Origin: a candidate division WWE3 bacterium
GTDB lineage: Bacteria; Patescibacteriota; WWE3; 2-01-FULL-39-13
NCBI GenBank assembly: GCA_943354835.1
Contig: CALRDH010000003.1
Coordinates: forward strand, 104,496-168,495
DNA length: 64,000 nucleotides
Reading direction: 5' to 3'
The translations under genes were made by a program, and so were the position numbers. Shown here in pieces: positions 1-64,000 of the stretch; within the stretch, counting starts at the first letter, position 1; every line of letters starts with the position of its first letter. The notes below the pieces were generated by a model that saw nothing but the letters and a program-made list of their open reading frames with translations, was not told where the DNA came from and made no database searches.

Positions 1-1027
1 ACATTCTTGTCATTGCACCAAGGTTTATAAAAGCTTGAACACATATCCATGTAATTATTCCCGAAACTAGAAGTGAAGAAAATGGATCTGCGGCTTTTTG
101 TGCGATTTTAAGTCCTCTTAAAATCAATGCACAAAAAGCCGCAACAACAAGAACAGTTCCTATGAATCCGAATTCTTCACCAATAATCGCAAATATAGAA
201 TCTGTCATGACCTCTGGCAAATATGCATATTTTTGACGTGAATGTCCAAGTCCTAGACCAAAAAATCCTCCAGATCCTAAAGAAATCATAATCTGTCTTA
301 TATGATATCCAGCACCCATCTTATCCATACTTTCGGGATTAAATAGCGTTTGAATTCTATCCATACGATATTTTGCAGACATGGCATATAAAGTTCCAAA
401 AAGAGCAATTAAAGGTCCAGAAATAAGAAAATACATAAGACCTCCACCCGAAACGTAATACATAACGATTAAGATAATTACCAAAATAAAAGCAGTCGTA
501 AAATCCGGTTCTATGAATATTAAACCTGTAGCGATCAACATAACGATATTGAATTTAATAATTGCTCGCCACAGGCTATTTTCTTTATATCTTGCTGAAG
601 TTAAAAACGATGCAAAAAATATAATACTCGCGAGTTTTGCAAGCTCGCTTGGTTGAAAACTGATTCTTCCTATAAATGGAATTGCAGGAAGTGGTGATGG
701 ATTAAGCACAAACCATCTTTTTGCTCCGTATACAGAAGGTGCAAACCAAGTTGGAAGTAAAATAAAAGCAAGTAATAACAGCGAAAAAATAAAAAGATGC
801 GGTGCATATTTCTTTACTAACTTCAAGTCAATTCTGGATAAAAAAAACATGCCGGTAAAACCTATAAACATCCATCCAAATTGAAGAATCAAAAAATGAT
901 ATTTTCCACCAAATGTTTCAGATGCATAAACAACAGAGGCCTCATAAACCATGAGAAGTCCAAAAACCGCAATGGCTAAAATAATTCCAAGGAAAACTCT
1001 ATCAAATGGGCGGATTTTTAAAATCAT
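1..1027 (-). CDS. ftsW: FtsW/RodA SEDS-family peptidoglycan glycosyltransferase (3' part; C-terminus lies beyond the window start)
   Basis: Minus-strand translation from ATG at ~1025-1027 gives MILKIRPFDRVFLGIILAIAVFGLLMVYEAS..., then ...GAGYHIRQIMISLGSGGFFGLGLGHSRQKYAYLPEVMTDSIFAIIGEEFGFIG, the canonical SEDS signature. The start overlaps the upstream gene's stop (ATGA). The ORF runs off the window edge. Confidence 0.85.
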   Translation of the reverse strand, partial: MILKIRPFDRVFLGIILAIAVFGLLMVYEASVVYASETFGGKYHFLILQFGWMFIGFTGMFFLSRIDLKLVKKYAPHLFIFSLLLLAFILLPTWFAPSVYGAKRWFVLNPSPLPAIPFIGRISFQPSELAKLASIIFFASFLTSARYKENSLWRAIIKFNIVMLIATGLIFIEPDFTTAFILVIILIVMYYVSGGGLMYFLISGPLIALFGTLYAMSAKYRMDRIQTLFNPESMDKMGAGYHIRQIMISLGSGGFFGLGLGHSRQKYAYLPEVMTDSIFAIIGEEFGFIGTVLVVAAFCALILRGLKIAQKAADPFSSLLVSGIITWICVQAFINLGAMTRM

Positions 1028-2211
1028 TTTTTAGAAATATCTATGTTTAATGACTTTAAATTATCTACTAAATACGGCATGTAATCAGATATAACATCAA
1101 AACCAGATATTTTGCTATTTCCTGAATAACAACACGCAAAAGACAAAACTGCAGACCCAACAGAAAGATCATTCACATCATTTTTTACCGATGAAAATGC
1201 ACTTGGAGGCTTTATCGTTATTAAAGAAAATCCTTTTTTGCCTTCTTCTACTTCAATTCGACAACCCATTATATTTAAATCTGTAATCAACGGATCAAGA
1301 TTTGGATACGAAACTGTAATAATTTTAGTTGTCTTCTTTGTTGTTTTTGCTAATAACAAAACTAGATGAGCAATGCTATTAAATGATTGTGATGACCAAT
1401 CAATTATTGGCTTTTCGGGAGCACCAACGTACCAAATCTTAATTGAATCTTGAATAACTTCATATCTAAAGCCAATTGAATCAATTGATAAAAGAAAATT
1501 TAAAGACTCTGAAAGGTCAAAATTATGCAAAGAAACCTCACCATTTGAAAAGCTGGCTATACTAGCATAAAGATTAAATTCCACTTGACTATATGAAGCC
1601 TTATATTCGTCTAAAACACCTTCGGTATAGAAATTAAACCTTGCATCATTCTTATCGTAATCAATCGATAAATTCTTAAATAAATAAGATATAAAAAGTC
1701 TTGATGCAACTAAGTAAGGATCAGCATATATAAGATTAAAATTTTTCTTGATTTCGAAATCGGCATCAAGTGGAAGTTTTAGATTCAGGATATTGTAATT
1801 CGACTTGACCAAGACTCCTAATTCTCTAAAAAATTTAACTTCAGTCCTTAATTCTGGATGTACTTCACACTCTCTATTTCTTCGTAAAAGTATGGGAATC
1901 AATATTTGCGCAAAACCATACTCGTTACCTTCAAATAGACCGACAAGATTTTCTCTAAGTTCCCCCGTGCCATCAACCGTAATAACTGATTCATCTTCCC
2001 AATCTACTGAGATTCCAAGCTTTTCAATGCTTGATAGAAAATCTAAAAATAATTTACATCTAGGAACATTTCGTATCCTCGCTTTTTTGGCGTGAAATAA
2101 TGCAAGACATATATAAAAAATCGATGACAATGGATCGCCTGATAAATACACATTTCCATGTAATATCGAATGGCCTTTTATTTTTACAGAATCTGTTTTT
2201 ATTTCTGACAT
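1024..2211 (-). CDS. MurA-like enolpyruvyl transferase (EPSP-synthase fold), divergent
   Basis: 395 aa. The N-terminus KIKGHSILHGNVYLSGDPLSS...ARIRNVP aligns by eye to MurA ISGAKNAALPIL...IQNVP. A Cys sits in an RNRECEV loop where the MurA Cys115 loop lies, and a C-terminal ISGFDVISDY motif resembles the MurA C-terminus. The canonical Lys of GAKNAA is replaced (GDPLSS). It lies within the dcw operon between ftsI and ftsW. Confidence 0.55.
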   Translation of the reverse strand: MSEIKTDSVKIKGHSILHGNVYLSGDPLSSIFYICLALFHAKKARIRNVPRCKLFLDFLSSIEKLGISVDWEDESVITVDGTGELRENLVGLFEGNEYGFAQILIPILLRRNRECEVHPELRTEVKFFRELGVLVKSNYNILNLKLPLDADFEIKKNFNLIYADPYLVASRLFISYLFKNLSIDYDKNDARFNFYTEGVLDEYKASYSQVEFNLYASIASFSNGEVSLHNFDLSESLNFLLSIDSIGFRYEVIQDSIKIWYVGAPEKPIIDWSSQSFNSIAHLVLLLAKTTKKTTKIITVSYPNLDPLITDLNIMGCRIEVEEGKKGFSLITIKPPSAFSSVKNDVNDLSVGSAVLSFACCYSGNSKISGFDVISDYMPYLVDNLKSLNIDISKK

Positions 2212-2212
2212 T

Positions 2213-3910
2213 TTATTTTGGTTCTATATCGCTTGCTAAACTGTAATAACTCGCGAGCTTCTCTGCAATCCTCATCCAGAGTGGAACGGCTGTTTCCGAA
2301 GAATAACCGCTTGGGAATTTTGGCTCAACTAACCTTACAAGCATAACAAAATTTCTGTAAGTCGGGAAAAAGCCAACAAACGTTGCATTGGTTAAGTTTT
2401 CATCGTACCCGCCCTTAATTGCAATCTGCGCTGTACCTGTTTTTCCAGCTACTTTAAATTTTTTAGAAACAAAAAATTTGCTTTCGCCACCTGATACGGC
2501 TTGTGTAAGCATATCTACCATAGTTTCAGCAGAATTCTCGGAAATTGCCCGATTAAGTATAACTGGTTTTATATTAACTTCCTTATCGTCTTGTACAATT
2601 CTTTTTACAATGTATGGCCTCATTACGATTCCCTTATTTGCAATTGCTGAAAAGGCTACTGTGACCTGCAGGGGAGTTGCTGATACACCTTGTCCAAATG
2701 ATGCATTCACAAGCTCGATATCTTTTAGTGGAAATTGACTGTACAAAAGTCCCTTTTCTTCACCCATAAGATCAATTCCCGTATAGTTACCAAAAGAAAA
2801 ACTCGAAAAATATTCCATTAAAGGCTTGCCACCTACTTGCGTTCCAACCCAAGCCGCACCAAGATTATTTGAGTGTTGAAGGACAGAAATCATTGTTTCT
2901 ATACCATGATGCTTTCCATCCCAATTATCAACCTTGTATCCAGAAAACCACATAGGTCCGGCATCATTATATGTACTTTGCGGCTCAACTTTTGATAAAT
3001 CTATAGCAGATGCCATTGTGATTCCTTTAATTACAGATCCTGGTTCATACGTTGTTGAGATCGCACTATTTCGAACAGCAAATTCATCTTTATATGCTTC
3101 TTTGTAATCACTCGGATTGAAATCAGGATAATTCGCCATTGCAAGAACGCCTCCAGTTGAAGGATCAAGTATAACAACGCTTCCAGATTTTGCATTATAA
3201 CGTTCTACGCCATCTTTTAGCATTGCTTCGGAGACAAATTGAACATACCGATCTATGGTTAATTCAAGATCGCTACCATTTTTTGGTTCAATCTTATTAC
3301 TACCTGCCCATATTATTGGATCTCCACTTGCTGATCTTTCTTGAAGTAGCCAACCAGGTTGTCCACTTAAATCACCATCATAATATTGTTCTAACCCATA
3401 ATATCCAATGTCAGAACCACTATCATCTTTACCAACAAAACCTAGAACATGACTTAACATATTTTGTTCTGGATAATATCTTGTATAAAGTTCTTTAAAT
3501 GACAGTGCTTTTTTTAACTTTTCGGAATCAATAGTTTCAAGTGCTTTTTTATTTTCATAAGTTATAGGGTTTTTTAATGTTAGCCAAGTCCTTTCGTTTA
3601 ATTGCGCGTCTGAAATCGCTTTGCGATCTAGATTCTCGATATAAGGTGAGAGTGTTTTATATATATCAATTTCGGTTCCTATTTCTTTTAAATTTAAAAT
3701 TAATTCGTATCTTACTTGTGAAGATGCCACAGGATATCCATCGGTGGTATAAATATTTCCTCTTCTCGCATAAAGTTGATATTCTTGCCACTGCTGTTCA
3801 CGAGCAAGTGATTTATATCTTGAAGCATTTAGAACCTGAATTTGGAATAAACGTGAAATGGTTAATAAAGCAAAGATGATAATAAAATATCTAAAGAGAT
3901 TAAAGCGCAT
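2213..3910 (-). CDS. ftsI: Penicillin-binding protein 2/3 class transpeptidase (FtsI-type)
   Basis: 565 aa with an N-terminal TM helix. Transpeptidase motifs are visible: SVIK (SxxK), HSNN (SxN), KTGTA (KTG). Position follows rsmH/ftsL. Confidence 0.9.
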   Translation of the reverse strand: MRFNLFRYFIIIFALLTISRLFQIQVLNASRYKSLAREQQWQEYQLYARRGNIYTTDGYPVASSQVRYELILNLKEIGTEIDIYKTLSPYIENLDRKAISDAQLNERTWLTLKNPITYENKKALETIDSEKLKKALSFKELYTRYYPEQNMLSHVLGFVGKDDSGSDIGYYGLEQYYDGDLSGQPGWLLQERSASGDPIIWAGSNKIEPKNGSDLELTIDRYVQFVSEAMLKDGVERYNAKSGSVVILDPSTGGVLAMANYPDFNPSDYKEAYKDEFAVRNSAISTTYEPGSVIKGITMASAIDLSKVEPQSTYNDAGPMWFSGYKVDNWDGKHHGIETMISVLQHSNNLGAAWVGTQVGGKPLMEYFSSFSFGNYTGIDLMGEEKGLLYSQFPLKDIELVNASFGQGVSATPLQVTVAFSAIANKGIVMRPYIVKRIVQDDKEVNIKPVILNRAISENSAETMVDMLTQAVSGGESKFFVSKKFKVAGKTGTAQIAIKGGYDENLTNATFVGFFPTYRNFVMLVRLVEPKFPSGYSSETAVPLWMRIAEKLASYYSLASDIEPK

Positions 3911-3917
3911 GATACCT

Positions 3918-4217
3918 TTATCTTAATGCTAAATCTGGAGAAGTATAGAATTCAGATTGTGAATCTGTAAAACCATTTTCTTGTGCTAGTTTTGTTAAAT
4001 TTGACATTGATGCAGCCTGCGAATATTTATTTTGAAGATTTTCACTTTCTAAAGTTAATTCTTTAATTTGAGATTCAACAATTGCTAAATCATTCCCAGC
4101 AACAGAAGCCTTATCAGACATATACAAATTAACAAATAACGAACAGACAATTGATATTATTACTAATATATTTATTTTTTTGCAGACGTTATTTATATTC
4201 ATATTATTTTCTTTCAA
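3918..4217 (-). CDS. Small bitopic membrane protein, FtsL-like division protein
   Basis: 99 aa, with one N-terminal TM (ILVIISIVCSLFVNLYM) followed by a coiled-coil-like region. It occupies the canonical ftsL slot between rsmH and ftsI. Confidence 0.5.
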   Translation of the reverse strand: MKENNMNINNVCKKINILVIISIVCSLFVNLYMSDKASVAGNDLAIVESQIKELTLESENLQNKYSQAASMSNLTKLAQENGFTDSQSEFYTSPDLALR

Positions 4218-5076
4218 AAACTCTCATTTTTGCGCTTCTTGAAGATGGATTCATTTCAACTTCAAGATTTGTCGGAACTAAAGTCTCTACAATTTGAATC
4301 AAATCAGGGTGCGACCCCGCTATCTCTTTTACGATGTCTTCTTCAAGCGAGTGAAAGCTTATTACTACAAGCCTCCCCTTACTACAAAGAAGCGGGGTCG
4401 CCCTTTCAATTGACAGCCTAAGGTTTTCGAGTTCGCTATTTACCGCAATCCTTAAGGCTTGAAACACTCTCGTTGCAGGATGTATCCTGCTGTGCGAATA
4501 TCTTGATGATTTTTTTATTAGGTCTGCAAGCTCGCTTGCAAGAAGCTTCTTTCCAGAAGCTTTAACAGCGTCTTTCATTACCTTTGCATATTTTCTTGCT
4601 TGAGGTTCTTCGCCAAAAGCCAAAATCAATTTCTCGATTTCTTTTTCTGAAAGAACAACCAAAAGGTCATATGCGCAAACAGAAAGTGAATTATCCATTC
4701 TCATGTCTAATTCAGTTCTGTCATCAAAGCTAAATCCTTTTTTCTCTTCTTTTAACTGAAATGTACTTGTGCCAAGGTCATATAAAATACCTGACACGCT
4801 TCCTTCTTCCAAATCATTTTCTTTCGCAACTTCGGCAATATCTTTGAAGTTACGATTTGCGATTTTTAATAAACCGCCTTCTATTTCTTTGCTAAATCTT
4901 TCCTTACAATGTTTTATTGCATTTTCGTCAACATCAAATGCCAAAACATTGCCACCTTGTTTTAATATTTCCGCGGTATGTCCTCCACCGCCGAGGTTAC
5001 AATCTATATAATTTTTGCCTTCTTCAATATTTAAGGCCTCTATTGCTTCTTTCAACATTACTGGCGTGTGATACAT
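4204..5076 (-). CDS. rsmH: 16S rRNA (cytosine1402-N4)-methyltransferase RsmH (MraW)
   Basis: Begins MYHTPVMLKEAIEAL...DCNLGGGGHTAEIL...AFDVDENAI, the textbook RsmH N-terminus and SAM-binding motif. Confidence 0.92.
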   Translation of the reverse strand: MYHTPVMLKEAIEALNIEEGKNYIDCNLGGGGHTAEILKQGGNVLAFDVDENAIKHCKERFSKEIEGGLLKIANRNFKDIAEVAKENDLEEGSVSGILYDLGTSTFQLKEEKKGFSFDDRTELDMRMDNSLSVCAYDLLVVLSEKEIEKLILAFGEEPQARKYAKVMKDAVKASGKKLLASELADLIKKSSRYSHSRIHPATRVFQALRIAVNSELENLRLSIERATPLLCSKGRLVVISFHSLEEDIVKEIAGSHPDLIQIVETLVPTNLEVEMNPSSRSAKMRVFERK

Positions 5077-5489
5077 AGTTTTTCTCCAATTACGGAACTT
5101 GTTTTTTCAACATCAGTTTTTTTCTTACTCCATTTTTCTTGTCCCCATAGCTCGACCCATCGTCCAAGTCCTAAAAAAACGCCTTCAGAATCTAGTTCTG
5201 AATATTCTTTTAAATACGTTGGAACAACAAATCTTCCTTGAGAATCAAGCTCAATTTCTGATGCCGAAGCTAACAAAAAACGACTCGTGTCTCGAATAAG
5301 ACCTGAGACGAAAGGGCCTGATACGGAATCAGAAACCATTTCCTCCCATTGGGCAGGTGACATAATTACAAGACATCCTTCGTAGCCTTTTGTCATAATC
5401 AGTTTATTTCCAAGTTCTTCACGGAATTTTTTTGGAAAAGCTATTCTATTTTTATCTCCTAGTTTTTGTTGATATTCGCCTATAATCAT
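5058..5489 (-). CDS. mraZ: Transcriptional regulator MraZ
   Basis: MIIGEYQQKLGDKNRIAFPKKFREELG... shows the duplicated MraZ domain. The track ORF starts at a GTG (MEPSVHSH) inside the operator repeats, so I place the start at the ATG at ~5487-5489. Confidence 0.88.
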   Translation of the reverse strand: MIIGEYQQKLGDKNRIAFPKKFREELGNKLIMTKGYEGCLVIMSPAQWEEMVSDSVSGPFVSGLIRDTSRFLLASASEIELDSQGRFVVPTYLKEYSELDSEGVFLGLGRWVELWGQEKWSKKKTDVEKTSSVIGEKLCITRQ

Positions 5490-5506
5490 ATGTGAATGTA
5501 CTGATG

Positions 5507-5533
5507 GCTCCACCTATCACCACTAATCACCAC
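5507..5533 (-). promoter_or_regulatory. MraZ-operator-like array: three direct repeats (GTGGTGA, GTGGTGA, GTGGAGC on the minus strand) at exact 10-bp phasing
   Basis: Plus strand has tCACCAC at 5517-5523 and 5527-5533 and CtCCAC at 5508-5513. On the coding (minus) strand this reads GGTGGTGATT AGTGGTGATA GGTGGAGCC, immediately 5' of the mraZ ATG. Confidence 0.5.
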
Positions 5534-5540
5534 CATAATC

Positions 5541-5571
5541 TATATAGTACATTTGACATAGGGATTTGCAA
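5541..5571 (-). promoter_or_regulatory. Candidate sigma70-type promoter for the mraZ operon
   Basis: Minus-strand TTGCAA (plus 5566-5571) and TATATA (plus 5541-5546) with a ~19-nt spacer, directly upstream of the GTGG repeat array. Confidence 0.3.
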
Positions 5572-5663
5572 CGCGAATTACACCCGAAAAGGCTATGATA
5601 TATGGAAATTTAAAAATGGATTACCGAATGTTGCCTAATATTGCCAGATACTGCCGAATCTAA

Positions 5664-8600
5664 TTACTCCGTCGTGAAAGTATAGTATGCGTCGTAGGTG
5701 TAATTTTTGCCTTGACTCATAACTTCAAAGAAATATTCTTTTTGGGGTTCTAGATTTGTCAGCTTTGCCTCGTGGTATTTAGCTTTTGCTATTGAAAACA
5801 CTTCGTTTCCGTATTGTGTTGACTCTCCGTAGTTAACTTTGTTGTTGTATGTGTAATGATTTGTTTGCCAACTTACTATTGCGTAATCATCTCCAATCTC
5901 TTTGACCTTTACCTTTGTTATCTGTGTTGGGTTTTTGTCAAACACAAACGCGAAAAGGTTCACAACACTTACTTTTGCATCATATAAAAATCCTGGATTA
6001 TCACCAACGTATACGTATACTTTTTCTTTGTCATCTTTTTTAAATGGTTGGGCTAAAAAGTTTCCTGCGTTTTTAATACCGCCAATTGACCACCAGTAGA
6101 TATTGGCAAACATTTTCCCTGACCGACTAAGTAGCCCTTCTTTTTTAGGTTCTTGTTTTTCTACTTGTGAGGTTACTTCTTCTACTGTTGGAGTAATTTC
6201 TTGGACTTCATCTTGAATTTCAGTTGTTTTCTCTGTTTCAACGATAACCTCATCTTGTTTAATCTCGGGAGTAATCACTTGTGTAGGTATTTCATTTACT
6301 ACTACATCTAACTTTTGTGCTAGTAGCTTTATATCTATTTCAAATTGATATTTATCTCCTGTATTTTCTAGATTATCTATGGCTTCTAATGAAACGATGT
6401 ATGTTTTTCCTGTTTTTAAATTTTTTAATGTGGTTGAGATTTCTCCATTGTCTGTGGTTTTCGTGCCTGTTTCTATTACCTTGTCAGCAAAAAATCCTTT
6501 TTCTATAACTTCTATTTCTATCTTGTCTACGCCGCTTTCAGAATCGTCTTTATTTGGGTCATCTGCAATTATTTTTAGTGTTGGTGTCAAATTATTAAGT
6601 GAGTAGGCTGAGTCGTTTGATATTTCTTTTCCATCTATTGATACCTTCGCTATTTCTGGTCCTGTTTGATCTATATAAAATGTTCTTTCATCACTTTGCT
6701 CTTCGTTATTTACATCATCTACTGCTATTACATACCATGTGTGTTTCCCTTCGTCTGCGTCGTATTCATACTGCGTATCTGTTGTTGTTTTTATTAAATT
6801 ATCATCCAAATAGAGCTTATATTCTTTGACTCCGCTTGTTGCATCTGTTGATGCTTTCCACTTGAAATTTATATTGTCATCATTGAAATATTTTTTATCA
6901 TCAGGACTATTTAGCTCTGCCTGGGTTGGAACAGTTGTGTCTACAGAAAATGCGTCAGAGGAATTGCTAGAAATATTGCTTGCATTGTCTGTGGCACGAA
7001 CATAAATAGTATGTGATCCATCAGACAATGCGGTGGTGACAGCACAGGTAAAGGCTTCGGAGGCAGAATTAAAACTTCCATCATTAGCAGTACAACTTGA
7101 CCAACTTCCACTTGTACTATCCATTTGAAACTGCACGGTGGCAACGGTACCAGTGACATCGGTTGCTGTGCCTGTTAAGGTTGGTGTTGTGTCTGTTCCT
7201 GGGTCGGGTGAAATCGCAGTGAGGGAAATAGTAGAGGAAACGGTATCAATAGTAAATGTATCTGACGTCTCGCTTCCACTTCCTGTTGTGTTACTGAGTG
7301 AATCTGTAGCGCGGACATACATGGTGTGCGATCCGTCTGAGAGTGCAGATGTAACAGTACAGGTAAAAGCTTCAGAATTACTATTGAATGTTCCATCGTT
7401 TGCAGTACATGCAGTCCAACTCCCTCCTGTTCCATCCATCTGAAATTGAACTGCAGAAACAGTGCTTCTAGCATCTATTGCTGTTCCACTGAGTGTTGGA
7501 GTGCTGTCACTGTTTGGATCGGGAGTTAATGCAGTTAAAGAAATTACGGGCGCAGTTGTATCAAATGCTGTGTAATTTATGGCGACATCTGAAAATATTG
7601 GTGTTGCCGAGGTATCACTTGTTGCAAGGGTGACCTCGTATTGTATATACCTATGACCATCTGTTATACAACTATTTGCGCTTATGTCAGCTCCACTTGT
7701 AATAGTTGTACAAGAAGCAAACGCAGTTGCACCACTCATCCCGCTGTCATTGCTAGTTCTTGCTTTAACCGTGGCTGTCGTATTTGTTGGTGTAGTTGCC
7801 GAATAACTTAAACTCCCCCACTCCGAAAGCTGAGCTGTATCAAAGATGTTTGAGGTAAATGTACCTGAAGAAGAATACCCTATAACCCCTGTGCCGTAAG
7901 TTGGCGAAGTCGTGCCAGAAATGGCGTTTGGTGAATATATTGCGATACGACCAACACCACCAGCACCTCCGTGACCATAACCAGCAGGAGCTGTTGCCCC
8001 AGTCGCACCGGAGGCTGTAATTAAAGAAGAACCTAAAGTTGCGGTGTTAGTTGATACGAATATTGAACCTCCAGCTCCTCCACCACCAGCACTTTGACCA
8101 CATGAACCTGCCCCGCCAGTTGTTCCACTTGCATTTATAGTTCCAGTAACAGAGATTGTTGATGATCTAATGAATACTACTCCCCCTCCATTACCACCAA
8201 AAGCGGATGGACAGCCACCACTACCGGCACCACTACCATAATATAATTGTGTAAGCGCTGCTAAACCATAAGTCCCACCGCCACCGCCACTACCTCCATA
8301 AAAGATACTAGGATTACTGGCATCTCCTCCAGCTCCACCACTTATTCCCGATCCGATTGCCCCAGCCGTTCCACCTGCACCACCATAGCGTACTCCACCT
8401 GAACCTACATCGCCATAACCACCGCCACCACCGCCAGCATAGCTTAGTTCTCCAGGTCCACCACCTCCACCACCGACAGTACCTGCTGCCCCAGTTCCTC
8501 CAGATGCACCACCACCACCACCTCCACCCTGACCAGTAGCCCCATTTGTACTACTAGCTCCTCCTACTCCACCGGCTCCGTTATAAGTCATTCCACCTGC

Positions 8601-9326
8601 TCTGCTTGTTGCTCCTCCCTCATACCCTTTTCCACTTGCCGAAATTGTTCCGCCAGAGTCAACTGTCACCGTGCCATTTGCCTTAAAGAAGAGCACTCCA
8701 CCTTTACCAGTTGTATTGTTGTAAGCCGCGACGGTGAGAGTACCGCCACTACTTACTGTGGCATTGGTATATTGAGGTACTCGTTGCACCATGATTTTTT
8801 GGGTGGTGCCATCGTAGGTATTGGCAAGAGCGTTATCAAGAGTGAGGGTATTGGTGGCTATGCTTGTTATGTATCTGGTTTCATATTTACCGACATTGGA
8901 ATAGTCGCTTGATGTCCCTCGCAGATTGATTATCAATATCTCATCTCCCACCACCAGTCCATTTGGTGTTGCACCTACATTAATAGTCATCGCTCCAGCG
9001 GCGAGGGAAGAAGATATATTAAAATTCACTGCATCGGCGTAGGTTCTTCCTGTGGCAACCGTATCGGTATCAATGGTTTTGGTTGAGGAAACAGTAATTG
9101 CGCCGTCTGCTCCCGTACCAACATTTAACCCCAAAGTCACCTGACCTGCTGTAGTAGTCGCATCGATATTTGATCCGCTTGAGTATTGATTTGTGGTCGA
9201 TGCTCCAACGCCAGAGCTCCAGTTTGTTTGGTTCCAAGAGGTAGCGGCGTAAACAGGAGAAACAAAGAACAAAAGATTTTGTAGAAGTAAAGAAACAATT
9301 AAAAGAAGACTTAATATTTTTTTCAT
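5664..9326 (-). CDS. Large secreted/surface protein: signal peptide, Gly-rich beta-helix-like region, two tandem Ig-like repeats, FN3-like domains
   Basis: 1220 aa. Signal peptide MKKILSLLLIVSLLLQNLLFFVSPVYA. A ~230-aa run of GGxGG/GxGxxG repeats. Two ~95-aa tandem repeats (…ISLTA(L/I)(T/S)PDP…VQFQMD…SCTANDG(T/S)FNS…SEAFTC…ALSDGSHT(M/I)YVRATD). The C-terminal …YFFEVMSQGKNYTYDAYYTFTT is FN3-like. Confidence 0.8.
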   Translation of the reverse strand: MKKILSLLLIVSLLLQNLLFFVSPVYAATSWNQTNWSSGVGASTTNQYSSGSNIDATTTAGQVTLGLNVGTGADGAITVSSTKTIDTDTVATGRTYADAVNFNISSSLAAGAMTINVGATPNGLVVGDEILIINLRGTSSDYSNVGKYETRYITSIATNTLTLDNALANTYDGTTQKIMVQRVPQYTNATVSSGGTLTVAAYNNTTGKGGVLFFKANGTVTVDSGGTISASGKGYEGGATSRAGGMTYNGAGGVGGASSTNGATGQGGGGGGGASGGTGAAGTVGGGGGGPGELSYAGGGGGGYGDVGSGGVRYGGAGGTAGAIGSGISGGAGGDASNPSIFYGGSGGGGGTYGLAALTQLYYGSGAGSGGCPSAFGGNGGGVVFIRSSTISVTGTINASGTTGGAGSCGQSAGGGGAGGSIFVSTNTATLGSSLITASGATGATAPAGYGHGGAGGVGRIAIYSPNAISGTTSPTYGTGVIGYSSSGTFTSNIFDTAQLSEWGSLSYSATTPTNTTATVKARTSNDSGMSGATAFASCTTITSGADISANSCITDGHRYIQYEVTLATSDTSATPIFSDVAINYTAFDTTAPVISLTALTPDPNSDSTPTLSGTAIDARSTVSAVQFQMDGTGGSWTACTANDGTFNSNSEAFTCTVTSALSDGSHTMYVRATDSLSNTTGSGSETSDTFTIDTVSSTISLTAISPDPGTDTTPTLTGTATDVTGTVATVQFQMDSTSGSWSSCTANDGSFNSASEAFTCAVTTALSDGSHTIYVRATDNASNISSNSSDAFSVDTTVPTQAELNSPDDKKYFNDDNINFKWKASTDATSGVKEYKLYLDDNLIKTTTDTQYEYDADEGKHTWYVIAVDDVNNEEQSDERTFYIDQTGPEIAKVSIDGKEISNDSAYSLNNLTPTLKIIADDPNKDDSESGVDKIEIEVIEKGFFADKVIETGTKTTDNGEISTTLKNLKTGKTYIVSLEAIDNLENTGDKYQFEIDIKLLAQKLDVVVNEIPTQVITPEIKQDEVIVETEKTTEIQDEVQEITPTVEEVTSQVEKQEPKKEGLLSRSGKMFANIYWWSIGGIKNAGNFLAQPFKKDDKEKVYVYVGDNPGFLYDAKVSVVNLFAFVFDKNPTQITKVKVKEIGDDYAIVSWQTNHYTYNNKVNYGESTQYGNEVFSIAKAKYHEAKLTNLEPQKEYFFEVMSQGKNYTYDAYYTFTTE
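6990..7560. repeat. Intragenic tandem direct repeat (~2 x ~290 bp, roughly 75% identical) encoding the two Ig-like repeats
   Basis: The segment from ~7001 (catagtatgtgatccatcagacaatgcggtggtgacagcacaggtaaaggcttc...) parallels the segment from ~7321 (catggtgtgcgatccgtctgagagtgcagatgtaacagtacaggtaaaagcttc...) along their whole length. Confidence 0.7.
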
Positions 9327-10150
9327 TTTAGTTTCATAAATGTTGCACTACCCAATAACGATTTCATCTGAACAATGGCTATTTCATTCAGTTGAATTAG
9401 ACGTTCTGGTTGTGACAATCCTTGGCGAATCAACTCGGCATTCATTCCTTCCAAATTGGCCAAAACCACAAGTTGAGTCACATCAGAATAATCACGGATG
9501 TTCCCTTCTTTGTTTGGATTTTCATCTCTCCACTCCTTTGCTGTTTTCCCAAATAAGGCGACATTGAGCACATCAGCTTCATTTGCGTACACCATATTTA
9601 CTTTGTTTTTAGAGATACTTTCAGGAATCAAGTGTTTTTTGATTGCATCTGTATGAATTTTGTAGTTAATCTTGGTAAGAGTCCGCTTTACATCCCAACC
9701 AAGTGCAAGTTTCTGGCTTTCCACTTCTTTGAGTCTTTGAAATTCCTTGATTAAATAAAGCTTAAACTCTGGCGAAAGCCATGTTGCAAATTCAAAAGCA
9801 ATGTCTTTGTGGGCATAGGTTCCACCATATCTACCTGCACTGGATTTGATACCAATTGCATCTGTTTGTTTAATCCAAAATGACGAAGAAACGATAAATC
9901 CATTTGATCCTGCCTCATTTCTAATCTTATTGAATTCCATAAGATTAAAATTAGAATTGTGAACTTGTTCCCAAGCACCCATAAATTGAATTGTGTACTT
10001 TGTTGAAAGCCAATTGGCAATGACCACTCCGCTATCATATGACTTGAACTTTGCCATATCCGTCAAAGAGATATAGTCCAGCTCATTATACTTAAGTGTG
10101 ACTACTTCAATACCTTGAACAATTATTTTTTGTGATTTTCGATTAGTCAT
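9323..10150 (-). CDS. KilA-N domain DNA-binding protein
   Basis: ...NELDYISLTDMAKFKS... and ...GGTYAHKDIAFEFATWLSPEFKLYLIKEF match the KilA-N/APSES-type pattern (pattern recall). A 4-nt overlap with the surface-protein gene start implies co-transcription. Confidence 0.6.
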   Translation of the reverse strand: MTNRKSQKIIVQGIEVVTLKYNELDYISLTDMAKFKSYDSGVVIANWLSTKYTIQFMGAWEQVHNSNFNLMEFNKIRNEAGSNGFIVSSSFWIKQTDAIGIKSSAGRYGGTYAHKDIAFEFATWLSPEFKLYLIKEFQRLKEVESQKLALGWDVKRTLTKINYKIHTDAIKKHLIPESISKNKVNMVYANEADVLNVALFGKTAKEWRDENPNKEGNIRDYSDVTQLVVLANLEGMNAELIRQGLSQPERLIQLNEIAIVQMKSLLGSATFMKLK

Positions 10151-11018
10151 AATTTTTAAACTGTTTTTGGTTTTCAGGTTCTTTCAGATAATTTTTACTC
10201 GAAACAACAGACCTACCAAGCCGTTTTTCAAGCTTTTTTCTTGCAACTCCCGCTATATCACCACCATCTTTTGCATCTTTTTGAAGTTTATCAAGACCTT
10301 TTGAATCTTCAGTTATGTGAATCTCTGTTGTTGCGCGCTCGCCAAGCATTGTAAAAATAAGTTCGAAATCATTCATATGATCACGAAGATTTTCTCTTTT
10401 CAAACCTTTCAGATTTTTATACTCGCTTGGAGTTATTCCAAACGTTGCTTTGGATATTTCGGCAGTTAAAATCTCGTAATCTTTTTGCTCCCGCGCACCT
10501 CGCTTTTGCCATTCATCTGTAAGCTCTTCCCTAATTGCAATTCCACGAACTCTTTTTTCGATCCAAGCATCAGAATAGCCCTTTGCTTTATACAAAGCCC
10601 TTGTTCTTTTTGTTGCAAGCTCAGGATCCTCGATTTCCTGAACTCTTTCATAACCAACTTTAGCCAACCATCTTTTAAAAGGTTCTGCCTTTGGGGAAGG
10701 GATAGATTGGATAATGCGGAAAATTCCTTCTGTATTAGAGCAATCAGTTTCACGCATCTTGCCATCGGATGCAACTAATTTCAACCGTACGATTTTTTCG
10801 TACACTTCAACTGCCCCCTCTTCTTTTAATTTAATTTTAAGATCACTCCAATAGCGCTTTGGAATATTACTATCAGTTAAGGCCTCTATCACATCAATCA
10901 CCGAAAACCACCACTCATTTTCGTGTATTATTTTTCTAATCTCTTTTCCTTTGAATATAGAAATTCGAGTATTTTCAATCATGCACCTTATATTAGAATA
11001 TGATTTATATCGAGACAA
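10143..11018 (-). CDS. Bro-N domain protein, DinD-like (DNA-damage-inducible protein D family)
   Basis: N-terminal ISIFKGKEIRKIIHENEWWFSVIDVIEALTDS is a Bro-N motif. The C-terminal ...KRWLAKVGYERVQEIEDPELA...KGYSDAWIEKRVRGIAIREELTDEW resembles DinD-family proteins (recall, not searched). Confidence 0.6.
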   Translation of the reverse strand: MSRYKSYSNIRCMIENTRISIFKGKEIRKIIHENEWWFSVIDVIEALTDSNIPKRYWSDLKIKLKEEGAVEVYEKIVRLKLVASDGKMRETDCSNTEGIFRIIQSIPSPKAEPFKRWLAKVGYERVQEIEDPELATKRTRALYKAKGYSDAWIEKRVRGIAIREELTDEWQKRGAREQKDYEILTAEISKATFGITPSEYKNLKGLKRENLRDHMNDFELIFTMLGERATTEIHITEDSKGLDKLQKDAKDGGDIAGVARKKLEKRLGRSVVSSKNYLKEPENQKQFKNYD

Positions 11019-11036
11019 GGATGACAGAAAGAGACA

Positions 11037-11669
11037 TTACGGGGCTATGCTATCTACAATCAACGAGCTCCACACTTCCATTTCACCTTTTATTAATTTC
11101 AATTCTTCTAATGTTTTCCACTCAAATCCTTCATGCGTATCTTCATTTCCTACTACGTCTTGTCCATCAAGTTCAACAATTACCACAATTCCTGCATGAA
11201 CTTTTCCAACAGGATTACTATTGTCACTTATCAGACCGATATATTCATTACCAATAACCTGCGAGTTTATTTTAAGTTCTTCTCTAATCTAACGCTCCAT
11301 CCAGCTGTCAAACGGCTTATTTTCAATATCTTCAGCCCTAACATGTCCTCCAAAGCCGATTAAACCCATACCATGGAGCCTACTTTCACCACCTTTGCTA
11401 GTTCTTCTTGCAAATAAAAATCTATCACCGCATTTTAGTAAGGGATATGTAATTAATTGTTTATATGCTTCATCGCATTCAAGTTGAGGATTTCTGGTTT
11501 TATATTGGCCGTTAGAAACGATAAGATTCTTGAGCTCCTCTTCCGTCATATGAATCAAACCCTCTTGGCCTTCTAAAGAATTTACAGGAATTACCAAGAT
11601 CTTTTCTGACAAATCCTCGGAGATTTCCACTAAAGAAATAACATTAGACATTCTCTTTAATCTCCTCAA
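11037..11669 (-). pseudogene. NUDIX hydrolase gene interrupted by an in-frame TAG at the catalytic Glu of the Nudix box
   Basis: The track ORF 11289..11669 ends ...GFGGHVRAEDIENKPFDSWMER*. The same frame continues IREELKINSQVIGNEYIGLISDNSNPVGKVHAGIVVIVELDG...SLIVDSIAP to a TAA at ~11037. Aligned to the Nudix box GX5EX7REUXEEXGU, the TAG (11289-11291) sits where the conserved Glu (GAG) should be: R-*-I-R-E-E-L-K-I versus R-E-L-Q-E-E-V-G-I of MutT. Confidence 0.55.
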
Positions 11670-12987
11670 TCTTCACTCTTATCTGCTTTGTTGTGTCTCT
11701 GTCTCTTATTGTTACTGTTCCGTCTTCTAGCGTTTGGTAATCGACTGTAATACATTTCGGAGTTCCTATCTCGTCTTGTGAATAGTAACGCTTTCCAACG
11801 TTTCCACGGTCATCCCACGCAACCACAAATCCAGCTTTTACAAGATTTTCATAAACCTCTTTGGCCTTTGCAACAACTTCTGGCTTATTTTTTACTAATG
11901 GAAAAACAGCAACGCGATAAGGTGCTATCCTTGGATCTAATTTTAAGACGACCCTATCACCATCTTCTGAATACGCGTTATCTAACATTGCATATAAAGT
12001 TCGGTTAATACCAATCGAGATTTCAATAACATTAGGCATAAATTCTTTGCCCGATTCATTGTCTTTATACATAAACTTCTCACCACTATATTCTTGATGA
12101 CGGCTTAAATCATAATCTCCACGATGATTTAATGGAGACAGTTCAAACCATTTTCCGCTTGATGATTCAAATTCAAAATCATTTTGGATTTTTGCATAGT
12201 GTGACATTTCCTCTTTTGGAATTTCCCTAAATCTAAATTTATCTCTTGGCATACCAAGCTCATTTACAAACCAATTGAGCATAAATTCTTTCCAAAATTC
12301 ATACCACTTCAAACCTTCATCAGGCTCGATAAAATATTCAAGCTCCATCTGCTCAAACTCCCGTGTTCTATATATAAAATCTTTAGTTGTAATTTCATTT
12401 CTAAATGCTTTACCAATCTGCGCAATACCAAAAGGTGGCCTTAGTCTCATCGATTGCATTACATTTAAATATTGAAGAAAAATTACTTGACAAGTTTCTC
12501 CACGAAGATACGCCTTTTCTTTAGTTTCATCAGTACTTCCAAGTTCTGCGGAAACCAAAAGATTAAATGATTTTAATTTCGTAAGTTCATTTCCATCAGG
12601 GCTTTTAATATTATTATCATCCAAAATCTTTTGCATTTCAGGGAAAGTCATCTTTGAAGTATCAACATTCAATTTTTCCTCGATTAAGTGATCAGCTCTA
12701 TATCTAACATGCGTTTTTTTATCTTCAACTAATGGATCATTAAACGATGCAACATGTCCACTTGCCTCCCATGTTTTTGGATGACAGAAAATTGCACCAT
12801 CAAGTCCAACGACATCAGTTTTAGTCTCAACAAAAGATTTCCACCATGAATTTTTAATATTCTTAAGCATTTGGGCGCCGAGTGGACCATAATCATAAGT
12901 CGAAGAAAATCCTCCATAAATTTCTGATGAAGGAAATACAAATCCGCGTCTTTTACAAAGTGAAATTATTTTTTGTGAGTTATCCAT
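11644..12987 (-). CDS. glyQS: Glycine--tRNA ligase, single-chain alpha2 type
   Basis: ...CKRRGFVFPSSEIYGGFSSTYDYGPLGAQMLKNIKNSWWKSFV... is the diagnostic class-II GlyRS N-terminus. 447 aa. Confidence 0.92.
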   Translation of the reverse strand: MDNSQKIISLCKRRGFVFPSSEIYGGFSSTYDYGPLGAQMLKNIKNSWWKSFVETKTDVVGLDGAIFCHPKTWEASGHVASFNDPLVEDKKTHVRYRADHLIEEKLNVDTSKMTFPEMQKILDDNNIKSPDGNELTKLKSFNLLVSAELGSTDETKEKAYLRGETCQVIFLQYLNVMQSMRLRPPFGIAQIGKAFRNEITTKDFIYRTREFEQMELEYFIEPDEGLKWYEFWKEFMLNWFVNELGMPRDKFRFREIPKEEMSHYAKIQNDFEFESSSGKWFELSPLNHRGDYDLSRHQEYSGEKFMYKDNESGKEFMPNVIEISIGINRTLYAMLDNAYSEDGDRVVLKLDPRIAPYRVAVFPLVKNKPEVVAKAKEVYENLVKAGFVVAWDDRGNVGKRYYSQDEIGTPKCITVDYQTLEDGTVTIRDRDTTKQIRVKIEEIKENV

Positions 12988-13018
12988 ATTGGGTAAATGA
13001 TATCAGTTTTATAGTATA

Positions 13019-13663
13019 GTGGGAACTGTGATGAATCAAAGATTTTTAAATACCGAAGGAATAATATTAAAACGAATAAATTATAAGGATGCAGACAAGA
13101 TCTTAACAATATATACAAAAGATGCAGGCAAAATTTCAGCAATTGCAAAAGGGATCAGAAAAATAAATTCAAAAAGGAAAAGCCATTTGGAACTCTTAAA
13201 TCATGTGAAAATGCATTTAATTAAAAGTGGCAATATGTACATAGTCGCGCAAACAGAAGTGATTTCAACGAACCCAATGATTCGTGGCGATCTAGAAAAA
13301 ACAACTCTCGCTTACTACATAACAGAAATATTCGAAAAAATAATTGTAGATGAAGATCAAAACGACATTCTATTTAATTTCCTTAAAAAAACATTAAAAA
13401 TCTTAAATGAGTCATCTGACATTACATTTGTGAATGGATTTAATTTGAAATTACTTAAGCTAACTGGTTTTTATAGTAAAGACAAAATTAAAACTTTCCC
13501 AAATGAAATCAAAGAATACTTTAAACAATTAGAAATAATGAAATATGAAGACGTTTTGAATATAAAGCCAGACTATATGCTCGCAAAAACATCGCATGAA
13601 ATACTAAAATCTCTAACAGAAGAGATCTTAGAAAAATCACTCAAAGTAAAGCTTTTTATCTGA
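13019..13663 (+). CDS. recO: DNA repair protein RecO
   Basis: GIILKRINYKDADKILTIYTKDAGKISAIAKGIRK is the RecO N-terminal OB-fold signature. The true start may be the ATG at ~13031 (MNQRF). Confidence 0.7.
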   Translation: MGTVMNQRFLNTEGIILKRINYKDADKILTIYTKDAGKISAIAKGIRKINSKRKSHLELLNHVKMHLIKSGNMYIVAQTEVISTNPMIRGDLEKTTLAYYITEIFEKIIVDEDQNDILFNFLKKTLKILNESSDITFVNGFNLKLLKLTGFYSKDKIKTFPNEIKEYFKQLEIMKYEDVLNIKPDYMLAKTSHEILKSLTEEILEKSLKVKLFI

Positions 13664-15634
13664 ATTCAAAAGTATCTTCTGGCTTACTCCATTTACGCCA
13701 ATCGTATAATCGTCAATGCTTGTTCCAGATTGTCTTTGAATTAAAACATTATAGTTGTCCATATTCACAGACTCTGGTAATTCATATGTGTACGTTATTG
13801 TTAAATCAGTTTCCTTTAACTGTCTTGTAAATGATTCAAAGAATGTTTTTTCAAGTTCCATATCAGCATATTCAGCTCCATTTGTTTCTTGGCCGTCAGA
13901 TGCTGTTATAGAAATCATCTTTGACCCGAGCGGAACATAGACTCTTAAATATGCATTATAGAAACAGCATGGATCGATATTGTACCAATCTGGTCTTTTT
14001 GGATTATGAACTGTTACCTCAACAGTTCCAATCTTTTTACCATCAACAATACTTACGTCCTTTTTAACTGATTGAGTTACAAAACCTTCCTTTGACCAAT
14101 CAGCCTTACCTGCTCCAAAATTACTTCTATTAACATGAAGATAGTCAAAACCTACTGGCGTTTTATCTACCTCGCCAGAGTATCCTAAGTTTTCAAAAGC
14201 TGTCTGTACCGGTACATCAAACGAATAAAGCAGAACATCTTTTTTACTTAATGAATCAAGCATTACTTTCGTTATATTCAAAAGATTTGTAGCCTCTGAT
14301 GTAAAAACTTTTTCAAGCATAGATTGACCAAGGAACTTAATAATCTCTTTGCGGCCAATCGTTTGTGCAAGCTTTCCACCTGCAATATTTTCGAGCTCAT
14401 TTATAACGTTCTCAGAATTAAATTCTGTGAAAGGAACCGTTATATAAGTGCCACTATCAGTTTTAATCGAATACTTTTCAGTATTAACGGCTCCTACAAC
14501 TCTTAACATATCAACAACGACATCGTTATTTATTTGAATAACTCCATCTATTTTTTGTGGAAGACTTCTATCCTTTCTCCAAAAACCTGTTAACAAATTA
14601 TCGGCAGCCTTTGGAAAATCAGGACTTATACTTGTCGCATCTCTTGCGTATAACCTATAAGTATTGCCTTTTAAATACAAATAATTCTGCAAGAAGTAAG
14701 GAACATTTCGATTAACGAGAAATGACGAACCTGTTCGATCACCTTCATCTATAAAATAGGTGTCGATTGAATATGTAATTTGAGGAATACCTTTGTTAAA
14801 TTCAACGGCTACTATGTATGTGTTGAATCCGCCTGACATTCGAAGCTCATAGTTATTTGCCATCAATATCAAATATTTTTTAGGTTCATTCAAACCCATA
14901 AATTGGGGGAATGCGTTAAACATTGCTTCAAATTGAGGTGCTTTATCAGAGACATCCTTTGTAACAGCCTGCAATGTAGAAATTTGAGATCTTAAATCTG
15001 TATTTGGATCAATACCAAAGTACTTAACAAAAAATGGAAGCGATTTTGGATATCTTGAAACATCAATTTGAGCTAATTCATCATTAATTTTTCCGATTTT
15101 TTCTGAAATTTCAGTTACCTTTGGTGAAAATTGAGGCATAAGGCTCATTAGCTTTACAACTCTTTCTTGTGCTGGAACGCTTTCCGGAACTACACCATTT
15201 GTTGAAAAACCAAGATCAGCTGCATATGGTTCTAATATTGTTACGGCAAGTTCACCAAGTTCAATACCTTGAGTAACTGTTGTTAATAAATGTTGACTAT
15301 CTTGATAATAAATTTCTGTATTTGGAAATTTTCTTATCAAAGACATATTGTCTTCGTAGACAGTTTCAAACTTAGTAACTCCTTTTTTAGTAATTTCAAG
15401 GCCTTCTTTTACTTCAGTAAAATTTAATTCACGAAGTCCAGTTGTAATTTGCGTTGCACTATTTTTTAAAACCTTTGCCTCATTAGCTATTGCTAAAACC
15501 GGTCTTATTAAAAGAAAGTAAACAATTACAAAAACAATAACAAAGAAAATAAGAATCCCGAGAATTATCTTTAAGAACAACTTGCCGTTAAAGGGAATCT
15601 TTGGTAGGGAAAATCTTTTTGGAAATTCAGGCAT
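13637..15634 (-). CDS. Membrane-anchored protein with a large extracytoplasmic domain (hypothetical); last gene of the minus-strand glycan operon
   Basis: 665 aa, with a single N-terminal TM (KIILGILIFFVIVFVIVYFLLI) and the rest predicted outside. No motif I can name confidently. Confidence 0.55.
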   Translation of the reverse strand: MPEFPKRFSLPKIPFNGKLFLKIILGILIFFVIVFVIVYFLLIRPVLAIANEAKVLKNSATQITTGLRELNFTEVKEGLEITKKGVTKFETVYEDNMSLIRKFPNTEIYYQDSQHLLTTVTQGIELGELAVTILEPYAADLGFSTNGVVPESVPAQERVVKLMSLMPQFSPKVTEISEKIGKINDELAQIDVSRYPKSLPFFVKYFGIDPNTDLRSQISTLQAVTKDVSDKAPQFEAMFNAFPQFMGLNEPKKYLILMANNYELRMSGGFNTYIVAVEFNKGIPQITYSIDTYFIDEGDRTGSSFLVNRNVPYFLQNYLYLKGNTYRLYARDATSISPDFPKAADNLLTGFWRKDRSLPQKIDGVIQINNDVVVDMLRVVGAVNTEKYSIKTDSGTYITVPFTEFNSENVINELENIAGGKLAQTIGRKEIIKFLGQSMLEKVFTSEATNLLNITKVMLDSLSKKDVLLYSFDVPVQTAFENLGYSGEVDKTPVGFDYLHVNRSNFGAGKADWSKEGFVTQSVKKDVSIVDGKKIGTVEVTVHNPKRPDWYNIDPCCFYNAYLRVYVPLGSKMISITASDGQETNGAEYADMELEKTFFESFTRQLKETDLTITYTYELPESVNMDNYNVLIQRQSGTSIDDYTIGVNGVSQKILLNSDKKLYFE

Positions 15635-15664
15635 AAAAAAAGAATATCATATCAACTATGTAAT

Positions 15665-16291
15665 TCAATACGCTCCTTCACCCTTTAATACTGCGAAAGG
15701 CGTCTTTAATAATATCACAATATCAAGCAAAATCGATTTCTTTTTCGCATAACTACATTCCAAATCAATTCTTTGATCAAAATTAATATTTGATCTTCCA
15801 CTAACTTGCCAAAGCCCAGTTATACCGGGCTTTACAGTAATCATGATATTTAACTTCTTTTCATTTTCTTTATTTCGACCTTTATATTCATCAAATTCGT
15901 CTGGTCTTAAAGCACGTGGACCAATAAAACTCATGTCGGAAAGAAGAACGTTAAAAACTTGGGGAAATTCATCTATAGAATATTTTCTGATGAATTTCCC
16001 GATTGGAGTTACCCTTGGGTCATCCTCAACTTTGTTATTCCCACTTCTCATCTTCTTGTACAATTCCTTGTTTTTAAAAAGAATGTCATCAGCATTTACA
16101 ACCATTGATCTAAATTTCCAAAACTCAAATAATTTACCGTTTAAACCGACTCTTTTGTGATGATAAAAAGGGAAATTCCCATCATATGCCCAAACAGCAA
16201 TCGCTGTAAACACAAAAACTGGTGAAAAAACAATCAAAAATATTGTAGCTAAAACTAAATCTATAGTGCGGTTTACTAGTTTTGATATCAT
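15665..16291 (-). CDS. Polyprenyl-phosphate hexose-1-phosphate transferase (monotopic priming phosphoglycosyltransferase, WbaP/PglC/EpsL family)
   Basis: 208 aa. Bacterial sugar-transferase hallmarks: a reentrant N-terminal helix, KFRSM, and DEFPQ...SFIGPRA motifs. Confidence 0.85.
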   Translation of the reverse strand: MISKLVNRTIDLVLATIFLIVFSPVFVFTAIAVWAYDGNFPFYHHKRVGLNGKLFEFWKFRSMVVNADDILFKNKELYKKMRSGNNKVEDDPRVTPIGKFIRKYSIDEFPQVFNVLLSDMSFIGPRALRPDEFDEYKGRNKENEKKLNIMITVKPGITGLWQVSGRSNINFDQRIDLECSYAKKKSILLDIVILLKTPFAVLKGEGAY

Positions 16292-16301
16292 ATTAATTCG
16301 A

Positions 16302-17459
16302 CTATTTTACAGACTCTTTGTAAGCTTGCAACGTCTGCTCTGCCATTTTTTTCCAAGAGAATCGTCTAACATTTTCATTTCCTTTTTTAATCAAGTCAGA
16401 TCTTAAATTTTCGTCAGTCAAGATTCTAGAAAGACATTCAGTTATTTCAATAACACTTTCAGGATTAAAATATAATACTGAATCTTTAAAAATTTCCTTA
16501 TGTGTTGATATATCTGATAGAACAACGGGGATAGAAAAAGCCTGCGCTTCAAGTGGAGTAATACTAAAACCTTCACTTAACGATGGAAATACATATGCTG
16601 CGGCATTTTTATATAAAATGGCTAAATCCTCTTCTTTAACATATTCGTTTTCAGAATACCTTGCAGGGAATATAACTTTGCCGTCTAACTTTAGTGCATG
16701 GGCAAAACCCGCAAGTCTTTGTGAAAAATTGTCTATCTTTCCTGCAATAACAAGATGTAAATTAGTCGCCGACTTTTCTAGAAAATCACGATAAGCAATC
16801 AAAAGTATATTCAAATTTTTATGAACGTATGAACTTCCAACATACAAAATATATTTGTTTGTGATTTTCATTTCTTCAAGTCTTACTGCAGAACTTTTTG
16901 AATCTGCTGGAGATAATTTTAATAGAGAATCATCAACGCCTTCATATGTAACAATTATTTTTTTCGAATCAAGACCACCATAAAAACTTAGGATATCGTT
17001 TTTAACAGTTTCTGAAGGAACAATAATCTTTACTGCTCTTCTTGTTGCAAAAATAGTTACCAATTTATATGCAATGTTTTTAAAAAAATATGATGGAGCA
17101 GGAAGTGTTGTAGCTTTTTTGCCGGAAAATTTATGCATGATTAAATCATGAATTGTTACTATCATTTTTCGATGGTACAAAATTGGAATATTAAAATGAG
17201 GAACGTGCAAAAGATCAAGTCTTGCCTGTATTAAATCACGCAGAAATAATGTTTGCTCTTCTGAAGAATATACTTTGTAATCTGAAATCCATTTTTTAAA
17301 TCTTGGATTTGCAGGCTTATACAGTTTGCTGCCGGCCCCGGTTACAAAAATTATATAGTCGTTTTCAACATCGATTTGTTCAAGCTCTTTGATTAAGTTG
17401 CGTATATACCGGCCGGGGCCGGCAGCCTCATAAAGTCTTGCGTCAATTCCTATTAGCAT
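16302..17459 (-). CDS. Glycosyltransferase family 4 (GT-B)
   Basis: 385 aa. The C-terminal SLSEGFSITPLEAQAFSIPVVLSDISTHKE is the GT4 EX7E region. Confidence 0.8.
   Translation of the reverse strand: MLIGIDARLYEAAGPGRYIRNLIKELEQIDVENDYIIFVTGAGSKLYKPANPRFKKWISDYKVYSSEEQTLFLRDLIQARLDLLHVPHFNIPILYHRKMIVTIHDLIMHKFSGKKATTLPAPSYFFKNIAYKLVTIFATRRAVKIIVPSETVKNDILSFYGGLDSKKIIVTYEGVDDSLLKLSPADSKSSAVRLEEMKITNKYILYVGSSYVHKNLNILLIAYRDFLEKSATNLHLVIAGKIDNFSQRLAGFAHALKLDGKVIFPARYSENEYVKEEDLAILYKNAAAYVFPSLSEGFSITPLEAQAFSIPVVLSDISTHKEIFKDSVLYFNPESVIEITECLSRILTDENLRSDLIKKGNENVRRFSWKKMAEQTLQAYKESVK
17328..17426. repeat. Perfect 14-bp GC-rich inverted repeat (GCTGCCGGCCCCGG ... CCGGGGCCGGCAGC) with a ~71-nt spacer inside the 5' coding region of the GT4 gene
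   Basis: Arm 1 at ~17328-17341 and arm 2 at ~17413-17426. Both lie in the first ~130 nt of the minus-strand GT4 ORF and encode FVTGAGS and EAAGPGR. Confidence 0.5.
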
Positions 17460-18330
17460 TTCTTATTTTTCCTAAAATTTCTATACCAAATAAAACAATG
17501 GATGTAACAAAACTTGGATATACATTTTTATAATGTTTCTCATAAAAAAGCTTCATTGCGCGAGTTGTTTCACTACTCATTTTAACTTTTGTTTCTTTTG
17601 AAGCAGTTGTAATATCTGTACTTTCTTTTCTTGTCCCAACACTTGCACCTTTATAATGAATTGCTTCAAACATTGGCAAATACATTATTTTATATCCAAC
17701 CTTTTTAACCCTAAAACAAAAATCAACATCTTCACCATATACAAAATAATCTTCGTCCCAAAGGCCAGTATATTCAAAAACAGATCTTCTAACCATCATA
17801 AAATGAGAAATACATAAATCAATTTCGTGAGGTTTTGTAAGATCTTTATCGCCTAAAAAATAGCTGTTAAATATTTTTGACTTTGGAAAAAGCTTTCCAA
17901 GTCCACTAAAATGAGAAATAGCGGTCCATGGCGTTGGAAAACCACGATGAGCATCTAAATCAATCTCTCCGTTTCTTAAAATAAGTTTACATGTTGCAAT
18001 TCCAATACTTTGATCATCCGCTAAAACACTGACCATACCATCTAATGTGCGCTCTTTTGGAAATGCATCGGATCCTAAAAACAAAACATAATTCCCTGCC
18101 GAATTTTTTAAGCCCACGTTATAGCCTTTTGCTAAACCGACATTTTCACCAGCAATAAGTTTAATACTTGGAAACTCCTGTTTAACCATTTCCGCCGAAT
18201 TGTCGCTTGATCCATTGTCAACAACAACAACCTCATAATCAAGATGAACACTTAAACTTTGTATGTTTTTAATGCAATCTCTAAGGATATCTTTAGTATT
18301 AAAATTTACGATGATGATGGACAAATCCAT
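17443..18330 (-). CDS. Glycosyltransferase family 2 (GT-A)
   Basis: MDLSIIIVNFNTKDIL...VVVVDNGSSD and ...YGEDVDFCFR are GT2 motifs. Confidence 0.85.
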   Translation of the reverse strand: MDLSIIIVNFNTKDILRDCIKNIQSLSVHLDYEVVVVDNGSSDNSAEMVKQEFPSIKLIAGENVGLAKGYNVGLKNSAGNYVLFLGSDAFPKERTLDGMVSVLADDQSIGIATCKLILRNGEIDLDAHRGFPTPWTAISHFSGLGKLFPKSKIFNSYFLGDKDLTKPHEIDLCISHFMMVRRSVFEYTGLWDEDYFVYGEDVDFCFRVKKVGYKIMYLPMFEAIHYKGASVGTRKESTDITTASKETKVKMSSETTRAMKLFYEKHYKNVYPSFVTSIVLFGIEILGKIRNANRN

Positions 18331-18346
18331 ATTAAAAATTAGTATA

Positions 18347-19343
18347 TCACCTAGGTTTGAGTATAGAGAAAATCTCCCGCATTAATTTTTTGCTGTCATG
18401 CCTTAACAAACTTCTTTTGACACGGTCACCTTTTATTGGATTTACTTCAACAGCTTTTAATAAGTCAGCGCGCATGACTCTGTTATCTTCTGCCAAATCG
18501 TCTAAAACCGCATATGACTTTTCTAGTTCATATTTTTGGAGTGAACTTTTTGGAAGTTTTTTATTGTTCATTAATATATAGTCAATTTTTCGACCTATAT
18601 ATTTTTCAATCTCGTAAACATAATCAGACGCTTTAAATCCATGCGTTTGTCCCCACTTCGAAACTATATTAGGTATAAATATAATTTTTGGCGTGCGATT
18701 TTTTGATGGCATCACTTACTCCATCAACAACAATATTGGCGAGTAAACTTGTATATAAATCTCCGGGACCCATAATTATATAGTCGGCTTCACTTATCGC
18801 CTCTTTAGATTTATCAAATATCTTTGCTTTTGGTTGTACCCAAAGTCGTGAAATTCGCATAGTCCCATCGTGTGAAGATTCAGGTTCATCAATCATAGAT
18901 TCGCCGAATGCAACGGACCCATTTTCATATTGCGCAATCAATTGGATATCATCAAAGGTTATAGGGAAAACTCTTCCTTGAATATTTAGAATTCTTGAAG
19001 CTTTTCTAAATGCTTCTTCTTCACTTCCTAATATTTCAGTTAAAGCTGTAATAAGTAAATTTCCAAAATTATGTCCTTCTAAACCAGGACCTCCTTTTGA
19101 AAATCTGTATTCAAAAAGTCTACGCAAAATGTTATTGCCATTACCATCTTCAGAAAGCGCAACCAAACATTGCCTAAAATCTCCGACAGGAAGTTTTCCA
19201 AATTCATCGCGCAAAACGCCAGTACTTCCACCGCTATCGGCAGACGACACAATCGCAGTTATATCAATATTTTCGATATGTTTTATGGCAGAAAGTACTG
19301 TATAAGTTCCAGTGCCTCCGCCGATTACAACTATTCGTTTCAT
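18347..19343 (-). pseudogene. YvcK/CofD-like (UPF0052, gluconeogenesis-factor family) gene split by a +1/-1 frameshift in a poly-A run
   Basis: ORF 18669..19388 (…MKRIVVIGGGTGTYTVLSA…GPGDLYTSLLANIVVDGVSDAIKKSHAKNYIYT*) and ORF 18347..18715 (MMPSKNRTPKIIFIPNIVSKWGQTHGFKASDYV…) are the N- and C-terminal parts of one YvcK-like protein in different frames. They overlap at ~18669-18715, where the coding strand reads GCCAAAAATTATATTT. The start is probably the MKRIVV Met at ~19343. Confidence 0.6.
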
Positions 19344-19372
19344 ATATAATTTAGTAGTATCATAAACTATAA

Positions 19373-20644
19373 ATGAAGAATTTTCCAAATAAATTAATTG
19401 AAATATATAAAGGGAATTTTATTTTAAGTAGATCATCTATAGTTATTGTCTCGTCTCTTTTTGGGAGTGTTTTTTCATACCTATTTCAGTTTTTATCAGC
19501 ACGAAGTTTAAGTGTTGAAGAATATTCAGAACTTGTTTCGCTTTTCTCATTAAGCGTAATAATTGGCACAATCATGCTGGTTTTTACAAACGGAACGACA
19601 AAGCTTGTTGCTGAAATAAAATCAATTAATTATCCAATTAGAATTTCAAATTTTTTCTTCTCTTTAATGAAGCTTGTTTTATTAACAACTATAATCGTTT
19701 TTATAGGCATGGTAGTTTTCCAAAATCAAATTGGATCATATCTAAATATTTCAAATAAAAGTCTAATTTATATATTTGCAATCGCCGTCATTCTTGGAAA
19801 TATAAACTCTGCATTAGGGCCGATTTTGCAAGGACTTCAACGATTCAAAGCATTTTCGTTTTACAACATATTTAATTCATTTGCGAAATTTCTAGTTGCT
19901 GTAATAGTTTTATATTTTGGACTTACTGTAATAGAAACATTTTGGGGCTTGGTAATTTCAACAGTCGTAAGTATTGCGGTAGGAGCTGTTTTGTTAAAAA
20001 AGAATTTACGTCTAAATTTAAAAGCATTTGATAATGAGGATATAAAAACTTTAGCAAAGTATTCAATCGGAAGCATCTTAATTTTGGCGGGCTTAAATTT
20101 CTTACAAAATAACGACATAATTTTGGTAAAACATTACTTTGATGCAAACCTTGCAGGCATATATGCATCTCTAACAGTTATTGGCAGAATTGTCTTTTTT
20201 GCAGCGTCGCCAGTTGCAATAGTTATGCTTCCAATTTGCGCCGAAAGATATAAACATGGCGGAGATGTTGTAAAACCATTTTTAATTTCGATTTCAATTT
20301 CAGCATTAATTGCGTCATCAGTTTCTTTGGCCTATTGGCTTTTCCCAAAACTAATAATTGGAATTCTATTTGGTGAAAAATACATACAGTCAGCTCCATA
20401 CTTACCATTATTTGGTTTATTTATGCTTTTTTACACAGTCTTATATGTCGTTGGAATGTTTTTTATATCCATATCAAAATTCAAGCAAGGATCACTAATG
20501 TTAATCGGTGCAGTAATACAAATCGTCGGGATTTACTATTTTCACGAAAATTTATATCAAGTTATATGGGCGTCAATAATAGGAACAATCACATCACTAA
20601 TTGCTCTAACGCCATTTCTAATTGCTGATATTAGAAAGAAGTGA
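19373..20644 (+). CDS. Wzx-like oligosaccharide flippase / polysaccharide biosynthesis protein (MOP superfamily)
   Basis: 423 aa, about 12 predicted TM helices, in the size and arrangement typical of Wzx. Adjacent to GT genes. Confidence 0.55.
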   Translation: MKNFPNKLIEIYKGNFILSRSSIVIVSSLFGSVFSYLFQFLSARSLSVEEYSELVSLFSLSVIIGTIMLVFTNGTTKLVAEIKSINYPIRISNFFFSLMKLVLLTTIIVFIGMVVFQNQIGSYLNISNKSLIYIFAIAVILGNINSALGPILQGLQRFKAFSFYNIFNSFAKFLVAVIVLYFGLTVIETFWGLVISTVVSIAVGAVLLKKNLRLNLKAFDNEDIKTLAKYSIGSILILAGLNFLQNNDIILVKHYFDANLAGIYASLTVIGRIVFFAASPVAIVMLPICAERYKHGGDVVKPFLISISISALIASSVSLAYWLFPKLIIGILFGEKYIQSAPYLPLFGLFMLFYTVLYVVGMFFISISKFKQGSLMLIGAVIQIVGIYYFHENLYQVIWASIIGTITSLIALTPFLIADIRKK

Positions 20645-22450
20645 GGAAGCCGCTTGATTGTTTGGATCTGCAATCATTATTTGAAGCAATATTTCCCTAG
20701 CCTCGGAAATCTTACCTATCTTTGAATATATCAAAGCAAGATTATAAGCAAGCTCAACCGATTGGTTCTTTGAAAAAGCCTGCTCCATATATAGTGCAGC
20801 CTTTTCAAAATCTCCGCTATTAAAATAGATACCTGCAAGATTCTGGAATGATTGCCAAATGTTTGAATTTATTTCAATTGCTTTTTGATAATCGTTTATT
20901 GCGCTATCCATATCACCTTTGCTTTGATGCGCCGAACCTCTGTTGTGATATGCATCGGCATAATTTGGATTAATTTCAATTGCTAGGGAAAATTCTTTAA
21001 TCGCATTATCAATATCGCCGCTTCTTGAATAAACATCCCCCATATTATTGTGCGTATTTGGGCTAGAAGGTGAGGTTTTCGCGGTTGCGACCCATAGAGT
21101 ATCTTCGCTTTTCCAGTCTTCGTTTCGCACAATAGTACGGATCGAAAGCGCGACAATCGCAACCGCGAAAACCGTATATACAAAAACCCTCAAACCTTCC
21201 TTTCTACAAAGTCTCTCGAGAAAAAATCCTACCATTGCAAAAATCCCAACTGACCCTAAATAAACATACCTTTCAGCAACAATCCAGGCTAAACCAAGTG
21301 GCGCTAACGTTACAGCTATTGAAATGAAAAAGAAACTTCCCCAAAAGAAAATAAATCCCCAGATATTATTTACATTTCTATTTTTCAAAAACTTAAAAAA
21401 GGCATAAATAATAATTCCAGCAAAAATTATGAAAATTAAAGACCGAATTACATATTGTCCATTCGAGAAACTCATTTCCGAATGATACAAAGTTAATCCA
21501 GTTGGCCAAAAGATCATTCTCAAATATTCTGAGGTCGCAATTGGAATTTGCGCTAAAGGACTAATCATGTCATTTCCTCTTGAATAATAATCTTGCTGTA
21601 AACCAACTTTTCGTTCACCAATCTTTCCTAAAAATAAAAGAGAGAAGAAAACGGTTACTAATATATGTGGAATATATGTTCGGGTTTTTGAAAATCCGCC
21701 TCTAAATATAAAATCATATATCGGATAAATTATGATAAGCGGAGCGGCTTTTTCATTCGTAAATATCGATAGTAAAAAGAAGAACGCCGAAAAAAGGAGG
21801 TTCCTTAAATTTCTTGGATAAAATATGTAAAGTGCAAAAGATACCAAAAAGAAGAATGTATATTTATCGTAGGGGCCCCCTGATATCCAAGTAACAGATT
21901 CAACTAATATCGGATGCACAGCAAATAAGCTTGCAACAAAAATCCCTAAATCTCTTGAATGTTTCTTGTGAAAAATCAAATAAATGAGCAAAACCGATCC
22001 AATGTGAAATATAAGATTTACCAATCTAAACATAATCGGATTTGGCCCACCAAGTTTATAAAGAAGAAAATACGAAAGGGAAGTTACTAATCCGTTGAGT
22101 TGATCAATTCGGAAAGTCCTTAAATTGGGGTTATTTAAAATAGATCCAATATCATCAGAAACCAAGCCACTGTTAAGTCCATTTGCATATACAAAAAAAG
22201 TTAATAGTAAAAGCCCTATTAAAATTTTCTTTTCAGCTTTTATCCAATTTACAAAATTAAATTCTTCACCACGTTTATTATCCGGCGCAAGTCCGCGAAC
22301 ATACTTTTCATATTTTTCTTTTTTCCAAATTTCTTTAAGGTACAAAAGGACCTCTTGTTGCAAAAGCCCAGCACCTTGCGAAAGTTGAGGCAAATTCAAT
22401 TTGTTAATATTCTTCTTAATGAATTTTTTTTGCGTGTGTGTTAAAGCCAC
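20618..22450 (-). CDS. Polytopic membrane protein with C-terminal TPR repeats (GT-C/PMT-like N-domain + TPR)
   Basis: 610 aa. The N-terminal ~450 aa is multi-TM. The C-terminus carries at least 3 TPR repeats (AIKEFSLAIEINPNYADAYHNRGSAHQSKGDMDSAINDYQKAIEINSN...). Confidence 0.55.
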   Translation of the reverse strand: MALTHTQKKFIKKNINKLNLPQLSQGAGLLQQEVLLYLKEIWKKEKYEKYVRGLAPDNKRGEEFNFVNWIKAEKKILIGLLLLTFFVYANGLNSGLVSDDIGSILNNPNLRTFRIDQLNGLVTSLSYFLLYKLGGPNPIMFRLVNLIFHIGSVLLIYLIFHKKHSRDLGIFVASLFAVHPILVESVTWISGGPYDKYTFFFLVSFALYIFYPRNLRNLLFSAFFFLLSIFTNEKAAPLIIIYPIYDFIFRGGFSKTRTYIPHILVTVFFSLLFLGKIGERKVGLQQDYYSRGNDMISPLAQIPIATSEYLRMIFWPTGLTLYHSEMSFSNGQYVIRSLIFIIFAGIIIYAFFKFLKNRNVNNIWGFIFFWGSFFFISIAVTLAPLGLAWIVAERYVYLGSVGIFAMVGFFLERLCRKEGLRVFVYTVFAVAIVALSIRTIVRNEDWKSEDTLWVATAKTSPSSPNTHNNMGDVYSRSGDIDNAIKEFSLAIEINPNYADAYHNRGSAHQSKGDMDSAINDYQKAIEINSNIWQSFQNLAGIYFNSGDFEKAALYMEQAFSKNQSVELAYNLALIYSKIGKISEAREILLQIMIADPNNQAASSLLSNISN

Positions 22451-22491
22451 ATAAAGATTTTAGCAAGAATTGGTGATAAAATTTAAACCAA

Positions 22492-23331
22492 ATGGAAATA
22501 AGCTTACTATCCGTAATTGTTCCTATATATAAACAAGAAAAGACAATTAAGGAAGATTTATTATCGATTCACGCAACCCTTTCAAAAACACCATACAATT
22601 TCGAAATTATTGGAGTTGTTGACGGAACGGCGCTAGATAGTTCACTTTCCGAAGCAAAAAAAGTTAAAAAAGATAACGTTAAAATCTTTGGATATAAAAA
22701 TAATAAAGGCAAAGGCCAAGCTGTTAGATTCGGAATGCAAAAGGCATCAGGGGACGTGATTAGTTTTATTGATTCAGGAATGGATATTGCGCCAGCCGGA
22801 ATCGTAATGTTACTCGAGCATATGAAGTGGTATAACGCCGACATTATTATAGGGAGCAAACTTCATCCAGCCAGTATTGTTAAAAATTATCCAACTAAAA
22901 GAAAGTTTTTGACTTATTGCTACTATATTATGGTTAAAGTTCTTTTTGGACTTAAGGTTCGTGATACACAAACTGGCCTTAAAGCATATAAAAGAAAAGT
23001 TTTAGAAAAAGTTTTGGATCTTTTGGTTGTTAAAACATTTGCCTTTGATATTGAACTTTTAGCAGTTGCGAATAAATTAGGATTTAAAAAGATTTATGAT
23101 GCTCCAGTTATTGTTAATTGGGAACCTACAAATACTTCTCTTGGCAAAGTTTTTAGAAGCGGAATTATTAGGGATTTTATGATGGATACTTTAGCAGTTT
23201 GGTATCGAATGAATATTTTGAAATATTATTATAATGGAAGAAGCCGCGTTAAAGTTTTTGACGAAGATTTAGGTATGAATATAAATACAGGTGCAATGTA
23301 TGAAAGAAAAAGACACAATGCAAGACACTAA
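22492..23331 (+). CDS. Glycosyltransferase family 2 (Dpm1/ArnC-like)
   Basis: LSVIVPIYKQEK...VVDGTALDS...FIDSGMDIAP is the GT2 fold pattern. Confidence 0.75.
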   Translation: MEISLLSVIVPIYKQEKTIKEDLLSIHATLSKTPYNFEIIGVVDGTALDSSLSEAKKVKKDNVKIFGYKNNKGKGQAVRFGMQKASGDVISFIDSGMDIAPAGIVMLLEHMKWYNADIIIGSKLHPASIVKNYPTKRKFLTYCYYIMVKVLFGLKVRDTQTGLKAYKRKVLEKVLDLLVVKTFAFDIELLAVANKLGFKKIYDAPVIVNWEPTNTSLGKVFRSGIIRDFMMDTLAVWYRMNILKYYYNGRSRVKVFDEDLGMNINTGAMYERKRHNARH

Positions 23332-24394
23332 ACCATTGGTTTCTATTATTATAATTTGCGAAACGTGGAATAATTTTCTTTCTGAAGCACTTCCCTATTA
23401 TTCAAAGCTAGATTATGCAAATTTTGAGGTTTTTGTGTTTATGACAGAAAAGCCTTCAAAAGATGTCGCCAATAAATACCACAAGATTAAATTCATAGCT
23501 TCCCCTGAAACAAAAAATAAACCTGCTGAAAAAAGAGACTTGGCAATTAAATACGCGAAAGGCGAATTTTTCGCTTTTATAGATGACGATGCATTCCCAC
23601 ATAAAGATTGGCTTAAAAATGCCGTTGAGATTTTGCAAGATGAAAGCGTTGTTGCAGTAGGAGGTCCTGGCGTAACACCACAGGGACTGGCCCGAAAGGG
23701 CCTAGGCCGTGAAGGGCCAGGCCCTACAGCGATGGAACATGCCTCGGGATTTGTTTCTGCAAGTCCACTTGGTGGATTTGGCTCTACATATAGATTTATT
23801 CCACAAGAAAGACGCGAAGTTGATGATTTTCCTTCAATGAATCTTATTGTTCGCTCAGAGGATTTTAAAAATGTCGGTGGCTTTGATTCTTCTTTTTATC
23901 CAGGAGAAGATACAAAACTTTGTTTAGACTTAACTCAAAAACTCAATAAAAAAATAATCTATGATCCAGGAGTTCTTGTTTATCACCACAAGCGTCCACT
24001 TTTCAAAAAGCATTTAATTCAAAACGGAAGATATGGTCTTCACCGAGGACACTTCGCAAGAATTCTTCCAAAAACTTCACGAAGATGGTTTTACTTTATT
24101 CCTTCAATATTTGCAATTGGAGTAATAACGGGAAACATTGCAACGTTAATTTCGCAGTACACAAAATCGCCTGCTTTTATCAACTTATATGCGACTATTT
24201 TTCAATTCTTTTTCGGAATTTATATCTTCATGCTTTTTATAAACGCCATTTGGGTATATCAAAAATCAAAAAACATATACGTCTCACTTCTAACAATCCC
24301 CGGGGTCTTTCTAACTCACCTTTGGTATGGAATAAAATTCATACAAGGATTCATAAAGCCAAAAATGGAAGACAAATACGGAAGAACGGAATAA
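23291..24394 (+). CDS. Glycosyltransferase family 2 with C-terminal TM segments
   Basis: PLVSIIIICETWN...FAFIDDDAFP...GEDTKLCLDL, with a C-terminal hydrophobic region. The start may be the internal Met at ~23318. Confidence 0.7.
   Translation: MQCMKEKDTMQDTKPLVSIIIICETWNNFLSEALPYYSKLDYANFEVFVFMTEKPSKDVANKYHKIKFIASPETKNKPAEKRDLAIKYAKGEFFAFIDDDAFPHKDWLKNAVEILQDESVVAVGGPGVTPQGLARKGLGREGPGPTAMEHASGFVSASPLGGFGSTYRFIPQERREVDDFPSMNLIVRSEDFKNVGGFDSSFYPGEDTKLCLDLTQKLNKKIIYDPGVLVYHHKRPLFKKHLIQNGRYGLHRGHFARILPKTSRRWFYFIPSIFAIGVITGNIATLISQYTKSPAFINLYATIFQFFFGIYIFMLFINAIWVYQKSKNIYVSLLTIPGVFLTHLWYGIKFIQGFIKPKMEDKYGRTE
23684..23730. repeat. GC-rich palindromic mini-insertion inside AT-rich coding DNA (GGCCC-GAAA-GGGCC hairpin, CCTAGG, GGCCnnGGCC)
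   Basis: cagggactGGCCCGAAAGGGCCtaGGCCgtgaagGGCCaGGCCctacagcg at ~23684-23730. It is in frame and encodes GLARKGLGREGPGPT. Confidence 0.5.
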
Positions 24395-24459
24395 GAGATG
24401 ATACCCTACTCCCTCAACTCCTCCTTGACTCTGCGCCTTTATTATTTTCTAATGGTGTC

Positions 24460-24708
24460 ATGTCAGATAATGTTCAAACACTAACTAAGGATAGTATTGA
24501 GATTCGAGTTCATAGAGATATGTGCATTAGTGCTGGGCCTTGCACTGTTTATGCTCCTAATACTTTTGATATTGATGATTCCGGAATCGCATTTATTAAA
24601 GCTGGCGATTGGGATTCTTTTGAAAAGATTTTTGAAGCAGCTAAAAGTTGCCCTGTTTTAGCAATTGAAGTTTATAAAGATGGTAAAAAGGTTTATCCTG
24701 AAAATTAA
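24460..24708 (+). CDS. Small single-cluster ferredoxin
   Basis: MSDNVQTL...VHRDMCISAGPCTVYAPNTFDIDDSGIAFIKAG...AAKSCPVLAIEV shows a CxxxGxC...CP ferredoxin pattern. The track ORF 24085..24708 has a spurious 125-aa N-terminal extension overlapping the preceding gene. Confidence 0.55.
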   Translation: MSDNVQTLTKDSIEIRVHRDMCISAGPCTVYAPNTFDIDDSGIAFIKAGDWDSFEKIFEAAKSCPVLAIEVYKDGKKVYPEN

Positions 24709-24711
24709 TAT

Positions 24712-26364
24712 ATGAAAAAAGAAAAGTCCGACGTAACAATCGTAGTTGGTTATCCTCCAATCGAAACAGAAAAAGGTACACCACTTTTAAGCCAAAATAG
24801 ACAATTTCAATATTTCAATTCTCCAACTTATATTTACCCAATGGTACCAGCATATGCTGCAAGTAACCTAAAAGACAAAGGCTACACAGTTTATTGGATG
24901 GACGGGATTTCAGAAGGCAAAAAATATGATCAATGGGTTGATGAATTAACAGCAACAGCGCCAGATTTTTTGATGATGGAAACAAAATCGCCAGTCGTTA
25001 AAGCTCACTGGAAAATAATTGATGATATAAAATCAAAAATTCCAGCTCTAAAAATCGTAATTGTAGGAGACCATGTAACAGCATTCCCTGAAGAAACTTT
25101 AGAAAATTGTAGCGTTGATTACATTATAAAAGGTGGCGATTATGATTTTGTAATTGTGAACCTTTTAAATCATATTTATACAGGTGAAGAATTAGAAGGT
25201 GGCGTTTACTGGAGATTCGGTAATAAAGATATTAAAGCAAAACCAAAACAAACAATTGGAAAGTTTCACAATTCTGGACCAACCGCTTTAAGGCACAAAC
25301 TTGATGATTTACCATTTGTTGACCGCGATTTAACAAAATGGGAACTTTATGCTTACGAAAACGGAAACTACAAATATACTCCAGCAACATACATGTATAG
25401 CGGAAGAGACTGCTGGTGGAACAGGTGCACTTTTTGCGTTTGGGATCACACAATAAATCCAATTGGATCATACAGAAGTTTTTCACCAGAACGACTTTTT
25501 GCTGAAGTAAAACATGTTGTCGATAATTATGGAGTTCGTGAAATTTTTGACGATGCCGGAACTTTATTTATTGGTCCAAAACTTAAAAAATTCTGTGAAC
25601 TTTTAATCGAAAGCGGATACAACAAAAAAGTTGTATATGGATGCAACATGCGATTCAACGCATTAAATCAGGAATATTACGATCTAATGGCAAAAGCTGG
25701 TTTTAGATTCATCTTATACGGTATGGAATCTGGAAATCAAAAGACTTTAGATAAATTAGACAAAGGAACAAAAGAAGAAGACACAATAAACGGTTCCAGA
25801 ATGGCAAGCAAGGCAGGTCTTGAGCCACACGCAACAATAATGCTTGGTTATCCATGGGAATCATACGAAGACGCAAAACGCACTATAGAGGTTGCAAAGT
25901 ACTGCTTCAAAAAAGGCTACTTTAATACAATGCAAGCAACAATTGTTATTCCCTACCCTGCAACACCACTTTGGAAAGAATGTAAAGAAAAAGGCTGGCT
26001 TTTAACAGAAGACTACGATGATTACGATATGCGTGGTGCAGTTATGAAAATTGGCTTCTCCGAAGAGAAGCTAATGGCTCTAACACAAGACTTATATTCA
26101 GCATTTTTGTCGCCTCAATATATGCTTAGAAAAGTTATAAGCATAAGAAATATTGATGACATTAAATTCTTCTACATGGCTGGCAAAAAACTAATGGGAC
26201 ACTTACTAGACTTTGACCCAAGCCAAACAGATGTGAACTTTAAATCTATGAAATTCTGGAAAAATGCTAGTAAAAAACTAATGAGCCAATTCACAAGAAA
26301 TAAAACTACAGTAGATTCTGAAAAAGATATGGTTAAGCTAGAAGACAGCGCTGTTGCAAGATAA
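24712..26364 (+). CDS. B12-binding-domain radical SAM enzyme (class B rSAM)
   Basis: 550 aa. The N-terminal Rossmann-like B12-binding pattern is (...APDFLMMETKSPVV...LKIVIVGDHVTAFPEE...DYIIKGGDYD). The Cys cluster GRDCWWNRCTFC has Cx4Cx2C spacing, followed by a TIM-barrel-like region. Confidence 0.65.
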   Translation: MKKEKSDVTIVVGYPPIETEKGTPLLSQNRQFQYFNSPTYIYPMVPAYAASNLKDKGYTVYWMDGISEGKKYDQWVDELTATAPDFLMMETKSPVVKAHWKIIDDIKSKIPALKIVIVGDHVTAFPEETLENCSVDYIIKGGDYDFVIVNLLNHIYTGEELEGGVYWRFGNKDIKAKPKQTIGKFHNSGPTALRHKLDDLPFVDRDLTKWELYAYENGNYKYTPATYMYSGRDCWWNRCTFCVWDHTINPIGSYRSFSPERLFAEVKHVVDNYGVREIFDDAGTLFIGPKLKKFCELLIESGYNKKVVYGCNMRFNALNQEYYDLMAKAGFRFILYGMESGNQKTLDKLDKGTKEEDTINGSRMASKAGLEPHATIMLGYPWESYEDAKRTIEVAKYCFKKGYFNTMQATIVIPYPATPLWKECKEKGWLLTEDYDDYDMRGAVMKIGFSEEKLMALTQDLYSAFLSPQYMLRKVISIRNIDDIKFFYMAGKKLMGHLLDFDPSQTDVNFKSMKFWKNASKKLMSQFTRNKTTVDSEKDMVKLEDSAVAR

Positions 26365-26857
26365 TATGGAAGTATCAGAAAAAGTTTGCATACCATCGGT
26401 TTCAAAAACGCTAAAACACGAGCTTGTACATTTAATAGTCTCTATAGGTGTAGCCATTTTTATACATGTGACATACGGCGATATTTTAGTCTCTATATTC
26501 ACATTTGCACTCGCAATGTTCTTGGACGCTGACCACCTATTTGATTATTGCTTACATCTATACAAAAACGAAGGCGGAATTTCGGGACTTTTTAAATTCT
26601 CCGCAAAGGAATTTTTAAGCGGAGCCTACTTTCAAAAATGGCAAAAATTCATAACACCGCTTCATGCATGGGAAATTGCAATCGGCTCATTATTACTATA
26701 TTTTTTCTGGCTTCCCTACCCTATCTTTATGTCAATCGCACTTGCACTTTCATCACACTACTTAGTTGACTACGCAACAAACGACGTCAACAAAAAAGCA
26801 TACTTCATAATGTATCGTGCGAAAAATGGATTCGTAAAAAAAGCGATTAGTAGATAA
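26354..26857 (+). CDS. Small polytopic membrane protein (hypothetical; possible metal-dependent membrane hydrolase-like)
   Basis: 167 aa, about 4 TM helices, with His/Asp-rich loops (LDADHLFDY). Confidence 0.35.
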   Translation: MQDNMEVSEKVCIPSVSKTLKHELVHLIVSIGVAIFIHVTYGDILVSIFTFALAMFLDADHLFDYCLHLYKNEGGISGLFKFSAKEFLSGAYFQKWQKFITPLHAWEIAIGSLLLYFFWLPYPIFMSIALALSSHYLVDYATNDVNKKAYFIMYRAKNGFVKKAISR

Positions 26858-26879
26858 GTTTTTCTGATAGAATCCAGTT

Positions 26880-27911
26880 ATGCCAAAAACGTGGCCCTTA
26901 ATTTCGATAATTACACCAACTTTAAATGCAGGGAAAGTTTTAGAAACAGAACTTGAATCAATCCGCTCCCAAGATTACCCACAAGATAAAATCGAAATAA
27001 TAATTGCAGATGGCGGATCAACCGATTCCACTTTAGAAATTGCTAAAAAATATAACGCAAAAGTTTTTCCGAATCCATTAAAAACTGGCGAAGCTGGAAA
27101 AGCAGTCGCTGTTAAAAAAGCCGAGGGTAAATATATTGCTTTGATTGATTCTGACAATATCCTTCCGGATAATTCCTGGCTAAAAGAAATGATCGAGCCG
27201 TTAGAACAAAACCCAGACATCGCCGGATCAGAGCCTTGGGCTTTCATATATAGAAAAGAAGCTGGCTTTATTGAAAGATATTGTGCACTTATTGGTGCAA
27301 ACGATCCCATTGTTTTATGGTACAAAAATTATGACCGTGTAAATACTGTTTCCGAAAAGTGGACGGAATCAAACGTAATACAAAATGACATCGGAAGTTA
27401 TATAGCGGTAACCTTAAAAAAAGGTCACGAAGTCCCAACAATCGGTGCGAACGGAACAATTTTTAGATCAGACTTTTTACAAAGCGCAAATATTGGTGAC
27501 TATCTTTTCGATATCGACATTCTTCTGTCCGAAGTAAAAAGATTGGGTGAAGTGAAATTCGCGAAAGTTAAAACTAGCATTATTCATACGTACTGCGAAT
27601 CAAATATTAAAAAATTCGCACGCAAACAAAAAAGGCGCGTTCTCGATTACTATTTTTATCAATCTCTTGGACTTAGAAATACCGATTGGGAATCTAAAGG
27701 TTCGAAATACGCAATCTTAAAATTCGCTGTAGAAACAGCTCTAATATTTCCAAATGTTTTCTACGCAATTAAGGGGCTTCTAAAAAAACCAGACATTGCG
27801 TGGTTTTTTCATCCAATTGCTTGTCTGATAACACTATACCAATACGCAATCGGAACCATTTCATTTAAAATAAATAAAGCTACAATTAAAAGAGATGATT
27901 GGAAACAGTAA
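26880..27911 (+). CDS. Glycosyltransferase family 2
   Basis: LISIITPTLNAGKVLE...IIADGGSTDST...IALIDSDNI. Confidence 0.8.
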   Translation: MPKTWPLISIITPTLNAGKVLETELESIRSQDYPQDKIEIIIADGGSTDSTLEIAKKYNAKVFPNPLKTGEAGKAVAVKKAEGKYIALIDSDNILPDNSWLKEMIEPLEQNPDIAGSEPWAFIYRKEAGFIERYCALIGANDPIVLWYKNYDRVNTVSEKWTESNVIQNDIGSYIAVTLKKGHEVPTIGANGTIFRSDFLQSANIGDYLFDIDILLSEVKRLGEVKFAKVKTSIIHTYCESNIKKFARKQKRRVLDYYFYQSLGLRNTDWESKGSKYAILKFAVETALIFPNVFYAIKGLLKKPDIAWFFHPIACLITLYQYAIGTISFKINKATIKRDDWKQ

Positions 27912-30288
27912 AAAATTCTCAATTTGGAATATAGAAATTTACATATTTGCGTTGAAAGTTGCATTAGCCTTTATTGCATTAATTCTATTTACGAGAAGAA
28001 CCTGGGCTGGCGAAGACGCGTTTATATTTTTCAGATATATAGACAATCTAGTAAATGGGAGGGGGTTAGTTTTTAATATTGGCGAAAGAGTTGAAGGATT
28101 TACTTCTCCTTTATGGATATTCTTTCTATCATCAATAAGCCTATTTACATCTCTCGGACTTAGACAAATCGCTATAATCGCAGGACTGTTTTTATCAACC
28201 TTGTCTATTTTGATAATTTTGTTCTTTGACAGTAGTAAAAAATTGTTTTTCCCAATCGGTGTAATTTTACTAATCACAAATTCTGCATTTAGGGATTTTG
28301 CGACAAGTGGATTTGAGACTTCACTAACGTATTTATTATTAACAACTATTGCGATTTTGGTGAAAAAGAATCAAATATGGAAACATCCAATTCAATTAGG
28401 GATTTTATCATCACTTTTGGTTCTAAATAGACCAGAAGCCTTACTGTTTGTTTTCTATATTTTCTTGGTTATCTGTATAAATGGCTTAATATTAATACGT
28501 ACTAAAGTAGTTTCACTTGATACCCTCATTAGCAAATTAATTTACTTTTCATTCCCTGTAATTTTAATAGTAGGCGGTTATCAAATCTTTCGAATGGGAT
28601 ATTTCGCATCTATCCTACCAAATACATTTTATGCAAAAAAAGGTGGCGAATTCTATATGTCGCAAGGACTTTTTTATCTCAAAGATTTCGTTTCTGCATA
28701 TTGGTTTTCATTCGCAATTATATTTCTTGGAATTACAATCTTGACAAGATCAAAGCTCCCTTTTAAACTCTCAAAAATATTTTTTGACGGCGAAGTTCAC
28801 GTATTTGTAATGTCACTGCTTCCACTTTTATACGTTTTATATTCTGGAGGAGACTACATGCACGGAAGATCATTATTAATGACTTTTTTATTAATTTGCA
28901 TCGCGATAAATAGTGTTTTTGAGAAATATACAAAACCTTCATTTTTATCCCTTTTTTACTCGGCAGTTTCTATCGCAATTATTTGTCTAATATCTGTTTC
29001 ACAAATCCCAATCACATCTGTTGCAGGTAAACAAATAAATGGAATTAAAGACGAAAGATTTCACTTCGGGTTTGGATATAACAAAGGAAAATTTAAAGAA
29101 TATTTTGATGAAAGAATCACAGGGCAATTTAACTGGGCAAACAGAGGCTATTATTATAAAGAATTAAGTGATGCGCTAAGAATACCAATTAGCGTTGTTA
29201 TGGGTAACATCGGGTTTTTTGGATACGCAGCAGAAGAAAATGTTAATGTGATGGGAAGTTCACTTTCTGACCCATATCTTTCAAGATTCCCTGTCAGAAT
29301 ACGTGGAACGATTGGACATGAAGGCGAAGCTCACAACGACTATGTATTTTCGAGGAAACCTAATTTCGCGTATACACCATATGTAATTTGGAATGAAGCT
29401 GGGCATTTTAAATATGATAAAGCAGAACATTCAACGGCAATTGTAGGAGATGGTGACGGAAGTTTTATACCAGTTTTTGATTTATCAAATAAGGAATTTT
29501 TGCAAAAATTTTCAACGCTCACAGGTCATGATGTAAAAGTAGAGCTGGACGCATCAATAATGAAATATTTACAAGATGTATCAAAACAAAAACCACTAAA
29601 AAACTTCGAAGATACAACTGATTTTTTTGGATTTTTAGCTACATATTGGGCACCATATGCAAATCAAAAAGATAAAACTTTTTTTGACGACATGAGAAAT
29701 AACTTATGGGGAAATCATGTCTTAAGCGAATATGAGGTTTTTAATTTAAAGCTAAAGAATAAGTCAGAAAGTTTCTTGTCCCATGCAACATCAAAACTCA
29801 ATTCAAAATCTTTTGTGGAAAATATGAAATTTGCCATTCAAAATATCAGCAAAAACACAAACGATTACGACTACATACTATCAATCAATGATGAAAAAGA
29901 TTTAACCCAAAAAGGAGTAACAACATCAGACAGCATTATTTTCGACAAAGTTTATGGAATATTTTATGTTACACCAGGACCCCAAATAGGAGATATTAAG
30001 TTAAGCGTGAATCCAGAAAAATATACTAGGGAAAGTTATGTTTTAAAGATAATCTACAGAATTGCAAAATTTGAAAATTCATTGTCTGTTGCTTGTGAAA
30101 AATGTTCTGATAAACGAATAATATATAAACACGATCCAACTATTTTAGGTGAAAGTCAAGATAAAGTTGAAATACATCTAGACATTACAAAGGAAATATC
30201 AGAAACTGGAGAAATTACTGTACAATTAGATAGACCACAAGGCCCAGCAGCTTTTGAAGTAGGAGTAATTTCAATTGAGTTATTTTAA
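27895..30288 (+). CDS. Large polytopic membrane protein, GT-C-like glycosyltransferase candidate with a ~400-aa C-terminal soluble domain
   Basis: 797 aa. The N-terminal ~400 aa has about 11 TM helices, with an acidic motif AGEDAFIFFRY in the first loop. Confidence 0.45.
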   Translation: MIGNSKKFSIWNIEIYIFALKVALAFIALILFTRRTWAGEDAFIFFRYIDNLVNGRGLVFNIGERVEGFTSPLWIFFLSSISLFTSLGLRQIAIIAGLFLSTLSILIILFFDSSKKLFFPIGVILLITNSAFRDFATSGFETSLTYLLLTTIAILVKKNQIWKHPIQLGILSSLLVLNRPEALLFVFYIFLVICINGLILIRTKVVSLDTLISKLIYFSFPVILIVGGYQIFRMGYFASILPNTFYAKKGGEFYMSQGLFYLKDFVSAYWFSFAIIFLGITILTRSKLPFKLSKIFFDGEVHVFVMSLLPLLYVLYSGGDYMHGRSLLMTFLLICIAINSVFEKYTKPSFLSLFYSAVSIAIICLISVSQIPITSVAGKQINGIKDERFHFGFGYNKGKFKEYFDERITGQFNWANRGYYYKELSDALRIPISVVMGNIGFFGYAAEENVNVMGSSLSDPYLSRFPVRIRGTIGHEGEAHNDYVFSRKPNFAYTPYVIWNEAGHFKYDKAEHSTAIVGDGDGSFIPVFDLSNKEFLQKFSTLTGHDVKVELDASIMKYLQDVSKQKPLKNFEDTTDFFGFLATYWAPYANQKDKTFFDDMRNNLWGNHVLSEYEVFNLKLKNKSESFLSHATSKLNSKSFVENMKFAIQNISKNTNDYDYILSINDEKDLTQKGVTTSDSIIFDKVYGIFYVTPGPQIGDIKLSVNPEKYTRESYVLKIIYRIAKFENSLSVACEKCSDKRIIYKHDPTILGESQDKVEIHLDITKEISETGEITVQLDRPQGPAAFEVGVISIELF

Positions 30289-30296
30289 TAATTAAT

Positions 30297-31043
30297 ATGC
30301 CAAGTGAATTTGCGGTTTCACTATCAGTGGGCACACAGGAGCTAGCACCACAAGTAAATAAAATTATAGAAATCTGCGAACAAAGGGACGTAAGCCCAAT
30401 TGTTATTCTCGCAGGACATTTAACACTTGACCCGCTTGGATCGGGGAATGCAATTCAAACAGCCCAACAGTATCCATATGGAGTTGTTGTCCCAGTATTA
30501 GCAGAAGAAGGAACTTTTTCAATGGCATATTTAAAAGGTTGGAAAACAGGGGCAGAATTGGCCCAAAATGTAATCAGTCTTGATGCAGATGGATCGCATG
30601 ATCCAATGCAAATCTTAGAATTTATCGATGCACTAAGAACTGGTTCCAAAGCCGTACTAGGAAGTAGAAATATGCCAGGATCAAAAAATAATTATCCATT
30701 ACAACGAAGAATAATATCTGGATTAGGCACTATGGTCGCAAGTACAATATTAAATCCAACTGGTCCAAGATTAACTGATTTTACTAGTGAATTCGAGGGA
30801 ATAAATTCGCAAACGATAAAAGAAATGTTCCATCAAACGCCAGCAAACTCATGGATAAGTGCAACACATGGTCCATATCACTTACAAAACACAGAGTTAA
30901 GAATGAGGTTATTACAAACAGGAATACAAATAGATGAATTACCAATAGAATATGGGACTAATCGTATAGGTAAAAAACTAAAAATGGATTACCTATTCAA
31001 AGCTTTATATGGATTCACACTCCTTATAAAGAACAATATTTAA
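30297..31043 (+). CDS. GT2-like glycosyltransferase (polyprenol-phosphate sugar synthase-like), atypical N-terminus
   Basis: ...VISLDADGSHDP...AVLGSRNMPGS...RIISGLGTMVAS resembles the DPM1/ArnC catalytic core. Confidence 0.5.
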   Translation: MPSEFAVSLSVGTQELAPQVNKIIEICEQRDVSPIVILAGHLTLDPLGSGNAIQTAQQYPYGVVVPVLAEEGTFSMAYLKGWKTGAELAQNVISLDADGSHDPMQILEFIDALRTGSKAVLGSRNMPGSKNNYPLQRRIISGLGTMVASTILNPTGPRLTDFTSEFEGINSQTIKEMFHQTPANSWISATHGPYHLQNTELRMRLLQTGIQIDELPIEYGTNRIGKKLKMDYLFKALYGFTLLIKNNI

Positions 31044-31092
31044 ATTTAGAGTTGTGATTTTTGTTAGATTTTATTATAGTAAAGGAACGATT

Positions 31093-32031
31093 ATGCAAAA
31101 AGATTCTAAAATTTATATAGCAGGACACGCGGGTTTGATGGGGGCTGCTATTATAAGAAGGCTTAAGGCAGATGGCTATACGAATTTGGTTTATAAAACT
31201 CACAGTGAGCTTGAGTTAATGGACGATGTTGCAGTTGATAATTTTTTCAAAAATGAACAACCAGAGTATGTGTTCTTATTTGCCGCTAAAGTTGGAGGAA
31301 TTATTTCAAATCGCGACCATCCAGCAGAATTCCTTTATGAAAATTTAAAGATTGAACTTAATGTGATAGGAAATGCGCATAAATATAAAGTTAAGAAGTT
31401 AATGATGCCAGGATCTACTTGCATATATCCAAAACTTGCAGAGCAACCACTTAAGGAGGAAAGTTTATTGGCTGGCCTTCTAGAACCAACTAACGAAGCA
31501 TATGCAATAGCAAAGATTTCAGGAATAAAACTTTGCCAATCTTTTAATAAACAATATGGCACGAATTTCATATCAGTAATGCCAACAAGTATTTATGGAC
31601 CAAATGATAATTTTGATCCTGCCGAATCACACGTTATTCCAGCGCTTATAAGAAGATTCCATGATGCGAAAATTAACAAACTTGAATCTGTTGTAATGTG
31701 GGGAACGGGAACTCCAAGACGCGAATTTATGCATGTAGACGATATGGCCGATGCACTTGTTTATCTTATGAATAACTATGATGGGTCTGAACTTATAAAT
31801 ATTGGTATGGGCAATGATATTCCAATTAACGATTTAGCATCGGGAATAGCAAAGGTCATCGGATATGAAGGCAAAATTGAGCATGATTTAACAAAACCAG
31901 ATGGAACGCCAAGAAAACTTGTCGATACAAGTAAACTAGATGAAACTGGATGGAAGCCAAAAGTAACACTCGAAGATGGGCTCAAAGAAACATACAAATG
32001 GTTTTTGGGGAATATTGTAAACAAAGAATAA
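31093..32031 (+). CDS. fcl: GDP-L-fucose synthase-type GDP-4-keto-6-deoxymannose 3,5-epimerase/4-reductase (Fcl/ColC family)
   Basis: KIYIAGHAGLMGAAIIRRL...VFLFAAKVGGIISNRDHPAEFLYENLKIELNVI...PGSTCIYPK is the classic Fcl signature. The track ORF starts earlier, at 31054. Confidence 0.85.
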   Translation: MQKDSKIYIAGHAGLMGAAIIRRLKADGYTNLVYKTHSELELMDDVAVDNFFKNEQPEYVFLFAAKVGGIISNRDHPAEFLYENLKIELNVIGNAHKYKVKKLMMPGSTCIYPKLAEQPLKEESLLAGLLEPTNEAYAIAKISGIKLCQSFNKQYGTNFISVMPTSIYGPNDNFDPAESHVIPALIRRFHDAKINKLESVVMWGTGTPRREFMHVDDMADALVYLMNNYDGSELINIGMGNDIPINDLASGIAKVIGYEGKIEHDLTKPDGTPRKLVDTSKLDETGWKPKVTLEDGLKETYKWFLGNIVNKE

Positions 32032-32032
32032 G

Positions 32033-32527
32033 CTAAATCGATTTTAATATCTTCTGAATTATCTTCGTTGAAGAAATATTATCATACTGATCCGGACATT
32101 TCCTTTCCATAATAACCATTTCAACCTTGTATTTATCAATAATTCCACGTCTAAGATCCATATTAAAACCATCAGAATTAACCGCGTAAATGTCTGGTCT
32201 AAGAATACTTAATGCAACGTCAAGCGAACTTAACGGAACATTGAACTCCCCAAGAGTGTCTATGTATGCATAATCAACAGGCTTAAGCGAACTTATCATT
32301 TTCACCCTTAAATATTCATTAAGAATAGGCCTCCCTTCACCTTTATTATATTTAATAATTGCATCACTACCCACACCAACAATAAGTATGTCTCCGAGTT
32401 TTTTTGAATCTTCTAAAAAAAGGATATGACCTGCATGAGTTAAATCAAATGATCCTGTACACAAAATAATTCTCTGATTATAATGTCTCGATCTTATATT
32501 AGGTAAATCTTTTGGATCAATAATCAC
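32033..32527 (-). CDS. Cytidylyltransferase-like nucleotidyltransferase (RfaE domain II / TagD-like)
   Basis: 164 aa. ...IILCTGSFDLTHAGHILFLEDSKKLGDILIVGVGSD is the HxGH nucleotidyltransferase motif. Confidence 0.65.
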   Translation of the reverse strand: MIIDPKDLPNIRSRHYNQRIILCTGSFDLTHAGHILFLEDSKKLGDILIVGVGSDAIIKYNKGEGRPILNEYLRVKMISSLKPVDYAYIDTLGEFNVPLSSLDVALSILRPDIYAVNSDGFNMDLRRGIIDKYKVEMVIMERKCPDQYDNISSTKIIQKILKSI

Positions 32528-32545
32528 AAGACAAGTTTACAACAT

Positions 32546-33391
32546 CTAGCCAATCCTGTTTTTAATCTCACGATCTACGATCTCTGGCAGTTCGTATGGC
32601 TCAAAAACTGTCATTTCAGGGTTTCTGTCTAAAATTACATCAGTCAAAAGTTCTTGTATTCTAGTACTGCATTCTTCCTGGGCTTGAGAAGTCGTTCTGC
32701 CACCATAAAATCTTCTACCGTCTTCATCTTCTTTAGCATATCGTATTCTATTCCCTGCTAATCTTTGATTTAAAGCATTGCTCATACTTCCGCCTTCATT
32801 ACGAACAACTCCAGGAACCCATTTAGATCCATCAGTATAATCATCAATATAATGTTGCACTAAAAATGCTATTTTGACATCGTGGTCAGACGTAAGGCCA
32901 ACTTCGTTGGCTTTAATTAATTCATTCAAGACATCTTCTGAAGCTAAAACACCTTGAGCTCCAGATGCACTTGCAATAAATTTCGCTTTAGATGAAATTG
33001 AAGCTTGCTCTTTTAGAATTTCAGCGCTCAAACCTGTAACTGTATTCTGTTTTTCTTCTGGAGTTCCATCAACCTCACCACTTCTAATTGATGTAATTTC
33101 CTGCTTTTTTCTAAAATCATGAACACCAGCAGCTACCATTGCATTATGCTTTAAATCTGGGGGAAACCCGAGTAAATCAGCAAATATCTCTGCTCTCGCA
33201 GCTTCTACCAAACAATGTTCCGTAACATTCCCCCATCCTCTTTTTATATGCTCACCCTTGAACTCCTCAGAGTCATAATGCCCATGTTCTACGTGCAAAT
33301 CAATTGCGGGATGAATACGCCTTCCAATATTTGCAAAATAGATTGATTTTCTATTTTCGAAATCAGATTTAAGTTCTAAATCTTCAGACAT
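32546..33391 (-). CDS. Hypothetical protein, possible HD-domain phosphohydrolase
   Basis: 281 aa. An H...HD arrangement (TEHCL...AAGVHDF). No stronger assignment possible by eye. Confidence 0.3.
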   Translation of the reverse strand: MSEDLELKSDFENRKSIYFANIGRRIHPAIDLHVEHGHYDSEEFKGEHIKRGWGNVTEHCLVEAARAEIFADLLGFPPDLKHNAMVAAGVHDFRKKQEITSIRSGEVDGTPEEKQNTVTGLSAEILKEQASISSKAKFIASASGAQGVLASEDVLNELIKANEVGLTSDHDVKIAFLVQHYIDDYTDGSKWVPGVVRNEGGSMSNALNQRLAGNRIRYAKEDEDGRRFYGGRTTSQAQEECSTRIQELLTDVILDRNPEMTVFEPYELPEIVDREIKNRIG

Positions 33392-33465
33392 AATAGCGTA
33401 GTATTAACACATTGAATTCAAAAATCAAAAAAACTAAGCACATCATTCTATAACAATCACAGTAT

Positions 33466-34197
33466 GTGATAGTATTTGAATTATTAATGGTAGCAATTAA
33501 TTCAATACTAGAAGATTTAGGTTCAAAATCAATGCAAGATGAACCATTTCTATATCATCGAGATCATTCACATTCTTTAGATTCGATACAAAATATAGGA
33601 ATGCCAAAAGGTGGAAGAGGACTTGCTGAATACGAAGCGACATTAAATTTTAATAGAGATGAATTACAAAATAAAACAGTACTAGATCTAGGGGCAGGCC
33701 CCAGATTAAAACTATATAACGAATTAAAAGACATTGGCGCGCACGTAATTTCAATGAGCCCCGATTTTTCAAACCCAGTACATGCAATTAGAGCACGAAT
33801 ATCGACTGATTTACGAGGCAAAGACAACATGGTCGCAGCCGTCGGACAAAGGATTCAATTTCAAGACGAAACATTTGATGCAGTGTTTGCATTGAATTGC
33901 CATATACCATTTGGAACAACAATACTCAGGGCGACACTATCAGAAATGGCCAGAATTCTTAAAAAGGGTGGTACGGCAAGAATTGGACCTTTTTATGAAG
34001 TCCCACATCATCCAAATCTTTTCAGAAAATTTATAGAAATGGATCCAAACATGACTGAGGTGCTCAATCATTACAGAGTCCAAACAGTTGCTGAAGCAAT
34101 TCCTACCAGCATAGTACCAATGATGCTAGTGTCAGATGATGATGGCGATAAAGCGATGGAACCATCTTTTAAAATTGTAATGCGGAAATCTATTTAG
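33466..34197 (+). CDS. Class I SAM-dependent methyltransferase
   Basis: VLDLGAGPRLKLYNEL (motif I) and ...DAVFALNCHIPF. Confidence 0.6.
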   Translation: MIVFELLMVAINSILEDLGSKSMQDEPFLYHRDHSHSLDSIQNIGMPKGGRGLAEYEATLNFNRDELQNKTVLDLGAGPRLKLYNELKDIGAHVISMSPDFSNPVHAIRARISTDLRGKDNMVAAVGQRIQFQDETFDAVFALNCHIPFGTTILRATLSEMARILKKGGTARIGPFYEVPHHPNLFRKFIEMDPNMTEVLNHYRVQTVAEAIPTSIVPMMLVSDDDGDKAMEPSFKIVMRKSI

Positions 34198-34229
34198 CTG
34201 TTATTTGCGACTTCCATAAAATATAAAAT

Positions 34230-35327
34230 GTGGTTATTATCATGTGTATGAAACAGGACAAGACAAAAAAAGCACTTATATCAGGCATCAGCGGTCAAGA
34301 TGGTTCATATTTAGCCGAACTTCTTTTACAAAAAGGTTATGAGGTTCACGGAATCAGACGAAGGACAAGCCTTTTTAATTCGGCACGATTTGATCATCTA
34401 TTTGATCATCTATACGAAGAAGCACAAGACCCCGACGCTAAATTGCATCTTCACTATGGCGATCTATCAGATTCATCTTCATTATATAAAATTGTTTCCG
34501 ACGTAAAACCCGATGAAATTTATAATCTTGGGGCCCAAAGTCATGTCGGAGTAAGTTTTAATATTCCAGAATATACAGGTGACGTAGTAGGACTTGGAGT
34601 TGTAAGACTTCTTGAAGCAATAAAACAATCAGGCTGTAATGCAAAATTCTACCAAGCATCTTCAAGTGAAATGTTTGGAAAAGTTCTAGAAACACCACAA
34701 AAAGAAACAACACCATTTTATCCAAGATCACCATATGGTGTCGCAAAAGTTTATGCATACTGGATAACAAAAAACTATAGAGAAAGTTATGGGATGTTCA
34801 CGTGTAACGGCATTTTATTTAACCATGAATCTCCACGTAGAGGAAGAACATTTGTAACAAGAAAAATCACACGTGCAGTTGCTTTGATATTACAAGGTAA
34901 GTTGGAAACGCTTTACTTGGGCAATTTAGACTCATCACGCGACTGGGGCCACGCAAAAGACTATGTAAATGCTATGTGGCTCATGATGCAACACAAAATC
35001 CCAGACGATTACGTTGTCGCTTCTGGTGAAACACACACTGTAAGAGAATTTGTAGAAAAAGCGTTTAAATACGTAAATATAGATATCGTTTGGCATGGCA
35101 AAGGGGTGGATGAAATTGGAATAGACAAAAAAACAAAAAAAACACTGGTAAAAAGCGACCCAATATACTTTAGGCCAGCAGAAGTCGAATTATTACTCGG
35201 AGATCCGACTAAAGCAAAAAAAGAGCTTAAATGGAAAATGCAATATACTTTCGATGAAATGATAAATGAAATGATGGAATTTGACCTTACAAACGAAGCG
35301 AAAAAAAACGGATATTTAGATTATTAA
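34230..35327 (+). CDS. gmd: GDP-mannose 4,6-dehydratase
   Basis: [21 protein letters not shown]...[12 protein letters not shown]...[13 protein letters not shown]...[10 protein letters not shown]...[10 protein letters not shown] is the unmistakable Gmd pattern. Confidence 0.9.
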
Positions 35328-35341
35328 TTGCAAATACGAAT

Positions 35342-36205
35342 ATGACAAAAGTTAAAGTGATTGATCTTCAAATCAAAGGGACTAGAATCCGTCGTGATGT
35401 TATTGACTTAGTAACAAGATCCCGCGATGGTCATATTCCATCTGCACAATCAATGGTAGAAATTTTATCCGTCCTTTATTATCACATTCTCAACGTAGAC
35501 CCGAAAAACCCAAATAAACCTGATAGAGATAGATTTATACTTAGTAAAGGGCATGGATGTGCTTCACTATATGCAGTATTGGCAGACTTGGGGTTTTTCC
35601 CACGATCTGAATTAGAAAAATACGCAACAATGAGTGGTATATTGGGTGGTCACCCAGAAATGCAAAAAGTTCCTGGAATCGAAGTTTCAACAGGATCACT
35701 CGGGCATGGATTTCCAATGGGGGTTGGCATGGCAATGTCAGCAAAACTAAATAATCAAAAGCACAAAGTATATTGCGTAGTTGGCGATGGCGAATGCAAC
35801 GAAGGAACTATATGGGAAGCTGCTAATATCTCCGCACATTTTAAACTTGATAACCTTGTTGTGATTGTTGATCACAACAAGCAACAAGCTAGTGGTGACG
35901 TTTTTGAAATAATGAATCCACACCTACTTTCTGAAAAGTGGAAATCATTTGGATGGGAAACTATTGAGTTAGATGGACACAACATAGAAAGCCTACATAA
36001 AGCTTTTACATCACTTCCATTTAAATCTGGAAAACCTTCAGCAATAATTGCAAATACCATAAAAGGAAAAGGCATTTCATTTATGGAAAACGAAAGAAGA
36101 TGGCATACAGCAATTCCAAACGAAGAAGAATTTAAATTAGCAATGGCAGAACTAGATGAACAAGAAAAACAACTAACGAAGATAAAAGGAGGCAGTAAAA
36201 AATGA
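35342..36205 (+). CDS. Transketolase, N-terminal (ThDP/PP-domain) subunit of a split enzyme
   Basis: ...ILSKGHGCASLYAVLADLGF...GSLGHGFPMGVGMA...VVGDGECNEGTIWEAANISAHFKLDNLVVIVDHNKQQ. Confidence 0.85.
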   Translation: MTKVKVIDLQIKGTRIRRDVIDLVTRSRDGHIPSAQSMVEILSVLYYHILNVDPKNPNKPDRDRFILSKGHGCASLYAVLADLGFFPRSELEKYATMSGILGGHPEMQKVPGIEVSTGSLGHGFPMGVGMAMSAKLNNQKHKVYCVVGDGECNEGTIWEAANISAHFKLDNLVVIVDHNKQQASGDVFEIMNPHLLSEKWKSFGWETIELDGHNIESLHKAFTSLPFKSGKPSAIIANTIKGKGISFMENERRWHTAIPNEEEFKLAMAELDEQEKQLTKIKGGSKK

Positions 36206-37134
36206 GAAAAGCATTTGTGGAAGCGATATCAGAGATCCTAGACACTAACGACAAAGCATTGCTTCTGATTGGAGATATTGGTGCATACCTTCTAAAAGAT
36301 ATTAGTGCAAAACATCCAAATAGAGTAATAAACATGGGCATTGCAGAAGCTGGAATGATGAGTGCAGCAGTAGGTCTTGCACTAGAAGGGTGGATTCCAT
36401 TTGTTTATACAATAACGCCGTTTGTAACCGCAAGAGCGTACGATCAAATTAGAGCGGGTGTTGGATATCATGAAGCCAATGTAAAAATAGTTGGTATCGG
36501 AAGTGGCCTTTCATATAGTGCACTTGGTGGAACACACCATTCAATAGAAGACATAGCAATGATGAGATCAATACCTGGAATGACAATCATTTCCCCATCA
36601 GATGGACCAGAAACAATACAGGCAACAAAAGCTACAGCAAATCATTTTGGACCTGTTTACCTTAGACTAATGTTAAATGTTGAACCATTAGCTATTGATA
36701 TTAAACGCAAAGAATTCAAAATAGGACAAGCTAAAAAACTTTCGAATGGCAAAGATTTAACAATAATTGCAACTGGAGAACTCGTGAAAGAAGCTTTGGA
36801 CGTTTCCGCTATGTTGCAAAAAGATAAAATATACGCAAGCATAATAAATATGAGCACGATTAAACCAATCGATAAAAAAACTATCGAATCTGAAGTTATA
36901 TCCGCACCTATTATATTCACACTCGAAGAGCACAATGTTATTGGTGGATTAGGATCAGGAGTAGCAGAAGTTATTTCTGAATCAAAGCTAAAATCAAAAC
37001 CACGATTAGTGCGACTCGGAATTCAAGATAAATTCACAAATAAATATGGCCATAAAAGCGAACTCTACGAATATCTGAATCTTGACGCGAAAAGTTTATA
37101 TAAAAGGGTTAAAAAGGAAATTAAAAATGGATAA
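36202..37134 (+). CDS. Transketolase, C-terminal (Pyr-domain + C-terminal domain) subunit
   Basis: ...INMGIAEAGMMSAAVGLALEGWIPFVYTITPFVTARAYDQIR.... 4-nt overlap with the N-terminal subunit gene. Confidence 0.85.
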   Translation: MRKAFVEAISEILDTNDKALLLIGDIGAYLLKDISAKHPNRVINMGIAEAGMMSAAVGLALEGWIPFVYTITPFVTARAYDQIRAGVGYHEANVKIVGIGSGLSYSALGGTHHSIEDIAMMRSIPGMTIISPSDGPETIQATKATANHFGPVYLRLMLNVEPLAIDIKRKEFKIGQAKKLSNGKDLTIIATGELVKEALDVSAMLQKDKIYASIINMSTIKPIDKKTIESEVISAPIIFTLEEHNVIGGLGSGVAEVISESKLKSKPRLVRLGIQDKFTNKYGHKSELYEYLNLDAKSLYKRVKKEIKNG

Positions 37135-38200
37135 ACATCTTGGAATTATATATTCGGATATAAAAGAAATAGCTCACGAAATCTCAAATATTTCAAATAA
37201 ACTTTCAGGATCAACAATAGTTATTACAGGTCCAAATGGTCTTTTAGCAAGCTACATCGTTGACACAATAGCATACTTAAATTCCGAAAAAATTCTAGAA
37301 AAACCATGCAAGGTAATCGGCCTTCAAAGGTCGGAAATAGACAAAAATAGCAGACTTGGACATTTATTAAAACGAAAAGATATAAAACTCATCCAACATG
37401 ACGTTATTGAACCATATAAATTCGCAGAAAAAATCGACTACATAATTCATTCGGCAGGAAGATCAGCCCCTGCAACTTTTCAAAGCGACCCACTTGGAAC
37501 AATTGATGTAAACGTTAAAGGTGTTAGATGGCTTCTTGATTTCGCAAAAGAAAATCCTGTAAAAAGCTTTTTATATATGAGTTCGGGTGAAACATATGGA
37601 AATCCAACACCTGAAAATATTCCAACCCCAGAAACATATGCAGGAAATGTATCAACATTCGCACCACGAGCATGCTACACAGAATCAAAAAGGCTTTCAG
37701 AAACGTTGTGCAATGTGTATTTCCAGCAGTATCAAATTCCAGTAAAAATAGCTCGTCCATTCATAGTATATGGACCCGGACTTCCAATTACTGACAGAAG
37801 AGTCATGGCCGATTTTATGAGGCTTGGGATCGAGGGAAAACCGATAGAAATGCTTTCAGAAGGCTTAGATAAACGGTCTTATTGTTATATCTTGGATGCA
37901 ACAGTGTTATTTTTCAACATGCTCCTTTCGGATTATAACGGTGAAGCTTTCAACGTCGCAAACGACACAGAAGAAATAAGCATTAGAGACTTAGCAGAAA
38001 ACATACATAATATTTGCGGAATTAAAAGTCCCGTTACTGTAAAAAAGACAGAAGACACTAAATTCATATCAGATGCTCCTAAACGCGTTTTGCCTGATAT
38101 TTCAAAAGCTAAAAAACTACTTGGATACAAACCAGAGATTGGGATTCGTGAAGGACTTAAAAGAACAATTGAATGGAACCGGGCTTTTTTCAAAAAATAA
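37127..38200 (+). CDS. NAD-dependent epimerase/dehydratase, UDP-glucuronate decarboxylase (UXS/ArnA-CTD)-like SDR
   Basis: IVITGPNGLLASYIV (Rossmann) and ...YGNPTPENIPTPETYAGNVSTFAPRACYTESKRLSE (the UXS-type YxxxK region). The start is at the ATG overlapping the previous stop. Confidence 0.75.
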   Translation: MDKHLGIIYSDIKEIAHEISNISNKLSGSTIVITGPNGLLASYIVDTIAYLNSEKILEKPCKVIGLQRSEIDKNSRLGHLLKRKDIKLIQHDVIEPYKFAEKIDYIIHSAGRSAPATFQSDPLGTIDVNVKGVRWLLDFAKENPVKSFLYMSSGETYGNPTPENIPTPETYAGNVSTFAPRACYTESKRLSETLCNVYFQQYQIPVKIARPFIVYGPGLPITDRRVMADFMRLGIEGKPIEMLSEGLDKRSYCYILDATVLFFNMLLSDYNGEAFNVANDTEEISIRDLAENIHNICGIKSPVTVKKTEDTKFISDAPKRVLPDISKAKKLLGYKPEIGIREGLKRTIEWNRAFFKK

Positions 38201-38201
38201 T

Positions 38202-39143
38202 ATGTCTGACATAATTGATATTCTAGCTTGCCCAGTATGTGGAAACCCGATAACTAAAACGAACAACAAACTCTCATGTTCAAATAATGATTGCAAGAAA
38301 TCATATAGCCTCCTTTTTGATAACATATTTTCATTTTTAGACAATGACCAATCAGATGATACTGAACTTTCAATTGAAAAATGGAATGAATTTTATTCTG
38401 ACAAAACAAAATTTGATGATTATGAAAAGCGATATCAATTATACCTATCTGATAATTATGATAATGTGTATAGACAAATTTCCGAAAATAAAAAATTTGA
38501 CGAGAAAACAACAATCCTTTTAGAAATAGGATGTGGCCCAATGTTTTTAGCCCGTGCACTTTCTGATAAATGTAAATTGGTTGTCGGTATAGATTTTTCC
38601 ATAAAAGCATTAAAAACTGCAAAAGCAATGCTCGAAAAAAACAAGATAAAAAACTACATACTAATACATGGTGACATAAAAAATATGCCAATTAAAGATG
38701 GCTCGATTGACATTATCTACGGTGGTGGCGTTATAGAGCATTTCACAGATACATATACAGCAATCCAGGAACTTTATCGGGTTCTAAAACCAAGCGGGAT
38801 TTCTTTTAATACCGTTCCACATTTGAATATCGGATCATTAACCTATCGTCAAGTTTGGGGAAATATTCCTAATTTCCCAGTTTTAAAACAGATTGCAGAA
38901 TTCATACATATAAAATTACTAAAATCAAAACATATGACGTTTGGTTATGAATTATCTTTTTTAGCTACACATCTAAAGTATCTTCATAGTAAAGCTGGTT
39001 TCAAAAAGGTAGAAGCTAAAAAGTTCGAAACAAAATTAATGTTTGAATTTATTCCGACAAAAATTCTAAAAAACAGTATGTCTTGGCTAGCAAATAACAG
39101 CCCATTATTTTGGCCAATGATTAAAGTTATAGGGACCAAATAA
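38202..39143 (+). CDS. Class I SAM-dependent methyltransferase with N-terminal Trm112-like zinc ribbon
   Basis: MSDIIDILACPVCGNPI...LSCSNNDC and ...LLEIGCGPMFLARAL...VVGIDFS...GGGVIEHF. Confidence 0.7.
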   Translation: MSDIIDILACPVCGNPITKTNNKLSCSNNDCKKSYSLLFDNIFSFLDNDQSDDTELSIEKWNEFYSDKTKFDDYEKRYQLYLSDNYDNVYRQISENKKFDEKTTILLEIGCGPMFLARALSDKCKLVVGIDFSIKALKTAKAMLEKNKIKNYILIHGDIKNMPIKDGSIDIIYGGGVIEHFTDTYTAIQELYRVLKPSGISFNTVPHLNIGSLTYRQVWGNIPNFPVLKQIAEFIHIKLLKSKHMTFGYELSFLATHLKYLHSKAGFKKVEAKKFETKLMFEFIPTKILKNSMSWLANNSPLFWPMIKVIGTK

Positions 39144-39144
39144 A

Positions 39145-40941
39145 ATGTGCGGCATAGCAGGAATCATTAACGGAAATAAAAACTCAAAAAAAACTTTGCA
39201 AAAAATGATGCATTCTATAAAGCATAGAGGCCCCGACGACAATGGAACATTTTGCGATGAACATGCTGGTGTATATTTCGGATCGCAAAGATTAAGCATC
39301 AACGACTTAAGCCCTAAAGGTAAAATGCCAATGTTTAGTGAAGATAAATCGATTACAGTATGCCAAAATGGAGAAATATATAATTATCACGAATTGAAAA
39401 ACGAACTTTCGACACATGGCCACAAATTTATTTCAGGATCAGATACAGAAGTTATCGTACACGGGTATGAACAATGGGGAACAAATATTTTTAAAAAACT
39501 CCAAGGCATGTTTGCAATCGCAATTTATGACATTAAAAATCATACAGTAATACTCGCAAGAGATAGAATTGGCATAAAGCCTTTGTACTATTTAAGACAT
39601 AAAGATTCAATGTATTTTTCATCTGAAGCTAAATCATTTTCTTCAATTAATGATTTTTCATTTGGAAACAATATTGACTATGAGAATATTAATTTAATGT
39701 TGGGATTCATGTTTCTACCTAAATCCGATGAAACAATAGTCAAAGGAATAAAAAAATTAGAACCAGGTCATTTCATGAAAATTGACCTTAAAAAAAGCTC
39801 ATCGGGAGACATAAGCATACACAAATACTGGGATATAGAAAATTCAAGTAATAAATTAATCTCAAAAGACTTAAGTTTCGAGGATGCAGTAAATGAACTC
39901 GACAAACTGTTACAAAAAACCGTTTCATCACATTTAATGTCAGATGTTCCACTTGGAGTTATGTTATCTGGTGGTCTTGATTCATCATTAATCACGGCCT
40001 TAGTAAAAAAGCTGTCTACATCAGAAACATTAACATTCACTGCAAAATTTGCACATAAACTTAATGAAAGCGAAAACGCAAGAAGTATTGCAAATTACCT
40101 TAAGACGAATCATAAAGAAATTTTAATCGATACAAAAGACGTAAGCGCAAACATAGAAAAGCATATAAGAAATTATGATGACCTAACAACTTTTGATGGT
40201 GGACTTATAACAACAAAAATACTATGTGATGAGATAAAAAAACTTGGCGTGACGGTTCTACTTTTAGGGGAAGGCGCGGATGAAATATTCGGGGGTTATT
40301 CCTGGTTTGGGATTTCGCAACTCCCCTACTCTTTCTTGCCAGATATATTTAAATCTGCAATTTATTATTACGCAATCTCAAGAAACGTAACATTTAATCC
40401 TCAAACATATTATTCCTATTGGAACAAAATGTTCAAATCAATGCACAATTCGGACACATTCAAAAATGTCAGTAACCTGGAATTAAAAGCTCAACTTCCG
40501 AATCATTTGTTAATGAAAGTAGACAAAGCAACAATGGCAGCTTCCGTAGAAGCAAGAGTTCCATTTTTGGATCACAAAGTAGTAGAGTTTGCATATAATC
40601 TTCCTCGTGAATATAAACTTAAAGGAAATATGTACAATTTCAACTCTTCAAATGAAAAATATATATTAAGAAAAGTCGCTGAAAGATATCTTCCACAAGA
40701 AGCCGTATGGAGAAAAAAACGAGGATTCATGCTTCCAATGGGACAAGTACTTGATTCAGACATATCAAAAGTCAAAGATTACATGTTCTCGAAAGACTCA
40801 ATTTCATCAAAACTATTATCAAAGAAACAAGTAGAGAATTTATTTATAGAATCACCTATTGGGATTATGAAAATGCAAAAAGAATATCTAATCTGGAGAT
40901 TATTCCTTCTTGAAGTTTGGAAAAAGGAATATGCAAGATAA
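39145..40941 (+). CDS. asnB: Asparagine synthetase B-type glutamine amidotransferase
   Basis: MCGIAGII (Ntn Cys2), ...RGPDD..., and the PP-loop LSGGLDSS. Confidence 0.88.
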   Translation: MCGIAGIINGNKNSKKTLQKMMHSIKHRGPDDNGTFCDEHAGVYFGSQRLSINDLSPKGKMPMFSEDKSITVCQNGEIYNYHELKNELSTHGHKFISGSDTEVIVHGYEQWGTNIFKKLQGMFAIAIYDIKNHTVILARDRIGIKPLYYLRHKDSMYFSSEAKSFSSINDFSFGNNIDYENINLMLGFMFLPKSDETIVKGIKKLEPGHFMKIDLKKSSSGDISIHKYWDIENSSNKLISKDLSFEDAVNELDKLLQKTVSSHLMSDVPLGVMLSGGLDSSLITALVKKLSTSETLTFTAKFAHKLNESENARSIANYLKTNHKEILIDTKDVSANIEKHIRNYDDLTTFDGGLITTKILCDEIKKLGVTVLLLGEGADEIFGGYSWFGISQLPYSFLPDIFKSAIYYYAISRNVTFNPQTYYSYWNKMFKSMHNSDTFKNVSNLELKAQLPNHLLMKVDKATMAASVEARVPFLDHKVVEFAYNLPREYKLKGNMYNFNSSNEKYILRKVAERYLPQEAVWRKKRGFMLPMGQVLDSDISKVKDYMFSKDSISSKLLSKKQVENLFIESPIGIMKMQKEYLIWRLFLLEVWKKEYAR

Positions 40942-42049
40942 AAATGTATTATTTTTGGTTCACCGAATATTTAATAATGATATTGTAAAAAGAGGCGGAG
41001 CGGACTACATTACAGACTTTTTAATTTCAAAAGGATATTCAATAATAACAATCGAACACCCATTAAATGGTTCGCACGAGTCATATATTAAAACCAATAA
41101 AAGCGCAAAGACATTTAAACTCTTTGGGAAAGGCCCAATAAGGTGGATTCAAGAAATTATATTCAACTTTATAAATGCTCCACGTACGCATGTTAAATTA
41201 ATCATCTCCGTAGACCCTCTTAATTTTTTATCGGCATACTTAATAAAAATAGTTAACAAGAAAAAGTTAAAAATATTGTTTCATTCAATAGACTACTCTG
41301 AAAGTAGGTTTGGAAGCTCTATGCTTGATTACGTATACAATTCACTATATTCGTTTGCTGTTAGAAATGCAGACATTGTTACATATGTAAGCGAACTCAT
41401 GGGAGATAAAATTAAAGAGATAATAAAACTAAATGCAAAAACTGAAAATATCTTATTTCACCTTCCCAATTCACCCGAATTTAAAAAAATTCCTAAAATC
41501 GATATTTCCAAAAAAAATAAGTATTCAATTGTATACAGTAAGTCGTTTATATCAAAAGAGGAATTAATATTATTAGAAAATATAGTAACCATATTAAAAA
41601 AGAAATTCCCAGATATTGTTCTAAACATTGTGGGAAAAATTGATGGGACAACTTATATTATAAGTCCCAAAATAAAAAACAATATAATGGCACATGGATT
41701 AGTCCCTTATGAAAGAAACCTAGAAATAATAAGCGGTTCATACCTCGGGCTTGGTTGGTACGAAAATAAATTTTCATTTGAAAAATATAATGATTCATTA
41801 AAACTTAGAGAATATGCCGCTTCTGGAATTCCTGCGGTTTGTAATGATAAGACATCAACAGCAATTGAAATGGAAAAAGAAGAAGCAGGAATTGTCGCGA
41901 ATACAGAGGCGGAAATCGCTACTGCGATTTCCGCCTTAATTGAAAATCCAAAGAAGTATTCTGAAATGAGAAAGAATGCTTTGTATTGGGCAAAAAAGAA
42001 TGATAAAGCTAAATTACTCGAAAGGTTACTTAACAAATTGAGTCTATGA
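40931..42049 (+). CDS. GT-B glycosyltransferase (GT4-like)
   Basis: The C-terminal ...EYAASGIPAVCNDKTSTAIEMEKEEAGIV... is a GT4-like nucleotide-sugar pocket. Confidence 0.6.
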   Translation: MQDKNVLFLVHRIFNNDIVKRGGADYITDFLISKGYSIITIEHPLNGSHESYIKTNKSAKTFKLFGKGPIRWIQEIIFNFINAPRTHVKLIISVDPLNFLSAYLIKIVNKKKLKILFHSIDYSESRFGSSMLDYVYNSLYSFAVRNADIVTYVSELMGDKIKEIIKLNAKTENILFHLPNSPEFKKIPKIDISKKNKYSIVYSKSFISKEELILLENIVTILKKKFPDIVLNIVGKIDGTTYIISPKIKNNIMAHGLVPYERNLEIISGSYLGLGWYENKFSFEKYNDSLKLREYAASGIPAVCNDKTSTAIEMEKEEAGIVANTEAEIATAISALIENPKKYSEMRKNALYWAKKNDKAKLLERLLNKLSL

Positions 42050-42069
42050 TAAAAACCCTCAAAAAACTT

Positions 42070-42831
42070 TCACTTGTTTTTGATTTTTTGAGCTACTATA
42101 AATATGGATGTCCCTATTGGTAAATTAATAAAGTTAAGTAAATAGTTTTCGAAATACATAACTTTAGTTAATATTTTATTTATAATAGGATTAGCTTTAC
42201 TAACATCATCTTCGGCTTTTTTTGACGATAATAAATAGTACATTTTATTTACTATTTTATAAATAACTAATAGTGGGAAAAGTAAAAATACCCTGTAGCT
42301 ACCTTTTATTATTTTATAGTTATGCGATTCTAAGTCTTCAATCAGCTCATTTAGCATAAACCTTTTTTTTACATGCCAACTAACATCATGATTTGAAAAT
42401 AAAAATGGCAAAGCGGCTGTGTTGATAATTAGATATCCATTTAGTCTAGTGCATCTTGTGAATTCATTTAGCGCTAAAATGTATTCTTTTGGCGAAAGGC
42501 ACGCCAATACATCCATACAGCATATACAGTCAAAAGATGAGTTTTTATAAGGTAGCTTTGATATGTTTGCTTTCAAAACGTCAGTAATTCCTCTTTGTTT
42601 GCAAAATTGAATTGCTACATCTGATGCATCAAATCCGCATACATTATAATTTTCAGATCTTAAAAATTGCAGGTTTTCTCCAGTTCCACACCCTGCATCA
42701 AGAATTACTTTAACATTCGTAGATTTTATATATGAGATTAATAAGTTTCTTAGTCCAAGGTACCACCAATGGCTATGTTCATTTTCATACATATTTTCGT
42801 AAACTTTATTTTCTAGTTGCAATTTTTTCAC
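42070..42831 (-). CDS. Class I SAM-dependent methyltransferase
   Basis: VKVILDAGCGTGENLQFL...VCGFDASDVAIQ. Confidence 0.75.
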   Translation of the reverse strand: MKKLQLENKVYENMYENEHSHWWYLGLRNLLISYIKSTNVKVILDAGCGTGENLQFLRSENYNVCGFDASDVAIQFCKQRGITDVLKANISKLPYKNSSFDCICCMDVLACLSPKEYILALNEFTRCTRLNGYLIINTAALPFLFSNHDVSWHVKKRFMLNELIEDLESHNYKIIKGSYRVFLLFPLLVIYKIVNKMYYLLSSKKAEDDVSKANPIINKILTKVMYFENYLLNFINLPIGTSIFIVAQKIKNK

Positions 42832-45190
42832 TTCAATTTTTTAATAAGAATTAAGCTTACGATAAATGAAATTATGGAGATTATCATCCCTAAGTATAAT
42901 AATTTTGGCACATATATAAATTCGACATCATGTTTTCCATTCGTCAAAAGTATCCCCCTTGAGGTTAAATTGGTTTTATAAATTTTTGTCGGTTTTCCAT
43001 CTATATAAGCTTGCCAACCAGGATAGTAAGTATTACTTAGTACAAGCAATGAATCATCAATACTTTTTACATCAATTTTGACTTTACTGTTACTATAATG
43101 ATAAATATTTGCGTAAGAACCAGGTTTTTGATTGTCAAATAGTGGCAGATTGGAATCAGAGATTACAACTGCGGTTCTTCTTAAATCTAGTGAGCTCATC
43201 TTTTCTAATGCTTCTTTCGATGTTTTTACCTTTAATATATTTTCTGTAATAAAAGCCATTGGAAGTCTATCAGTATTTTCGTAGACGTAGATTGGTGTTC
43301 CAACTGGAAGTACAGTACCAGTTCTTAAAATGAATTTACCTGAATCTTCCTCACGAATAGGTACCGCTTCAATTAGATCAAGACCATTCGGGAGTTTCTC
43401 TGCAAATGGCTTGCTAGTAAAAATGTATTGGACTGCTAATATATCAAATAATTGCGAGTCTGGACTTACACTCCAATCAGCTTCCTGAAAGTGGTTGTAT
43501 AGTAGGTTGTAATCTTTTAATGTAAGGCCATGGAAACCTTCTGTTTGATATATTTCAGAACTTGCGGTATTAAATCTATTTGTTTCCTCGAAAAAATATG
43601 CACGTGTTAAGTTATTTCTCATTTCAGTTGAGTATTTCTTGGTTATCGTATTTTCACTATAGAAAACCCTTGGATCTTGTGTTGAATTTATAAACGCAGA
43701 CTTGGAAATTAAAGTGAATAAGTCAAGAAGGATTAAAACAACCAGTGAGAATTTAAAAATACTTGGGTTTATATATTTTTTAAACCGGAACAGTATATAG
43801 GTTGGTATAAAAAATACAAAAAATAAACTCAAACCATCAGTAATATTATTTATATCCACAGGGTTCCCCCCTATAGCCTTAAGTATTAATCCGACAAAAA
43901 TCGATATAAAATAAATGAGTATAAAAAGCAATGTTAAGGCTTTTAACCATGTAGCTACGCTTTTCGGGAATTCGTGCTCTAATAAATATGTATATCCATA
44001 ACCTGCTAAGACGGCAAGGCTAAAGGCTGTGTATATATGTATGAATGTTAGGAATCTGAAATATCCGTAAAAAGGGATAAATAAATATGCGAATTGATGT
44101 AAAAAAGTAATATTCCCAAGCGATAAAAGTGTAAATACAAACGCCGATATGAAAAAGAAACTAACTGCTTTTATTTTGATCAGTTTTAAACCTATGGCAA
44201 CCAATATTAGTCCAGCTGTGCTTATATAACCTATTACTGCTGGACCTGTCTGTGCACCATAATAGTACGGTAATAAATAATTAAGCAGACCTCTTAATTC
44301 CATTGAAGCACTTGCAGATCCTGTGATATTTAAATGTTCCCGTATTGCAATATTTTGAAGCTCAAAGGCTGGTAAAAAAGTAACAGCAGAAATTGATATC
44401 CCGATTGCACAAGCAATTAAAAGGCTTTTAATGATTCTGCCTAATGATTTTATATCTTTTGCGAAAAAGAAAATGACTAAAAATGCGATAAATAAATTAT
44501 TATGGAGAAAAAATGCTGTATATCCACCAAGAAGGAGACAAGATGAGACTAATCCTGAAAAAATAGCTTGCCTGTAAGATCTGTTTGTATCGATTTATAC
44601 ATGAAGTAGAGTTGTAGCGGCATTAAAGCTGGTCCACTAATTGGATTTGAAAATATTCCTACATATATCATGCTACCGCTTAGGCCAAATATAATCCCAG
44701 AAATGAATGCGGGAAATGGTTTGAACATCAGACATTTTCTTAGAAAGATATATGTGAATAGGCTTGCCAGTGATAGATGAAATACTGAATAGTATGTAGC
44801 AAGAAAAACTAATAAATTTTGCGGACTAAGGAGTGAAACTAAGTAGAAAATAAACCGGACTGGATAAAATATCGATACTCTGTCTAACCCTCCAATTAAT
44901 GGAAATCCAGTGAAATTATAGGGATCCCAAAGAGAATCAGTAGCATTTTTAATAGATAATATCGCTCTGGTTGCAGAAACGCCTTGCAGAAAATCTGGGT
45001 AGTAATACCCTAAAAAATCGACATGAAAATACACAGTATTAAATCCAGTAATATCAAAATTTCTCCAAAATCCAATGATTGGTAATATGAAAAATAATAG
45101 AATCCATATAATGTTTTTATTCGCTTGTAATTTCTGAATGATTTGGTCTACGAGTTGATAGATTTTTCCCAACACCAAAAGATTATACAT
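42828..45190 (-). pseudogene. YfhO-like polytopic membrane glycosyltransferase-family gene, apparently split by a -1 frameshift in a T6 (plus-strand A6) homopolymer
   Basis: ORF 44549..45190 (213 aa, multi-TM) ends ...GKLFFQD*. Another frame runs open, without a Met, from just downstream of that stop (…LVSSCLLLGGYTAFFLHNNLFIAFLVIFFFAKDIKSLGR…SASASMELRGLLNY…) into ORF 42828..44303 (491 aa). Adding one T to the T6 run (plus A6 ~44558-44563) fuses them into a ~785-aa protein. A C-terminal extracytoplasmic domain plus terminal TM (…DVEFIYVPKLLYLGMIISIISFIVSLIL) is YfhO-like. Confidence 0.5.
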
Positions 45191-45248
45191 ACGTTAATAG
45201 TCGATAGCCAATAGGTATAATAATCATGTTCCATATTGAACTTCAAAA

Positions 45249-45277
45249 CTGTCAAAATCAAAATTTATAAGTATAAT
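45249..45277 (+). promoter_or_regulatory. Candidate promoter (CTGTCA -35, 17 bp spacer, TATAAT -10), giving a near-leaderless transcript for the GT2-GtrA gene
   Basis: ctgtca at 45249-45254 and tataat at 45272-45277. The ATG is at 45287, only ~10 nt past the -10, with no SD. Confidence 0.25.
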
Positions 45278-45286
45278 TAATGATAA

Positions 45287-46504
45287 ATGAATCTACGGCT
45301 TTCTTCTTTGACCATATTTTTTCCGTTTTATAATGATGCTGGCACAGTCAAAAAAATGCTTGACCAAGCATATGAATATGGATCTCTCGTAACAAATGAT
45401 CTTGAGGTAATCGCACTAAACGGTGGAAATTCAAAAGACAATACATATCAAGAAATTCTAAAATTTCAAAAATTAAATCCTTCGGTAAAAATTGTAAATA
45501 AAAAAGATAATGTCGAAGGCTATGCCGTCATAAAACATGGGCTATACTCTTCCACAAAGGATTTTGTTTTTTATACTGACGGCGACGCACAATATAGCCT
45601 AAAATCTGATTTCTTAAATCTTATCAAAAAACAAAACGATACAAATGCGGATGTAGTAAATGGACACAAAAAAGACAGAAAGGATAATATTTTCAGGATT
45701 TTATTCGGTTTTTTATACGCCACTTTTAGCAGAGTGATTTTTAAATCACCAATTACGGATATTGACTGTGACTTCAGATTGATACGGACATCTATTCTAA
45801 AAAGATTTAAGCTAGAAAGTCACGATGCATCAATCCTGCCAGAGCTTGTTCTTAAGCTAAAACTAAATGGTGCGAATTTCTCCGAAATTCCCGTCAGCCA
45901 TTTTCCAAGAGAATATGGCAAATCAAATTACACTGCATTTTCACTATTTAAAGAGAAGCTGGCTGGTGATTTTAAGTTATACATAAAGATGAGAAAAGAA
46001 ATAAAAAATATTGACATCAATTTATTCGAATTTACATTGTCATATTTAAAAAACAGCGAGAATTTCATATCAAGCTTTTTACGTATAGATAACTTTAAAT
46101 TTATTAAATTCGGCTTAGTTGGAGTTAGTAGTGTCATATTGCATTTTATATTTTTTAATATATTTATGTTATTAACTAATTTAAACACAGGATTAATAAC
46201 GATCGTATCAGACCAATTACCGATATTGACGTCGTATATTTTGAACAATAACTATACATTTAAGAAAATCAAAGATGTATCAAGTAATCGAAAACATCCG
46301 ACTAGGTTTATAAAGTACTGGTCAATAATAATGATTTCAACTGTGATACACAGTATCATTATTACATCAGGAATTTATATTTTCGGTGATACGATTTTAA
46401 TTGCGAATATATTCTTTATTGCTGGAGTAATAATTGCCATGATTTGGAATTATTATTTTCACAGTACATTGATTTGGAAAGCTTCTATAGAAAAAGGAAG
46501 ATAA
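45287..46504 (+). CDS. GT2 glycosyltransferase fused to a C-terminal GtrA-like 4-TM domain (CsbB/GtrB-like polyprenol-phosphate sugar synthase)
   Basis: N-terminal GT2 (LTIFFPFYNDAGTV...FYTDGDAQY). C-terminal FIKFGLVGVSSVILHFIFFNIF...IAMIWNYYFHSTLIWK is GtrA-family. Confidence 0.75.
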   Translation: MNLRLSSLTIFFPFYNDAGTVKKMLDQAYEYGSLVTNDLEVIALNGGNSKDNTYQEILKFQKLNPSVKIVNKKDNVEGYAVIKHGLYSSTKDFVFYTDGDAQYSLKSDFLNLIKKQNDTNADVVNGHKKDRKDNIFRILFGFLYATFSRVIFKSPITDIDCDFRLIRTSILKRFKLESHDASILPELVLKLKLNGANFSEIPVSHFPREYGKSNYTAFSLFKEKLAGDFKLYIKMRKEIKNIDINLFEFTLSYLKNSENFISSFLRIDNFKFIKFGLVGVSSVILHFIFFNIFMLLTNLNTGLITIVSDQLPILTSYILNNNYTFKKIKDVSSNRKHPTRFIKYWSIIMISTVIHSIIITSGIYIFGDTILIANIFFIAGVIIAMIWNYYFHSTLIWKASIEKGR

Positions 46505-46592
46505 CTTTGCTGGTTTACCTAGAAAGAGAATATTTCGATTTTGCATTTTTTCTGCTATGGTTTTGATAAAGTCATTTAGTATGATTAATTAA

Positions 46593-47210
46593 ATGAAAAA
46601 AAACGAGAAAATTATAGTAAACCTAGGGTGTAGCGGATCAAGGATTCCTGGCTCTATTGGGGTAGACGTCATACCAAGAGAAGGTACTGTTGATATAGTT
46701 CATAATCTAAATAAATACCCATACCCCTTTAAAGAAAATTACGCTGATGAAATCCATTTATACCATGTACTTGAACATTTAGATGATTCAATCAAAACAA
46801 TTGAAGAAATTTACAGGATACTAAAACCAGATGGAATTTTATATTTGAGAGTTCCACATTTCAGCAGTTTATACGCCTGGGGTGATATAACGCATAAAAA
46901 AGCTTTTTCAATTTATGCGTTCGATATTTTCGACGCAAATAGAGATTATAAAAAATGGGGATATACCAAAGCTAAATTCGAAATTCTAACCAGAAAAATC
47001 AGATATTTTTATACATGGCCAAACGAAGACTGGTACATGAAATACATAGTCAAGCCAGACTGGCCATTTGGGGCCGGAATAATATTGAAACCAATTATTA
47101 CTTTACTAAATTTTCTAATCAATTTGTCACCAGAAATATTCGAAAGATTTTGGTGCTATTGGGTTGGTGGCGCTGCTGAAATATACTTAATCATGAAAGC
47201 TAAAAAATAA
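46593..47210 (+). CDS. Class I SAM-dependent methyltransferase (Methyltransf_11/23-like)
   Basis: VNLGCSGSRIPGSIGVDV...YHVLEHLDD...LKPDGILYL. Confidence 0.55.
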   Translation: MKKNEKIIVNLGCSGSRIPGSIGVDVIPREGTVDIVHNLNKYPYPFKENYADEIHLYHVLEHLDDSIKTIEEIYRILKPDGILYLRVPHFSSLYAWGDITHKKAFSIYAFDIFDANRDYKKWGYTKAKFEILTRKIRYFYTWPNEDWYMKYIVKPDWPFGAGIILKPIITLLNFLINLSPEIFERFWCYWVGGAAEIYLIMKAKK

Positions 47211-47266
47211 TGGGCTTGTTAGACACAAAGAATATCATGTAGAATGCAATATAGTTCACGAAGTTA

Positions 47267-48481
47267 ATGCGGAAAGGAAAATTTAAAGTGGAAGATTTAA
47301 AAGTAAAATTAATAAAAGATACTTTCTACAACGAAGCACAAACAAAAAAAGAATTATGTGATTTCATAATGAAAACAGATCGTTTGAGTATGTGGACAGA
47401 GTGTAGAAAGTTTGAAGATAATTTCGCAAAGCACCAGGGAGCAAAAAACTGCTCCATGTTCACAAGCGGAAGTACCGCAAACCTAGCATTAATTCAATCA
47501 CTTATAAATCTAAAAAGATTAGAAAAAGGAGATACAGTTGCGTTTTCCGCTGTCACCTGGTCTACAAATGTAATGCCAATGCTACAACTTGGATTAAATA
47601 TTCATCCGGTTGATGTTGAAGTTGATACCTTAAATAGTTCAGCTGAATTATTCGAAAAAGCATTAGAAGAAAATCCGTCAATAAAGGCTTTCTTTATAAC
47701 CAACGTTTTGGGATTTTGTTCTGACATAGATAAAATTGCTGATATATGCAAAAGTCGAGGAATTATCCTTATAGAAGATAATTGCGAATCTTTAGGAACT
47801 ATTTATAAAGGTAAAAAACTTGGATCATATGGACTTGCGGGAACATTCTCTTTTTACGTAGGCCATCACATGTCTACAATTGAAGGCGGGGCATTATGTA
47901 CCGACGATGCAGAATTAGATACCATGGTTAAAATGGTTCGGTCACACGGAATGGATAGAAACTTAGACGAAGACAAAAAAATAAAAGTCAGAGAAAAATT
48001 CAAACTTGATGATTTCTATTCGCGATATACATTCTATACTCTTGGTTATAATTTAAGACCAAATGAAATCAACGGCTTTTTGGGAAACAATCAACTTCAA
48101 TACATTGACGAAATCTTTAGAATTAGAAATGAAAATTTCATGAAATTTATATCTGCCGTAAACAAAAATGATATTGTACCAATCCGATATAATCATATAG
48201 ATTTTGTTTCTAATTTCGCATTTCCAGTTATCTGCAAAAACAAAACTATTTTGAATAAATATATAAAGGTATTCGAAAATGCAGGAATAGAAATTCGCCC
48301 AGTCGTTAGCGGAAATATGATGAATCAAATATTCATAAAAGATTACGTAGGTAGTAAAAAGTTCGACCTACCAGGCGCACAAAAAATACACGAAGATGGA
48401 TTTTACTTCGGGAATAATCCCGACATGACAAAAAAAGAGATCAATATAGTTATAAAAGCGTTTAAAGATGCCAGTAAGTAA
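47267..48481 (+). CDS. DegT/DnrJ/EryC1/StrS-family PLP enzyme with His at the Schiff-base Lys position (sugar 3-dehydratase candidate, ColD/E1-like)
   Basis: The fold-type I sugar aminotransferase pattern is (...MFTSGSTANLALIQSLI...). The conserved SFxxxKxxxxGEGG is FSFYVGHHMSTIEGG here, so His replaces the Lys that sits 6 residues before EGG. Confidence 0.7.
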   Translation: MRKGKFKVEDLKVKLIKDTFYNEAQTKKELCDFIMKTDRLSMWTECRKFEDNFAKHQGAKNCSMFTSGSTANLALIQSLINLKRLEKGDTVAFSAVTWSTNVMPMLQLGLNIHPVDVEVDTLNSSAELFEKALEENPSIKAFFITNVLGFCSDIDKIADICKSRGIILIEDNCESLGTIYKGKKLGSYGLAGTFSFYVGHHMSTIEGGALCTDDAELDTMVKMVRSHGMDRNLDEDKKIKVREKFKLDDFYSRYTFYTLGYNLRPNEINGFLGNNQLQYIDEIFRIRNENFMKFISAVNKNDIVPIRYNHIDFVSNFAFPVICKNKTILNKYIKVFENAGIEIRPVVSGNMMNQIFIKDYVGSKKFDLPGAQKIHEDGFYFGNNPDMTKKEINIVIKAFKDASK

Positions 48482-49301
48482 AGTTACAAATATATCAAAA
48501 AAAGAGTTCTGCAAAAATTTTGGCATAGAAGAAATTGACCTAGTTGATTTAGGTATATTTAATGAAAATGACTTTAAAGAGCTAGAGGAAGTATTTGGAT
48601 ATTTAAAAGGCAGTAAGCGACTTTCACATTTAGTTAATGGCATACCATACCTGATCTCACACTTCTTTGAATTGTTAGCAATCGCAGATCAGATAATATC
48701 AAATCAACTCAAGGACATAAAAAAATATTCAACAGATCAAAAGATCAAGCTAAAGGATAGATATCCAATATCGGACTATATAATAAAGGCTAGTATTATT
48801 TCGGGATTTAAGCCAAAAAATATTTTAGAAATAGGAACATATTATGGCTGGGGAACGGCTTCTATCAAAGCAGCTTCGCCAAAATCGACAGTTTACACAA
48901 TGAATCCGAAAGAGAATGAAAATGCGAATAATCCAATAAATGAAAATGACATAGGCAAAATTTATAGGAAAAAGAACCTAGATGCAAAGCAAATCTGGGC
49001 AGACAGCACAAAATATGACTATAAAAAATTACCAGAAATAGACGTCACATATATAGACGGAAATCATGAACATGATTTTGTATATTCAGATCTTGTAAAT
49101 ACATCAAAGATAACTAAAAAGGCAATAGTACTAGATGACTATATACCATCAAAAGATAGTCCGCGAGGTGACGTCAGAGCTTATGGAGAATGGAATAAAT
49201 CTGTTGTATCAGCTGTAGATAGCTTTTTAAATAAAAATGGTAAATTATTTAAGTATGCATATTGGATAGAAGAGACACCTATTTGTGTACTAATTAAATA
49301 A
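48468..49301 (+). CDS. Methyltransferase-like protein (class I, Methyltransf_24/CmcI-like)
   Basis: ...ILEIGTYYGWGTASI...TYIDGNHEHDFVYSDL...IVLDDY. Confidence 0.45.
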   Translation: MPVSKVTNISKKEFCKNFGIEEIDLVDLGIFNENDFKELEEVFGYLKGSKRLSHLVNGIPYLISHFFELLAIADQIISNQLKDIKKYSTDQKIKLKDRYPISDYIIKASIISGFKPKNILEIGTYYGWGTASIKAASPKSTVYTMNPKENENANNPINENDIGKIYRKKNLDAKQIWADSTKYDYKKLPEIDVTYIDGNHEHDFVYSDLVNTSKITKKAIVLDDYIPSKDSPRGDVRAYGEWNKSVVSAVDSFLNKNGKLFKYAYWIEETPICVLIK

Positions 49302-49303
49302 AT

Positions 49304-50269
49304 ATGGAAATAAATGCAAGCCAGTCTAAAAACTTTTTATATAATCTTTTAAAAATTCGTCTAGTCGATGAATATATTGCTGACGTGTATCCAACAGATG
49401 TTATCAAGTGCCCAATACACTTAAGTATCGGATCTGAAGCAGTTTCGGTTGGAATATGCTCTGCGCTCAAGAAAACTGATATGGTAATAGGCGGGCATCG
49501 TGGACACGGAATATACTTAGCAAAAGGTGGAGATCTTAATGAATTTATGGCTGAAATGTATGGTAGAGAAACTGGATGCTCTGGTGGAAAAGGCGGATCT
49601 ATGCATTTAATTTCACTCGAAAACGGCCTTTTGGGCACAACACCAATACTTGGATCGACAATACCAATTGGAGTTGGCGCAGCACTATCATCAAAATTGA
49701 AAAAAAATGGCAAATTAACTGCAATATTTTTTGGCGACGGAGCATCAGAAGAAGGCGTCTATTATGAAAGTTTAAACCTAGCCGCTCTATACAAACTCCC
49801 AGTAATTTTTGTATGCGAAAATAATAAATACTCGATATTTCAGGATCTAAAAGCGAGACAGCCTGTCGATAATTTATATAAAAAAGGAGAGGCGTTTGGT
49901 ATTTCCGGAGAAAGAGTCGATGGAAATAATGTTGAGGACGTCTTTTTAGCCGCAAAACGAGCAGTTAAAGTAGCTAAATCAGGAAAACCATATTTAATAG
50001 AATGTGTCACAAATAGATGGAGGCAGCATGTTGGCCCATTTTATGACCATGAAATTGGATTTGGAACTAAAGAAGAAATTGAGAAAATTATGTTAAATGA
50101 AGACCCAATTGCAAATTTATTAAAGAAGGCTAAAAAGGCGGGTTTTTTCGACGATAAATTTGTCGAAAAAACCCGCAAACGAATTATTAAAGAAGTTACT
50201 AATTCAATCGAATTTGCAAACAAAAGCCCACTTCCGAGTGTCGAAAAGTTGTATAGTCATATATATTAA
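49304..50269 (+). CDS. ThDP-dependent 2-oxoacid dehydrogenase E1 component alpha subunit-like
   Basis: ...CPIHLSIGSEAVSVGICSALKKTDMVIGGHRGHGIYLAKGGDL...GKGGSMHL...FFGDGASEEG...FVCENNKYS. Confidence 0.85.
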   Translation: MEINASQSKNFLYNLLKIRLVDEYIADVYPTDVIKCPIHLSIGSEAVSVGICSALKKTDMVIGGHRGHGIYLAKGGDLNEFMAEMYGRETGCSGGKGGSMHLISLENGLLGTTPILGSTIPIGVGAALSSKLKKNGKLTAIFFGDGASEEGVYYESLNLAALYKLPVIFVCENNKYSIFQDLKARQPVDNLYKKGEAFGISGERVDGNNVEDVFLAAKRAVKVAKSGKPYLIECVTNRWRQHVGPFYDHEIGFGTKEEIEKIMLNEDPIANLLKKAKKAGFFDDKFVEKTRKRIIKEVTNSIEFANKSPLPSVEKLYSHIY

Positions 50270-50271
50270 TT

Positions 50272-51327
50272 ATGAGAGAATTATCCTACGGAGAAGCTAT
50301 AAAAGAAGCAACTTTTCAGATGATGGAAAAAGATCCATCTATAATTGTAATGGGAGAAGGTGTAAATGATCCTACTGGGATGTTTGGATCAACTTCAGAT
50401 TTATATAAAACATTCGGGAAAGAAAGATTAATAGATGTTCCAAATAGCGAAAATGCGTTTACTGGAATGGCAATTGGTGCTGCTATGACAGGAATGCGAC
50501 CGATTATCGTTCATCAAAGAAATGATTTTTTACTGTTAGCTATGGATCAGATGGCAAGTCAAGCAGCGAAATGGTCATATATGTTTTCAGGTAAAGCACA
50601 TGTCCCGATTGTAATAAGGGCTGTTGTAGGGCGCGGATGGGGACAAGGAGCACAACACTCCCAAAGTTTACAAAGTTTATTTATGCATTTTCCGGGATTA
50701 AAAGTTGTCATGCCAGCCAATGCATATGATGCCAAAGGCCTTCTTGTATCAGCACTCTCTGAAGAAAATAGCCCGATAATTATTATTGAACATAGATGGT
50801 TATACAAAGCTAAATGCGACGTTCCAGAAAAGATTTATTCAGTCCCGATTGGTAAAGCTAGTATCGCAAGAAAAGGTAAAGACGTAACGATTATCGCTAC
50901 CTCTCTAGCAGTTGCAGATTCTTTAGTTGCATCAGAAAAACTTATAGAATTAGGCGTTTCTGCAGAAGTTATAGATCTAAGAACTGTACGCCCACTGGAC
51001 CTTGATATGATTAAAAAATCAGTAATCAAAACTCAAAACCTTGTAATTGTCGATTCTGGTTGGAAAACCTGTGGTGTATCCGCCGAGGTTGCAGCAGTGA
51101 TAGCAGAAGATCCAAAATCATTTCGAGCTTTAAAATCACCAATTAAACGAGTGGCATGGGCCGAGACACCGGCACCAACTACATATGCGCTTGAAAATAT
51201 CTTCTACCCTACAGTTGAAACTATTGTGTCAGCAACATTAGAAGTTATAAAAGGCGAAACTATCAATATGGAATCAAAATACGAAGAACAAAAATTTACA
51301 AAGAAACAATTTACTGGATCCTTTTAG
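50272..51327 (+). CDS. ThDP-dependent 2-oxoacid dehydrogenase E1 component beta subunit-like
   Basis: MRELSYGEAIKEA...IVMGEGV...ERLIDVPNSENAFTGMAIGAAMTGMRPI.... Directly follows the alpha gene. Confidence 0.85.
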   Translation: MRELSYGEAIKEATFQMMEKDPSIIVMGEGVNDPTGMFGSTSDLYKTFGKERLIDVPNSENAFTGMAIGAAMTGMRPIIVHQRNDFLLLAMDQMASQAAKWSYMFSGKAHVPIVIRAVVGRGWGQGAQHSQSLQSLFMHFPGLKVVMPANAYDAKGLLVSALSEENSPIIIIEHRWLYKAKCDVPEKIYSVPIGKASIARKGKDVTIIATSLAVADSLVASEKLIELGVSAEVIDLRTVRPLDLDMIKKSVIKTQNLVIVDSGWKTCGVSAEVAAVIAEDPKSFRALKSPIKRVAWAETPAPTTYALENIFYPTVETIVSATLEVIKGETINMESKYEEQKFTKKQFTGSF

Positions 51328-51333
51328 AACCAA

Positions 51334-52419
51334 ATGAAATCAGCACAGGACGTAATATCACAAGACATAAAAAAAATAATAAGAGAATTAAAAGGCGAAT
51401 TGAAACAATTTTCTGGAAAAACATTATTGATCACTGGCTCAAACGGACTTCTTGGGAGCTATATTGTTGACACAATAAAATACTTAAACGACACCAAGAG
51501 TTTGAGCAGTCCCTGCAAAGTAATTGGTATTAACAGATCAAAAATAATAAATTCATCTAGAAATTTCCACGCACTAGAAGATAAAAATTTTAGATTCATC
51601 GAACACGACGTATCAATCCCACTACCTATAAATACTAAAATTGACTATATAATCCATTCAGCAGGATCATCAAGTCCGGCTGTGTTTCAAAAATACCCGA
51701 TAAATACAATCGACGTAAATGTTAATGGAACAAGATGGCTTTTAGAACTTGCTAAGGAACAAAAAATAGGAAGTATGCTTTATTTAAGTAGCGGTGAGAT
51801 ATACGGCAACCCAAACAAAAACAATACACCAACACCAGAAACATATAATGGAAATTCTTCCACACTTGATAAAAGATCGTGTTATATAGAATCAAAAAGG
51901 TTAGCTGAAACACTCTGCAAGATCTATAACGAGAATTTTAACGTCCCCGTAAAAATAGCCAGACCATTTGTAATTTATGGTCCAGGAGTGAAAACTGCCG
52001 ACGGCAAGGTCTTATCTGATTTCATGAAGTATGCGATAGAAAATAAGCCAATCGAAATGCTAAGCGAAGGGAATGACTTAAGGTCTGATTGTTATATCTC
52101 GGATGCCACGGTTGCATTCCTAAAAATCCTATTATCAAATAAAAATGGCGAGGTATATAATGTTGGAAGTGATAAAGAAGAATTTACGATAAAACAGTTA
52201 GCCGAAAAGATTCATAAAATCTGCAAAATAGAAACAAGTCCGGTTTATAAAGGGGCACCCATTCCAGCTCATTTAAAAAGTGCTCCGAAACGGTTTTCAG
52301 CTGATATAACCAAAATCAGAAAAGACTTTGATTTCATGCCAAAAGTTAATCTAGAAATAGGCCTTAAAAATACAATTGAGTGGAATAAATTATTTATGAA
52401 ACAAAGACATGAAAGATAG
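51334..52419 (+). CDS. NAD-dependent epimerase/dehydratase, UXS-like SDR (paralog of 37127..38200)
   Basis: LLITGSNGLLGSYIVDTIKYLN...YGNPNKNNTPTPETYNGNSSTLDKRSCYIESKRLAE is collinear with the other SDR. Confidence 0.75.
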   Translation: MKSAQDVISQDIKKIIRELKGELKQFSGKTLLITGSNGLLGSYIVDTIKYLNDTKSLSSPCKVIGINRSKIINSSRNFHALEDKNFRFIEHDVSIPLPINTKIDYIIHSAGSSSPAVFQKYPINTIDVNVNGTRWLLELAKEQKIGSMLYLSSGEIYGNPNKNNTPTPETYNGNSSTLDKRSCYIESKRLAETLCKIYNENFNVPVKIARPFVIYGPGVKTADGKVLSDFMKYAIENKPIEMLSEGNDLRSDCYISDATVAFLKILLSNKNGEVYNVGSDKEEFTIKQLAEKIHKICKIETSPVYKGAPIPAHLKSAPKRFSADITKIRKDFDFMPKVNLEIGLKNTIEWNKLFMKQRHER

Positions 52420-53560
52420 AATCCCTGATACATTTATGGTCTCATGTGCAATATTGTGTAAAAAAGAAGGTATGGCGGAATACTTTAAAAAAAGATGCGA
52501 GAATTTCGTTTTAATTACGGTTATTCCTAAATACGCAAAAGGACAAAAGCCGAAATGTGAGATTTTTGAAAGCGGAAATCTAATAAATTCTTTTGACTTA
52601 ATCACTATACCAGATTTCGTATCTGACAAAAGCAAATACTTTGTACACTTAGGATACGTATTTTCTATAATTTACGCGGCTTTTAAATTAAGAAAAAGAT
52701 TCGAACTCTTCATAGGAGAAGGCCATATTTATTCATCAGCAGGAATTATCCTAAAATACTTAGGTTTTTTCAAAAAAATAATATACTCCAGCGGTGATTA
52801 TTTTGTTGACGTAAAATCGTTTCAAATAATTGATAAATTCTTAAGTAAGCACGTTGATGCTATATGGTCTGCATCTGATCGCATGTGCAAAGAAAGACTC
52901 AAAAACGTAGTGATAATAAACCCTAATGGAATACAACTAACAATGCCACTAGGAGTTGAGATGAAAAAAAACATAATCAAAGAAAACAAATTAGATACTA
53001 AAAATATATTATTTATAGGAAACATACAAGAACACCAAGGCCTAGATTTATTCATAGACTCAATGCCTGAACTTATTCAGAAATTTCCAGATATGAAGCT
53101 CGATGTTATTGGAACTGGAATGCATCAAAATAACATAAAAGAAAAAGTATCAAAATTAGATCTTATTAATTATGTAACATTTCATGGATTTATTGAATGT
53201 CAAGACAAGACCGATGAAATATTTTCAAAATGCGTTTGCGGAATTGCCTTATATATCCCTGAACTTTCCGGATTTACAAAACTATCCGATCCTGGAAAAA
53301 TTAAGGACTATTTATCAGCAGGGCTACCAGTAATAACAACAAAAGTTTTTAACTTCTCAAAAGAGATCAAAAAATGCGAGGCTGGAGAAGTAATTGATTA
53401 CGATAAGGATCAACTAATTGAATCAGTTTCAAAGATATTAAAAAATCAAAGTACTTTACAATCTTATTCTAAAAAAGCTGTAAAACTTGCAGAAAAATAT
53501 GAATGGTACAAAGTCCTAGACAAAGTCTACACACAAACTTCTGATTTCTGGAATCAATAA
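52409..53560 (+). CDS. Glycosyltransferase family 4 (GT-B)
   Basis: ...ILFIGNIQEHQGLDLFI...LDVIGTG...GLPVITTKV.... Confidence 0.7.
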   Translation: MKDRIPDTFMVSCAILCKKEGMAEYFKKRCENFVLITVIPKYAKGQKPKCEIFESGNLINSFDLITIPDFVSDKSKYFVHLGYVFSIIYAAFKLRKRFELFIGEGHIYSSAGIILKYLGFFKKIIYSSGDYFVDVKSFQIIDKFLSKHVDAIWSASDRMCKERLKNVVIINPNGIQLTMPLGVEMKKNIIKENKLDTKNILFIGNIQEHQGLDLFIDSMPELIQKFPDMKLDVIGTGMHQNNIKEKVSKLDLINYVTFHGFIECQDKTDEIFSKCVCGIALYIPELSGFTKLSDPGKIKDYLSAGLPVITTKVFNFSKEIKKCEAGEVIDYDKDQLIESVSKILKNQSTLQSYSKKAVKLAEKYEWYKVLDKVYTQTSDFWNQ

Positions 53561-53564
53561 CAAT

Positions 53565-54791
53565 ATGCAAAAATTAATAAAAGTTCTTTATATTGTAAAC
53601 TTTTATGGAAGTCCACCTTTAAATTATTTTGAAAAGTATACGAAGGAATTGAATTTAGCAGAGATATACATACTTAAATTACCAGCGGTCAGACTAACAA
53701 AAGGAAGGCTTTTTGTTGATGCATTCATTATTGACGTAAATGGTAAAAAGTATGAAACAAATGTCGATATAAATTTTCCGTTTCCACCAGCGGTAATATT
53801 TCTTACACAATATATTCTTAATTTCATATTGCTATTCACGCTCCTTAAAAAAATTAAAGTGAATAAATTCGACATATGTATCGGAGAAACGTCATTTGGT
53901 AGTGCATGTGCATACCTCCTAAAAAAGTTACAAAAGGTTAATTATTCAATTTACATGAACGGTGATATTTTGCCAAATAGAAAAAGTAACGAAACATATT
54001 ATTTTAATAATAAAATAGCTGATTCAATAATGATAAGCGGACAAATGTTGCTAAGAAAATTAGGCAGTAAATGCGATCTAATTTGGTATGTTACCCATAA
54101 GATACATGAGTGGGATATCAAAAATGGTATAAATACTAAGAATTATTTTTTTGCGGAAGCTGCTACCATTGACTTCAAAGAATTCCAAAATTATTCAAAA
54201 ATTCCAAAACAAAAAAATGTACTTGGATATATCGGCAGACTAGACGAATTTGCTGGGCTAGACATTTCGATTGAAAGCATAAAGTATATAAAAAAGAATA
54301 TTTCTGATATAAGATTCGATATTGTAGGAGGAGGAAGCGCATCTGTAGAGCATTATAAAGAAATAGCTAAATCACATGGGGTTTTAGACAACGTAAAATT
54401 CTATGGATATATACCTGAAATGAGCGACGCCTTTGATATACTATCAAAGGCGTCGCTAGGTATGGCTTTATACAAACCAGATAAATCAAATGTCTCTCTT
54501 GCTACAGATGTTTCGAAAGTTAAAGAATATATAAAAGTCGGTCTACCCGTGGTAATCACAAAAGGTGGACCAGCTGTTGAAAAGGAAATTATAAAATATA
54601 ATTCAGGTATAGTTGTAGATTATAACGCTAAAAAAATTGCGGAAGCAATTGTTAACATTTTAGATGAAAACAATAAATCCGAATATATGGAGCTCCAAGG
54701 AGGGTTGAAAAACCATGCGAAAAACTTAGATTATAAAAAACATTTCAAATATGTTTGGGAACAAATTCTAAAATTTTATGAGAATTCTTAA
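53565..54791 (+). CDS. Glycosyltransferase family 4 (GT-B), paralog of the preceding gene
   Basis: ...VLGYIGRLDEFAGLDISI...FDIVGGG...GLPVVITKG... is collinear with 52409..53560. Confidence 0.7.
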   Translation: MQKLIKVLYIVNFYGSPPLNYFEKYTKELNLAEIYILKLPAVRLTKGRLFVDAFIIDVNGKKYETNVDINFPFPPAVIFLTQYILNFILLFTLLKKIKVNKFDICIGETSFGSACAYLLKKLQKVNYSIYMNGDILPNRKSNETYYFNNKIADSIMISGQMLLRKLGSKCDLIWYVTHKIHEWDIKNGINTKNYFFAEAATIDFKEFQNYSKIPKQKNVLGYIGRLDEFAGLDISIESIKYIKKNISDIRFDIVGGGSASVEHYKEIAKSHGVLDNVKFYGYIPEMSDAFDILSKASLGMALYKPDKSNVSLATDVSKVKEYIKVGLPVVITKGGPAVEKEIIKYNSGIVVDYNAKKIAEAIVNILDENNKSEYMELQGGLKNHAKNLDYKKHFKYVWEQILKFYENS

Positions 54792-57700
54792 TCTACTAGT
54801 AAATTTATATGCAAAGGAAAAATTAAAAAGAATAGCTGATTCTAAATTATTTTATCTAATTTCTCTAGGCTTATTAGGTTTAACACCACTATTTTGGTTT
54901 TATAAGGACTTTATTATTCGCCCTGAAGAACTTAGCTACATAAACTATTCATTTTTATTTGAAAAATATCTATATGCTTGGTCTACTCATACATCAAATG
55001 GATTACCAACTACTTACTCAAATCAACTAATACTTTTTCCAGTTGGTTTGTTGTATGCATTTTTCGAAAAAATACAAATCTCGGAGCAACTTGCGCAAAA
55101 GATAATCCTTGTATTTTTCTACGAATCAACACTGATTTCTTCATACTTACTTTTTTTGAAACTATCAAAAAGTAACAAGTCTTCATTTTTGTCATCTATC
55201 TTTTATTCATTTAATTTCTATACTCTTTCCATCCCTTTTTATACAGCAAAGATGATACAGATGGCTATATTCCCAATAATTTTTCAAACTACATTAAATT
55301 ATATGGAAACAAAAAGGATTAAATATATCTTTCTTAATTTTATAACTCTATTTATATTTCAAGGTATCTTTTCCAACATCGCTAATGCCACATCTACAAT
55401 GATAGCTTACCTATTGGCAATTTCTTATTATCTTTATATAACTCGACCAAAAAGCAATCCGATAAAACATATTAAACACTTAACGACGTATTTCCTGGCA
55501 ATACTTCCAATATTTGTAAACATTGGTTTAATCTTCTATTACTCCGTATTGAATACTAATCTGTACATAAAATTAAGAGAAACAAACGGATTCGCACATA
55601 CCTTTCTATCAACATCAATTGCAAAAATATTCATAATATTTCATGGAGCATGGTGGGAAGACTCTGAAGTGTACAATACATTATTCACGCATTTTAACAA
55701 TCCCTTCGTAATTATTTCGTCGGTTGGACTTTTCGCATTTCTTGTCTTTGGATTCCTAACTATAGATAAAAAGAAGCAAAATAGAAAATCTTACGTTTTT
55801 TGGTTTTTCTTTTTCTGTATTTTCATATTTTTTGTAAAAGGAATAAATCAACCTTTTGGCACAGTATATAAATTGATGTTCTTTACTGTCCCTGGATTTT
55901 TTGTTTTCCGCGAACCATGGGCAAAATTCACTCCATTACTAATTTTTTCAGGGAGTATAGTTTTTCTCTACGTTTTCGAATCGATTTCAAAATATAGATA
56001 TTTGCCAAAACTTATATTCATAATGATTTTACTAATCGCTTTACCATTTCTGACTGGAAATGCTATAGATCATTCTGGATCTGGATATTCAGACACCGAT
56101 ATCTTAATTCCTAGTTACTGGAAGGACTTTCATGAATGGTCAAAAAACAAGGAAATTCAAAACCTTAATATTTTCGCAACGCCAGTAATATACGGAACCC
56201 AAGAATATTATAATTGGCAAGGTTATGAAAAGGGAAATTTAACAGGGTCATTCGTATACACTTATCTTTATAGCAATTCAATTAACAAACTAGATGATCC
56301 AACTGGCATACACTACGAGTATCTAAAAACATACAGCCCAAATTTATTTCAAATATTCAACGTCGATTATGTTTTAAGTCAAAATGATGTTGTTAACGTT
56401 GCCGCGAACAAGGACTATTCGATTAAAAATCTTTCGAATGAAAATATTATAGAAAAAGAACCATTTCTGAAATTTGGCAAATTAGCATTATACAATCTAC
56501 AACCAAAATATAAATCTCAAAGGATATACATACCACAAAATGTATACAAATATAGTAGTAACGATGAAGCAATATTTCCAACGATATTAAATATATTTCC
56601 AGAAGAAACATCACACGCATATATTTCAATACATGAAAAGGATAACTCTTACGATATAATATCTAATTCCGCAGTCACTGTAGCAAATAAAGTCAATTCG
56701 AATATACAGACGTTAGGGCAATGGGATAACGGATGGACCTGGCCTATAGAAGCAAGCGTGTCCCCAAAATCCACGAAATATAAACTAGTAAGATTCTCTG
56801 AATATATAGAACAAAAAACAACTCAAAATCAGCTAGATAAAATTGACCTTGACCTTTGGTATGCAGGAAAACGGATTGAGGAAATCCAGAGATTTGATTT
56901 AAATTCACTTGAAAAAAAGGACCTGCTTGAAGACTTCACAAAGAAAATATCATACATATCAGAAACTTTACGAAACTTTCCAAAAAACCATCAAGACGAG
57001 AAATACTGGGGAACTGTAAAAAAATCTCAAATGTATATTAAAAGGTTTATACAAACAGGAACTTTAGCGAAAACCATATATCTGGAGAAAAATCTTAACG
57101 AGTTAAATTCTTTTCAGTCATGGATAAATGAAAAAGTAAACCCGTATTGTAAAAAGCAATGTTACGAAATCAAAGCGACAGAGACAGGAACTCACCAAAT
57201 TTTTATCAAAAATTCAGAACTAAGAAAGATTTGGCCGAACAAAGATGAACTAAATAATTACCATGACGGAATTATTACCTTAATAGTAAAAGCAAATGAA
57301 TTTAATTCAATCTCTCCACAAATACTATCGGTTGAACCTTTATATATTGAAGATATAAATTCTCCAATAAAAATTGGGCAAGTAAATTTGCAAAAAGATG
57401 AAATATACTACATCGATCTTTCATTTTTAGATGATATAAACATCGTAAATAAGGGGTTATGGCAGACGCCAGATATTAATAAACAATCAGACTATGAAAT
57501 TGAATTTACACCTCTATCAGTTGTAAACGGATATACATCTGAAGACGGCGAGGAGGTAAGAATATGGAACAATACAATAAAATTCAAAGAACTTTCCGGA
57601 TGGGTGCCAAATACCCCATATAAGCTATCATTCAAATACAAAATCAATGATGGCAGACTTGGAATTTTAATCTCGGAAAGCATATACGATATATCGAACA

Positions 57701-58728
57701 TATCAGAAGGAAAAATTGGCAATAACTTTGAGAAAATAGATAATTCATCCTTAGTACAAAAAACCGCACTGAAAGAGTTAATCGATGCAAAATGCAATTA
57801 CGATTTAGATAATGAAAACTGCTGGATTAAATATGAAAAGACTATTAATCCAAATAGTTTATCAGTTGGGGCATCGATATATTTCTATGCAACTCCTGAT
57901 TCTAATAACTTCTCGAAAGTTTTGGTTAGCGAGATAAAGATAGAACCGATAACGGACCTAAAACCAATTCTCGTGCTAAATAAAGATGTAAATACGAGTA
58001 TCACTAGACCAGACATAAAATATAATATGATAAATCCAACTAAATATTCTATAGAAATCCGAAATGCAGTATCACCATATATTATTGTGTTTAGTCAAAC
58101 TTTTCATAAAGGTTGGAAACTTTATCTTAACAATCAAGAAATTGGCAAAACACAACATGAAATTGCAAACGGATTTGCAAACGCTTGGCAAATAAGCCCA
58201 GGCGAAGTAGGAAACCAAAGTAATTACACATTAACACTAGAGTATTATCCTCAAAGAATACTTTACTATACATGGTACGCGACAATATTAGTATTTATAG
58301 CATCAATCCTTTATGTATTATTTGAAATTTTATTAAATAAAAATTATTCTTTAACAGAATCAAATCAAAAAGCACCATCTTCACAAAAACCCCAACTACT
58401 TGGATTATTAACAAAAAGGGTAAAGAAACTTAAAAAACCAATCTTTATTGGGGGCATCATAACTATATTGTTTTATGAATTAAGTAGCTTGCAAACAATA
58501 TCCGATTTTGTAATTTTCCTAATAATAATATTTGCAATAATAGTTATAAAATTAGCTAAGATTAGTAGTAAAAATTTAATCTATACATCACTTTCACTTA
58601 TCATAATTATGATAATTTTAATATTATTTAAGAATGATACCTATTCTGAAATCTTTGCTATTTTCGCACTGACCTTAATTGCGGTAACCTCATTTATAGA
58701 ATTTACTAGAAAGAATATTGATGACTGA
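54778..58728 (+). CDS. Giant (1316 aa) polytopic membrane protein: N-terminal ~430-aa multi-TM GT-C-like domain, ~750-aa extracytoplasmic domain, C-terminal TM bundle (AftD/DUF3367-like architecture)
   Basis: Hydrophobicity layout read from the translation: about 12 N-terminal TM helices, a long soluble middle, and about 4-5 C-terminal TM helices (…YYTWYATILVFIASILYVLF…, …IFLIIIFAIIVI…, …LIIIMIILILF…). Confidence 0.5.
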   Translation: MRILNLLVNLYAKEKLKRIADSKLFYLISLGLLGLTPLFWFYKDFIIRPEELSYINYSFLFEKYLYAWSTHTSNGLPTTYSNQLILFPVGLLYAFFEKIQISEQLAQKIILVFFYESTLISSYLLFLKLSKSNKSSFLSSIFYSFNFYTLSIPFYTAKMIQMAIFPIIFQTTLNYMETKRIKYIFLNFITLFIFQGIFSNIANATSTMIAYLLAISYYLYITRPKSNPIKHIKHLTTYFLAILPIFVNIGLIFYYSVLNTNLYIKLRETNGFAHTFLSTSIAKIFIIFHGAWWEDSEVYNTLFTHFNNPFVIISSVGLFAFLVFGFLTIDKKKQNRKSYVFWFFFFCIFIFFVKGINQPFGTVYKLMFFTVPGFFVFREPWAKFTPLLIFSGSIVFLYVFESISKYRYLPKLIFIMILLIALPFLTGNAIDHSGSGYSDTDILIPSYWKDFHEWSKNKEIQNLNIFATPVIYGTQEYYNWQGYEKGNLTGSFVYTYLYSNSINKLDDPTGIHYEYLKTYSPNLFQIFNVDYVLSQNDVVNVAANKDYSIKNLSNENIIEKEPFLKFGKLALYNLQPKYKSQRIYIPQNVYKYSSNDEAIFPTILNIFPEETSHAYISIHEKDNSYDIISNSAVTVANKVNSNIQTLGQWDNGWTWPIEASVSPKSTKYKLVRFSEYIEQKTTQNQLDKIDLDLWYAGKRIEEIQRFDLNSLEKKDLLEDFTKKISYISETLRNFPKNHQDEKYWGTVKKSQMYIKRFIQTGTLAKTIYLEKNLNELNSFQSWINEKVNPYCKKQCYEIKATETGTHQIFIKNSELRKIWPNKDELNNYHDGIITLIVKANEFNSISPQILSVEPLYIEDINSPIKIGQVNLQKDEIYYIDLSFLDDINIVNKGLWQTPDINKQSDYEIEFTPLSVVNGYTSEDGEEVRIWNNTIKFKELSGWVPNTPYKLSFKYKINDGRLGILISESIYDISNISEGKIGNNFEKIDNSSLVQKTALKELIDAKCNYDLDNENCWIKYEKTINPNSLSVGASIYFYATPDSNNFSKVLVSEIKIEPITDLKPILVLNKDVNTSITRPDIKYNMINPTKYSIEIRNAVSPYIIVFSQTFHKGWKLYLNNQEIGKTQHEIANGFANAWQISPGEVGNQSNYTLTLEYYPQRILYYTWYATILVFIASILYVLFEILLNKNYSLTESNQKAPSSQKPQLLGLLTKRVKKLKKPIFIGGIITILFYELSSLQTISDFVIFLIIIFAIIVIKLAKISSKNLIYTSLSLIIIMIILILFKNDTYSEIFAIFALTLIAVTSFIEFTRKNIDD

Positions 58729-60487
58729 TTTATTGATATACTCAAATTTCTTTGGTGATAACATCGGAAATATTATTAATGTTTCAAATGCAAACACACA
58801 TGTAGCGATTAATATTATTTTACTTTTTGTGGTATTACTAATTATCTTTTATTATCGCAAATTGCAAATTCTTAAAAAGAACTATCTAATTGGATTATCT
58901 CTTGTTTCGATTCTAATTCTCTCCCCTCTTCGCATTCGTTATTCTATGGAATGGCCGAATCATGCTAATTGGGCTTGGATTATTTTTTATTTTGCTTCCT
59001 TGTTGCCTTTCTTGAAAAATCCTGTTTCTTGCAAGTTTAGATATCCACTTTTGGCTGGAGCTTTCTTTTTTGTGGCATTAATAGAAAATGCATATCATGG
59101 AGTTGAGCTACTATTTATGTCAATTCCTATATTTCTTTTTTCGATTTATTTTCACAGCGCAGAGATATTCAAAAAAGAAGATCTACATAAAGTCTTAAAA
59201 AGATTTCTAGTATTTAGCATTATTGTTCTTTCCGCAATTTATTACCAATACTATCTATTTAGTAAACCAATTCAATATGGAAATAATGCTTTAACAACAG
59301 TCATCTCCTCTGCCACCCGCTCCCCTTCTGACCGCTTTGCTTTTTCTGCAAGACCATGGAATTATTTGATTCCGGATATTGATCATCCTGTTTTGGGTGA
59401 TTTAGCCGTACGTGCAAATTATTGGATCTGGCAACACCCTCCTTATTATTTAACTGAACCGTTTTTCCCGAAGGAACATACTTTATTTTTGGGCTATACA
59501 CTTATGGCTTTATCAATTTATACAATTTGGCAAACTTTTGTTAAAAAAAATATTACAGGAGACCAAAAATTTAATGTCACCTTCTTTTTGATTATTGCCG
59601 TTTCTGCTTTTATTTTCAGCATGCCACCATACATTGCCATAAATAATTTTAAAATCTACTTCCCTTCTCACTTTATATACGACTTCTTGCCTCAATTTAG
59701 AGCATACGCAAGATATGGCGTTTTCGTATTTATAGGAAATATAGTAATCGCAATGATCGGATTAAACTATTTGATTTCTAAATCATTCTTAAACAAACCA
59801 AAACAAAAACTTAAACAAAATTTGCTGATAATCGCGATCTCCGCACTCGCAATTTTTGAATTTATACCCGGAAAACATTTAATCTCTATCAAGCCAACTC
59901 CACCATACGAATGGCTTCGTGAACAAGGCACCATGCAACAAACACCAATTAAATATATAGAAATCCCGGAAAGGGCCGATTACACCGACCATCTATATAC
60001 ATACGATGCAAATATAGAAATAATAAACCCATACCTTGTAACAAGAGGCGATGCAAAACTTTTGGAAGACATAATATTAAAGCGTGAAAATTCTCAAGAA
60101 CAATTATTCTGCACTCTTTCTAACAAACTTGATGTCAAATACCTCTTCTATCACGAAAAGGAGTTAAATAGACAAAAGTATGTTAAAGAATTCATGGAAA
60201 CTGGAGTCGTTACACCTCAATTAAAAGTCGCCATGGCGGAAAGTTGGGGTTCACCAGTATTTGGAAATCATGTGCCTAAAACTGACGAAGATCTGGCAAA
60301 AGAACAAATTACTAAAAATATGAAAAACTTTTTATTAAACGATCCTAAACTAACTTTAATAAAAGAATATACAAATGATGAAATAATTCAAAGTAGACCA
60401 AACAAGAACTTCTCTGCTGATAAATTTGATGCCGTTACAATATTTGAAATCAATAGAGACTACTGCAGCTCACTTATTAACCCTTAA
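58718..60487 (+). CDS. Polytopic membrane protein (about 10 TM) with a ~200-aa C-terminal soluble domain; GT-C-like/polymerase candidate
   Basis: 589 aa with multiple TM helices through ~370 aa, then a hydrophilic tail. Overlaps the preceding gene by 11 nt. Confidence 0.4.
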   Translation: MMTDLLIYSNFFGDNIGNIINVSNANTHVAINIILLFVVLLIIFYYRKLQILKKNYLIGLSLVSILILSPLRIRYSMEWPNHANWAWIIFYFASLLPFLKNPVSCKFRYPLLAGAFFFVALIENAYHGVELLFMSIPIFLFSIYFHSAEIFKKEDLHKVLKRFLVFSIIVLSAIYYQYYLFSKPIQYGNNALTTVISSATRSPSDRFAFSARPWNYLIPDIDHPVLGDLAVRANYWIWQHPPYYLTEPFFPKEHTLFLGYTLMALSIYTIWQTFVKKNITGDQKFNVTFFLIIAVSAFIFSMPPYIAINNFKIYFPSHFIYDFLPQFRAYARYGVFVFIGNIVIAMIGLNYLISKSFLNKPKQKLKQNLLIIAISALAIFEFIPGKHLISIKPTPPYEWLREQGTMQQTPIKYIEIPERADYTDHLYTYDANIEIINPYLVTRGDAKLLEDIILKRENSQEQLFCTLSNKLDVKYLFYHEKELNRQKYVKEFMETGVVTPQLKVAMAESWGSPVFGNHVPKTDEDLAKEQITKNMKNFLLNDPKLTLIKEYTNDEIIQSRPNKNFSADKFDAVTIFEINRDYCSSLINP

Positions 60488-62577
60488 TCAAAAACCGACA
60501 TCATGTATTCGCCACTTATTAAGAAGTTTTTGCCGTGTTGGTAGCTTGGGCCGACTAAGGTTACCTTTTCAACCAGATTTTTCTTGCCTAGAATAATCAT
60601 CTTTGGAGCATTCATGATAAGCGTATCTCTGTCATTAAAAACATTAACATTACATGTTCTTAAGAAATACTCGCCATCTTTCTTCTCAAAAACATCGCAA
60701 TAAAAACCGACTAAAGGCAGATCAACACTTGAATCGATCCAAACTGAAGCATTTTCAAATAGCATACGATTTGAAGCAAGTTCTGAAAGGAATGCTAAAT
60801 CATAATTATGTGAATTGCTTTTATGATACAAATTTGCCGAAATTAAAGCCGAAGAAAAAGAAGCAACAAGAACTATAAAATAAACCAAAGCATTATTTAT
60901 TCCAACCTTAAATTTAATAAACTTAACGACAAAAGATAATATTACTAAAACAACAAAACACACAAACCATTTTGTTGAAATATAGACTCCGGGAACAAAT
61001 ACATTTATTAAATTTAAAACAATTGCGGTCGAAATTAAGGTCCTTTGACTTGTATTAAACTTCTTAAAAATTCCAAATAATAATATAGTGCTTCCAAAAT
61101 AAAATATTAATGAAAAAATTCTTCCCGTGAATGAAAAATTTCCAAAAATATATCTAAACAAATCAAATAGTACATAATTTTTTTCTGAATAAATTATTAA
61201 CATTTCATCATATGTAACGGGAGACATCATATAGAAAAGCGGTAATAAAAATGACAATCCAATAAACGAATAAATTAAAAAAGAATAAAACGAAGATAAA
61301 CTAAATGACGGCAGTTTTAAATCAATATTTTTGAAGTGATACGTTACATAAGCACATGCGATCACGACATAAATCCAAAAGAATTCAGATTTATAGGAAT
61401 ACATAACTCCGCCTACTAAAAATGAAATTATACCTGCAAAAAAACCAATTGAAATAAGATTCGGGGTCTTTGCCGAAACCGATCTATATAACATATAGAG
61501 AAGCAAAGCCCAAAACAAAATAAAACAAATTAATGAAAAAACACCGGTTTCGGCAAAGACCTCAAGCCATAAATTGTGAAGTGGCAATTTGTAACTTAAG
61601 GCCGCTTTATCTATATAGTAATATGCGTTTGCCCACTTTGATGTATGAAAGTAAGCATGAAATGAATTCGTTCCTATTCCAAACAAAAAGTTTTCAAGTC
61701 CAACATTAATTCCAACTTTCATCAAAAACAGATGTGAGAAAAATGAAACTGATCGATATAAAAACGACTGCCTAATTACATCCTGAAATAGATACAAAGT
61801 AACCAAAGGTAAAGTAACAAAAGCCGTTGCGATTCCAATCCAAGAAAAGGTTCCAATTTTAAATTTAATTTTTCTATAAATTCCTACATATATTGCCAAA
61901 AAAGATACGAGTCCAAACCCAAATCCTATGGTTGCACTTCTTGAGCTTGTAAAATAAAGTGAAATTAAAATTAAAACAATCAAAATAGAATCAATATATT
62001 TTTCTGCTTTCTTTTTACCAGATAATAAACTCGAAAGAACTACAAAAAATAAAGACGATAAATATGCTGCAAAATGATTTACATCCCAAAACACAGAACC
62101 ATATCTGGTTGGATATCCAGGTACAGGCCAAACTCCTCCAGTTGCAATACCTTTTGTTTCTTGCAAATACATTTGATAAATTAAAAACGCAAATACAAAT
62201 AAAAATGTGTATTTATAAATATCTATAAGTTTTTTTATACTTCCCTTCTGCTCATCAATGTAAAATTTAAACGTAGGATATGAAAACACAACGGCAACTT
62301 GAAACGCAATCATTCTAGCTGAATTCATAACATCTTTACTTTGAATTAAACTCAATACTTGAAAAAGTACAATTGTAAAAAGAAACACAAACAGTTTATC
62401 TTTCACTAAGTCCTTATAATTTTTTATAAAATAAAAAACTCCAAATAATGAAACCAAAACCAAAATAAATTTAGAGATTACTAAATCTGGATCAAAAATT
62501 GAAAACATTTCCTTATGCGTAAAGGGGATTGAGATTACTAACAAATAAATTAAATATTTAGAAATTTTATTTAACAT
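60484..62577 (-). CDS. O-antigen ligase/Wzy_C-like polytopic membrane protein (polymerase or ligase)
   Basis: 697 aa, more than 12 TM helices. ...YFTSSRSATIGFGFGLVSFLAIYV... resembles the Wzy_C/O-antigen-ligase SR(G/S)A motif region. Confidence 0.5.
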   Translation of the reverse strand: MLNKISKYLIYLLVISIPFTHKEMFSIFDPDLVISKFILVLVSLFGVFYFIKNYKDLVKDKLFVFLFTIVLFQVLSLIQSKDVMNSARMIAFQVAVVFSYPTFKFYIDEQKGSIKKLIDIYKYTFLFVFAFLIYQMYLQETKGIATGGVWPVPGYPTRYGSVFWDVNHFAAYLSSLFFVVLSSLLSGKKKAEKYIDSILIVLILISLYFTSSRSATIGFGFGLVSFLAIYVGIYRKIKFKIGTFSWIGIATAFVTLPLVTLYLFQDVIRQSFLYRSVSFFSHLFLMKVGINVGLENFLFGIGTNSFHAYFHTSKWANAYYYIDKAALSYKLPLHNLWLEVFAETGVFSLICFILFWALLLYMLYRSVSAKTPNLISIGFFAGIISFLVGGVMYSYKSEFFWIYVVIACAYVTYHFKNIDLKLPSFSLSSFYSFLIYSFIGLSFLLPLFYMMSPVTYDEMLIIYSEKNYVLFDLFRYIFGNFSFTGRIFSLIFYFGSTILLFGIFKKFNTSQRTLISTAIVLNLINVFVPGVYISTKWFVCFVVLVILSFVVKFIKFKVGINNALVYFIVLVASFSSALISANLYHKSNSHNYDLAFLSELASNRMLFENASVWIDSSVDLPLVGFYCDVFEKKDGEYFLRTCNVNVFNDRDTLIMNAPKMIILGKKNLVEKVTLVGPSYQHGKNFLISGEYMMSVFD

Positions 62578-64000
62578 AAAGAGGATCTTCTATAGGGTCT
62601 GGCGGATACCCATAATTCGTAAGCTTTGACGATACATCAGCGATTTCTACTGTTACCTTATCAAACTCTATCCTTTCTAGAATTGTTAATTTTTCGCCCA
62701 ATATCAACTTATCAATAAATGTCATACGTCTTAACATTAGCGTTTCAAGTTGAGATCTCAATAACTCTACTCTAGAAACTGATTGTAGCAAAACCCAACC
62801 TCCAGACGTACCTTTAATATCTAAAACTAGTGGAGCCTTAATCGTGCCTCCATTATTTTGCAATTTATAATAGACCGAATCTGGAACCAAAAAGCTATAG
62901 TTTTCTAAAGGCCCGGCATCGTCTATCATTCTTAAAATAGTTGGCTCATCAACTGACTTAACAACATGATCGCTATAAAAATGCAACACAGGAGGTTCAA
63001 TTCTACTGAAATATAATTTTCGATCTGGATAGTCTTCAATTGGATAATTCCTATTATTTATATCTACCAATGCAACCTTATCTTTATTAAAATCCGGATA
63101 ATAAACTTTATCTCGGATAATTACTACATAGAAAATGGCAACTAAAGAAGCGCTAAATACCAGTAAAATTCTTAAATATTTATTATCAAACCTTATTTCA
63201 CTTCTTAAAAATGAATTAAGAATATATATAGATCTTTCTATAAAGCGTGCAGATAAAATGGCAATGAATGGATAGATAGGCATTATATACCACTGCAATT
63301 TATCTTTTGAAATTGAGAAGAAAATTAGAACAAAGAAAGTAGAAATCAGAAGAAGATAATACTGCCTTCTATCCTTATCAAAAAATGGAAGCAAAATCAA
63401 AGCACCAAAAAGTGGCAAAATCCAAATTCTAAATGAAGTCCTTATTACATCTAAAAACCACAAAACTGGTCTCTCGTGACCAAAACCCGAAAGTCCACGT
63501 CCAATCATGTGATCAATAAAATATGTATCCCAAAAATCATTTCCATACTTAATTAATGAATAAATGTGCCAAGGTCCAGCTATTAATAAAATCCCAGATC
63601 CCATAATTAAAAATGGTTTTATATAACTCTTAAAATTTTTAATATCTAAAATTAACAAATAAATGAAAATTATTGGCAGTGGTATAAAACCAATAATTCC
63701 CTTTGTCATAACAGCAAAGCCGACAAAAAGTCCTGTTATAAACCATTTCTTTGAATAAAAGAAATAAATTGACAACACTATAAAAAATGTAGCTGTAACA
63801 TCTAACATTCCATTTCGTGAATAGTACAAATAATGAGCGGTTGATAACAAAATTAACGATGCAGTAATACCTGTTAGTTTGTTGTAAAGCTTATTTCCAA
63901 GTTTGTACGTTGCGATAATTCCAAGTAAACCGAAAATTGCTGAAATTATTCTTGCACCAAATGAATTAAATCCTGTAAGTTTAAAAGCCAAAGCAGTTAA
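62567..64000 (-). CDS. ArnT/PMT-family GT-C glycosyltransferase (polyprenol-phosphate sugar-dependent), 5' end beyond the window
   Basis: ...RIISAIFGLLGIIATYKLGNKLYNKLTGITASLILLSTAHYLYYSRNGMLDVTATFFIVLSIYFFY... is the typical ArnT/PMT first-loop region. The frame is open to base 64000 (the track start is a TTG), so the N-terminus is missing. Confidence 0.65.
   Translation of the reverse strand, partial: LTALAFKLTGFNSFGARIISAIFGLLGIIATYKLGNKLYNKLTGITASLILLSTAHYLYYSRNGMLDVTATFFIVLSIYFFYSKKWFITGLFVGFAVMTKGIIGFIPLPIIFIYLLILDIKNFKSYIKPFLIMGSGILLIAGPWHIYSLIKYGNDFWDTYFIDHMIGRGLSGFGHERPVLWFLDVIRTSFRIWILPLFGALILLPFFDKDRRQYYLLLISTFFVLIFFSISKDKLQWYIMPIYPFIAILSARFIERSIYILNSFLRSEIRFDNKYLRILLVFSASLVAIFYVVIIRDKVYYPDFNKDKVALVDINNRNYPIEDYPDRKLYFSRIEPPVLHFYSDHVVKSVDEPTILRMIDDAGPLENYSFLVPDSVYYKLQNNGGTIKAPLVLDIKGTSGGWVLLQSVSRVELLRSQLETLMLRRMTFIDKLILGEKLTILERIEFDKVTVEIADVSSKLTNYGYPPDPIEDPLYVK

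Follow-up and report, generated by a model that had tools for sequence, protein, structure and literature searches.

A probable recent nonsense mutation at an invariant glutamate codon of an accessory TM1382-like Nudix gene next to glyQS in a WWE3 bacterium

Introduction

The closest described relative of the gene reported here is TM1382 of T. maritima. Its structure has been solved (PDB 3E57, 'putative Nudix hydrolase'). A survey of the Nudix clan gives 3E57 (UniProt Q9X1A2) as 'undetermined' in function (PMC5389931). Literature searches on TM1382 or COG4112 found nothing relevant. A function shared by TM1382 and the family reported here is suggested by the fold only.

The gene lies in the window, by which we mean the whole 64-kb stretch of DNA analyzed. 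It resembles TM1382 in homology over residues 15-197 and in fold. The two also share a variant Nudix box (...GIGGHVR..D...LEREVNEEV...), a length of about 200 aa, and an N-terminal extension of about 60 residues. They differ in two ways: the ortholog we modelled (P0001) is only 28-29% identical to TM1382, and a stop codon takes the place of the 'RE' glutamate in the window copy.

E. coli MutT is a more distant point of comparison. Nudix glutamates bind the catalytic metals, and E53 of MutT acts in catalysis. The RE-U-x-EE helix of the window family aligns to R52-E53-L54-Q55-E56-E57 of MutT, so that a stop at window codon 121 would remove the catalytic center. The family differs from MutT in its spacing (G-x5-D-x11-RE vs G-x5-E-x7-RE), in having no Gly after EE, and in an extra N-terminal region.

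The UGA-to-Gly recoding of Gracilibacteria/Absconditabacteria also places an in-frame stop at a conserved sense position in a CPR bacterium (PMC13293708). A 2026 review of the phylum gives UGA to Gly as its only recoding, confined to Gracilibacteria/SR1 (PMC13293708). The window differs from that system. Its in-frame stop is a single case, TAG, TGA, and TAA all terminate there, and the residue needed is Glu.

Defense islands and other variable islands share some features with the locus. The Nudix gene borders genes for Bro-N and KilA-N proteins that match the PADLOC candidates PDC-S13 and PDC-S22, and broken, intact, and replaced alleles coexist. The locus differs in that the Nudix protein has no PADLOC match and its gene appears to be coupled to the housekeeping gene glyQS. 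The PDC families were proposed from genomic association and are candidates, not tested systems.

Results

Reading frame and the in-frame TAG

The minus strand of the window contains a frame of 204 codons that is interrupted once. Its features are as follows.

11037..11651, minus strand: TM1382-like Nudix gene, now a probable pseudogene; 204 codons plus TAA, with one in-frame TAG
11289..11651, minus strand: truncated frame called as a gene (product P0004); 120 codons plus TAG
11289..11291, minus strand: premature TAG in the RE-U-x-EE Nudix helix, where the family invariantly has Glu (E121; E53 in MutT)
11040..11288, minus strand: downstream part, 83 codons, open and conserved; predicted to hold most of the beta-sheet core and the C-terminal helices, and by the standard code outside the product of the main start
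11037..11039, minus strand: TAA at which the Nudix gene originally ended; the exchangeable cassette has its 3' edge here (similarity to relative L050 resumes exactly at this point)
11644..11651, minus strand: 8-nt overlap ATGTCTAA between the Nudix start and the glyQS stop
11662-11667, minus strand: GAGGAG, Shine-Dalgarno-like site of the Nudix gene

Translated on the minus strand in the frame from 11669, the sequence reads LRRLKRMSNVISL...GFGGHVRAEDIENKPFDSWMER, then the TAG, then IREELKI...SIAP and the final stop. The letters of the TAG are 11291 (T), 11290 (A), and 11289 (G). Past it, the frame stays open and ends at the TAA at 11039-11037. The preliminary description had given about 84 codons to a TAA at about 11037; the open frame and its end stand, and the length is 83 codons.

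The gene starts at the ATG at 11651 (MSNVISL...), in agreement with orthologs that begin with MSN or MSS. An ORF finder placed the start at a TTG at 11669. That start was rejected because the orthologs match the ATG. An internal restart past the TAG was rejected as well; the first in-frame canonical start there is a GTG at 11186, which would yield 49 aa and has no support. Scans of 10800-13200 for promoters and terminators gave none above the shuffled expectation.

The gene is collinear, without indels, with two 204-aa orthologs, P0001 (80% identity) and P0002 (79%). Past the TAG, its protein identity to full-length orthologs is 66-80%. We estimate that an 83-codon open stretch would arise by chance at about 37% GC with p of roughly 0.003. 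By these comparisons the stretch past the TAG is not a chance frame but Nudix-like coding sequence, as had been proposed, and its low dN/dS (see below) agrees with this. The codon at the TAG position is GAG in the three nearest orthologs (L003, L004, and L005). The lesion is thus a single G-to-T substitution, the GAG-to-TAG transversion that had been predicted from the window before any ortholog was compared.

Family, fold, and Nudix box

Direct scans of the window protein were insufficient to assign a family. The Pfam NUDIX model scored below threshold (13.3 bits against a cut-off of 21.1, E 0.082), and no NCBIfam model matched. The family was assigned via homologs, a profile search of the PDB, and a structure model. 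A word-indexed search of 5.8 billion protein clusters returned 11 relatives of the window protein. Among them are the full-length P0001 and P0002, the exact 120-aa product (P0004), and P0006, which comes from a different lineage and is 117 aa long. An exhaustive profile search yielded 248 representative clusters at E < 1e-30, nearly all of them single-domain proteins of about 190-215 aa. The Pfam NUDIX model matches 17 of 50 family members at E < 0.01, the best at E 2.2e-8. In a scan of GTDB representative genomes the only Nudix relatives were distant ones in Dependentiae/Babeliales (29-34% identity).

The family profile matched one solved structure, 3E57 (E 7.7e-35, residues 15-197). The AlphaFold model of P0001, an intact ortholog 80% identical to the window protein, had a pLDDT of 92.9 and a pTM of 0.87. 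Foldseek with this model gave 3E57 as the best match (TM 0.74/0.82), followed by NudI, YfaO, NudC, MutT2, and RppH. There were 290 PDB matches at E <= 0.001, and the best 50 of the 290 were Nudix proteins. By profile and by model, the gene belongs to the TM1382-like branch of the Nudix superfamily. This bears out the assignment to the Nudix fold that had been made from the letters of the window.

The Nudix box of the family is a variant, G102-x5-D108-x11-R120-E121-U-x-E124-E125, with a 4-residue insertion and no Gly after EE. The column of the TAG is Glu in all 146 aligned family members. The motif around it is ...GGH[IV]...D...R-E-[LFI]-x-E-E..., with R in 144 of 146 members and both following Glu residues in 146 of 146. 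The family profile aligns this motif to the MutT helix given above, with the insertion placed earlier in the box. All of the invariant residues of the TM1382-like branch (GGH, RE, EE, H152, and G154) are present in the window frame except E121, which is the TAG. The preliminary description had aligned the frame to the canonical box GX5EX7REUXEEXGU with TAG at the first Glu of 'RE'. The position of the TAG proved right, and the canonical box did not; the family conserves the R and the three glutamates of that pattern, but the window has TAG for the first of these glutamates, with the EE pair past the stop.

The Nudix helix of the P0001 model spans residues 119-125; after it come strands 126-128, 132-142, 152-161, 166-168, and 173-180. 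The full-length ancestral protein, as represented by this model, has the Nudix alpha/beta/alpha sandwich fold; the 120-aa product of the window would be without over half of it. Placed on the model, the 120-residue product ends before any of the three glutamates that are invariant in RE-x-x-EE; it is also missing the C-terminal helices and over half of the beta-sheet core.

Other assemblies

The exact 120-aa product is present on six public contigs (NCBI, ENA, and Logan). Two of the six were fetched. One, an ENA contig of 46.6 kb with a k141 (MEGAHIT-style) name, agrees with the window at every position of the 6363 nt fetched (100% identity), and a Logan contig from run ERR3719140 is 100% identical over 1645 nt. 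The six contigs may share read sets, so that they speak for independence of assembly and not necessarily of sampling. A minority of the population may carry an intact allele. No intact allele more than 80% identical to the window protein was found among the 5.8 billion clustered proteins. In these sequences the TAG lesion is independent of the assembler.

A second broken gene in the window belongs to the CofD/YvcK family. A frameshift at about 18669-18715 (minus strand) divides it into two pieces, which cover positions 1-210 and 207-281 of Pfam CofD. The split was reproduced on five contigs. The genome thus carries at least two reproducible gene lesions within 64 kb. The preliminary description had set the TAG, as a substitution, against two homopolymer frameshifts taken for typical indel errors. 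That contrast is weakened, as the CofD frameshift at about 18.7 kb recurs in other assemblies. A second homopolymer frameshift was not found among same-strand overlapping ORF pairs and the larger intergenic gaps.

Genetic code in the window

Stop codons were counted for 52 non-overlapping ORFs of at least 100 aa, a set with 95% coding density under table 11. There were 29 TAA, 13 TGA, and 10 TAG. One of the 10 TAG ends belongs to the Nudix fragment and one to a spurious antisense ORF (38254-38691, minus strand) over a plus-strand methyltransferase gene. TAG terminates about nine other genes in the window. One such TAG follows a complete Transketolase_C domain (124/124), with an unrelated epimerase gene 6 nt on. 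A GT4 glycosyltransferase is likewise complete before its TAG. In four places a single TAG separates two same-frame open stretches, each of at least 70 codons; only the Nudix pair is one gene.

A tRNA scan of the 64-kb window found no tRNA, so there is no suppressor tRNA (anticodon CUA) in it. An Rfam scan of the window gave no matches. We know of no genetic code in which TAG is read as Glu. To judge from these stop codons, TAG is an ordinary terminator here, as had been claimed, and the Nudix gene gives no reason to suspect a variant code in WWE3.

Age and constraint

Past the TAG (codons 122-204), dN/dS was 0.14 and 0.09 against two intact orthologs and 0.12 against the repaired frameshift allele described below. 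These values are no higher than those for codons 1-120 (0.12-0.19). Only two amino-acid changes past the TAG are specific to the window, I132V and V155I, and both are conservative; the intact orthologs have 7 and 5 there. There are no further stops or indels between the TAG and the TAA, and relaxed selection on this part was not detected. Intact and constrained downstream codons imply that the lesion is very recent relative to the divergence of these lineages. We read the lack of downstream decay as the mark of a young lesion, and as such it does not contradict inactivation.

The unrelaxed downstream half would also fit continued translation by read-through.

The glyQS overlap and the exchangeable slot

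The gene upstream of the Nudix gene and the sequence directly after it are as follows.

11644..12987, minus strand: glyQS, class II glycyl-tRNA synthetase (447 aa), the upstream partner (Pfam tRNA-synt_2b and HGTP_anticodon)
11015..11036, minus strand: conserved 22-nt motif TGTCTCTTTCTGTCATCCTTGT, directly after the Nudix stop; the 3' slot boundary in the Nudix, MazG, and CYTH variants

The glycyl-tRNA synthetase (GlyRS) of the window clusters at 90% identity or more with OGC47954.1 of WWE3 bacterium RIFCSPHIGHO2_01_FULL_35_17. Judged by this protein, the organism is a member of candidate division WWE3 (Katanobacteria), CPR. The 8-nt overlap between glyQS and the Nudix gene is kept in L004 and in L005-L010, and the overlap is 14 nt in the P0005 locus. 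It had been asked whether the overlap is conserved, and in these relatives it is. The overlap suggests translational coupling of the two genes. The 22-nt motif occurs once in the window.

A sister lineage, that of P0006 (L005-L010 and L018), carries a different lesion. It has a 1-nt deletion (AAACC-TTTGAT), 21 nt (7 codons) upstream of the position of the window TAG, and its product is 117 aa. Beyond the deletion the old frame is again intact to the original stop. This frameshift allele is on 12 contigs, and the 6 that were fetched come from 6 assemblies. To judge from the sequences, it is independent of the window TAG. A programmed frameshift was considered and rejected, as no slippery heptamer was seen by inspection at AAACC-TTTGAT. 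P0012, a partial protein from Rifle groundwater, has the same N terminus as P0006 but an intact box.

The frameshift allele lies in a block of about 830-920 nt that is 100% identical across strains with highly divergent flanks. The GlyRS proteins of these strains are 94% or 55-57% identical to that of the window, and the strains carry at least three alleles of the Bro-N N terminus. L005 and L006 share at least 2 kb.

Other relatives have a different gene in the slot. L042-L047 carry the GlyRS of the named WWE3 genome and, instead of the Nudix gene, an HTH_17-CYTH gene on the opposite strand. L042 matches L005 at 99.3% identity as far as the final base of glyQS. Of the Nudix gene, the HTH-CYTH loci keep only about 15 nt at the 3' end. 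L048-L050 contain a 109-aa MazG gene in the slot, which overlaps the end of glyQS by 11 nt. L050 is the closest relative of the window that was found (92.3% nucleotide identity over 2998 nt, upstream). Its similarity to the window breaks off 3 nt short of the Nudix ATG and returns at the stop codon of the Nudix gene. With the breaks at the ends of the Nudix gene, the exchange of Nudix and MazG is ORF for ORF. There is no MazG or CYTH homolog elsewhere in the 64-kb window. Intact Nudix alleles persist in several lineages.

P0003 (locus L041) is at most a possible third lesion and is not counted here. Its 3' end turns into unrelated, GC-richer DNA on an 802-nt scaffold, and it may be a chimera.

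The two independent lesions lie at most 8 codons apart. We estimate the probability of this by chance at about 0.08; such proximity might reflect selection for a truncated product of about 118 aa instead of plain decay.

Neighboring island

The first gene of the variable island follows the slot.

10143..10982, minus strand: Bro-N gene (279 aa), first gene of the variable island (Pfam Bro-N; PADLOC PDC-S13, E 1.2e-118)

The N-terminal part of the Bro-N protein is hypervariable among relatives. The KilA-N protein of the window matches the PADLOC candidate PDC-S22 (E 3e-125), and both proteins match their candidates over full length. No PADLOC model matches the Nudix protein. The content of the interval from glyQS to mraZ differs in nearly every relative examined. 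Downstream of the slot and up to mraZ, the window contains genes for Bro-N, KilA-N, and a 1220-aa protein. L003 contains nothing there, the P0005 locus and L048 contain Fic, and L042 contains NYN. Across the wider Nudix family no conserved neighborhood was found (the neighbors are FtsH, transporters, WD40 proteins, and others), and there was no link to defense genes elsewhere. The link to glyQS thus appears to be specific to this clade and offers no general clue to function.

Discussion

We conclude that the TAG is very probably a genuine, recent nonsense mutation that inactivates an accessory gene of an uncultured, groundwater-type WWE3 bacterium; the gene encodes a Nudix-fold putative pyrophosphohydrolase of the TM1382 family. 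Under the standard code, translation from the ATG at 11651 would stop at codon 121, where the catalytic Nudix helix makes its first turn. The Nudix gene and glyQS are probably co-translated. Its 120-aa product would neither fold as a Nudix protein nor bind the catalytic metals, and the allele would be null. The Nudix gene is probably dispensable or replaceable in this clade, with its loss tolerated, because the slot turns over quickly and relatives have it intact, frameshifted, or replaced by MazG or HTH-CYTH. The lesion would be too young for the downstream codons to have decayed. The preliminary description had offered real inactivation or recoding; the former is retained here and the latter is not.

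It is extremely unlikely that the organism in fact has GAG and that the T arose as an error of sequencing or assembly, or as a minority variant that the assembler fixed. The source is a metagenome-assembled genome, and other broken genes had been seen in the window, both of which would fit such an error. Against it, the 120-aa product is on six contigs from at least two assembly pipelines, the two fetched contigs are 100% identical to the window, no intact allele above 80% identity turned up among the clustered proteins, and the change is a substitution and not a homopolymer indel. The CofD lesion likewise recurs, on five contigs. The proposal of read-through or recoding at the TAG, whether through a suppressor tRNA, through near-cognate decoding, or through a local signal, with the full-length enzyme still made, possibly at low abundance, has scarcely any probability either. 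It would account for the 83 open codons with dN/dS of 0.09-0.14 and fewer lineage-specific changes than in intact orthologs, and for the retention of the start, the Shine-Dalgarno-like site, and the coupling to glyQS. But about nine other genes of the window end in TAG after complete domains, no other conserved gene there has an in-frame TAG, and neither a tRNA nor an Rfam element was detected in the 64 kb. The invariant position requires Glu, for which no TAG code is known to us. Read-through also could not rescue the frameshift of the sister lineage, which has no slippery heptamer. The only recoding reported for the phylum concerns UGA and Gly, in Gracilibacteria/SR1 (PMC13293708). A third possibility is that the truncated protein of about 120 aa, made up of the N-terminal extension and the first Nudix strands, is functional by itself and that two lineages converged on it (117 and 120 aa). 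The independent origin of the two products, the low dN/dS of the N-terminal half (0.12-0.19), and the intact start, Shine-Dalgarno-like site, and glyQS coupling are what it would predict. Yet the model does not set residues 1-120 apart as a domain; strands 63-83 lie in one sheet with strands 126-180. Representative family members are all single-domain proteins of about 190-215 aa, the low dN/dS is mostly older than the lesions, and relatives have lost the whole gene. We regard a functional fragment as very unlikely.

Repeated loss may have been adaptive, with the Nudix activity costly under some conditions (for example, in conflict with phages or hosts, given its position at the border of a region that resembles a defense island) and with null alleles or replacement by MazG or CYTH selected again and again. 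We think this unlikely, although several observations point toward it. Two independent lesions both fall within the catalytic box, the frameshift allele sits in a block that is 100% identical across strains with very divergent flanks, the neighbors match PDC-S13 and PDC-S22, and three unrelated nucleotide hydrolases alternate in the slot. On the other side, the proximity of the lesions (8 codons) reaches only about p = 0.08, and the identical block could be a hitch-hiking recombination tract, given that L005 and L006 share at least 2 kb. The Nudix protein has no PADLOC match, the wider family has no conserved defense-gene neighborhood, and intact alleles are kept in several lineages. As between neutral and selected loss, the proximity of the lesions and the shared frameshift allele are suggestive, and hitch-hiking by recombination could explain the latter. 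In a related and likewise improbable reading, the end of glyQS in closely related WWE3 bacteria is a site, beside candidate phage-defense genes, at which three nucleotide-polyphosphate hydrolases of unrelated structure (TM1382-like Nudix, MazG, and HTH-CYTH) interchange ORF for ORF, and the TAG and the frameshift are selected nulls of a conditionally costly activity, as opposed to neutral decay.

Examples of such a cost would be a tie to dinucleotide polyphosphates made by GlyRS or a conflict with phage.

Under the preferred reading of recent inactivation, 11037-11651 is best annotated as a pseudogene of a TM1382-like Nudix hydrolase and not as a 120-aa hypothetical protein. As a lesion this is nothing unusual: a young pseudogene of the ordinary kind, in a region of the genome that changes fast. 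The slot around it is of more interest. The locus illustrates accessory-gene turnover in an ultra-small CPR genome, with broken intermediates caught in a slot that appears coupled to an essential aminoacyl-tRNA synthetase gene. If the interchange of Nudix, MazG, and CYTH reflects a shared function, it may offer a handle on the substrate of the TM1382 family. The family also matches a phage protein family of unknown function, phrog_8902 (E 1e-29).

Gene exchange directly after glyQS

In close WWE3 relatives, the position directly after glyQS (11037-11651 in the window) does not carry the TM1382-like Nudix gene, which is replaced by one of two other genes. At three loci (L048-L050), its occupant is a MazG gene of 109 aa, which shares 11 nt with the end of glyQS. 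The Nudix and MazG genes are swapped with exact boundaries, from start codon to stop codon. At six further loci (L042-L047), it holds an HTH_17-CYTH gene on the opposite strand. The position is therefore a single slot common to three unrelated nucleotide-polyphosphate hydrolases. A short motif lies at its 3' boundary.

11015-11036, minus strand: 22-nt motif TGTCTCTTTCTGTCATCCTTGT, immediately 3' of the Nudix stop codon

It occurs once in the window. It is kept downstream of all three variants (Nudix, MazG and CYTH) and also in the relative's locus L003, where mraZ comes directly after. It may act as a regulatory site, or it may mark where recombination breaks off.

Insertion between Nudix and mraZ

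Three genes form an insertion of ~5.4 kb between Nudix and mraZ. The insertion is missing in L003.

10143-10982, minus strand: Bro-N protein; full-length match to the PADLOC candidate defence model PDC-S13 (E 1e-118)
9323-10150, minus strand: KilA-N protein; match to the PADLOC candidate PDC-S22 (E 3e-125)
5664-9326: 1220-aa Gly-rich Big_13/fn3 protein; GC content as high as 44%, against a background of ~32%

Nudix alleles in relatives

The frameshifted Nudix allele of the sister lineage (L005-L010 and L018) lies inside a DNA block of 830-920 nt that is 100% identical between strains. The flanks of this block are very divergent in the same strains. On the glyQS side, GlyRS is 94% identical to that of the window in some and 55-57% in others, and the N-terminal region of Bro-N has at least three alleles. 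The locus is a recombination mosaic, and the identical block possibly reflects a gene-specific sweep.

L041 is an 802-nt scaffold from a Rifle sample (SAMN03202995). It encodes a Nudix ortholog of 73% identity with an intact box. Past ...THESLEW, it switches to unrelated, GC-richer sequence; either the scaffold is a chimera, or the 3' end is disrupted in a third way.

Other features

The window contains a second interrupted gene.

18347-19388, minus strand: CofD/YvcK-family gene (Pfam CofD), split by a frameshift

The frameshift falls at about 18669-18715, close to an A-run, and leaves pieces of 239 and 122 aa that span Pfam CofD 1-210 and 207-281. The identical split is called on five public contigs and is therefore not peculiar to a single assembly.

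No tRNA genes or Rfam families (gathering score) were found in the 64-kb window (1-64000). The coding fraction of the genome is about 95%. There are also two plus-strand features.

about 24460-24708, plus strand: small ferredoxin-like ORF, occupying a gap
38205-39143, plus strand: zinc-ribbon and methyltransferase-like gene (MSDIIDILACPVCG...)

A 145-aa minus-strand ORF (38254-38691) terminates in TAG. It is probably spurious, as the plus-strand gene spans the same DNA.

Follow-up and report, generated by a model that had tools for sequence, protein, structure and literature searches.

Gene content and boundaries of the island

The window, a stretch of 64,000 nucleotides from a member of the Patescibacteria, contains a run of 42 genes that extends from position 13,637 to its right-hand edge at a coding density of 98%. 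In Pfam, NCBIfam and PDB searches, 22 of these genes were assigned to glycan assembly or nucleotide-sugar formation and 13 to tailoring; seven had no assignment (the large membrane proteins 20618 and 54778, designated here by their start positions, and five smaller genes), and none had a clearly unrelated function. Such a run is far beyond chance and bears out the earlier note, which had described almost every gene from 13.6 kb onward as glycan-related; profile searches recovered nearly every item that it listed, and most of the ORFs did not turn out to have non-glycan functions. RecO and an aminoacyl-tRNA synthetase directly adjoin the island upstream, and the proposed left boundary is correct. 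The right end, previously placed at 64,000, lies outside the window: the island extends at least 3.7 kb further, to a total of at least 54 kb. GC content is uniform across the island (0.30-0.37), and the coding strand switches at least eight times. The small, AT-rich genome anticipated earlier agrees with the patescibacterial host, and island genes were also found on a 443 kb contig.

Genes for lipid-linked assembly

The island begins with a DUF4012 protein of 665 residues with one N-terminal transmembrane (TM) helix (13637-15634, minus strand; Pfam PF13196, 1.1e-14), predicted to be an envelope protein. It is followed on the same strand by a small PglC-like priming phosphoglycosyl transferase (PGT; 15665-16291), which matches Pfam Bac_transf over its full length (1.7e-58), and by two cytoplasmic glycosyltransferases, a GT4 (16302-17459; Glycos_transf_1, 1.2e-28) and a GT2 (17443-18330; Glycos_transf_2, 1.8e-23). 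The adjacent CofD/YvcK-family gene (18347-19388, minus) comprises two ORFs, one covering positions 1-210 and the other 207-281 of the CofD profile, the sequence as read having a frameshift at an A5 run close to 18685 that splits the gene; its membership of the glycan system is uncertain. A Wzx-type flippase with about 12 TM helices (19373-20644, plus; Polysacc_synt_3 and Polysacc_synt) is encoded next. The PGT and the flippase, both of which had been predicted, are the only ones of their kind in the whole stretch, and no Wzz-type chain-length regulator domain was detected among the window ORFs in Pfam searches.

On the plus strand, two GT2 genes (22492-23331, 1e-21; 23291-24394, with two TM helices, 5.4e-13; both Glycos_transf_2) precede a small single-cluster ferredoxin (24460-24708; Fer4_15) and a B12-binding radical SAM enzyme (24712-26364; Radical_SAM and B12-binding). 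The top NCBIfam match of the latter is HpnJ-like (164 bits, under the cutoff), and the enzyme is probably a C-methylase or another radical tailoring enzyme. The neighbouring 167-residue membrane protein, with about three TM helices (26354-26857, plus), gave no match in family searches. In total, 10 GT-A/GT-B transferases were counted in the island, rather than the approximately 12 reported earlier.

Large membrane proteins

At least six GT-C-like polytopic proteins had been proposed, of which four are supported: 27895, 42828, 58718 and 62567. Two proteins carry Wzy_C domains (in one case as the N-terminal part of 62567), and 20618 and 54778 are without assignment. The AftB-like GT-C of 797 residues (27895-30288, plus; NCBIfam NF041481, 3e-29; PDB 9dlf, 1.5e-23) is flanked by a GT2 (26880-27911, plus; 1.4e-23) and a GT2 resembling Dol-P-Man synthase (30297-31043, plus; PDB 5mlz, 2e-7); judged by their families, the three look like a polyprenyl-phosphate-sugar-dependent decoration module. 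A YfhO/PgfM-like protein (42828-44303, minus; Pfam YfhO, 1.3e-13; NCBIfam PgfM1, 4.5e-11), representing a GT-C C-terminal region, is paired with a 213-residue, 4-TM partner (44549-45190, minus), and the gene pair is kept in relative L009. The following protein, in which a GT2 and a GtrA-like TM domain are joined (45287-46504, plus; Glycos_transf_2 and GtrA_DPMS_TM), is probably a GtrB/CsbB-type synthase of polyprenyl-phosphate sugars.

At the right-hand side, a 589-residue protein of a rare family that lacks a Pfam model (58718-60487, plus) is predicted to adopt the GT-C fold, the fold matches being at superfamily level only. The 697-residue protein 60484 (60484-62577, minus), with about 14 TM helices and a Wzy_C domain (3e-13), is predicted to be a polymerase, a ligase or an O-oligosaccharyltransferase-like enzyme. 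The last gene (62567-64000, minus) encodes the C-terminal part of a 1012-residue fusion of Wzy_C with PMT/PMT_2 (PMT_2, 1.8e-15); as seen in L004, which holds the full gene and those downstream, it runs about 1.6 kb past the window, where its N-terminal Wzy_C domain lies, and is followed by a GT4 gene.

Protein 20618 (20618-22450, minus; 610 residues) combines a polytopic N-terminal domain of at least seven TM helices, for which Pfam and PDB searches returned nothing significant, with C-terminal TPR repeats (1e-24); a 'SDDIGSILNNPNL' loop was spotted by eye only, and the protein is a possible TMTC/PMT-like GT-C candidate. Protein 54778 (54778-58728, plus; 1316 residues) has about eight N-terminal and four C-terminal TM helices around a large middle domain with a weak DUF5667 match. 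Only three homologues were found. Homologues lie at the equivalent position in L007, L169 and L170, and the protein belongs to the conserved membrane core. Of the structure predictions called for in the earlier note, that of 58718 gave a GT-C fold and that of 54778 a poor model (pLDDT 46.6).

Nucleotide-sugar and tailoring enzymes

The tailoring enzymes listed in the earlier note were all found by family or PDB matches. A GDP-L-fucose synthase (Fcl) or related GDP-colitose synthase (ColC; 31054-32031, plus; NCBIfam NF047922, 470 bits versus a cutoff of 500) is followed by an RfaE-domain-II-like nucleotidyltransferase (32033-32527, minus; TIGR02199, 82 bits, under the cutoff) and a 281-residue protein without a match in family searches (32546-33391, minus), the latter two being kept as a pair in L089. 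The tightly packed, partly overlapping genes of operon C (33466-42049, plus; Pfam, NCBIfam) encode, in order, a methyltransferase, Gmd (34230-35327; 1e-149), the N and C subunits of a split transketolase (TK-N, 35342-36205; TK-C, 36202-37134), a UXS-like SDR (SDR1, 37127-38200), a second methyltransferase, an AsnB-type amidotransferase (39145-40941) and a Gtf3_C-like GT-B. A further methyltransferase (42070-42831, minus) lies outside the operon; the five SAM methyltransferases start at 33466, 38139, 42070, 46593 and 48468.

The soluble part of operon D (46593-54791, plus) encodes a short methyltransferase, a His-type ColD-like PMP 3-dehydratase of the DegT family (47267-48481), a Methyltransf_24 protein of the sugar O-methyltransferase type (start 48468), E1 alpha (49304-50269), E1 beta (50272-51327), a second UXS-like SDR (SDR2, 51334-52419) and two GT4 enzymes. 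The best solved relative of the DegT enzyme is ColD (2.6e-62), and it carries His-His at the position of ColD His188; enzymes of this type also adjoin E1 alpha/beta in L012, L051 and L063. Together with Gmd and Fcl, it would make GDP-6-deoxy and 3,6-dideoxy sugars, in agreement with known logic.

Two ThDP-dependent enzyme pairs

Within its operon, each of the two ThDP enzyme pairs is followed by a UXS-like SDR and a glycosyltransferase. The SDRs are paralogous (54% identity), and both have UDP-glucuronate decarboxylase as best PDB match (9e-38). In TK-C, the canonical motifs DADLSKST and DGxSHQ are replaced by IGDIGAYL and LGGTHHSIE. Glycan genes occurred near this 'HH'-type TK-C in 18 of 32 loci and near the canonical type in 2 of 15 (p = 0.01), in neighbourhood censuses based on mechanically called ORFs with incomplete tblastn context calls. 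Genes flanking the split-transketolase homologues belonged to the SDR, DegT and PGT families, with no pentose-phosphate genes in that census, and metagenome locus L094 has the order 4,6-dehydratase, His-DegT, TK-N, TK-C, SDR, GT4. Similarly, the 140 ORFs flanking the closest E1 alpha/beta homologues in 37 non-CPR genomes were mostly of nucleotide-sugar and related families (25 nucleotide-sugar SDRs, 16 DegT, 11 radical SAM enzymes, 9 methyltransferases and 6 GT2), and E2/E3 families were absent from the top 25; the window likewise contains no E2 or E3 gene. In L006 and L009, SDR2 is joined to GT4 as one protein downstream of E1 beta.

These arrangements match what is known or has been proposed of ThDP enzymes that branch sugars in antibiotic biosynthesis. 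Enzymes of the E1 alpha/beta (alphaKADH2) kind put acetyl branches on keto-sugars (PMC4802897, PMC10338323, PMC12247030), and split transketolases have been proposed to transfer hydroxyacetyl (PMC12247030). By analogy, the two pairs probably add carbon branches to deoxy-sugars. The branched sugars suggested earlier are now on much firmer ground, supported by the neighbourhood censuses, the analysis of motifs, operons of matching gene order in other phyla and precedents in the literature.

Comparison with relatives

The order of operon C is identical in L089 and L090 (71-89% identity), the soluble part of operon D is kept in relatives (62-87%), and L089 and L091 show linkage of blocks B and C. 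The membrane core is conserved in L169 and L170; in L169 the right-hand core and GT4 genes follow quite different upstream genes, and L009 carries the same genes in rearranged order. A core of four large membrane proteins with GT4 genes is common to Patescibacteria and the surrounding tailoring genes vary, an organisation also typical of O-antigen and capsule loci. Since loci of the same architecture occur in other patescibacterial genomes, the island is clade-typical and not singular.

Proposed function and alternative readings

With moderate confidence, we interpret the locus as an island for making a glycan or glycoconjugate of the cell envelope, with three functional layers, including ThDP-dependent sugar branching. 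In the first, following from the family assignments, the PGT and about eight cytoplasmic GT-A/GT-B transferases would assemble an oligosaccharide on polyprenyl phosphate, Wzx would flip it, and the two proteins with a Wzy_C domain, one of them joined to a PMT_2 GT-C, would polymerise it or ligate it to an acceptor. In the second, the GT-C enzymes 27895, 42828 with 44549, 58718 and possibly 20618 and 54778 would receive single-sugar donors from GT2 synthases of polyprenyl-phosphate sugars (45287; weakly also 30297); the families are established, and the pairing of synthase with GT-C is presumed.

In the third layer, precursor tailoring, the enzyme families are likewise established and the chemistry is predicted. 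Gmd would form GDP-4-keto-6-deoxymannose, which Fcl would reduce to GDP-L-fucose, and the ColD-like enzyme would take off the C3 hydroxyl. Both heterodimeric ThDP enzymes would put a two-carbon acyl branch on a 4-keto sugar, E1 alpha/beta transferring acetyl from pyruvate and the non-canonical split transketolase hydroxyacetyl. The SDR after each would reduce the product, as YerF does, or provide the 4-keto acceptor, and the next glycosyltransferase would install the branched sugar. In the YerE/YerF scheme the substrate is an NDP-4-keto-3,6-dideoxyhexose (PMC9306805). Because the SDRs are closest to UDP-glucuronate decarboxylase, an alternative acceptor, a 4-keto-pentose as for eurekanate, is possible; no UDP-glucose dehydrogenase was found in the window. 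The SAM methyltransferases, the amidotransferase and the B12-radical SAM enzyme would contribute methyl and amide decorations.

Whether the glycan is mainly linked to protein (an S-layer protein, pilins or adhesins) instead of forming a free wall polysaccharide is a serious, if tentative, alternative, which differs from the favoured interpretation in the acceptor only. The Wzy_C proteins would then act as PglL/WsaB-like O-oligosaccharyltransferases, and the PMT_2, TPR-linked and YfhO/PgfM-like GT-Cs would glycosylate proteins directly. The pair of Wzy_C proteins with its PMT/PMT_2 fusion, and the lack of a Wzz-type regulator in the window, fit this reading, as does the top named match of the YfhO-like protein, PgfM1, which is part of a streptococcal adhesin-glycosylation system. 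However, the island has no acceptor protein gene (S-layer, pilin), a Wzy_C domain is common to polymerases, ligases and O-oligosaccharyltransferases, the GT-C matches are superfamily-level, and AftB-like enzymes have polysaccharides as their substrates. For CPR bacteria, glycoproteins or an S-layer carrying glycans have been suggested (PMC5220378), again in agreement with a protein acceptor. Slightly less likely, in our estimation, is a chance adjacency in a compact genome of two or three independent loci. These could be, for example, a Wzx/Wzy polymer locus (13.6-24 kb), a set for decoration by lipid-phosphate sugars and GT-Cs, and, at 33-67 kb, a GDP-sugar pathway that has transferases and a membrane core to itself. 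The strand switches, the differing upstream genes in L169, the rearrangement in L009 and the ending of two short-read assemblies at about 41.9 kb point that way; against it stand the single PGT and Wzx, the dense coding with no housekeeping gene in between, and the linkage of blocks B and C in L089 and L091. The island may make one product or several: the strand changes repeatedly, and PGT and Wzx each occur in a single copy.

A placement of both ThDP pairs in central metabolism (a pentose-phosphate transketolase and a pyruvate or acetoin dehydrogenase E1), located here through genome compactness only and making no branched sugars, is improbable. The summed score of the transketolase halves (about 494 bits versus a cutoff of 488 for the canonical model) is on its own compatible with a housekeeping role, E1 beta just makes the cutoff of the PDH E1-beta subfamily (321.7 versus 321), and CPR bacteria commonly use the non-oxidative pentose-phosphate pathway (PMC5220378). 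On the other hand, E1 alpha falls short (299 bits versus 394), E2/E3 are missing from the window and from the top 25 families among the homologues' neighbours, TK-C has the motif type associated with glycan genes, conserved synteny links the pairs to Gmd, SDR and GT genes, and the SDR-GT4 fusion follows E1 beta. An assembly chimera or recent foreign insertion is barely credible. Three independent assemblies (Logan, ENA, NCBI) show 100% identity over 29145-41915 and from 34695 to past 64000, and with the gene order kept in other Patescibacteria this argues that the island is not a chimera, as does its uniform GC content; nothing was found in favour of one, the only point of note being that the first 15 kb (13.6-29 kb) lie outside the independent contigs, which span 29145-64000.

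The earlier interpretation of one very large locus for a complex, heavily tailored envelope glycan or glycoconjugate, with sugars predicted to be methylated, amidated, deoxy and probably C-branched, thus stands, but the enzyme repertoire was presented as more unusual than it is. Described schemes account for every module: assembly of the Wzx/Wzy type, GT-C decoration with a polyprenyl-phosphate sugar synthase, the Gmd/ColD/Fcl GDP-deoxyhexose route, and ThDP-dependent branching by alphaKADH2 and split-transketolase enzymes. None of the parts is new in kind, and their combination in a Patescibacteria/CPR host is previously undescribed. In this uncultured bacterium with its small genome, the construction and decoration of a surface sugar polymer take up an uninterrupted stretch of at least 54 kb.

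Extent, gene content and integrity of the island

The run of glycan genes that begins at position 13,637 comprises 42 genes up to the window edge at 64,000 (43 ORFs, one gene being frameshifted), as seen in the ORF listing and profile searches, and 98% of it is coding. Of these genes, 22 fall into families with a direct part in assembling glycans or making nucleotide sugars, and 13 others encode enzymes for tailoring or accessory steps: five SAM methyltransferases, AsnB, a B12-radical SAM protein with its ferredoxin (true ORF, 24460-24708), two transketolase subunits, E1 alpha, E1 beta and a nucleotidyltransferase. The remaining seven are without a clear assignment, and comprise a DUF4012 protein, a split CofD/YvcK gene, a TPR-linked polytopic protein, proteins of 167, 213 and 281 aa, and a 1316-aa membrane protein. 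No evident unrelated housekeeping gene was present among the 42. These Pfam and NCBIfam assignments bear out the claim of the earlier note that almost every gene from 13.6 kb onward is glycan-related. The locus is real and, apart from two counts, those of the GT-A/GT-B and GT-C enzymes, is as first described, and the priming phosphoglycosyl transferase (PGT), Wzx, Gmd, AsnB, the five methyltransferases, the B12-radical SAM protein and ferredoxin, the split transketolase and the E1 alpha/beta pair were all confirmed.

The genes upstream of the island, at 1-13.6 kb, are ordinary (mraZ, rsmH, PBP, aminoacyl-tRNA synthetase and recO), and the left boundary at 13.6 kb is therefore correct. At the right edge, the last ORF encodes the C-terminal portion of a Wzy_C+PMT_2 fusion protein of 1012 aa, after which come a GT4 gene and one more gene; the right boundary thus lies beyond the window, and the island measures at least 54 kb.

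A chimeric assembly had been raised as a possible refutation of the locus. Contigs from three assembly sources (Logan ERR5863117, ENA ERZ27280224 and NCBI GCA_943353295.1) match the window with 100% identity at 29,145-41,915 and at 34,695-64,000 and beyond; this coverage starts at 29,145, and the segment from 13.6 to 29 kb lies outside it. The gene order is kept in other Patescibacteria at 60-89% protein identity. Owing to the identical independent contigs from 29 kb onward and the conserved order in relatives, a chimera is very unlikely, and this explanation was rejected. The GC content of the island is uniform (0.30-0.37), the homologues of its proteins are named Patescibacteria, and the exact proteins occur on a 443-kb contig.

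Several local irregularities were observed. Two independent short-read assemblies, L002 and L003, both end at about 41913-41915, where the Logan contig runs through; the shared break lies just before a convergent methyltransferase/YfhO-like block at 42-45 kb, and the coincident ends suggest strain-level variation in that segment. The longest non-coding gap of the island (245 bp, 44304-44548) separates the genes for the 213-aa membrane protein and the YfhO-like protein, and matched no Rfam family; Rfam and tRNA scans in general found nothing. The CofD/YvcK-family gene (18347-19388, minus strand) consists of two overlapping ORFs with a frameshift near 18685, inside the run GCCAAAAATTAT; the frame would be restored if the run had four or seven A's instead of five, and the split may reflect a genuine pseudogene, a difference between strains or a fault in the assembly. 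Outside the island, a segment on the minus strand (5664-11018) encodes a secreted protein of 1220 aa that carries Big_13 and fn3 domains, followed by genes with KilA-N and Bro-N domains. Its GC content is 0.40-0.44, versus about 0.33 elsewhere, and it may be a mobile-element or prophage remnant with a surface protein, lying between the genes for cell division and the island. A 395-aa ORF at 1024-2211 (minus strand) matches EPSP_synthase/MurA at residues 6-82 only (profile positions 214-294) and may represent a MurA-like gene that is truncated or has diverged strongly.

Lipid-linked assembly genes and membrane glycosyltransferases

The assembly machinery includes the priming PGT (Bac_transf, 1.7e-58), a Wzx (MOP/PST) flippase with Polysacc_synt_3 and Polysacc_synt matches and 12 TM helices, and two Wzy_C-domain proteins (the product of 60484-62577 and the fusion at 62567), the Wzy_C domain being common to polymerases, ligases and O-OTases. 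No Wzz domain of a Wzz/PCP chain-length regulator was detected in any window ORF; a DUF4012 protein is there instead. Ten GT-A/GT-B transferases were found where about 12 had been counted, including one at 30297-31043 that weakly matches a Dol-P-Man synthase (PDB 5mlz, 2e-7).

The earlier count of at least six huge GT-C-like proteins was upheld in part. Four can be retained: the AftB homologue at 27895-30288 (PDB 9dlf, 1.5e-23; NF041481, 3e-29), the protein at 42828-44303, whose YfhO match (1.3e-13) covers only the C-terminal part of the YfhO/PgfM model, the protein at 58718-60487, which is predicted by structural modelling to have a GT-C fold, and the product of 62567 to the edge, with a PMT_2 match (1.8e-15). 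Genes 20618 and 54778, however, gave no significant profile or PDB match, and 60484 is a Wzy_C protein. Lenient Pfam and NCBIfam searches yielded no significant match for 54778, 58718, 26354, 44549 and 32546, and neither the N-terminal domain of 20618 nor 32546 had a PDB sequence match. Profile-profile comparison (hhalign) of the 58718 family with the N-terminal domains of 20618 and 27895 gave probabilities of 18% and 6.5%, respectively, which are too low to be informative. The model of the N-terminal domain of 54778 derives from a 4-sequence alignment only and has a pLDDT of 46.6, too low for meaningful fold matches.

In its general composition the island resembles the Wzx/Wzy loci for O-antigen, capsule and S-layer glycan, with which it shares a priming PGT, several cytoplasmic glycosyltransferases, Wzx, Wzy_C proteins and in-locus nucleotide-sugar genes, as well as the combination of conserved assembly genes with variable tailoring genes. 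In contrast to these loci, it exceeds the usual size by a factor of three to five, lacks a Wzz/PCP-type regulator and export machinery, and carries two Wzy_C proteins, one of them fused to a PMT_2 GT-C enzyme, together with at least four extra GT-C enzymes, in a host without an outer membrane or LPS. Lipid-phosphate-sugar systems are also reflected in its membrane enzymes. A GT2 with a GtrA-like TM domain and the YfhO-like GT-C recall the three-component glycosylation of the GtrA/GtrB/GtrC and CsbB-YfhO types, although the YfhO-like protein, unlike that of the CsbB-YfhO type, aligns with no more than the C-terminal end of the family model and is paired with a separate protein of 213 aa. The AftB homologue adjoining the Dol-P-Man-synthase-like GT2 is reminiscent of mycobacterial AftB-type arabinosylation.

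Deoxysugar enzymes

The island encodes the elements of GDP-deoxysugar synthesis that are known from the GDP-L-colitose and GDP-L-fucose pathways: Gmd (34230-35327; PF16363, 1e-149), a homologue of ColD with the diagnostic His for the PLP lysine, and an Fcl/ColC-family reductase-epimerase. ManB and ManC are absent from the window. The DegT protein (47267-48481) has ColD as its nearest solved relative (PDB 2gms, 2.6e-62), and its His-His pair aligns with ColD His188-His189, so that it is a PMP-dependent 3-dehydratase and not an aminotransferase, in keeping with its original description as a His-variant DegT enzyme. The gene annotated as Fcl belongs to that family, but its score against the Fcl equivalog model (470 bits) falls just under the cutoff of 500, and the same gene could equally be ColC. 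Unlike in the colitose pathway, the ColD-like gene shares an operon with E1 alpha/beta and not with the Fcl-like gene.

The two SDR proteins, SDR1 (37127-38200) and SDR2 (51334-52419), are paralogues with 54% identity. Their designation as UXS-like was sustained by their best solved relative, a UDP-glucuronate decarboxylase (hUXS, 9e-38), while their scores against the NCBIfam UXS/ArnA models were far below cutoff. Both carry the motifs SSGE(I/T)YG and YxESK. Their S-G-E lacks the Asp of T-D-E, which we take to be the 4,6-dehydratase motif, and a role as 4,6-dehydratases was rejected on this ground.

The E1 alpha/beta module

E1 alpha (49304-50269) and E1 beta (50272-51327) are encoded in operon D, in the order ColD-like, methyltransferase, E1 alpha, E1 beta, SDR2, GT4, GT4. 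The same syntax is seen in operon C, and in both operons neighbouring genes either overlap or are separated by a few bases. A canonical PDH or acetoin complex E1 was considered and rejected: the window contains no lipoyl, 2-oxoacid_dh or Pyr_redox family that could represent an E2/E3 partner, and E1 alpha scores 299 bits against an equivalog cutoff of 394. E1 beta passes its cutoff narrowly (321.7 versus 321), in a subfamily model only.

The neighbourhoods of the closest homologues were surveyed in species-representative genomes, two ORFs on each side being taken in 37 non-CPR genomes (140 ORFs). The commonest flanking families were nucleotide-sugar SDRs (25), DegT (16), radical SAM (11), methyltransferases (9) and GT2 (6), and no lipoyl, E2 or E3 family appeared among the top 25. 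The deoxysugar context is found in relatives and in other phyla alike. In two Patescibacteria relatives (L006 2969-5176, also a JGI contig, and L009 at about 13000), the SDR following E1 beta is fused to GT4 in a single 735-aa protein, and the SDR and the transferase are therefore tied to one substrate. These two loci carry Fcl-like and Methyltransf_24 genes directly upstream of E1 alpha, at the place of the ColD-like gene of the window. A His-type DegT gene accompanies E1 alpha/beta, together with B12-radical SAM genes, in three unrelated non-CPR genomes (L012, about 10000-17200; L051, about 10000-15400; L063, about 1100-6900), and the sets of L012 and L063 also include an Fcl-like gene. This recurrent set may represent a conserved route to a deoxysugar that is both branched and C-methylated.

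In the pathways for paulomycin, avilamycin, everninomicin, aldgamycin, kosinostatin and kibdelomycin, keto-sugars receive a C2 branch derived from pyruvate through stand-alone E1 alpha/beta enzymes (alphaKADH2), of which KbDH has been assayed in vitro (PMC4802897, PMC10338323, PMC12247030). Like the AviB1/B2, Plm8/9, aldgamycin, kosinostatin, KbDH-alpha/beta and EvdU5/S3 enzymes, the island pair occurs among deoxysugar genes without E2/E3 and adjoins a 4-keto-sugar-forming enzyme and an SDR, a likeness of gene context. By analogy, the pair would be expected to transfer acetyl from pyruvate onto a keto-sugar. The described alphaKADH2 systems belong to actinomycete secondary-metabolite clusters and use dTDP- or UDP-sugars, whereas the island serves the cell-envelope glycan of a CPR bacterium, with sugars derived from GDP-mannose.

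The split transketolase module

Operon C has the order Gmd, TK-N (35342-36205), TK-C (36202-37134), SDR1, methyltransferase, AsnB, GT, and is kept in close relatives. The transketolase halves score 287 and 207 bits against the canonical model NF004559 (cutoff 488), and since their sum is close to this cutoff, a housekeeping role was tested, the summing of separate proteins being only a rough guide. TK-C has IGDIGAYL and LGGTHHSIE in the positions where canonical homologues have DADLSKST and DGxSHQ, which we take, in part by comparison with homologues, to be the canonical transketolase motifs. Among the 136 ORFs flanking such genes in 36 metagenome loci were 20 SDR, 8 DegT, methyltransferase and 3 PGT genes, plus a sugar-catabolism subset, and no pentose-phosphate genes occurred in the top 25 families. 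In loci of at least 5 kb, glycan genes were nearby in 18 of 32 cases for the 'HH' type versus 2 of 15 for the canonical type (Fisher p = 0.01).

Split-gene transketolases have been proposed, without in vitro proof, as hydroxyacetyl-transferring enzymes in miharamycin and amipurimycin biosynthesis, and the 13 candidates listed in a review come without exception from Streptomycetes and are uncharacterised (PMC12247030). The island shares with these pathways a two-gene transketolase inside a sugar pathway, and in both a keto-sugar acceptor is proposed. In contrast to the Streptomycetes examples, the island enzyme is from Patescibacteria and belongs to a motif-defined clade that occurs in many environmental glycan loci beside genes for 4,6-dehydratases and His-type 3-dehydratases. 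A literature search on transketolase in O-antigen clusters and on CPR glycan gene clusters gave nothing relevant.

For the branched 3,6-dideoxyhexoses of LPS/LOS, a His-type 3-dehydratase provides the product on which a YerE-type ThDP enzyme and a reductase act (PMC9306805). The YerE/YerF pathways (yersiniose, erwiniose, caryophyllose) share a common syntax with the island, consisting of a 4,6-dehydratase, a PMP-dependent His-type 3-dehydratase, a ThDP carboligase, an NAD(P)H reductase and a glycosyltransferase, and their product is likewise displayed on the cell surface (PMC9306805). One metagenome locus, L094, contains a 4,6-dehydratase, a His-type DegT, TK-N, TK-C, an SDR and GT4, which is the yersiniose syntax with the transketolase in the place of YerE. 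Membership of the YerE type itself was nevertheless rejected for the island: YerE is a single-chain enzyme of the decarboxylase family, while the island ThDP enzymes are heterodimers of the E1 and transketolase families, and no single-chain ThDP ORF of the decarboxylase/acetolactate-synthase family is present in the window. The island sugars are, moreover, probably GDP-linked, as opposed to the CDP-linked sugars of the YerE/YerF pathways.

The core and its variable genes in other Patescibacteria

The right-hand core of the island recurs in L169, a relative with a 945-kb contig, as a large TM protein and a GT-C protein 41% identical to 58718, with Wzy_C, a Wzy_C+PMT fusion, three GT4 and PMT_2 on the opposite strand. 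Upstream of this core, L169 differs from the window and carries GT2s, a GT11 fucosyltransferase and methyltransferases. Another relative, L170, has the run DegT, GT, B12-radical SAM, SDR, AsnB, GT and GT4, after which come a 54778 homologue and two more large proteins; a UDP-glucose dehydrogenase is encoded nearby. As is well known for O-antigen and capsule loci, the membrane assembly core is conserved and the tailoring genes vary. At 17685-19574, beside the large-membrane-protein homologues, L170 also contains AbiEii toxin-domain genes and a DUF6922 gene within the glycan locus.

Homologues of the RfaE-domain-II-like nucleotidyltransferase (32033-32527) lie within 10 kb of ThDP genes in other phyla, near E1 alpha/beta in ten retrieved loci (L011, L016, L017, L019, L021, L023, L038, L047, L052 and L055) and near the split transketolase in two (L118 and L122). 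PfkB kinase and SIS-domain genes, which represent heptose-pathway families, are also among the ThDP-flanking families. These associations hint that some ThDP modules act on heptose-derived nucleotide sugars.

Proposed pathway and alternatives

The family assignments, operon structure and conservation are observed; the order of events would be as follows. The PGT and the cytoplasmic transferases would assemble an oligosaccharide on polyprenyl phosphate, Wzx would flip the lipid-linked product, and the Wzy_C proteins would polymerise or ligate it. Outside the membrane, the GT-C enzymes would decorate the glycan with lipid-phosphate sugars supplied by the GT2-GtrA protein and the Dol-P-Man-synthase-like GT2. 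The precursors would include GDP-L-fucose and/or colitose, together with C4-acyl-branched (3,)6-deoxyhexoses that would receive acetyl through E1 alpha/beta and hydroxyacetyl through the split transketolase, and whose products SDR2 and SDR1, respectively, would then process. O- or C-methylation and amidation would be later steps.

Two points of this scheme have alternatives. The sugar that accepts the branch may be a 4-keto-pentose formed by the UXS-like decarboxylase, according to the logic of eurekanate; in everninomicin, a UXS-like SDR provides just such an acceptor (PMC10338323). This route is opposed by the absence of UDP-glucose dehydrogenase from the window, and since Gmd and ColD are encoded directly upstream of the two ThDP pairs, a 4-keto-(3,)6-deoxyhexose from these enzymes, according to the logic of yersiniose, is favoured. 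The final acceptor of the glycan may be a protein rather than a wall polymer, and protein O-glycosylation is a serious variant of the scheme: Wzy_C proteins and PMT-like and PgfM-like enzymes are encoded in the island, and no Wzz-type regulator occurs among the window ORFs.

The statement of the earlier note that no single known locus type describes the pathway logic requires qualification. For every unusual enzyme a counterpart has been described or proposed, and loci of this type are found again in related genomes; given the alphaKADH2, split-transketolase, UXS and YerE precedents, the modules of the window would work like known systems. The novelty lies in where the modules occur, namely in a CPR host and in a locus for a cell-envelope glycan with sugars derived from GDP-mannose, and in the presence of both heterodimer types together. 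The full proposal, which we advance as doubtful at this stage, is a glycan with two C-branched deoxyhexoses built on GDP-mannose-derived 4-keto sugars, one bearing acetyl/1-hydroxyethyl (E1 alpha/beta) and the other hydroxyacetyl/dihydroxyethyl (split transketolase). Four membrane proteins, which would form a core specific to Patescibacteria and include GT-C families not classified before, would deliver this glycan.

Implications

If glycans with two branched sugars are indeed produced, this would be the first split-transketolase sugar branching outside Streptomyces antibiotic clusters, and both heterodimeric ThDP branchers would be widespread in surface-glycan loci of uncultured phyla. Enzymes of the E1 alpha/beta and split-transketolase types have so far been described only in actinomycete antibiotic pathways, and both classes appear common in the surface-glycan loci of many such phyla. 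This wider range enlarges the pool of candidate biocatalysts for tertiary alcohols. The rare GT-C family without a Pfam model and the conserved four-membrane-protein core are good targets for structural and functional study. The envelope of CPR/Patescibacteria is poorly understood and host attachment is essential to these bacteria; published accounts note many glycosyltransferases and no defined pathway. With the 945-kb contig of the relative that has the same core as a gauge of its share of such a genome, the island, at 54 kb or more, provides a testable parts list for a major CPR surface glycan.

Follow-up and report, generated by a model that had tools for sequence, protein, structure and literature searches.

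What is the function of the very large polytopic membrane proteins that crowd a 64,000-nucleotide stretch of DNA (hereafter the window) from a candidate division WWE3 bacterium, and if they are extracytoplasmic glycosyltransferases, on what do they act? The closest species representative of the window is a WWE3 MAG, at 82% amino-acid identity. Patescibacteria (CPR), to which WWE3 belongs, combine very small genomes with a life attached to other cells, and to our knowledge almost nothing is known of their envelope chemistry. A full-text literature search found no paper on GT-C or O-antigen ligase enzymes in Patescibacteria/Candidate Phyla Radiation. [quoted passage not shown]

A probable large glycan biosynthesis cluster

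A sequence-only reading of the window had listed six very large multi-TM genes co-clustered with glycan genes. These ORFs are present and rich in hydrophobic segments, the last two lying on the minus strand; five are intact, a frameshift divides the YfhO-like gene, and the final gene continues past the end of the window. A Kyte–Doolittle scan found hydrophobic segments to be abundant in the 797-, 1316-, 589- and 697-aa ORFs and in the last ORF (62567–63991), and ORFs of such lengths in DNA of 30–35% GC are far beyond chance. Homologues were found for all three proteins searched (1316-, 589- and 797-aa). Judged by their sequences, the cluster holds eight GT-C-superfamily domains, two of them Wzy_C and six of GT-C-A type, the latter being a 610-aa PMT_2-like/TPR protein, a 797-aa AftB-like protein, the frameshifted YfhO-like protein, a 1316-aa AftD-like protein, a 589-aa orphan, and the PMT_2 half of a 1012-aa fusion. 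The proposed concentration of extracytoplasmic GT-C-like transferases is borne out by Pfam matches to Wzy_C, PMT_2 and YfhO, a PDB match to AftB, conserved acidic/basic residues, and gene pairing. The opposite outcome named in the sequence-only reading, a set of transporters or unrelated membrane proteins, is ruled out by what the folds and sequences show.

The surrounding genes include numerous sugar-nucleotide tailoring enzymes and a Wzx/Wzy-type set, consisting of a Bac_transf initiating transferase, cytoplasmic GT2/GT4 enzymes, a Wzx flippase, and two Wzy_C polymerase/ligase-type domains. The first of these, a small polyprenyl-phosphate sugar-phosphate transferase (15665..16291, minus strand; Pfam PF02397, E=3.4e-57), likely initiates the lipid-linked repeat unit. 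The Wzx-type flippase of the Polysacc_synt family (19373..20644, plus strand; Pfam PF13440/PF01943) has many predicted TM segments, and in a second WWE3 genome its gene again lies beside one for a PMT_2 protein. All components of the cluster fall into enzyme superfamilies already known, and the mechanism proposed for them is an established one; since all NCBIfam matches fall far below equivalog cut-offs, the specificities of the named enzymes cannot be transferred. Two further proteins are a 167-aa membrane protein (26354–26857), for which no Pfam match was found, and a 248-aa protein (30297–31043), with no Pfam match beyond a GT2 hint at 0.039.

An AftB-like enzyme coupled to a GT2

AftB is a GT-C-A, retaining β-(1→2)-arabinofuranosyltransferase. 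The 797-aa protein (27895..30288, plus strand) has a TM core at residues ~14–370 followed by a predicted extracytoplasmic C-terminal domain of ~430 aa, and in a phmmer search of the PDB its residues 14–335 matched residues 37–380 of mycobacterial AftB chain 9dlf_C (E=1.5e-23, ~320 residues). Together with a match to NCBIfam NF041481 (E=3e-29), this identifies a homologous GT-C-A TM core; the NF041481 score of 101.6 bits, against an equivalog cut-off of 1050, makes the protein a homologue of AftB and not an orthologue of proven specificity. The sequence-only reading had proposed a search for conserved acids in the first loops, and the ‘GED’ motif that it pointed to in this protein aligns with the catalytic DD motif of AftB (E40–D41 with D61–D62), while R325 aligns with R372 and, after the gapped stretch was re-registered by eye, R179 of an ‘RPE’ motif with the R221 of AftB ‘R221-P-E’. 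Essential for AftB activity are D62, R221 and R372 (PMC12041299), all three of which thus have counterparts here; among 29 homologues of the 797-aa protein, R179 and R325 are invariant and D41 is at least 90% conserved, making D41 the putative catalytic residue. The likeness to AftB (PDB 9dlf/9dlh) therefore covers the TM core, the catalytic Asp, the arginines of the RPE and GGDxMHGR motifs, and the presence of a C-terminal extracytoplasmic domain, which is ~130 residues longer than that of AftB and yielded no Pfam match, AftB_C included.

The start of the AftB-like gene is overlapped by 17 nt by the stop of a GT2 gene (26880..27911, plus strand; Pfam Glycos_transf_2, E=5.6e-23), forming a translationally coupled GT-A/GT-C pair. 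The same order is kept in the WWE3 genome GCA_001773195.1, where the AftB-like gene is accompanied by a GDP-mannose dehydratase, an aminotransferase and a GDP-fucose-synthase-like gene. No strong hydrophobic segment was seen in this GT2 by the hydrophobicity scan, weakening the case for a membrane-bound polyprenyl-P-sugar synthase.

AftD-type architecture in a 1316-aa protein

For the 1316-aa protein (54778..58728, plus strand) the sequence-only reading had described an AftD-like layout of TM domain, ~750-aa soluble domain and C-terminal TM bundle, and these segments were recovered as described: TM helices extend to residue ~426, a soluble part spans ~430–1157, and a re-entry helix (1158–1189) is followed by three to four hydrophobic helices reaching residue 1312, which form a C-terminal bundle (~1222–1312). 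The soluble part consists of an α/β GT-C domain (430–660), a five-helix bundle (667–786) with a weak DUF5667 match, and CBM-like β-sandwiches (795–1157). In its succession of TM domain, periplasmic CBM β-sandwiches, re-entry TM helix and C-terminal bundle, the protein thus has the AftD-type fold and layout.

Homology of the N-terminal GT-C domain to the AftD family emerges through the family profile and the relatives. The 1316-aa protein alone had no match to Pfam PF11847 (GT-C_AftD) at E≤0.1, and its single-sequence search of the PDB gave only a chance match at 0.13. A profile of 18 family sequences, however, matches the AftD chains 6w98/6wbx at E=8.5e-10, and six of the 18 relatives match PF11847 (best 3.7e-16). 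Position 51 is E or D in all 18 sequences and, with the alignment extended, falls within one residue of the extrapolated position of AftD D41, while W292 aligns with the AftD residue W272, which is 100% conserved. The essential residues of AftD are K39, D41, E251, K361 and D474 (M. abscessus numbering); no clear counterparts of E251, K361 and D474 were found in the 1316-aa protein, and among the five only the first-loop acid can be matched with any confidence. On this alignment E51 is the putative catalytic residue.

Structure-based identity to mycobacterial AftD (PDB 6w98/6wbx) is only ~9%, no match was found for the five-helix bundle in a published description of AftD, and the host is a CPR bacterium. 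The homologue survey in the AftD structure paper covered Actinobacteria only, beyond which the 1316-aa protein carries this architecture. Its subfamily is very rare, with 20 proteins in 5.8 billion. Immediately upstream lie two cytoplasmic glycosyltransferases of the GT4 family (GT-B fold; 52409..54791, plus strand; Pfam Glycos_transf_1), the second sharing 14 nt with the beginning of the 1316-aa gene, and the order GT4 to AftD-like is conserved in another locus (L070).

A block shared with Saccharibacteria

Downstream of the AftD-like gene is the gene of the 589-aa protein (58718..60487, plus strand, TTG start), an orphan with the GT-C-A membrane fold, comprising ~10 TM helices and a C-terminal soluble domain of ~200 aa. 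Neither its single sequence nor its family profile found a match in the PDB. First-loop residue E78 is invariant in 22 homologues, and is the putative catalytic residue of this family, in a segment that the model renders with low confidence (residues 73–81, pLDDT<50).

The two genes that follow are on the opposite strand. The first encodes a 697-aa protein (60484..62577, minus strand) previously called O-antigen-ligase-like, an assignment upheld by a Pfam Wzy_C (PF04932) match to residues 199–353 at 50.2 bits, above the gathering cut-off of 31.7, and accompanied by an NCBIfam TuaE match (6.3e-7) below its cut-off. This O-antigen polymerase/ligase-type protein has extra C-terminal TM helices and a tail of ~110 aa; no PDB sequence match was found for it, nor any Pfam match for its C-terminal half. 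The second (62567..64000, minus strand), described earlier as ArnT/PMT-like, is incomplete in the window, which holds its C-terminal 474 codons, a PMT_2/ArnT-like GT-C domain with a soluble tail. The full gene, read from a locus identical to the window over 15,280 nt (L001, positions 13847–16885), encodes a 1012-aa fusion of Wzy_C (residues 233–386) and PMT_2 (529–681), of which the window has ~47%; the N-terminal Wzy_C half and a ‘DWDEAIY’ first-loop motif lie beyond its end. PMT_2 (PF13231) scores 58 bits for the window part and 72.9 bits for the full fusion (cut-off 26.1), Wzy_C of the fusion scores 60.4 bits (cut-off 31.7), and the best NCBIfam match of the PMT_2 half, below the equivalog cut-off, is to ArnT (NF009784, 4.9e-20), in keeping with the earlier call. 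Between them the two proteins match, above gathering scores, the Pfam models of the Wzy/WaaL/PglL-type Wzy_C proteins and of ArnT/PMT (GT83/GT39), whereas in the fusion Wzy_C and PMT_2 are joined in one polypeptide.

The block of 589-aa GT-C, Wzy_C, Wzy_C–PMT_2 and GT4 is conserved in Saccharibacteria, where the fusion shows 53–54% identity and has the 589-aa GT-C and another Wzy_C protein as neighbours; Saccharibacteria with this block can be cultured on hosts. A speculative extension, to which we give a low probability, is that WWE3 and Saccharibacteria have in common a lineage-specific glycan machine built on this core with its bifunctional Wzy_C–PMT_2 protein, to which WWE3 would add the AftD-like enzyme with its CBMs, yielding a branched cell-wall glycopolymer. 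If true, Patescibacteria would possess a glycopolymer whose role resembles that of actinobacterial arabinogalactan/LAM and which may be central to their epibiotic surface biology.

Two further GT2/GT-C pairs

Outside the range covered by the sequence-only reading, a 610-aa protein (20618..22450, minus strand) combines a polytopic PMT_2-like N-terminal domain with C-terminal TPR repeats, the latter matched by Pfam. The family of the N-terminal domain is huge, with 24,221 representatives at E≤1e-3. Its S98-D99-D100 (SDD) motif in the first loop is invariant among the relatives aligned. No Pfam or PDB sequence match was found for this domain itself, nor any PDB match for the family profile, and hhalign of the family against the PMT_2 half of the 1012-aa fusion was not significant (probability 0.6%); Pfam PMT_2 is matched by eight of 15 relatives (best 6.6e-7), making the protein a probable additional GT-C-A enzyme. 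Its gene is divergent from, and 41 bp apart from, a GT2 gene (22492..23331, plus strand; Pfam Glycos_transf_2) resembling polyprenyl-phosphate glycosyl synthases (PgfS/ArnC/AglJ/PpgS-like), whose best NCBIfam matches, all below equivalog cut-offs, are PgfS (6.7e-12) and ArnC (1.1e-9).

A single YfhO-like gene had been reported at 42828..45190. The match to Pfam YfhO (PF09586) scores 50.7 bits (cut-off 28.5) and takes in no more than the final 78 positions of an 835-position profile (758–835); the gene is not a single reading frame, being split by a frameshift into two ORFs on the minus strand. These are a C-terminal part of 491 codons (42828..44303), with TM helices, a ~250-aa soluble domain and a final TM helix, and an N-terminal part of 213 codons (44549..45190), obtained by six-frame reading. 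Addition of one T to the T6 run at 44558–44563 restores a 787-aa ORF, for which the Pfam match is still confined to profile positions 758–835 and no PDB sequence match was found. An identical T6 run with the same split occurs in assemblies ERZ27280224 and ERR3719140, which differ in sample or run but may stem from one population; with this proviso an assembly error is ruled out. Frameshifted in every assembly seen, the YfhO-like module may be dead. A CofD/YvcK-like gene (18347–19388) is likewise split, the second such gene in the window. The C-terminal part of the YfhO-like protein matches NCBIfam PgfM1/PgfM2 C-terminally, below equivalog cut-offs; comparison of its C-terminal module with that of the 1316-aa protein was not significant by BLASTP (E=5.8) and positive by profile comparison. 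Divergent from this gene and 96 bp apart is a GT2 fused to a GtrA-type flippase domain (45287..46504, plus strand; Pfam Glycos_transf_2 1.3e-13, GtrA_DPMS_TM 1.1e-12), with NCBIfam matches to ArnC (3.5e-12) and PgfS (6.1e-11) below equivalog cut-offs.

A proposed multi-component transmembrane mechanism

Three GT2/GT-C neighbour pairs are thus present (22492/610-aa, 26880/AftB-like, and GT2–GtrA/YfhO-like), which together with the single GT2–GtrA fusion place GT2, GtrA-type flippase and GT-C in adjacency at the gene level. Two of the synthase candidates, GT2 22492 and the GT2–GtrA fusion, best match polyprenyl-phosphate glycosyl synthases of the PgfS/ArnC type, and the pairings and blocks recur in other CPR genomes. 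In the proposed mechanism the adjacent GT2s would charge polyprenyl phosphate, on the inner side of the membrane, with sugar taken from a nucleotide sugar, and the GtrA-type domain fused to one of them, or Wzx, would flip the lipid-linked sugar. At the outer face a carboxylate in the first loop of each GT-C (for four of them D41, E51, E78 and D99/D100) would then serve to transfer the sugar to a growing glycopolymer or glycoprotein, and the CBM-like β-sandwiches of the AftD-like enzyme would hold the acceptor glycan. While homology or fold of each enzyme, conservation of key acidic/basic residues and gene pairing are direct observations, we infer the kind of donor, the topology, the direction in which sugar is transferred and joint action on a single product.

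The same components, a GT2 synthase, a GtrA-type flippase and a GT-C, lie side by side in the Gram-positive systems CsbB/GtcA/YfhO, GtlA/GtlB, GacI-L and PgfS/PgfM (PMC8035078), and the GT-C families are the same (PMT_2, YfhO or ‘no Pfam domain’). The window differs in stacking several pairs together with AftB/AftD-type enzymes in one locus, in the fusion of GtrA to GT2, and in its frameshifted YfhO-type member; it also showed no genes for LTA or WTA synthesis. A ~50-kb glycan locus with eight putative GT-C-superfamily domains suggests heavy investment in extracytoplasmic glycan elaboration. Although no surprise in kind, the cluster is of value for annotation and as a source of hypotheses in an understudied lineage, offering concrete enzymes for testing: the AftB-like (D41) and AftD-like (E51) proteins, the 589-aa family (E78), and the Wzy_C–PMT_2 fusion.

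Acceptor, donor and integrity of the cluster

The acceptor could instead be mainly protein, in which case the GT-C and Wzy_C enzymes would O-glycosylate surface proteins such as S-layer, pili or giant adhesins, as do PMT/TMTC, PgfS/PgfM or PglL-type oligosaccharyltransferases. We consider this a lesser though appreciable possibility, given that the homology to AftB and AftD and the CBM-like domains favour glycan acceptors, the cluster holds a full Wzx/Wzy polymer set, and no Pgf match is more than weak, each falling short of its cut-off; both readings could hold at once.

Less probable again is that the AftB- and AftD-like proteins are true arabinofuranosyl- or pentofuranosyltransferases, using a decaprenyl- or undecaprenyl-phospho-pentofuranose donor, as in mycobacteria or GT136 three-component systems, and building an arabinan-like polymer. 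A Pfam scan of the window ORFs found no UbiA-type phosphoribosyltransferase, DprE1/DprE2-type epimerase or HAD phosphatase, nor were these DPA-pathway families seen in the conserved neighbourhoods of relatives. True orthology to AftB or AftD is ruled out by this absence of DPA genes nearby, by the 9% identity to AftD, and by the NCBIfam AftB score, a tenth of its cut-off. Unlike mycobacterial AftB with its DPA pathway, the AftB-like gene pairs with a GT2 and, in GCA_001773195.1, is accompanied by GDP-sugar genes, which points to hexose or 6-deoxyhexose donors.

Least likely, to our minds, is that part of this arsenal is decaying or non-functional, made up of pseudogenes or catalytically inactive paralogues in a reduced genome: the frameshift of the YfhO-like gene in all assemblies examined and the split CofD/YvcK-like gene speak for it, but the other large genes are intact (589–1316 codons in AT-rich DNA), and these intact ORFs, the conserved first-loop carboxylates, and synteny conserved between CPR phyla at 40–58% identity indicate purifying selection.

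GT-C-type membrane proteins of the locus

By membership or by fold, every large membrane protein of the locus falls into a known GT-C-superfamily class; the mechanism inferred for glycosylation is likewise an established one, not a new kind. The sequence-only reading, which proposed an arsenal of giant GT-C-like proteins acting in extracytoplasmic glycosylation, is supported once two corrections are made, a split YfhO-like gene and a truncated last gene. What is new is an AftD-type enzyme that is very divergent and occurs outside Actinobacteria, a GT-C-A family without prior characterisation (represented by the 589-aa protein), a Wzy_C–PMT_2 fusion that is conserved, and the occurrence of eight GT-C-superfamily domains within a single locus, in a genome that is reduced.

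The five long ORFs named at the outset are present and hydrophobic-rich, as seen in an ORF list and a 19-mer scan: 27895–30288 (797 aa), 54778–58728 (1316 aa) and 58718–60487 (589 aa) on the plus strand, and 60484–62577 (697 aa) and 62567–63991 (cut by the window end) on the minus strand, with hydrophobic 19-mers abundant in all. Since stop codons are frequent at the GC content of this region (~30–35%), ORFs of 589–1316 codons are not due to chance. The YfhO-like sequence placed at 42828–45190 is also there, though not as one ORF but as two, of 213 codons and of 491, that lie in separate frames and which one added T in a T6 run (44558–44563, minus strand) converts into a continuous 787-aa protein. 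The same split, identical in DNA, is found in contigs of ENA assembly ERZ27280224 and Logan run ERR3719140; with the T6 run identical in separate assemblies, the frameshift marks a pseudogene that has become fixed or else a homopolymer subject to phase variation. A second interrupted gene, CofD/YvcK-like (18347–19388, minus strand), is read as two ORFs of 239 aa and 122 aa that overlap, with the change of frame near an A5/TT stretch at ~18685–18695.

AftD- and AftB-like enzymes

As a single query the 1316-aa protein found no convincing match in Pfam, NCBIfam or PDB, and a search of 5.8 billion clustered proteins gave only 20 homologues, of which one carries the name Patescibacteria. An 18-member family profile, in contrast, matches M. 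abscessus AftD (6w98, 6wbx) over the N-terminal membrane domain (E=8.5e-10) and again, briefly, at the "IPxYWxDxxxW" motif starting the soluble domain, and six of the 18 members match Pfam GT-C_AftD. The AftD-type layout first recognised by eye agrees with the published domain order, namely a TM domain, a long periplasmic region, a single re-entry helix and a small C-terminal helical bundle. All 18 sequences have an acidic residue, Glu or Asp, at position 51 of the first loop, and W292 aligns with AftD W272, fully conserved in AftD. The alignment to AftD revealed no clear match for its residues E251, K361 and D474. A five-helix bundle (667–786, in the segment 661–786 at window 56758–57135; weak DUF5667 match, E=3.3e-5, below gathering score) separates the soluble GT-C domain from the CBM-like beta-sandwiches; the AftD description consulted offered no match for it. 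The membrane-proximal beta module with its re-entry helix (57988–58320) resembles the YfhO C-terminal module (42831–43199; hhalign probability 85.8%, E=5.4e-6), which hints at a module common to AftD-like and YfhO-type enzymes.

The 797-aa protein matches the AftB cryo-EM structure (E=1.5e-23) and the NCBIfam AftB model (3e-29, at a tenth of the equivalog-level score). The acidic first-loop motif flagged in this protein indeed aligns with AftB W-I-A-D61-D62, of which D62 is the catalytic nucleophile, with R221 and R372 likewise essential (PMC12041299). D41 and R325 align directly with AftB residues, and R179 of the "RPE" motif matches R221-P-E after a gapped segment was re-registered by eye. 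Across 29 homologues neither R179 nor R325 varies, and at least 90% of them keep D41. Relatives are numerous, many containing a Pfam AftB_C domain and many named "arabinofuranosyltransferase" by JGI.

Wzy_C, PMT_2 and YfhO-type members

The supposed O-antigen-ligase-like protein at 60484–62577 does exceed the Wzy_C gathering score. The ArnT/PMT-like gene assigned to 62567–64000 carries the expected PMT_2 domain but is truncated by the window end; a contig of the same locus (L001), which matches the window without a difference over 15,280 nt, supplies the full 1012-aa product (L001 13847–16885), a fusion of an N-terminal Wzy_C domain (O-antigen polymerase/ligase-type) to a C-terminal PMT_2 domain, both above gathering score, with ArnT the best NCBIfam match of the latter. 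The 'DWDEAIY' first-loop motif of the PMT_2 half is located past the window end. The YfhO-like gene exceeds the YfhO threshold solely via its last ~77 residues. Absent from the original list is a 610-aa protein (20618–22450, minus strand) comprising a polytopic domain and TPR repeats; its N-terminal domain belongs to a family of 24,221 representatives in which S-D-D after the first helix is invariant. PMT_2 is matched by eight of 15 relatives, and the protein itself found no direct PMT_2/GT-C support in Pfam, PDB or hhalign comparison.

Gene pairing and probable donors

Three of the GT-C genes have a GT2 gene as neighbour: GT2 22492 and the 610-aa gene are divergent with 41 bp between them, GT2 26880 overlaps the AftB-like gene start by 17 nt, and the gene of a GT2–GtrA fusion points away from the YfhO-like gene across a gap of 96 bp. 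The best NCBIfam matches of GT2 22492 and the fusion, all below cut-offs, are PgfS, ArnC, AglJ, PpgS and dolichyl-phosphate hexose transferases. Enzymes of all these kinds load sugar onto polyprenyl phosphate. The same GT2/GT-C neighbour arrangement is found in multi-component transmembrane glycosylation systems (PMC8035078). The 1316-, 589-, 697- and 1012-aa genes are packed with 4–14 nt overlaps downstream of two GT4 genes. The donors would be polyprenyl-phosphate hexose or deoxyhexose made by the GT2 enzymes, a reading favoured from local gene context over decaprenyl-phospho-arabinose because the window and the relatives' conserved neighbourhoods examined showed no arabinose/ribose donor genes of UbiA, DprE or HAD type. 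The acceptor may be either a polymer or a protein.

Cluster content, host and conservation

Pfam and NCBIfam annotation of the remaining ORFs placed division/cell-wall genes (MraZ, MraW, FtsI, MurA-like) at 1–5.5 kb, together with a large surface protein, and a single glycan cluster from ~13.6 kb onward. The latter includes DUF4012, a Bac_transf initiating transferase, GT4 and GT2 enzymes, a Wzx-type flippase, a B12-radical-SAM enzyme and ferredoxin, GDP-mannose 4,6-dehydratase, a GDP-fucose-synthase-like enzyme, an RfbH/DegT-type aminotransferase/dehydrase, an asparagine-synthase-like amidotransferase, two ThDP-enzyme pairs, several methyltransferases and SDR enzymes. The ThDP-dependent pairs (35342–37134 and 49304–51327) are a split transketolase-like pair and an E1 alpha/beta-like one, and together with the RfbH-like PLP/PMP enzyme (47267–48481; NCBIfam 5.5e-61, below cut-off) suggest unusual branched-chain or dideoxy/amino sugars. 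Among species-level genomes, the 589-aa protein finds its closest match in a MAG of candidate division WWE3 (82% identity), so the window derives from a WWE3 (CPR/Patescibacteria) bacterium; remoter relatives are Saccharibacteria.

Conservation of gene blocks supports a probable function for the cluster genes. The block 589-aa GT-C / 697-aa Wzy_C / 1012-aa Wzy_C–PMT_2 / 394-aa GT4 (58718–64000 onward) keeps its gene order and relative strands in one WWE3 MAG and two Saccharibacteria MAGs (L003, L004 10001–18192, L005 5453–13623) at 40–58% aa identity. Another WWE3 genome has a PMT_2 gene followed by Wzx / GT2 / GT2 / ferredoxin / rSAM / GT2 / AftB-like / ~250-aa protein (32–63% identity), directly adjoining GMD, an aminotransferase and an Fcl-like gene, and the GT4–AftD-like gene order recurs in CPR contig L070. 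The small ferredoxin and B12-binding radical-SAM genes (~24400–26364), between GT2 genes and the AftB-like gene, are kept in the same place in another WWE3 genome (L067 3912–6912; rSAM 63% identity).

Other CPR contigs (L069 2300–14827; L070 8001–14554) encode shorter AftD-like paralogues (746–815 aa), with further 571–865-aa proteins lacking a Pfam match 3' of them, and beyond these a MurJ-type flippase gene and one for PMT_2; rows of large unannotated proteins next to AftD-like genes appear to recur in these lineages. The gene at 5664–11018 encodes a secreted protein of 1220 aa, rich in Gly/Thr/Ser and carrying Big_13 and fn3 domains, which could be a glycosylation target. GC is locally higher around it (0.44 vs ~0.33), and it adjoins genes with KilA-N and Bro-N domains, typically met in DNA of mobile or phage origin.
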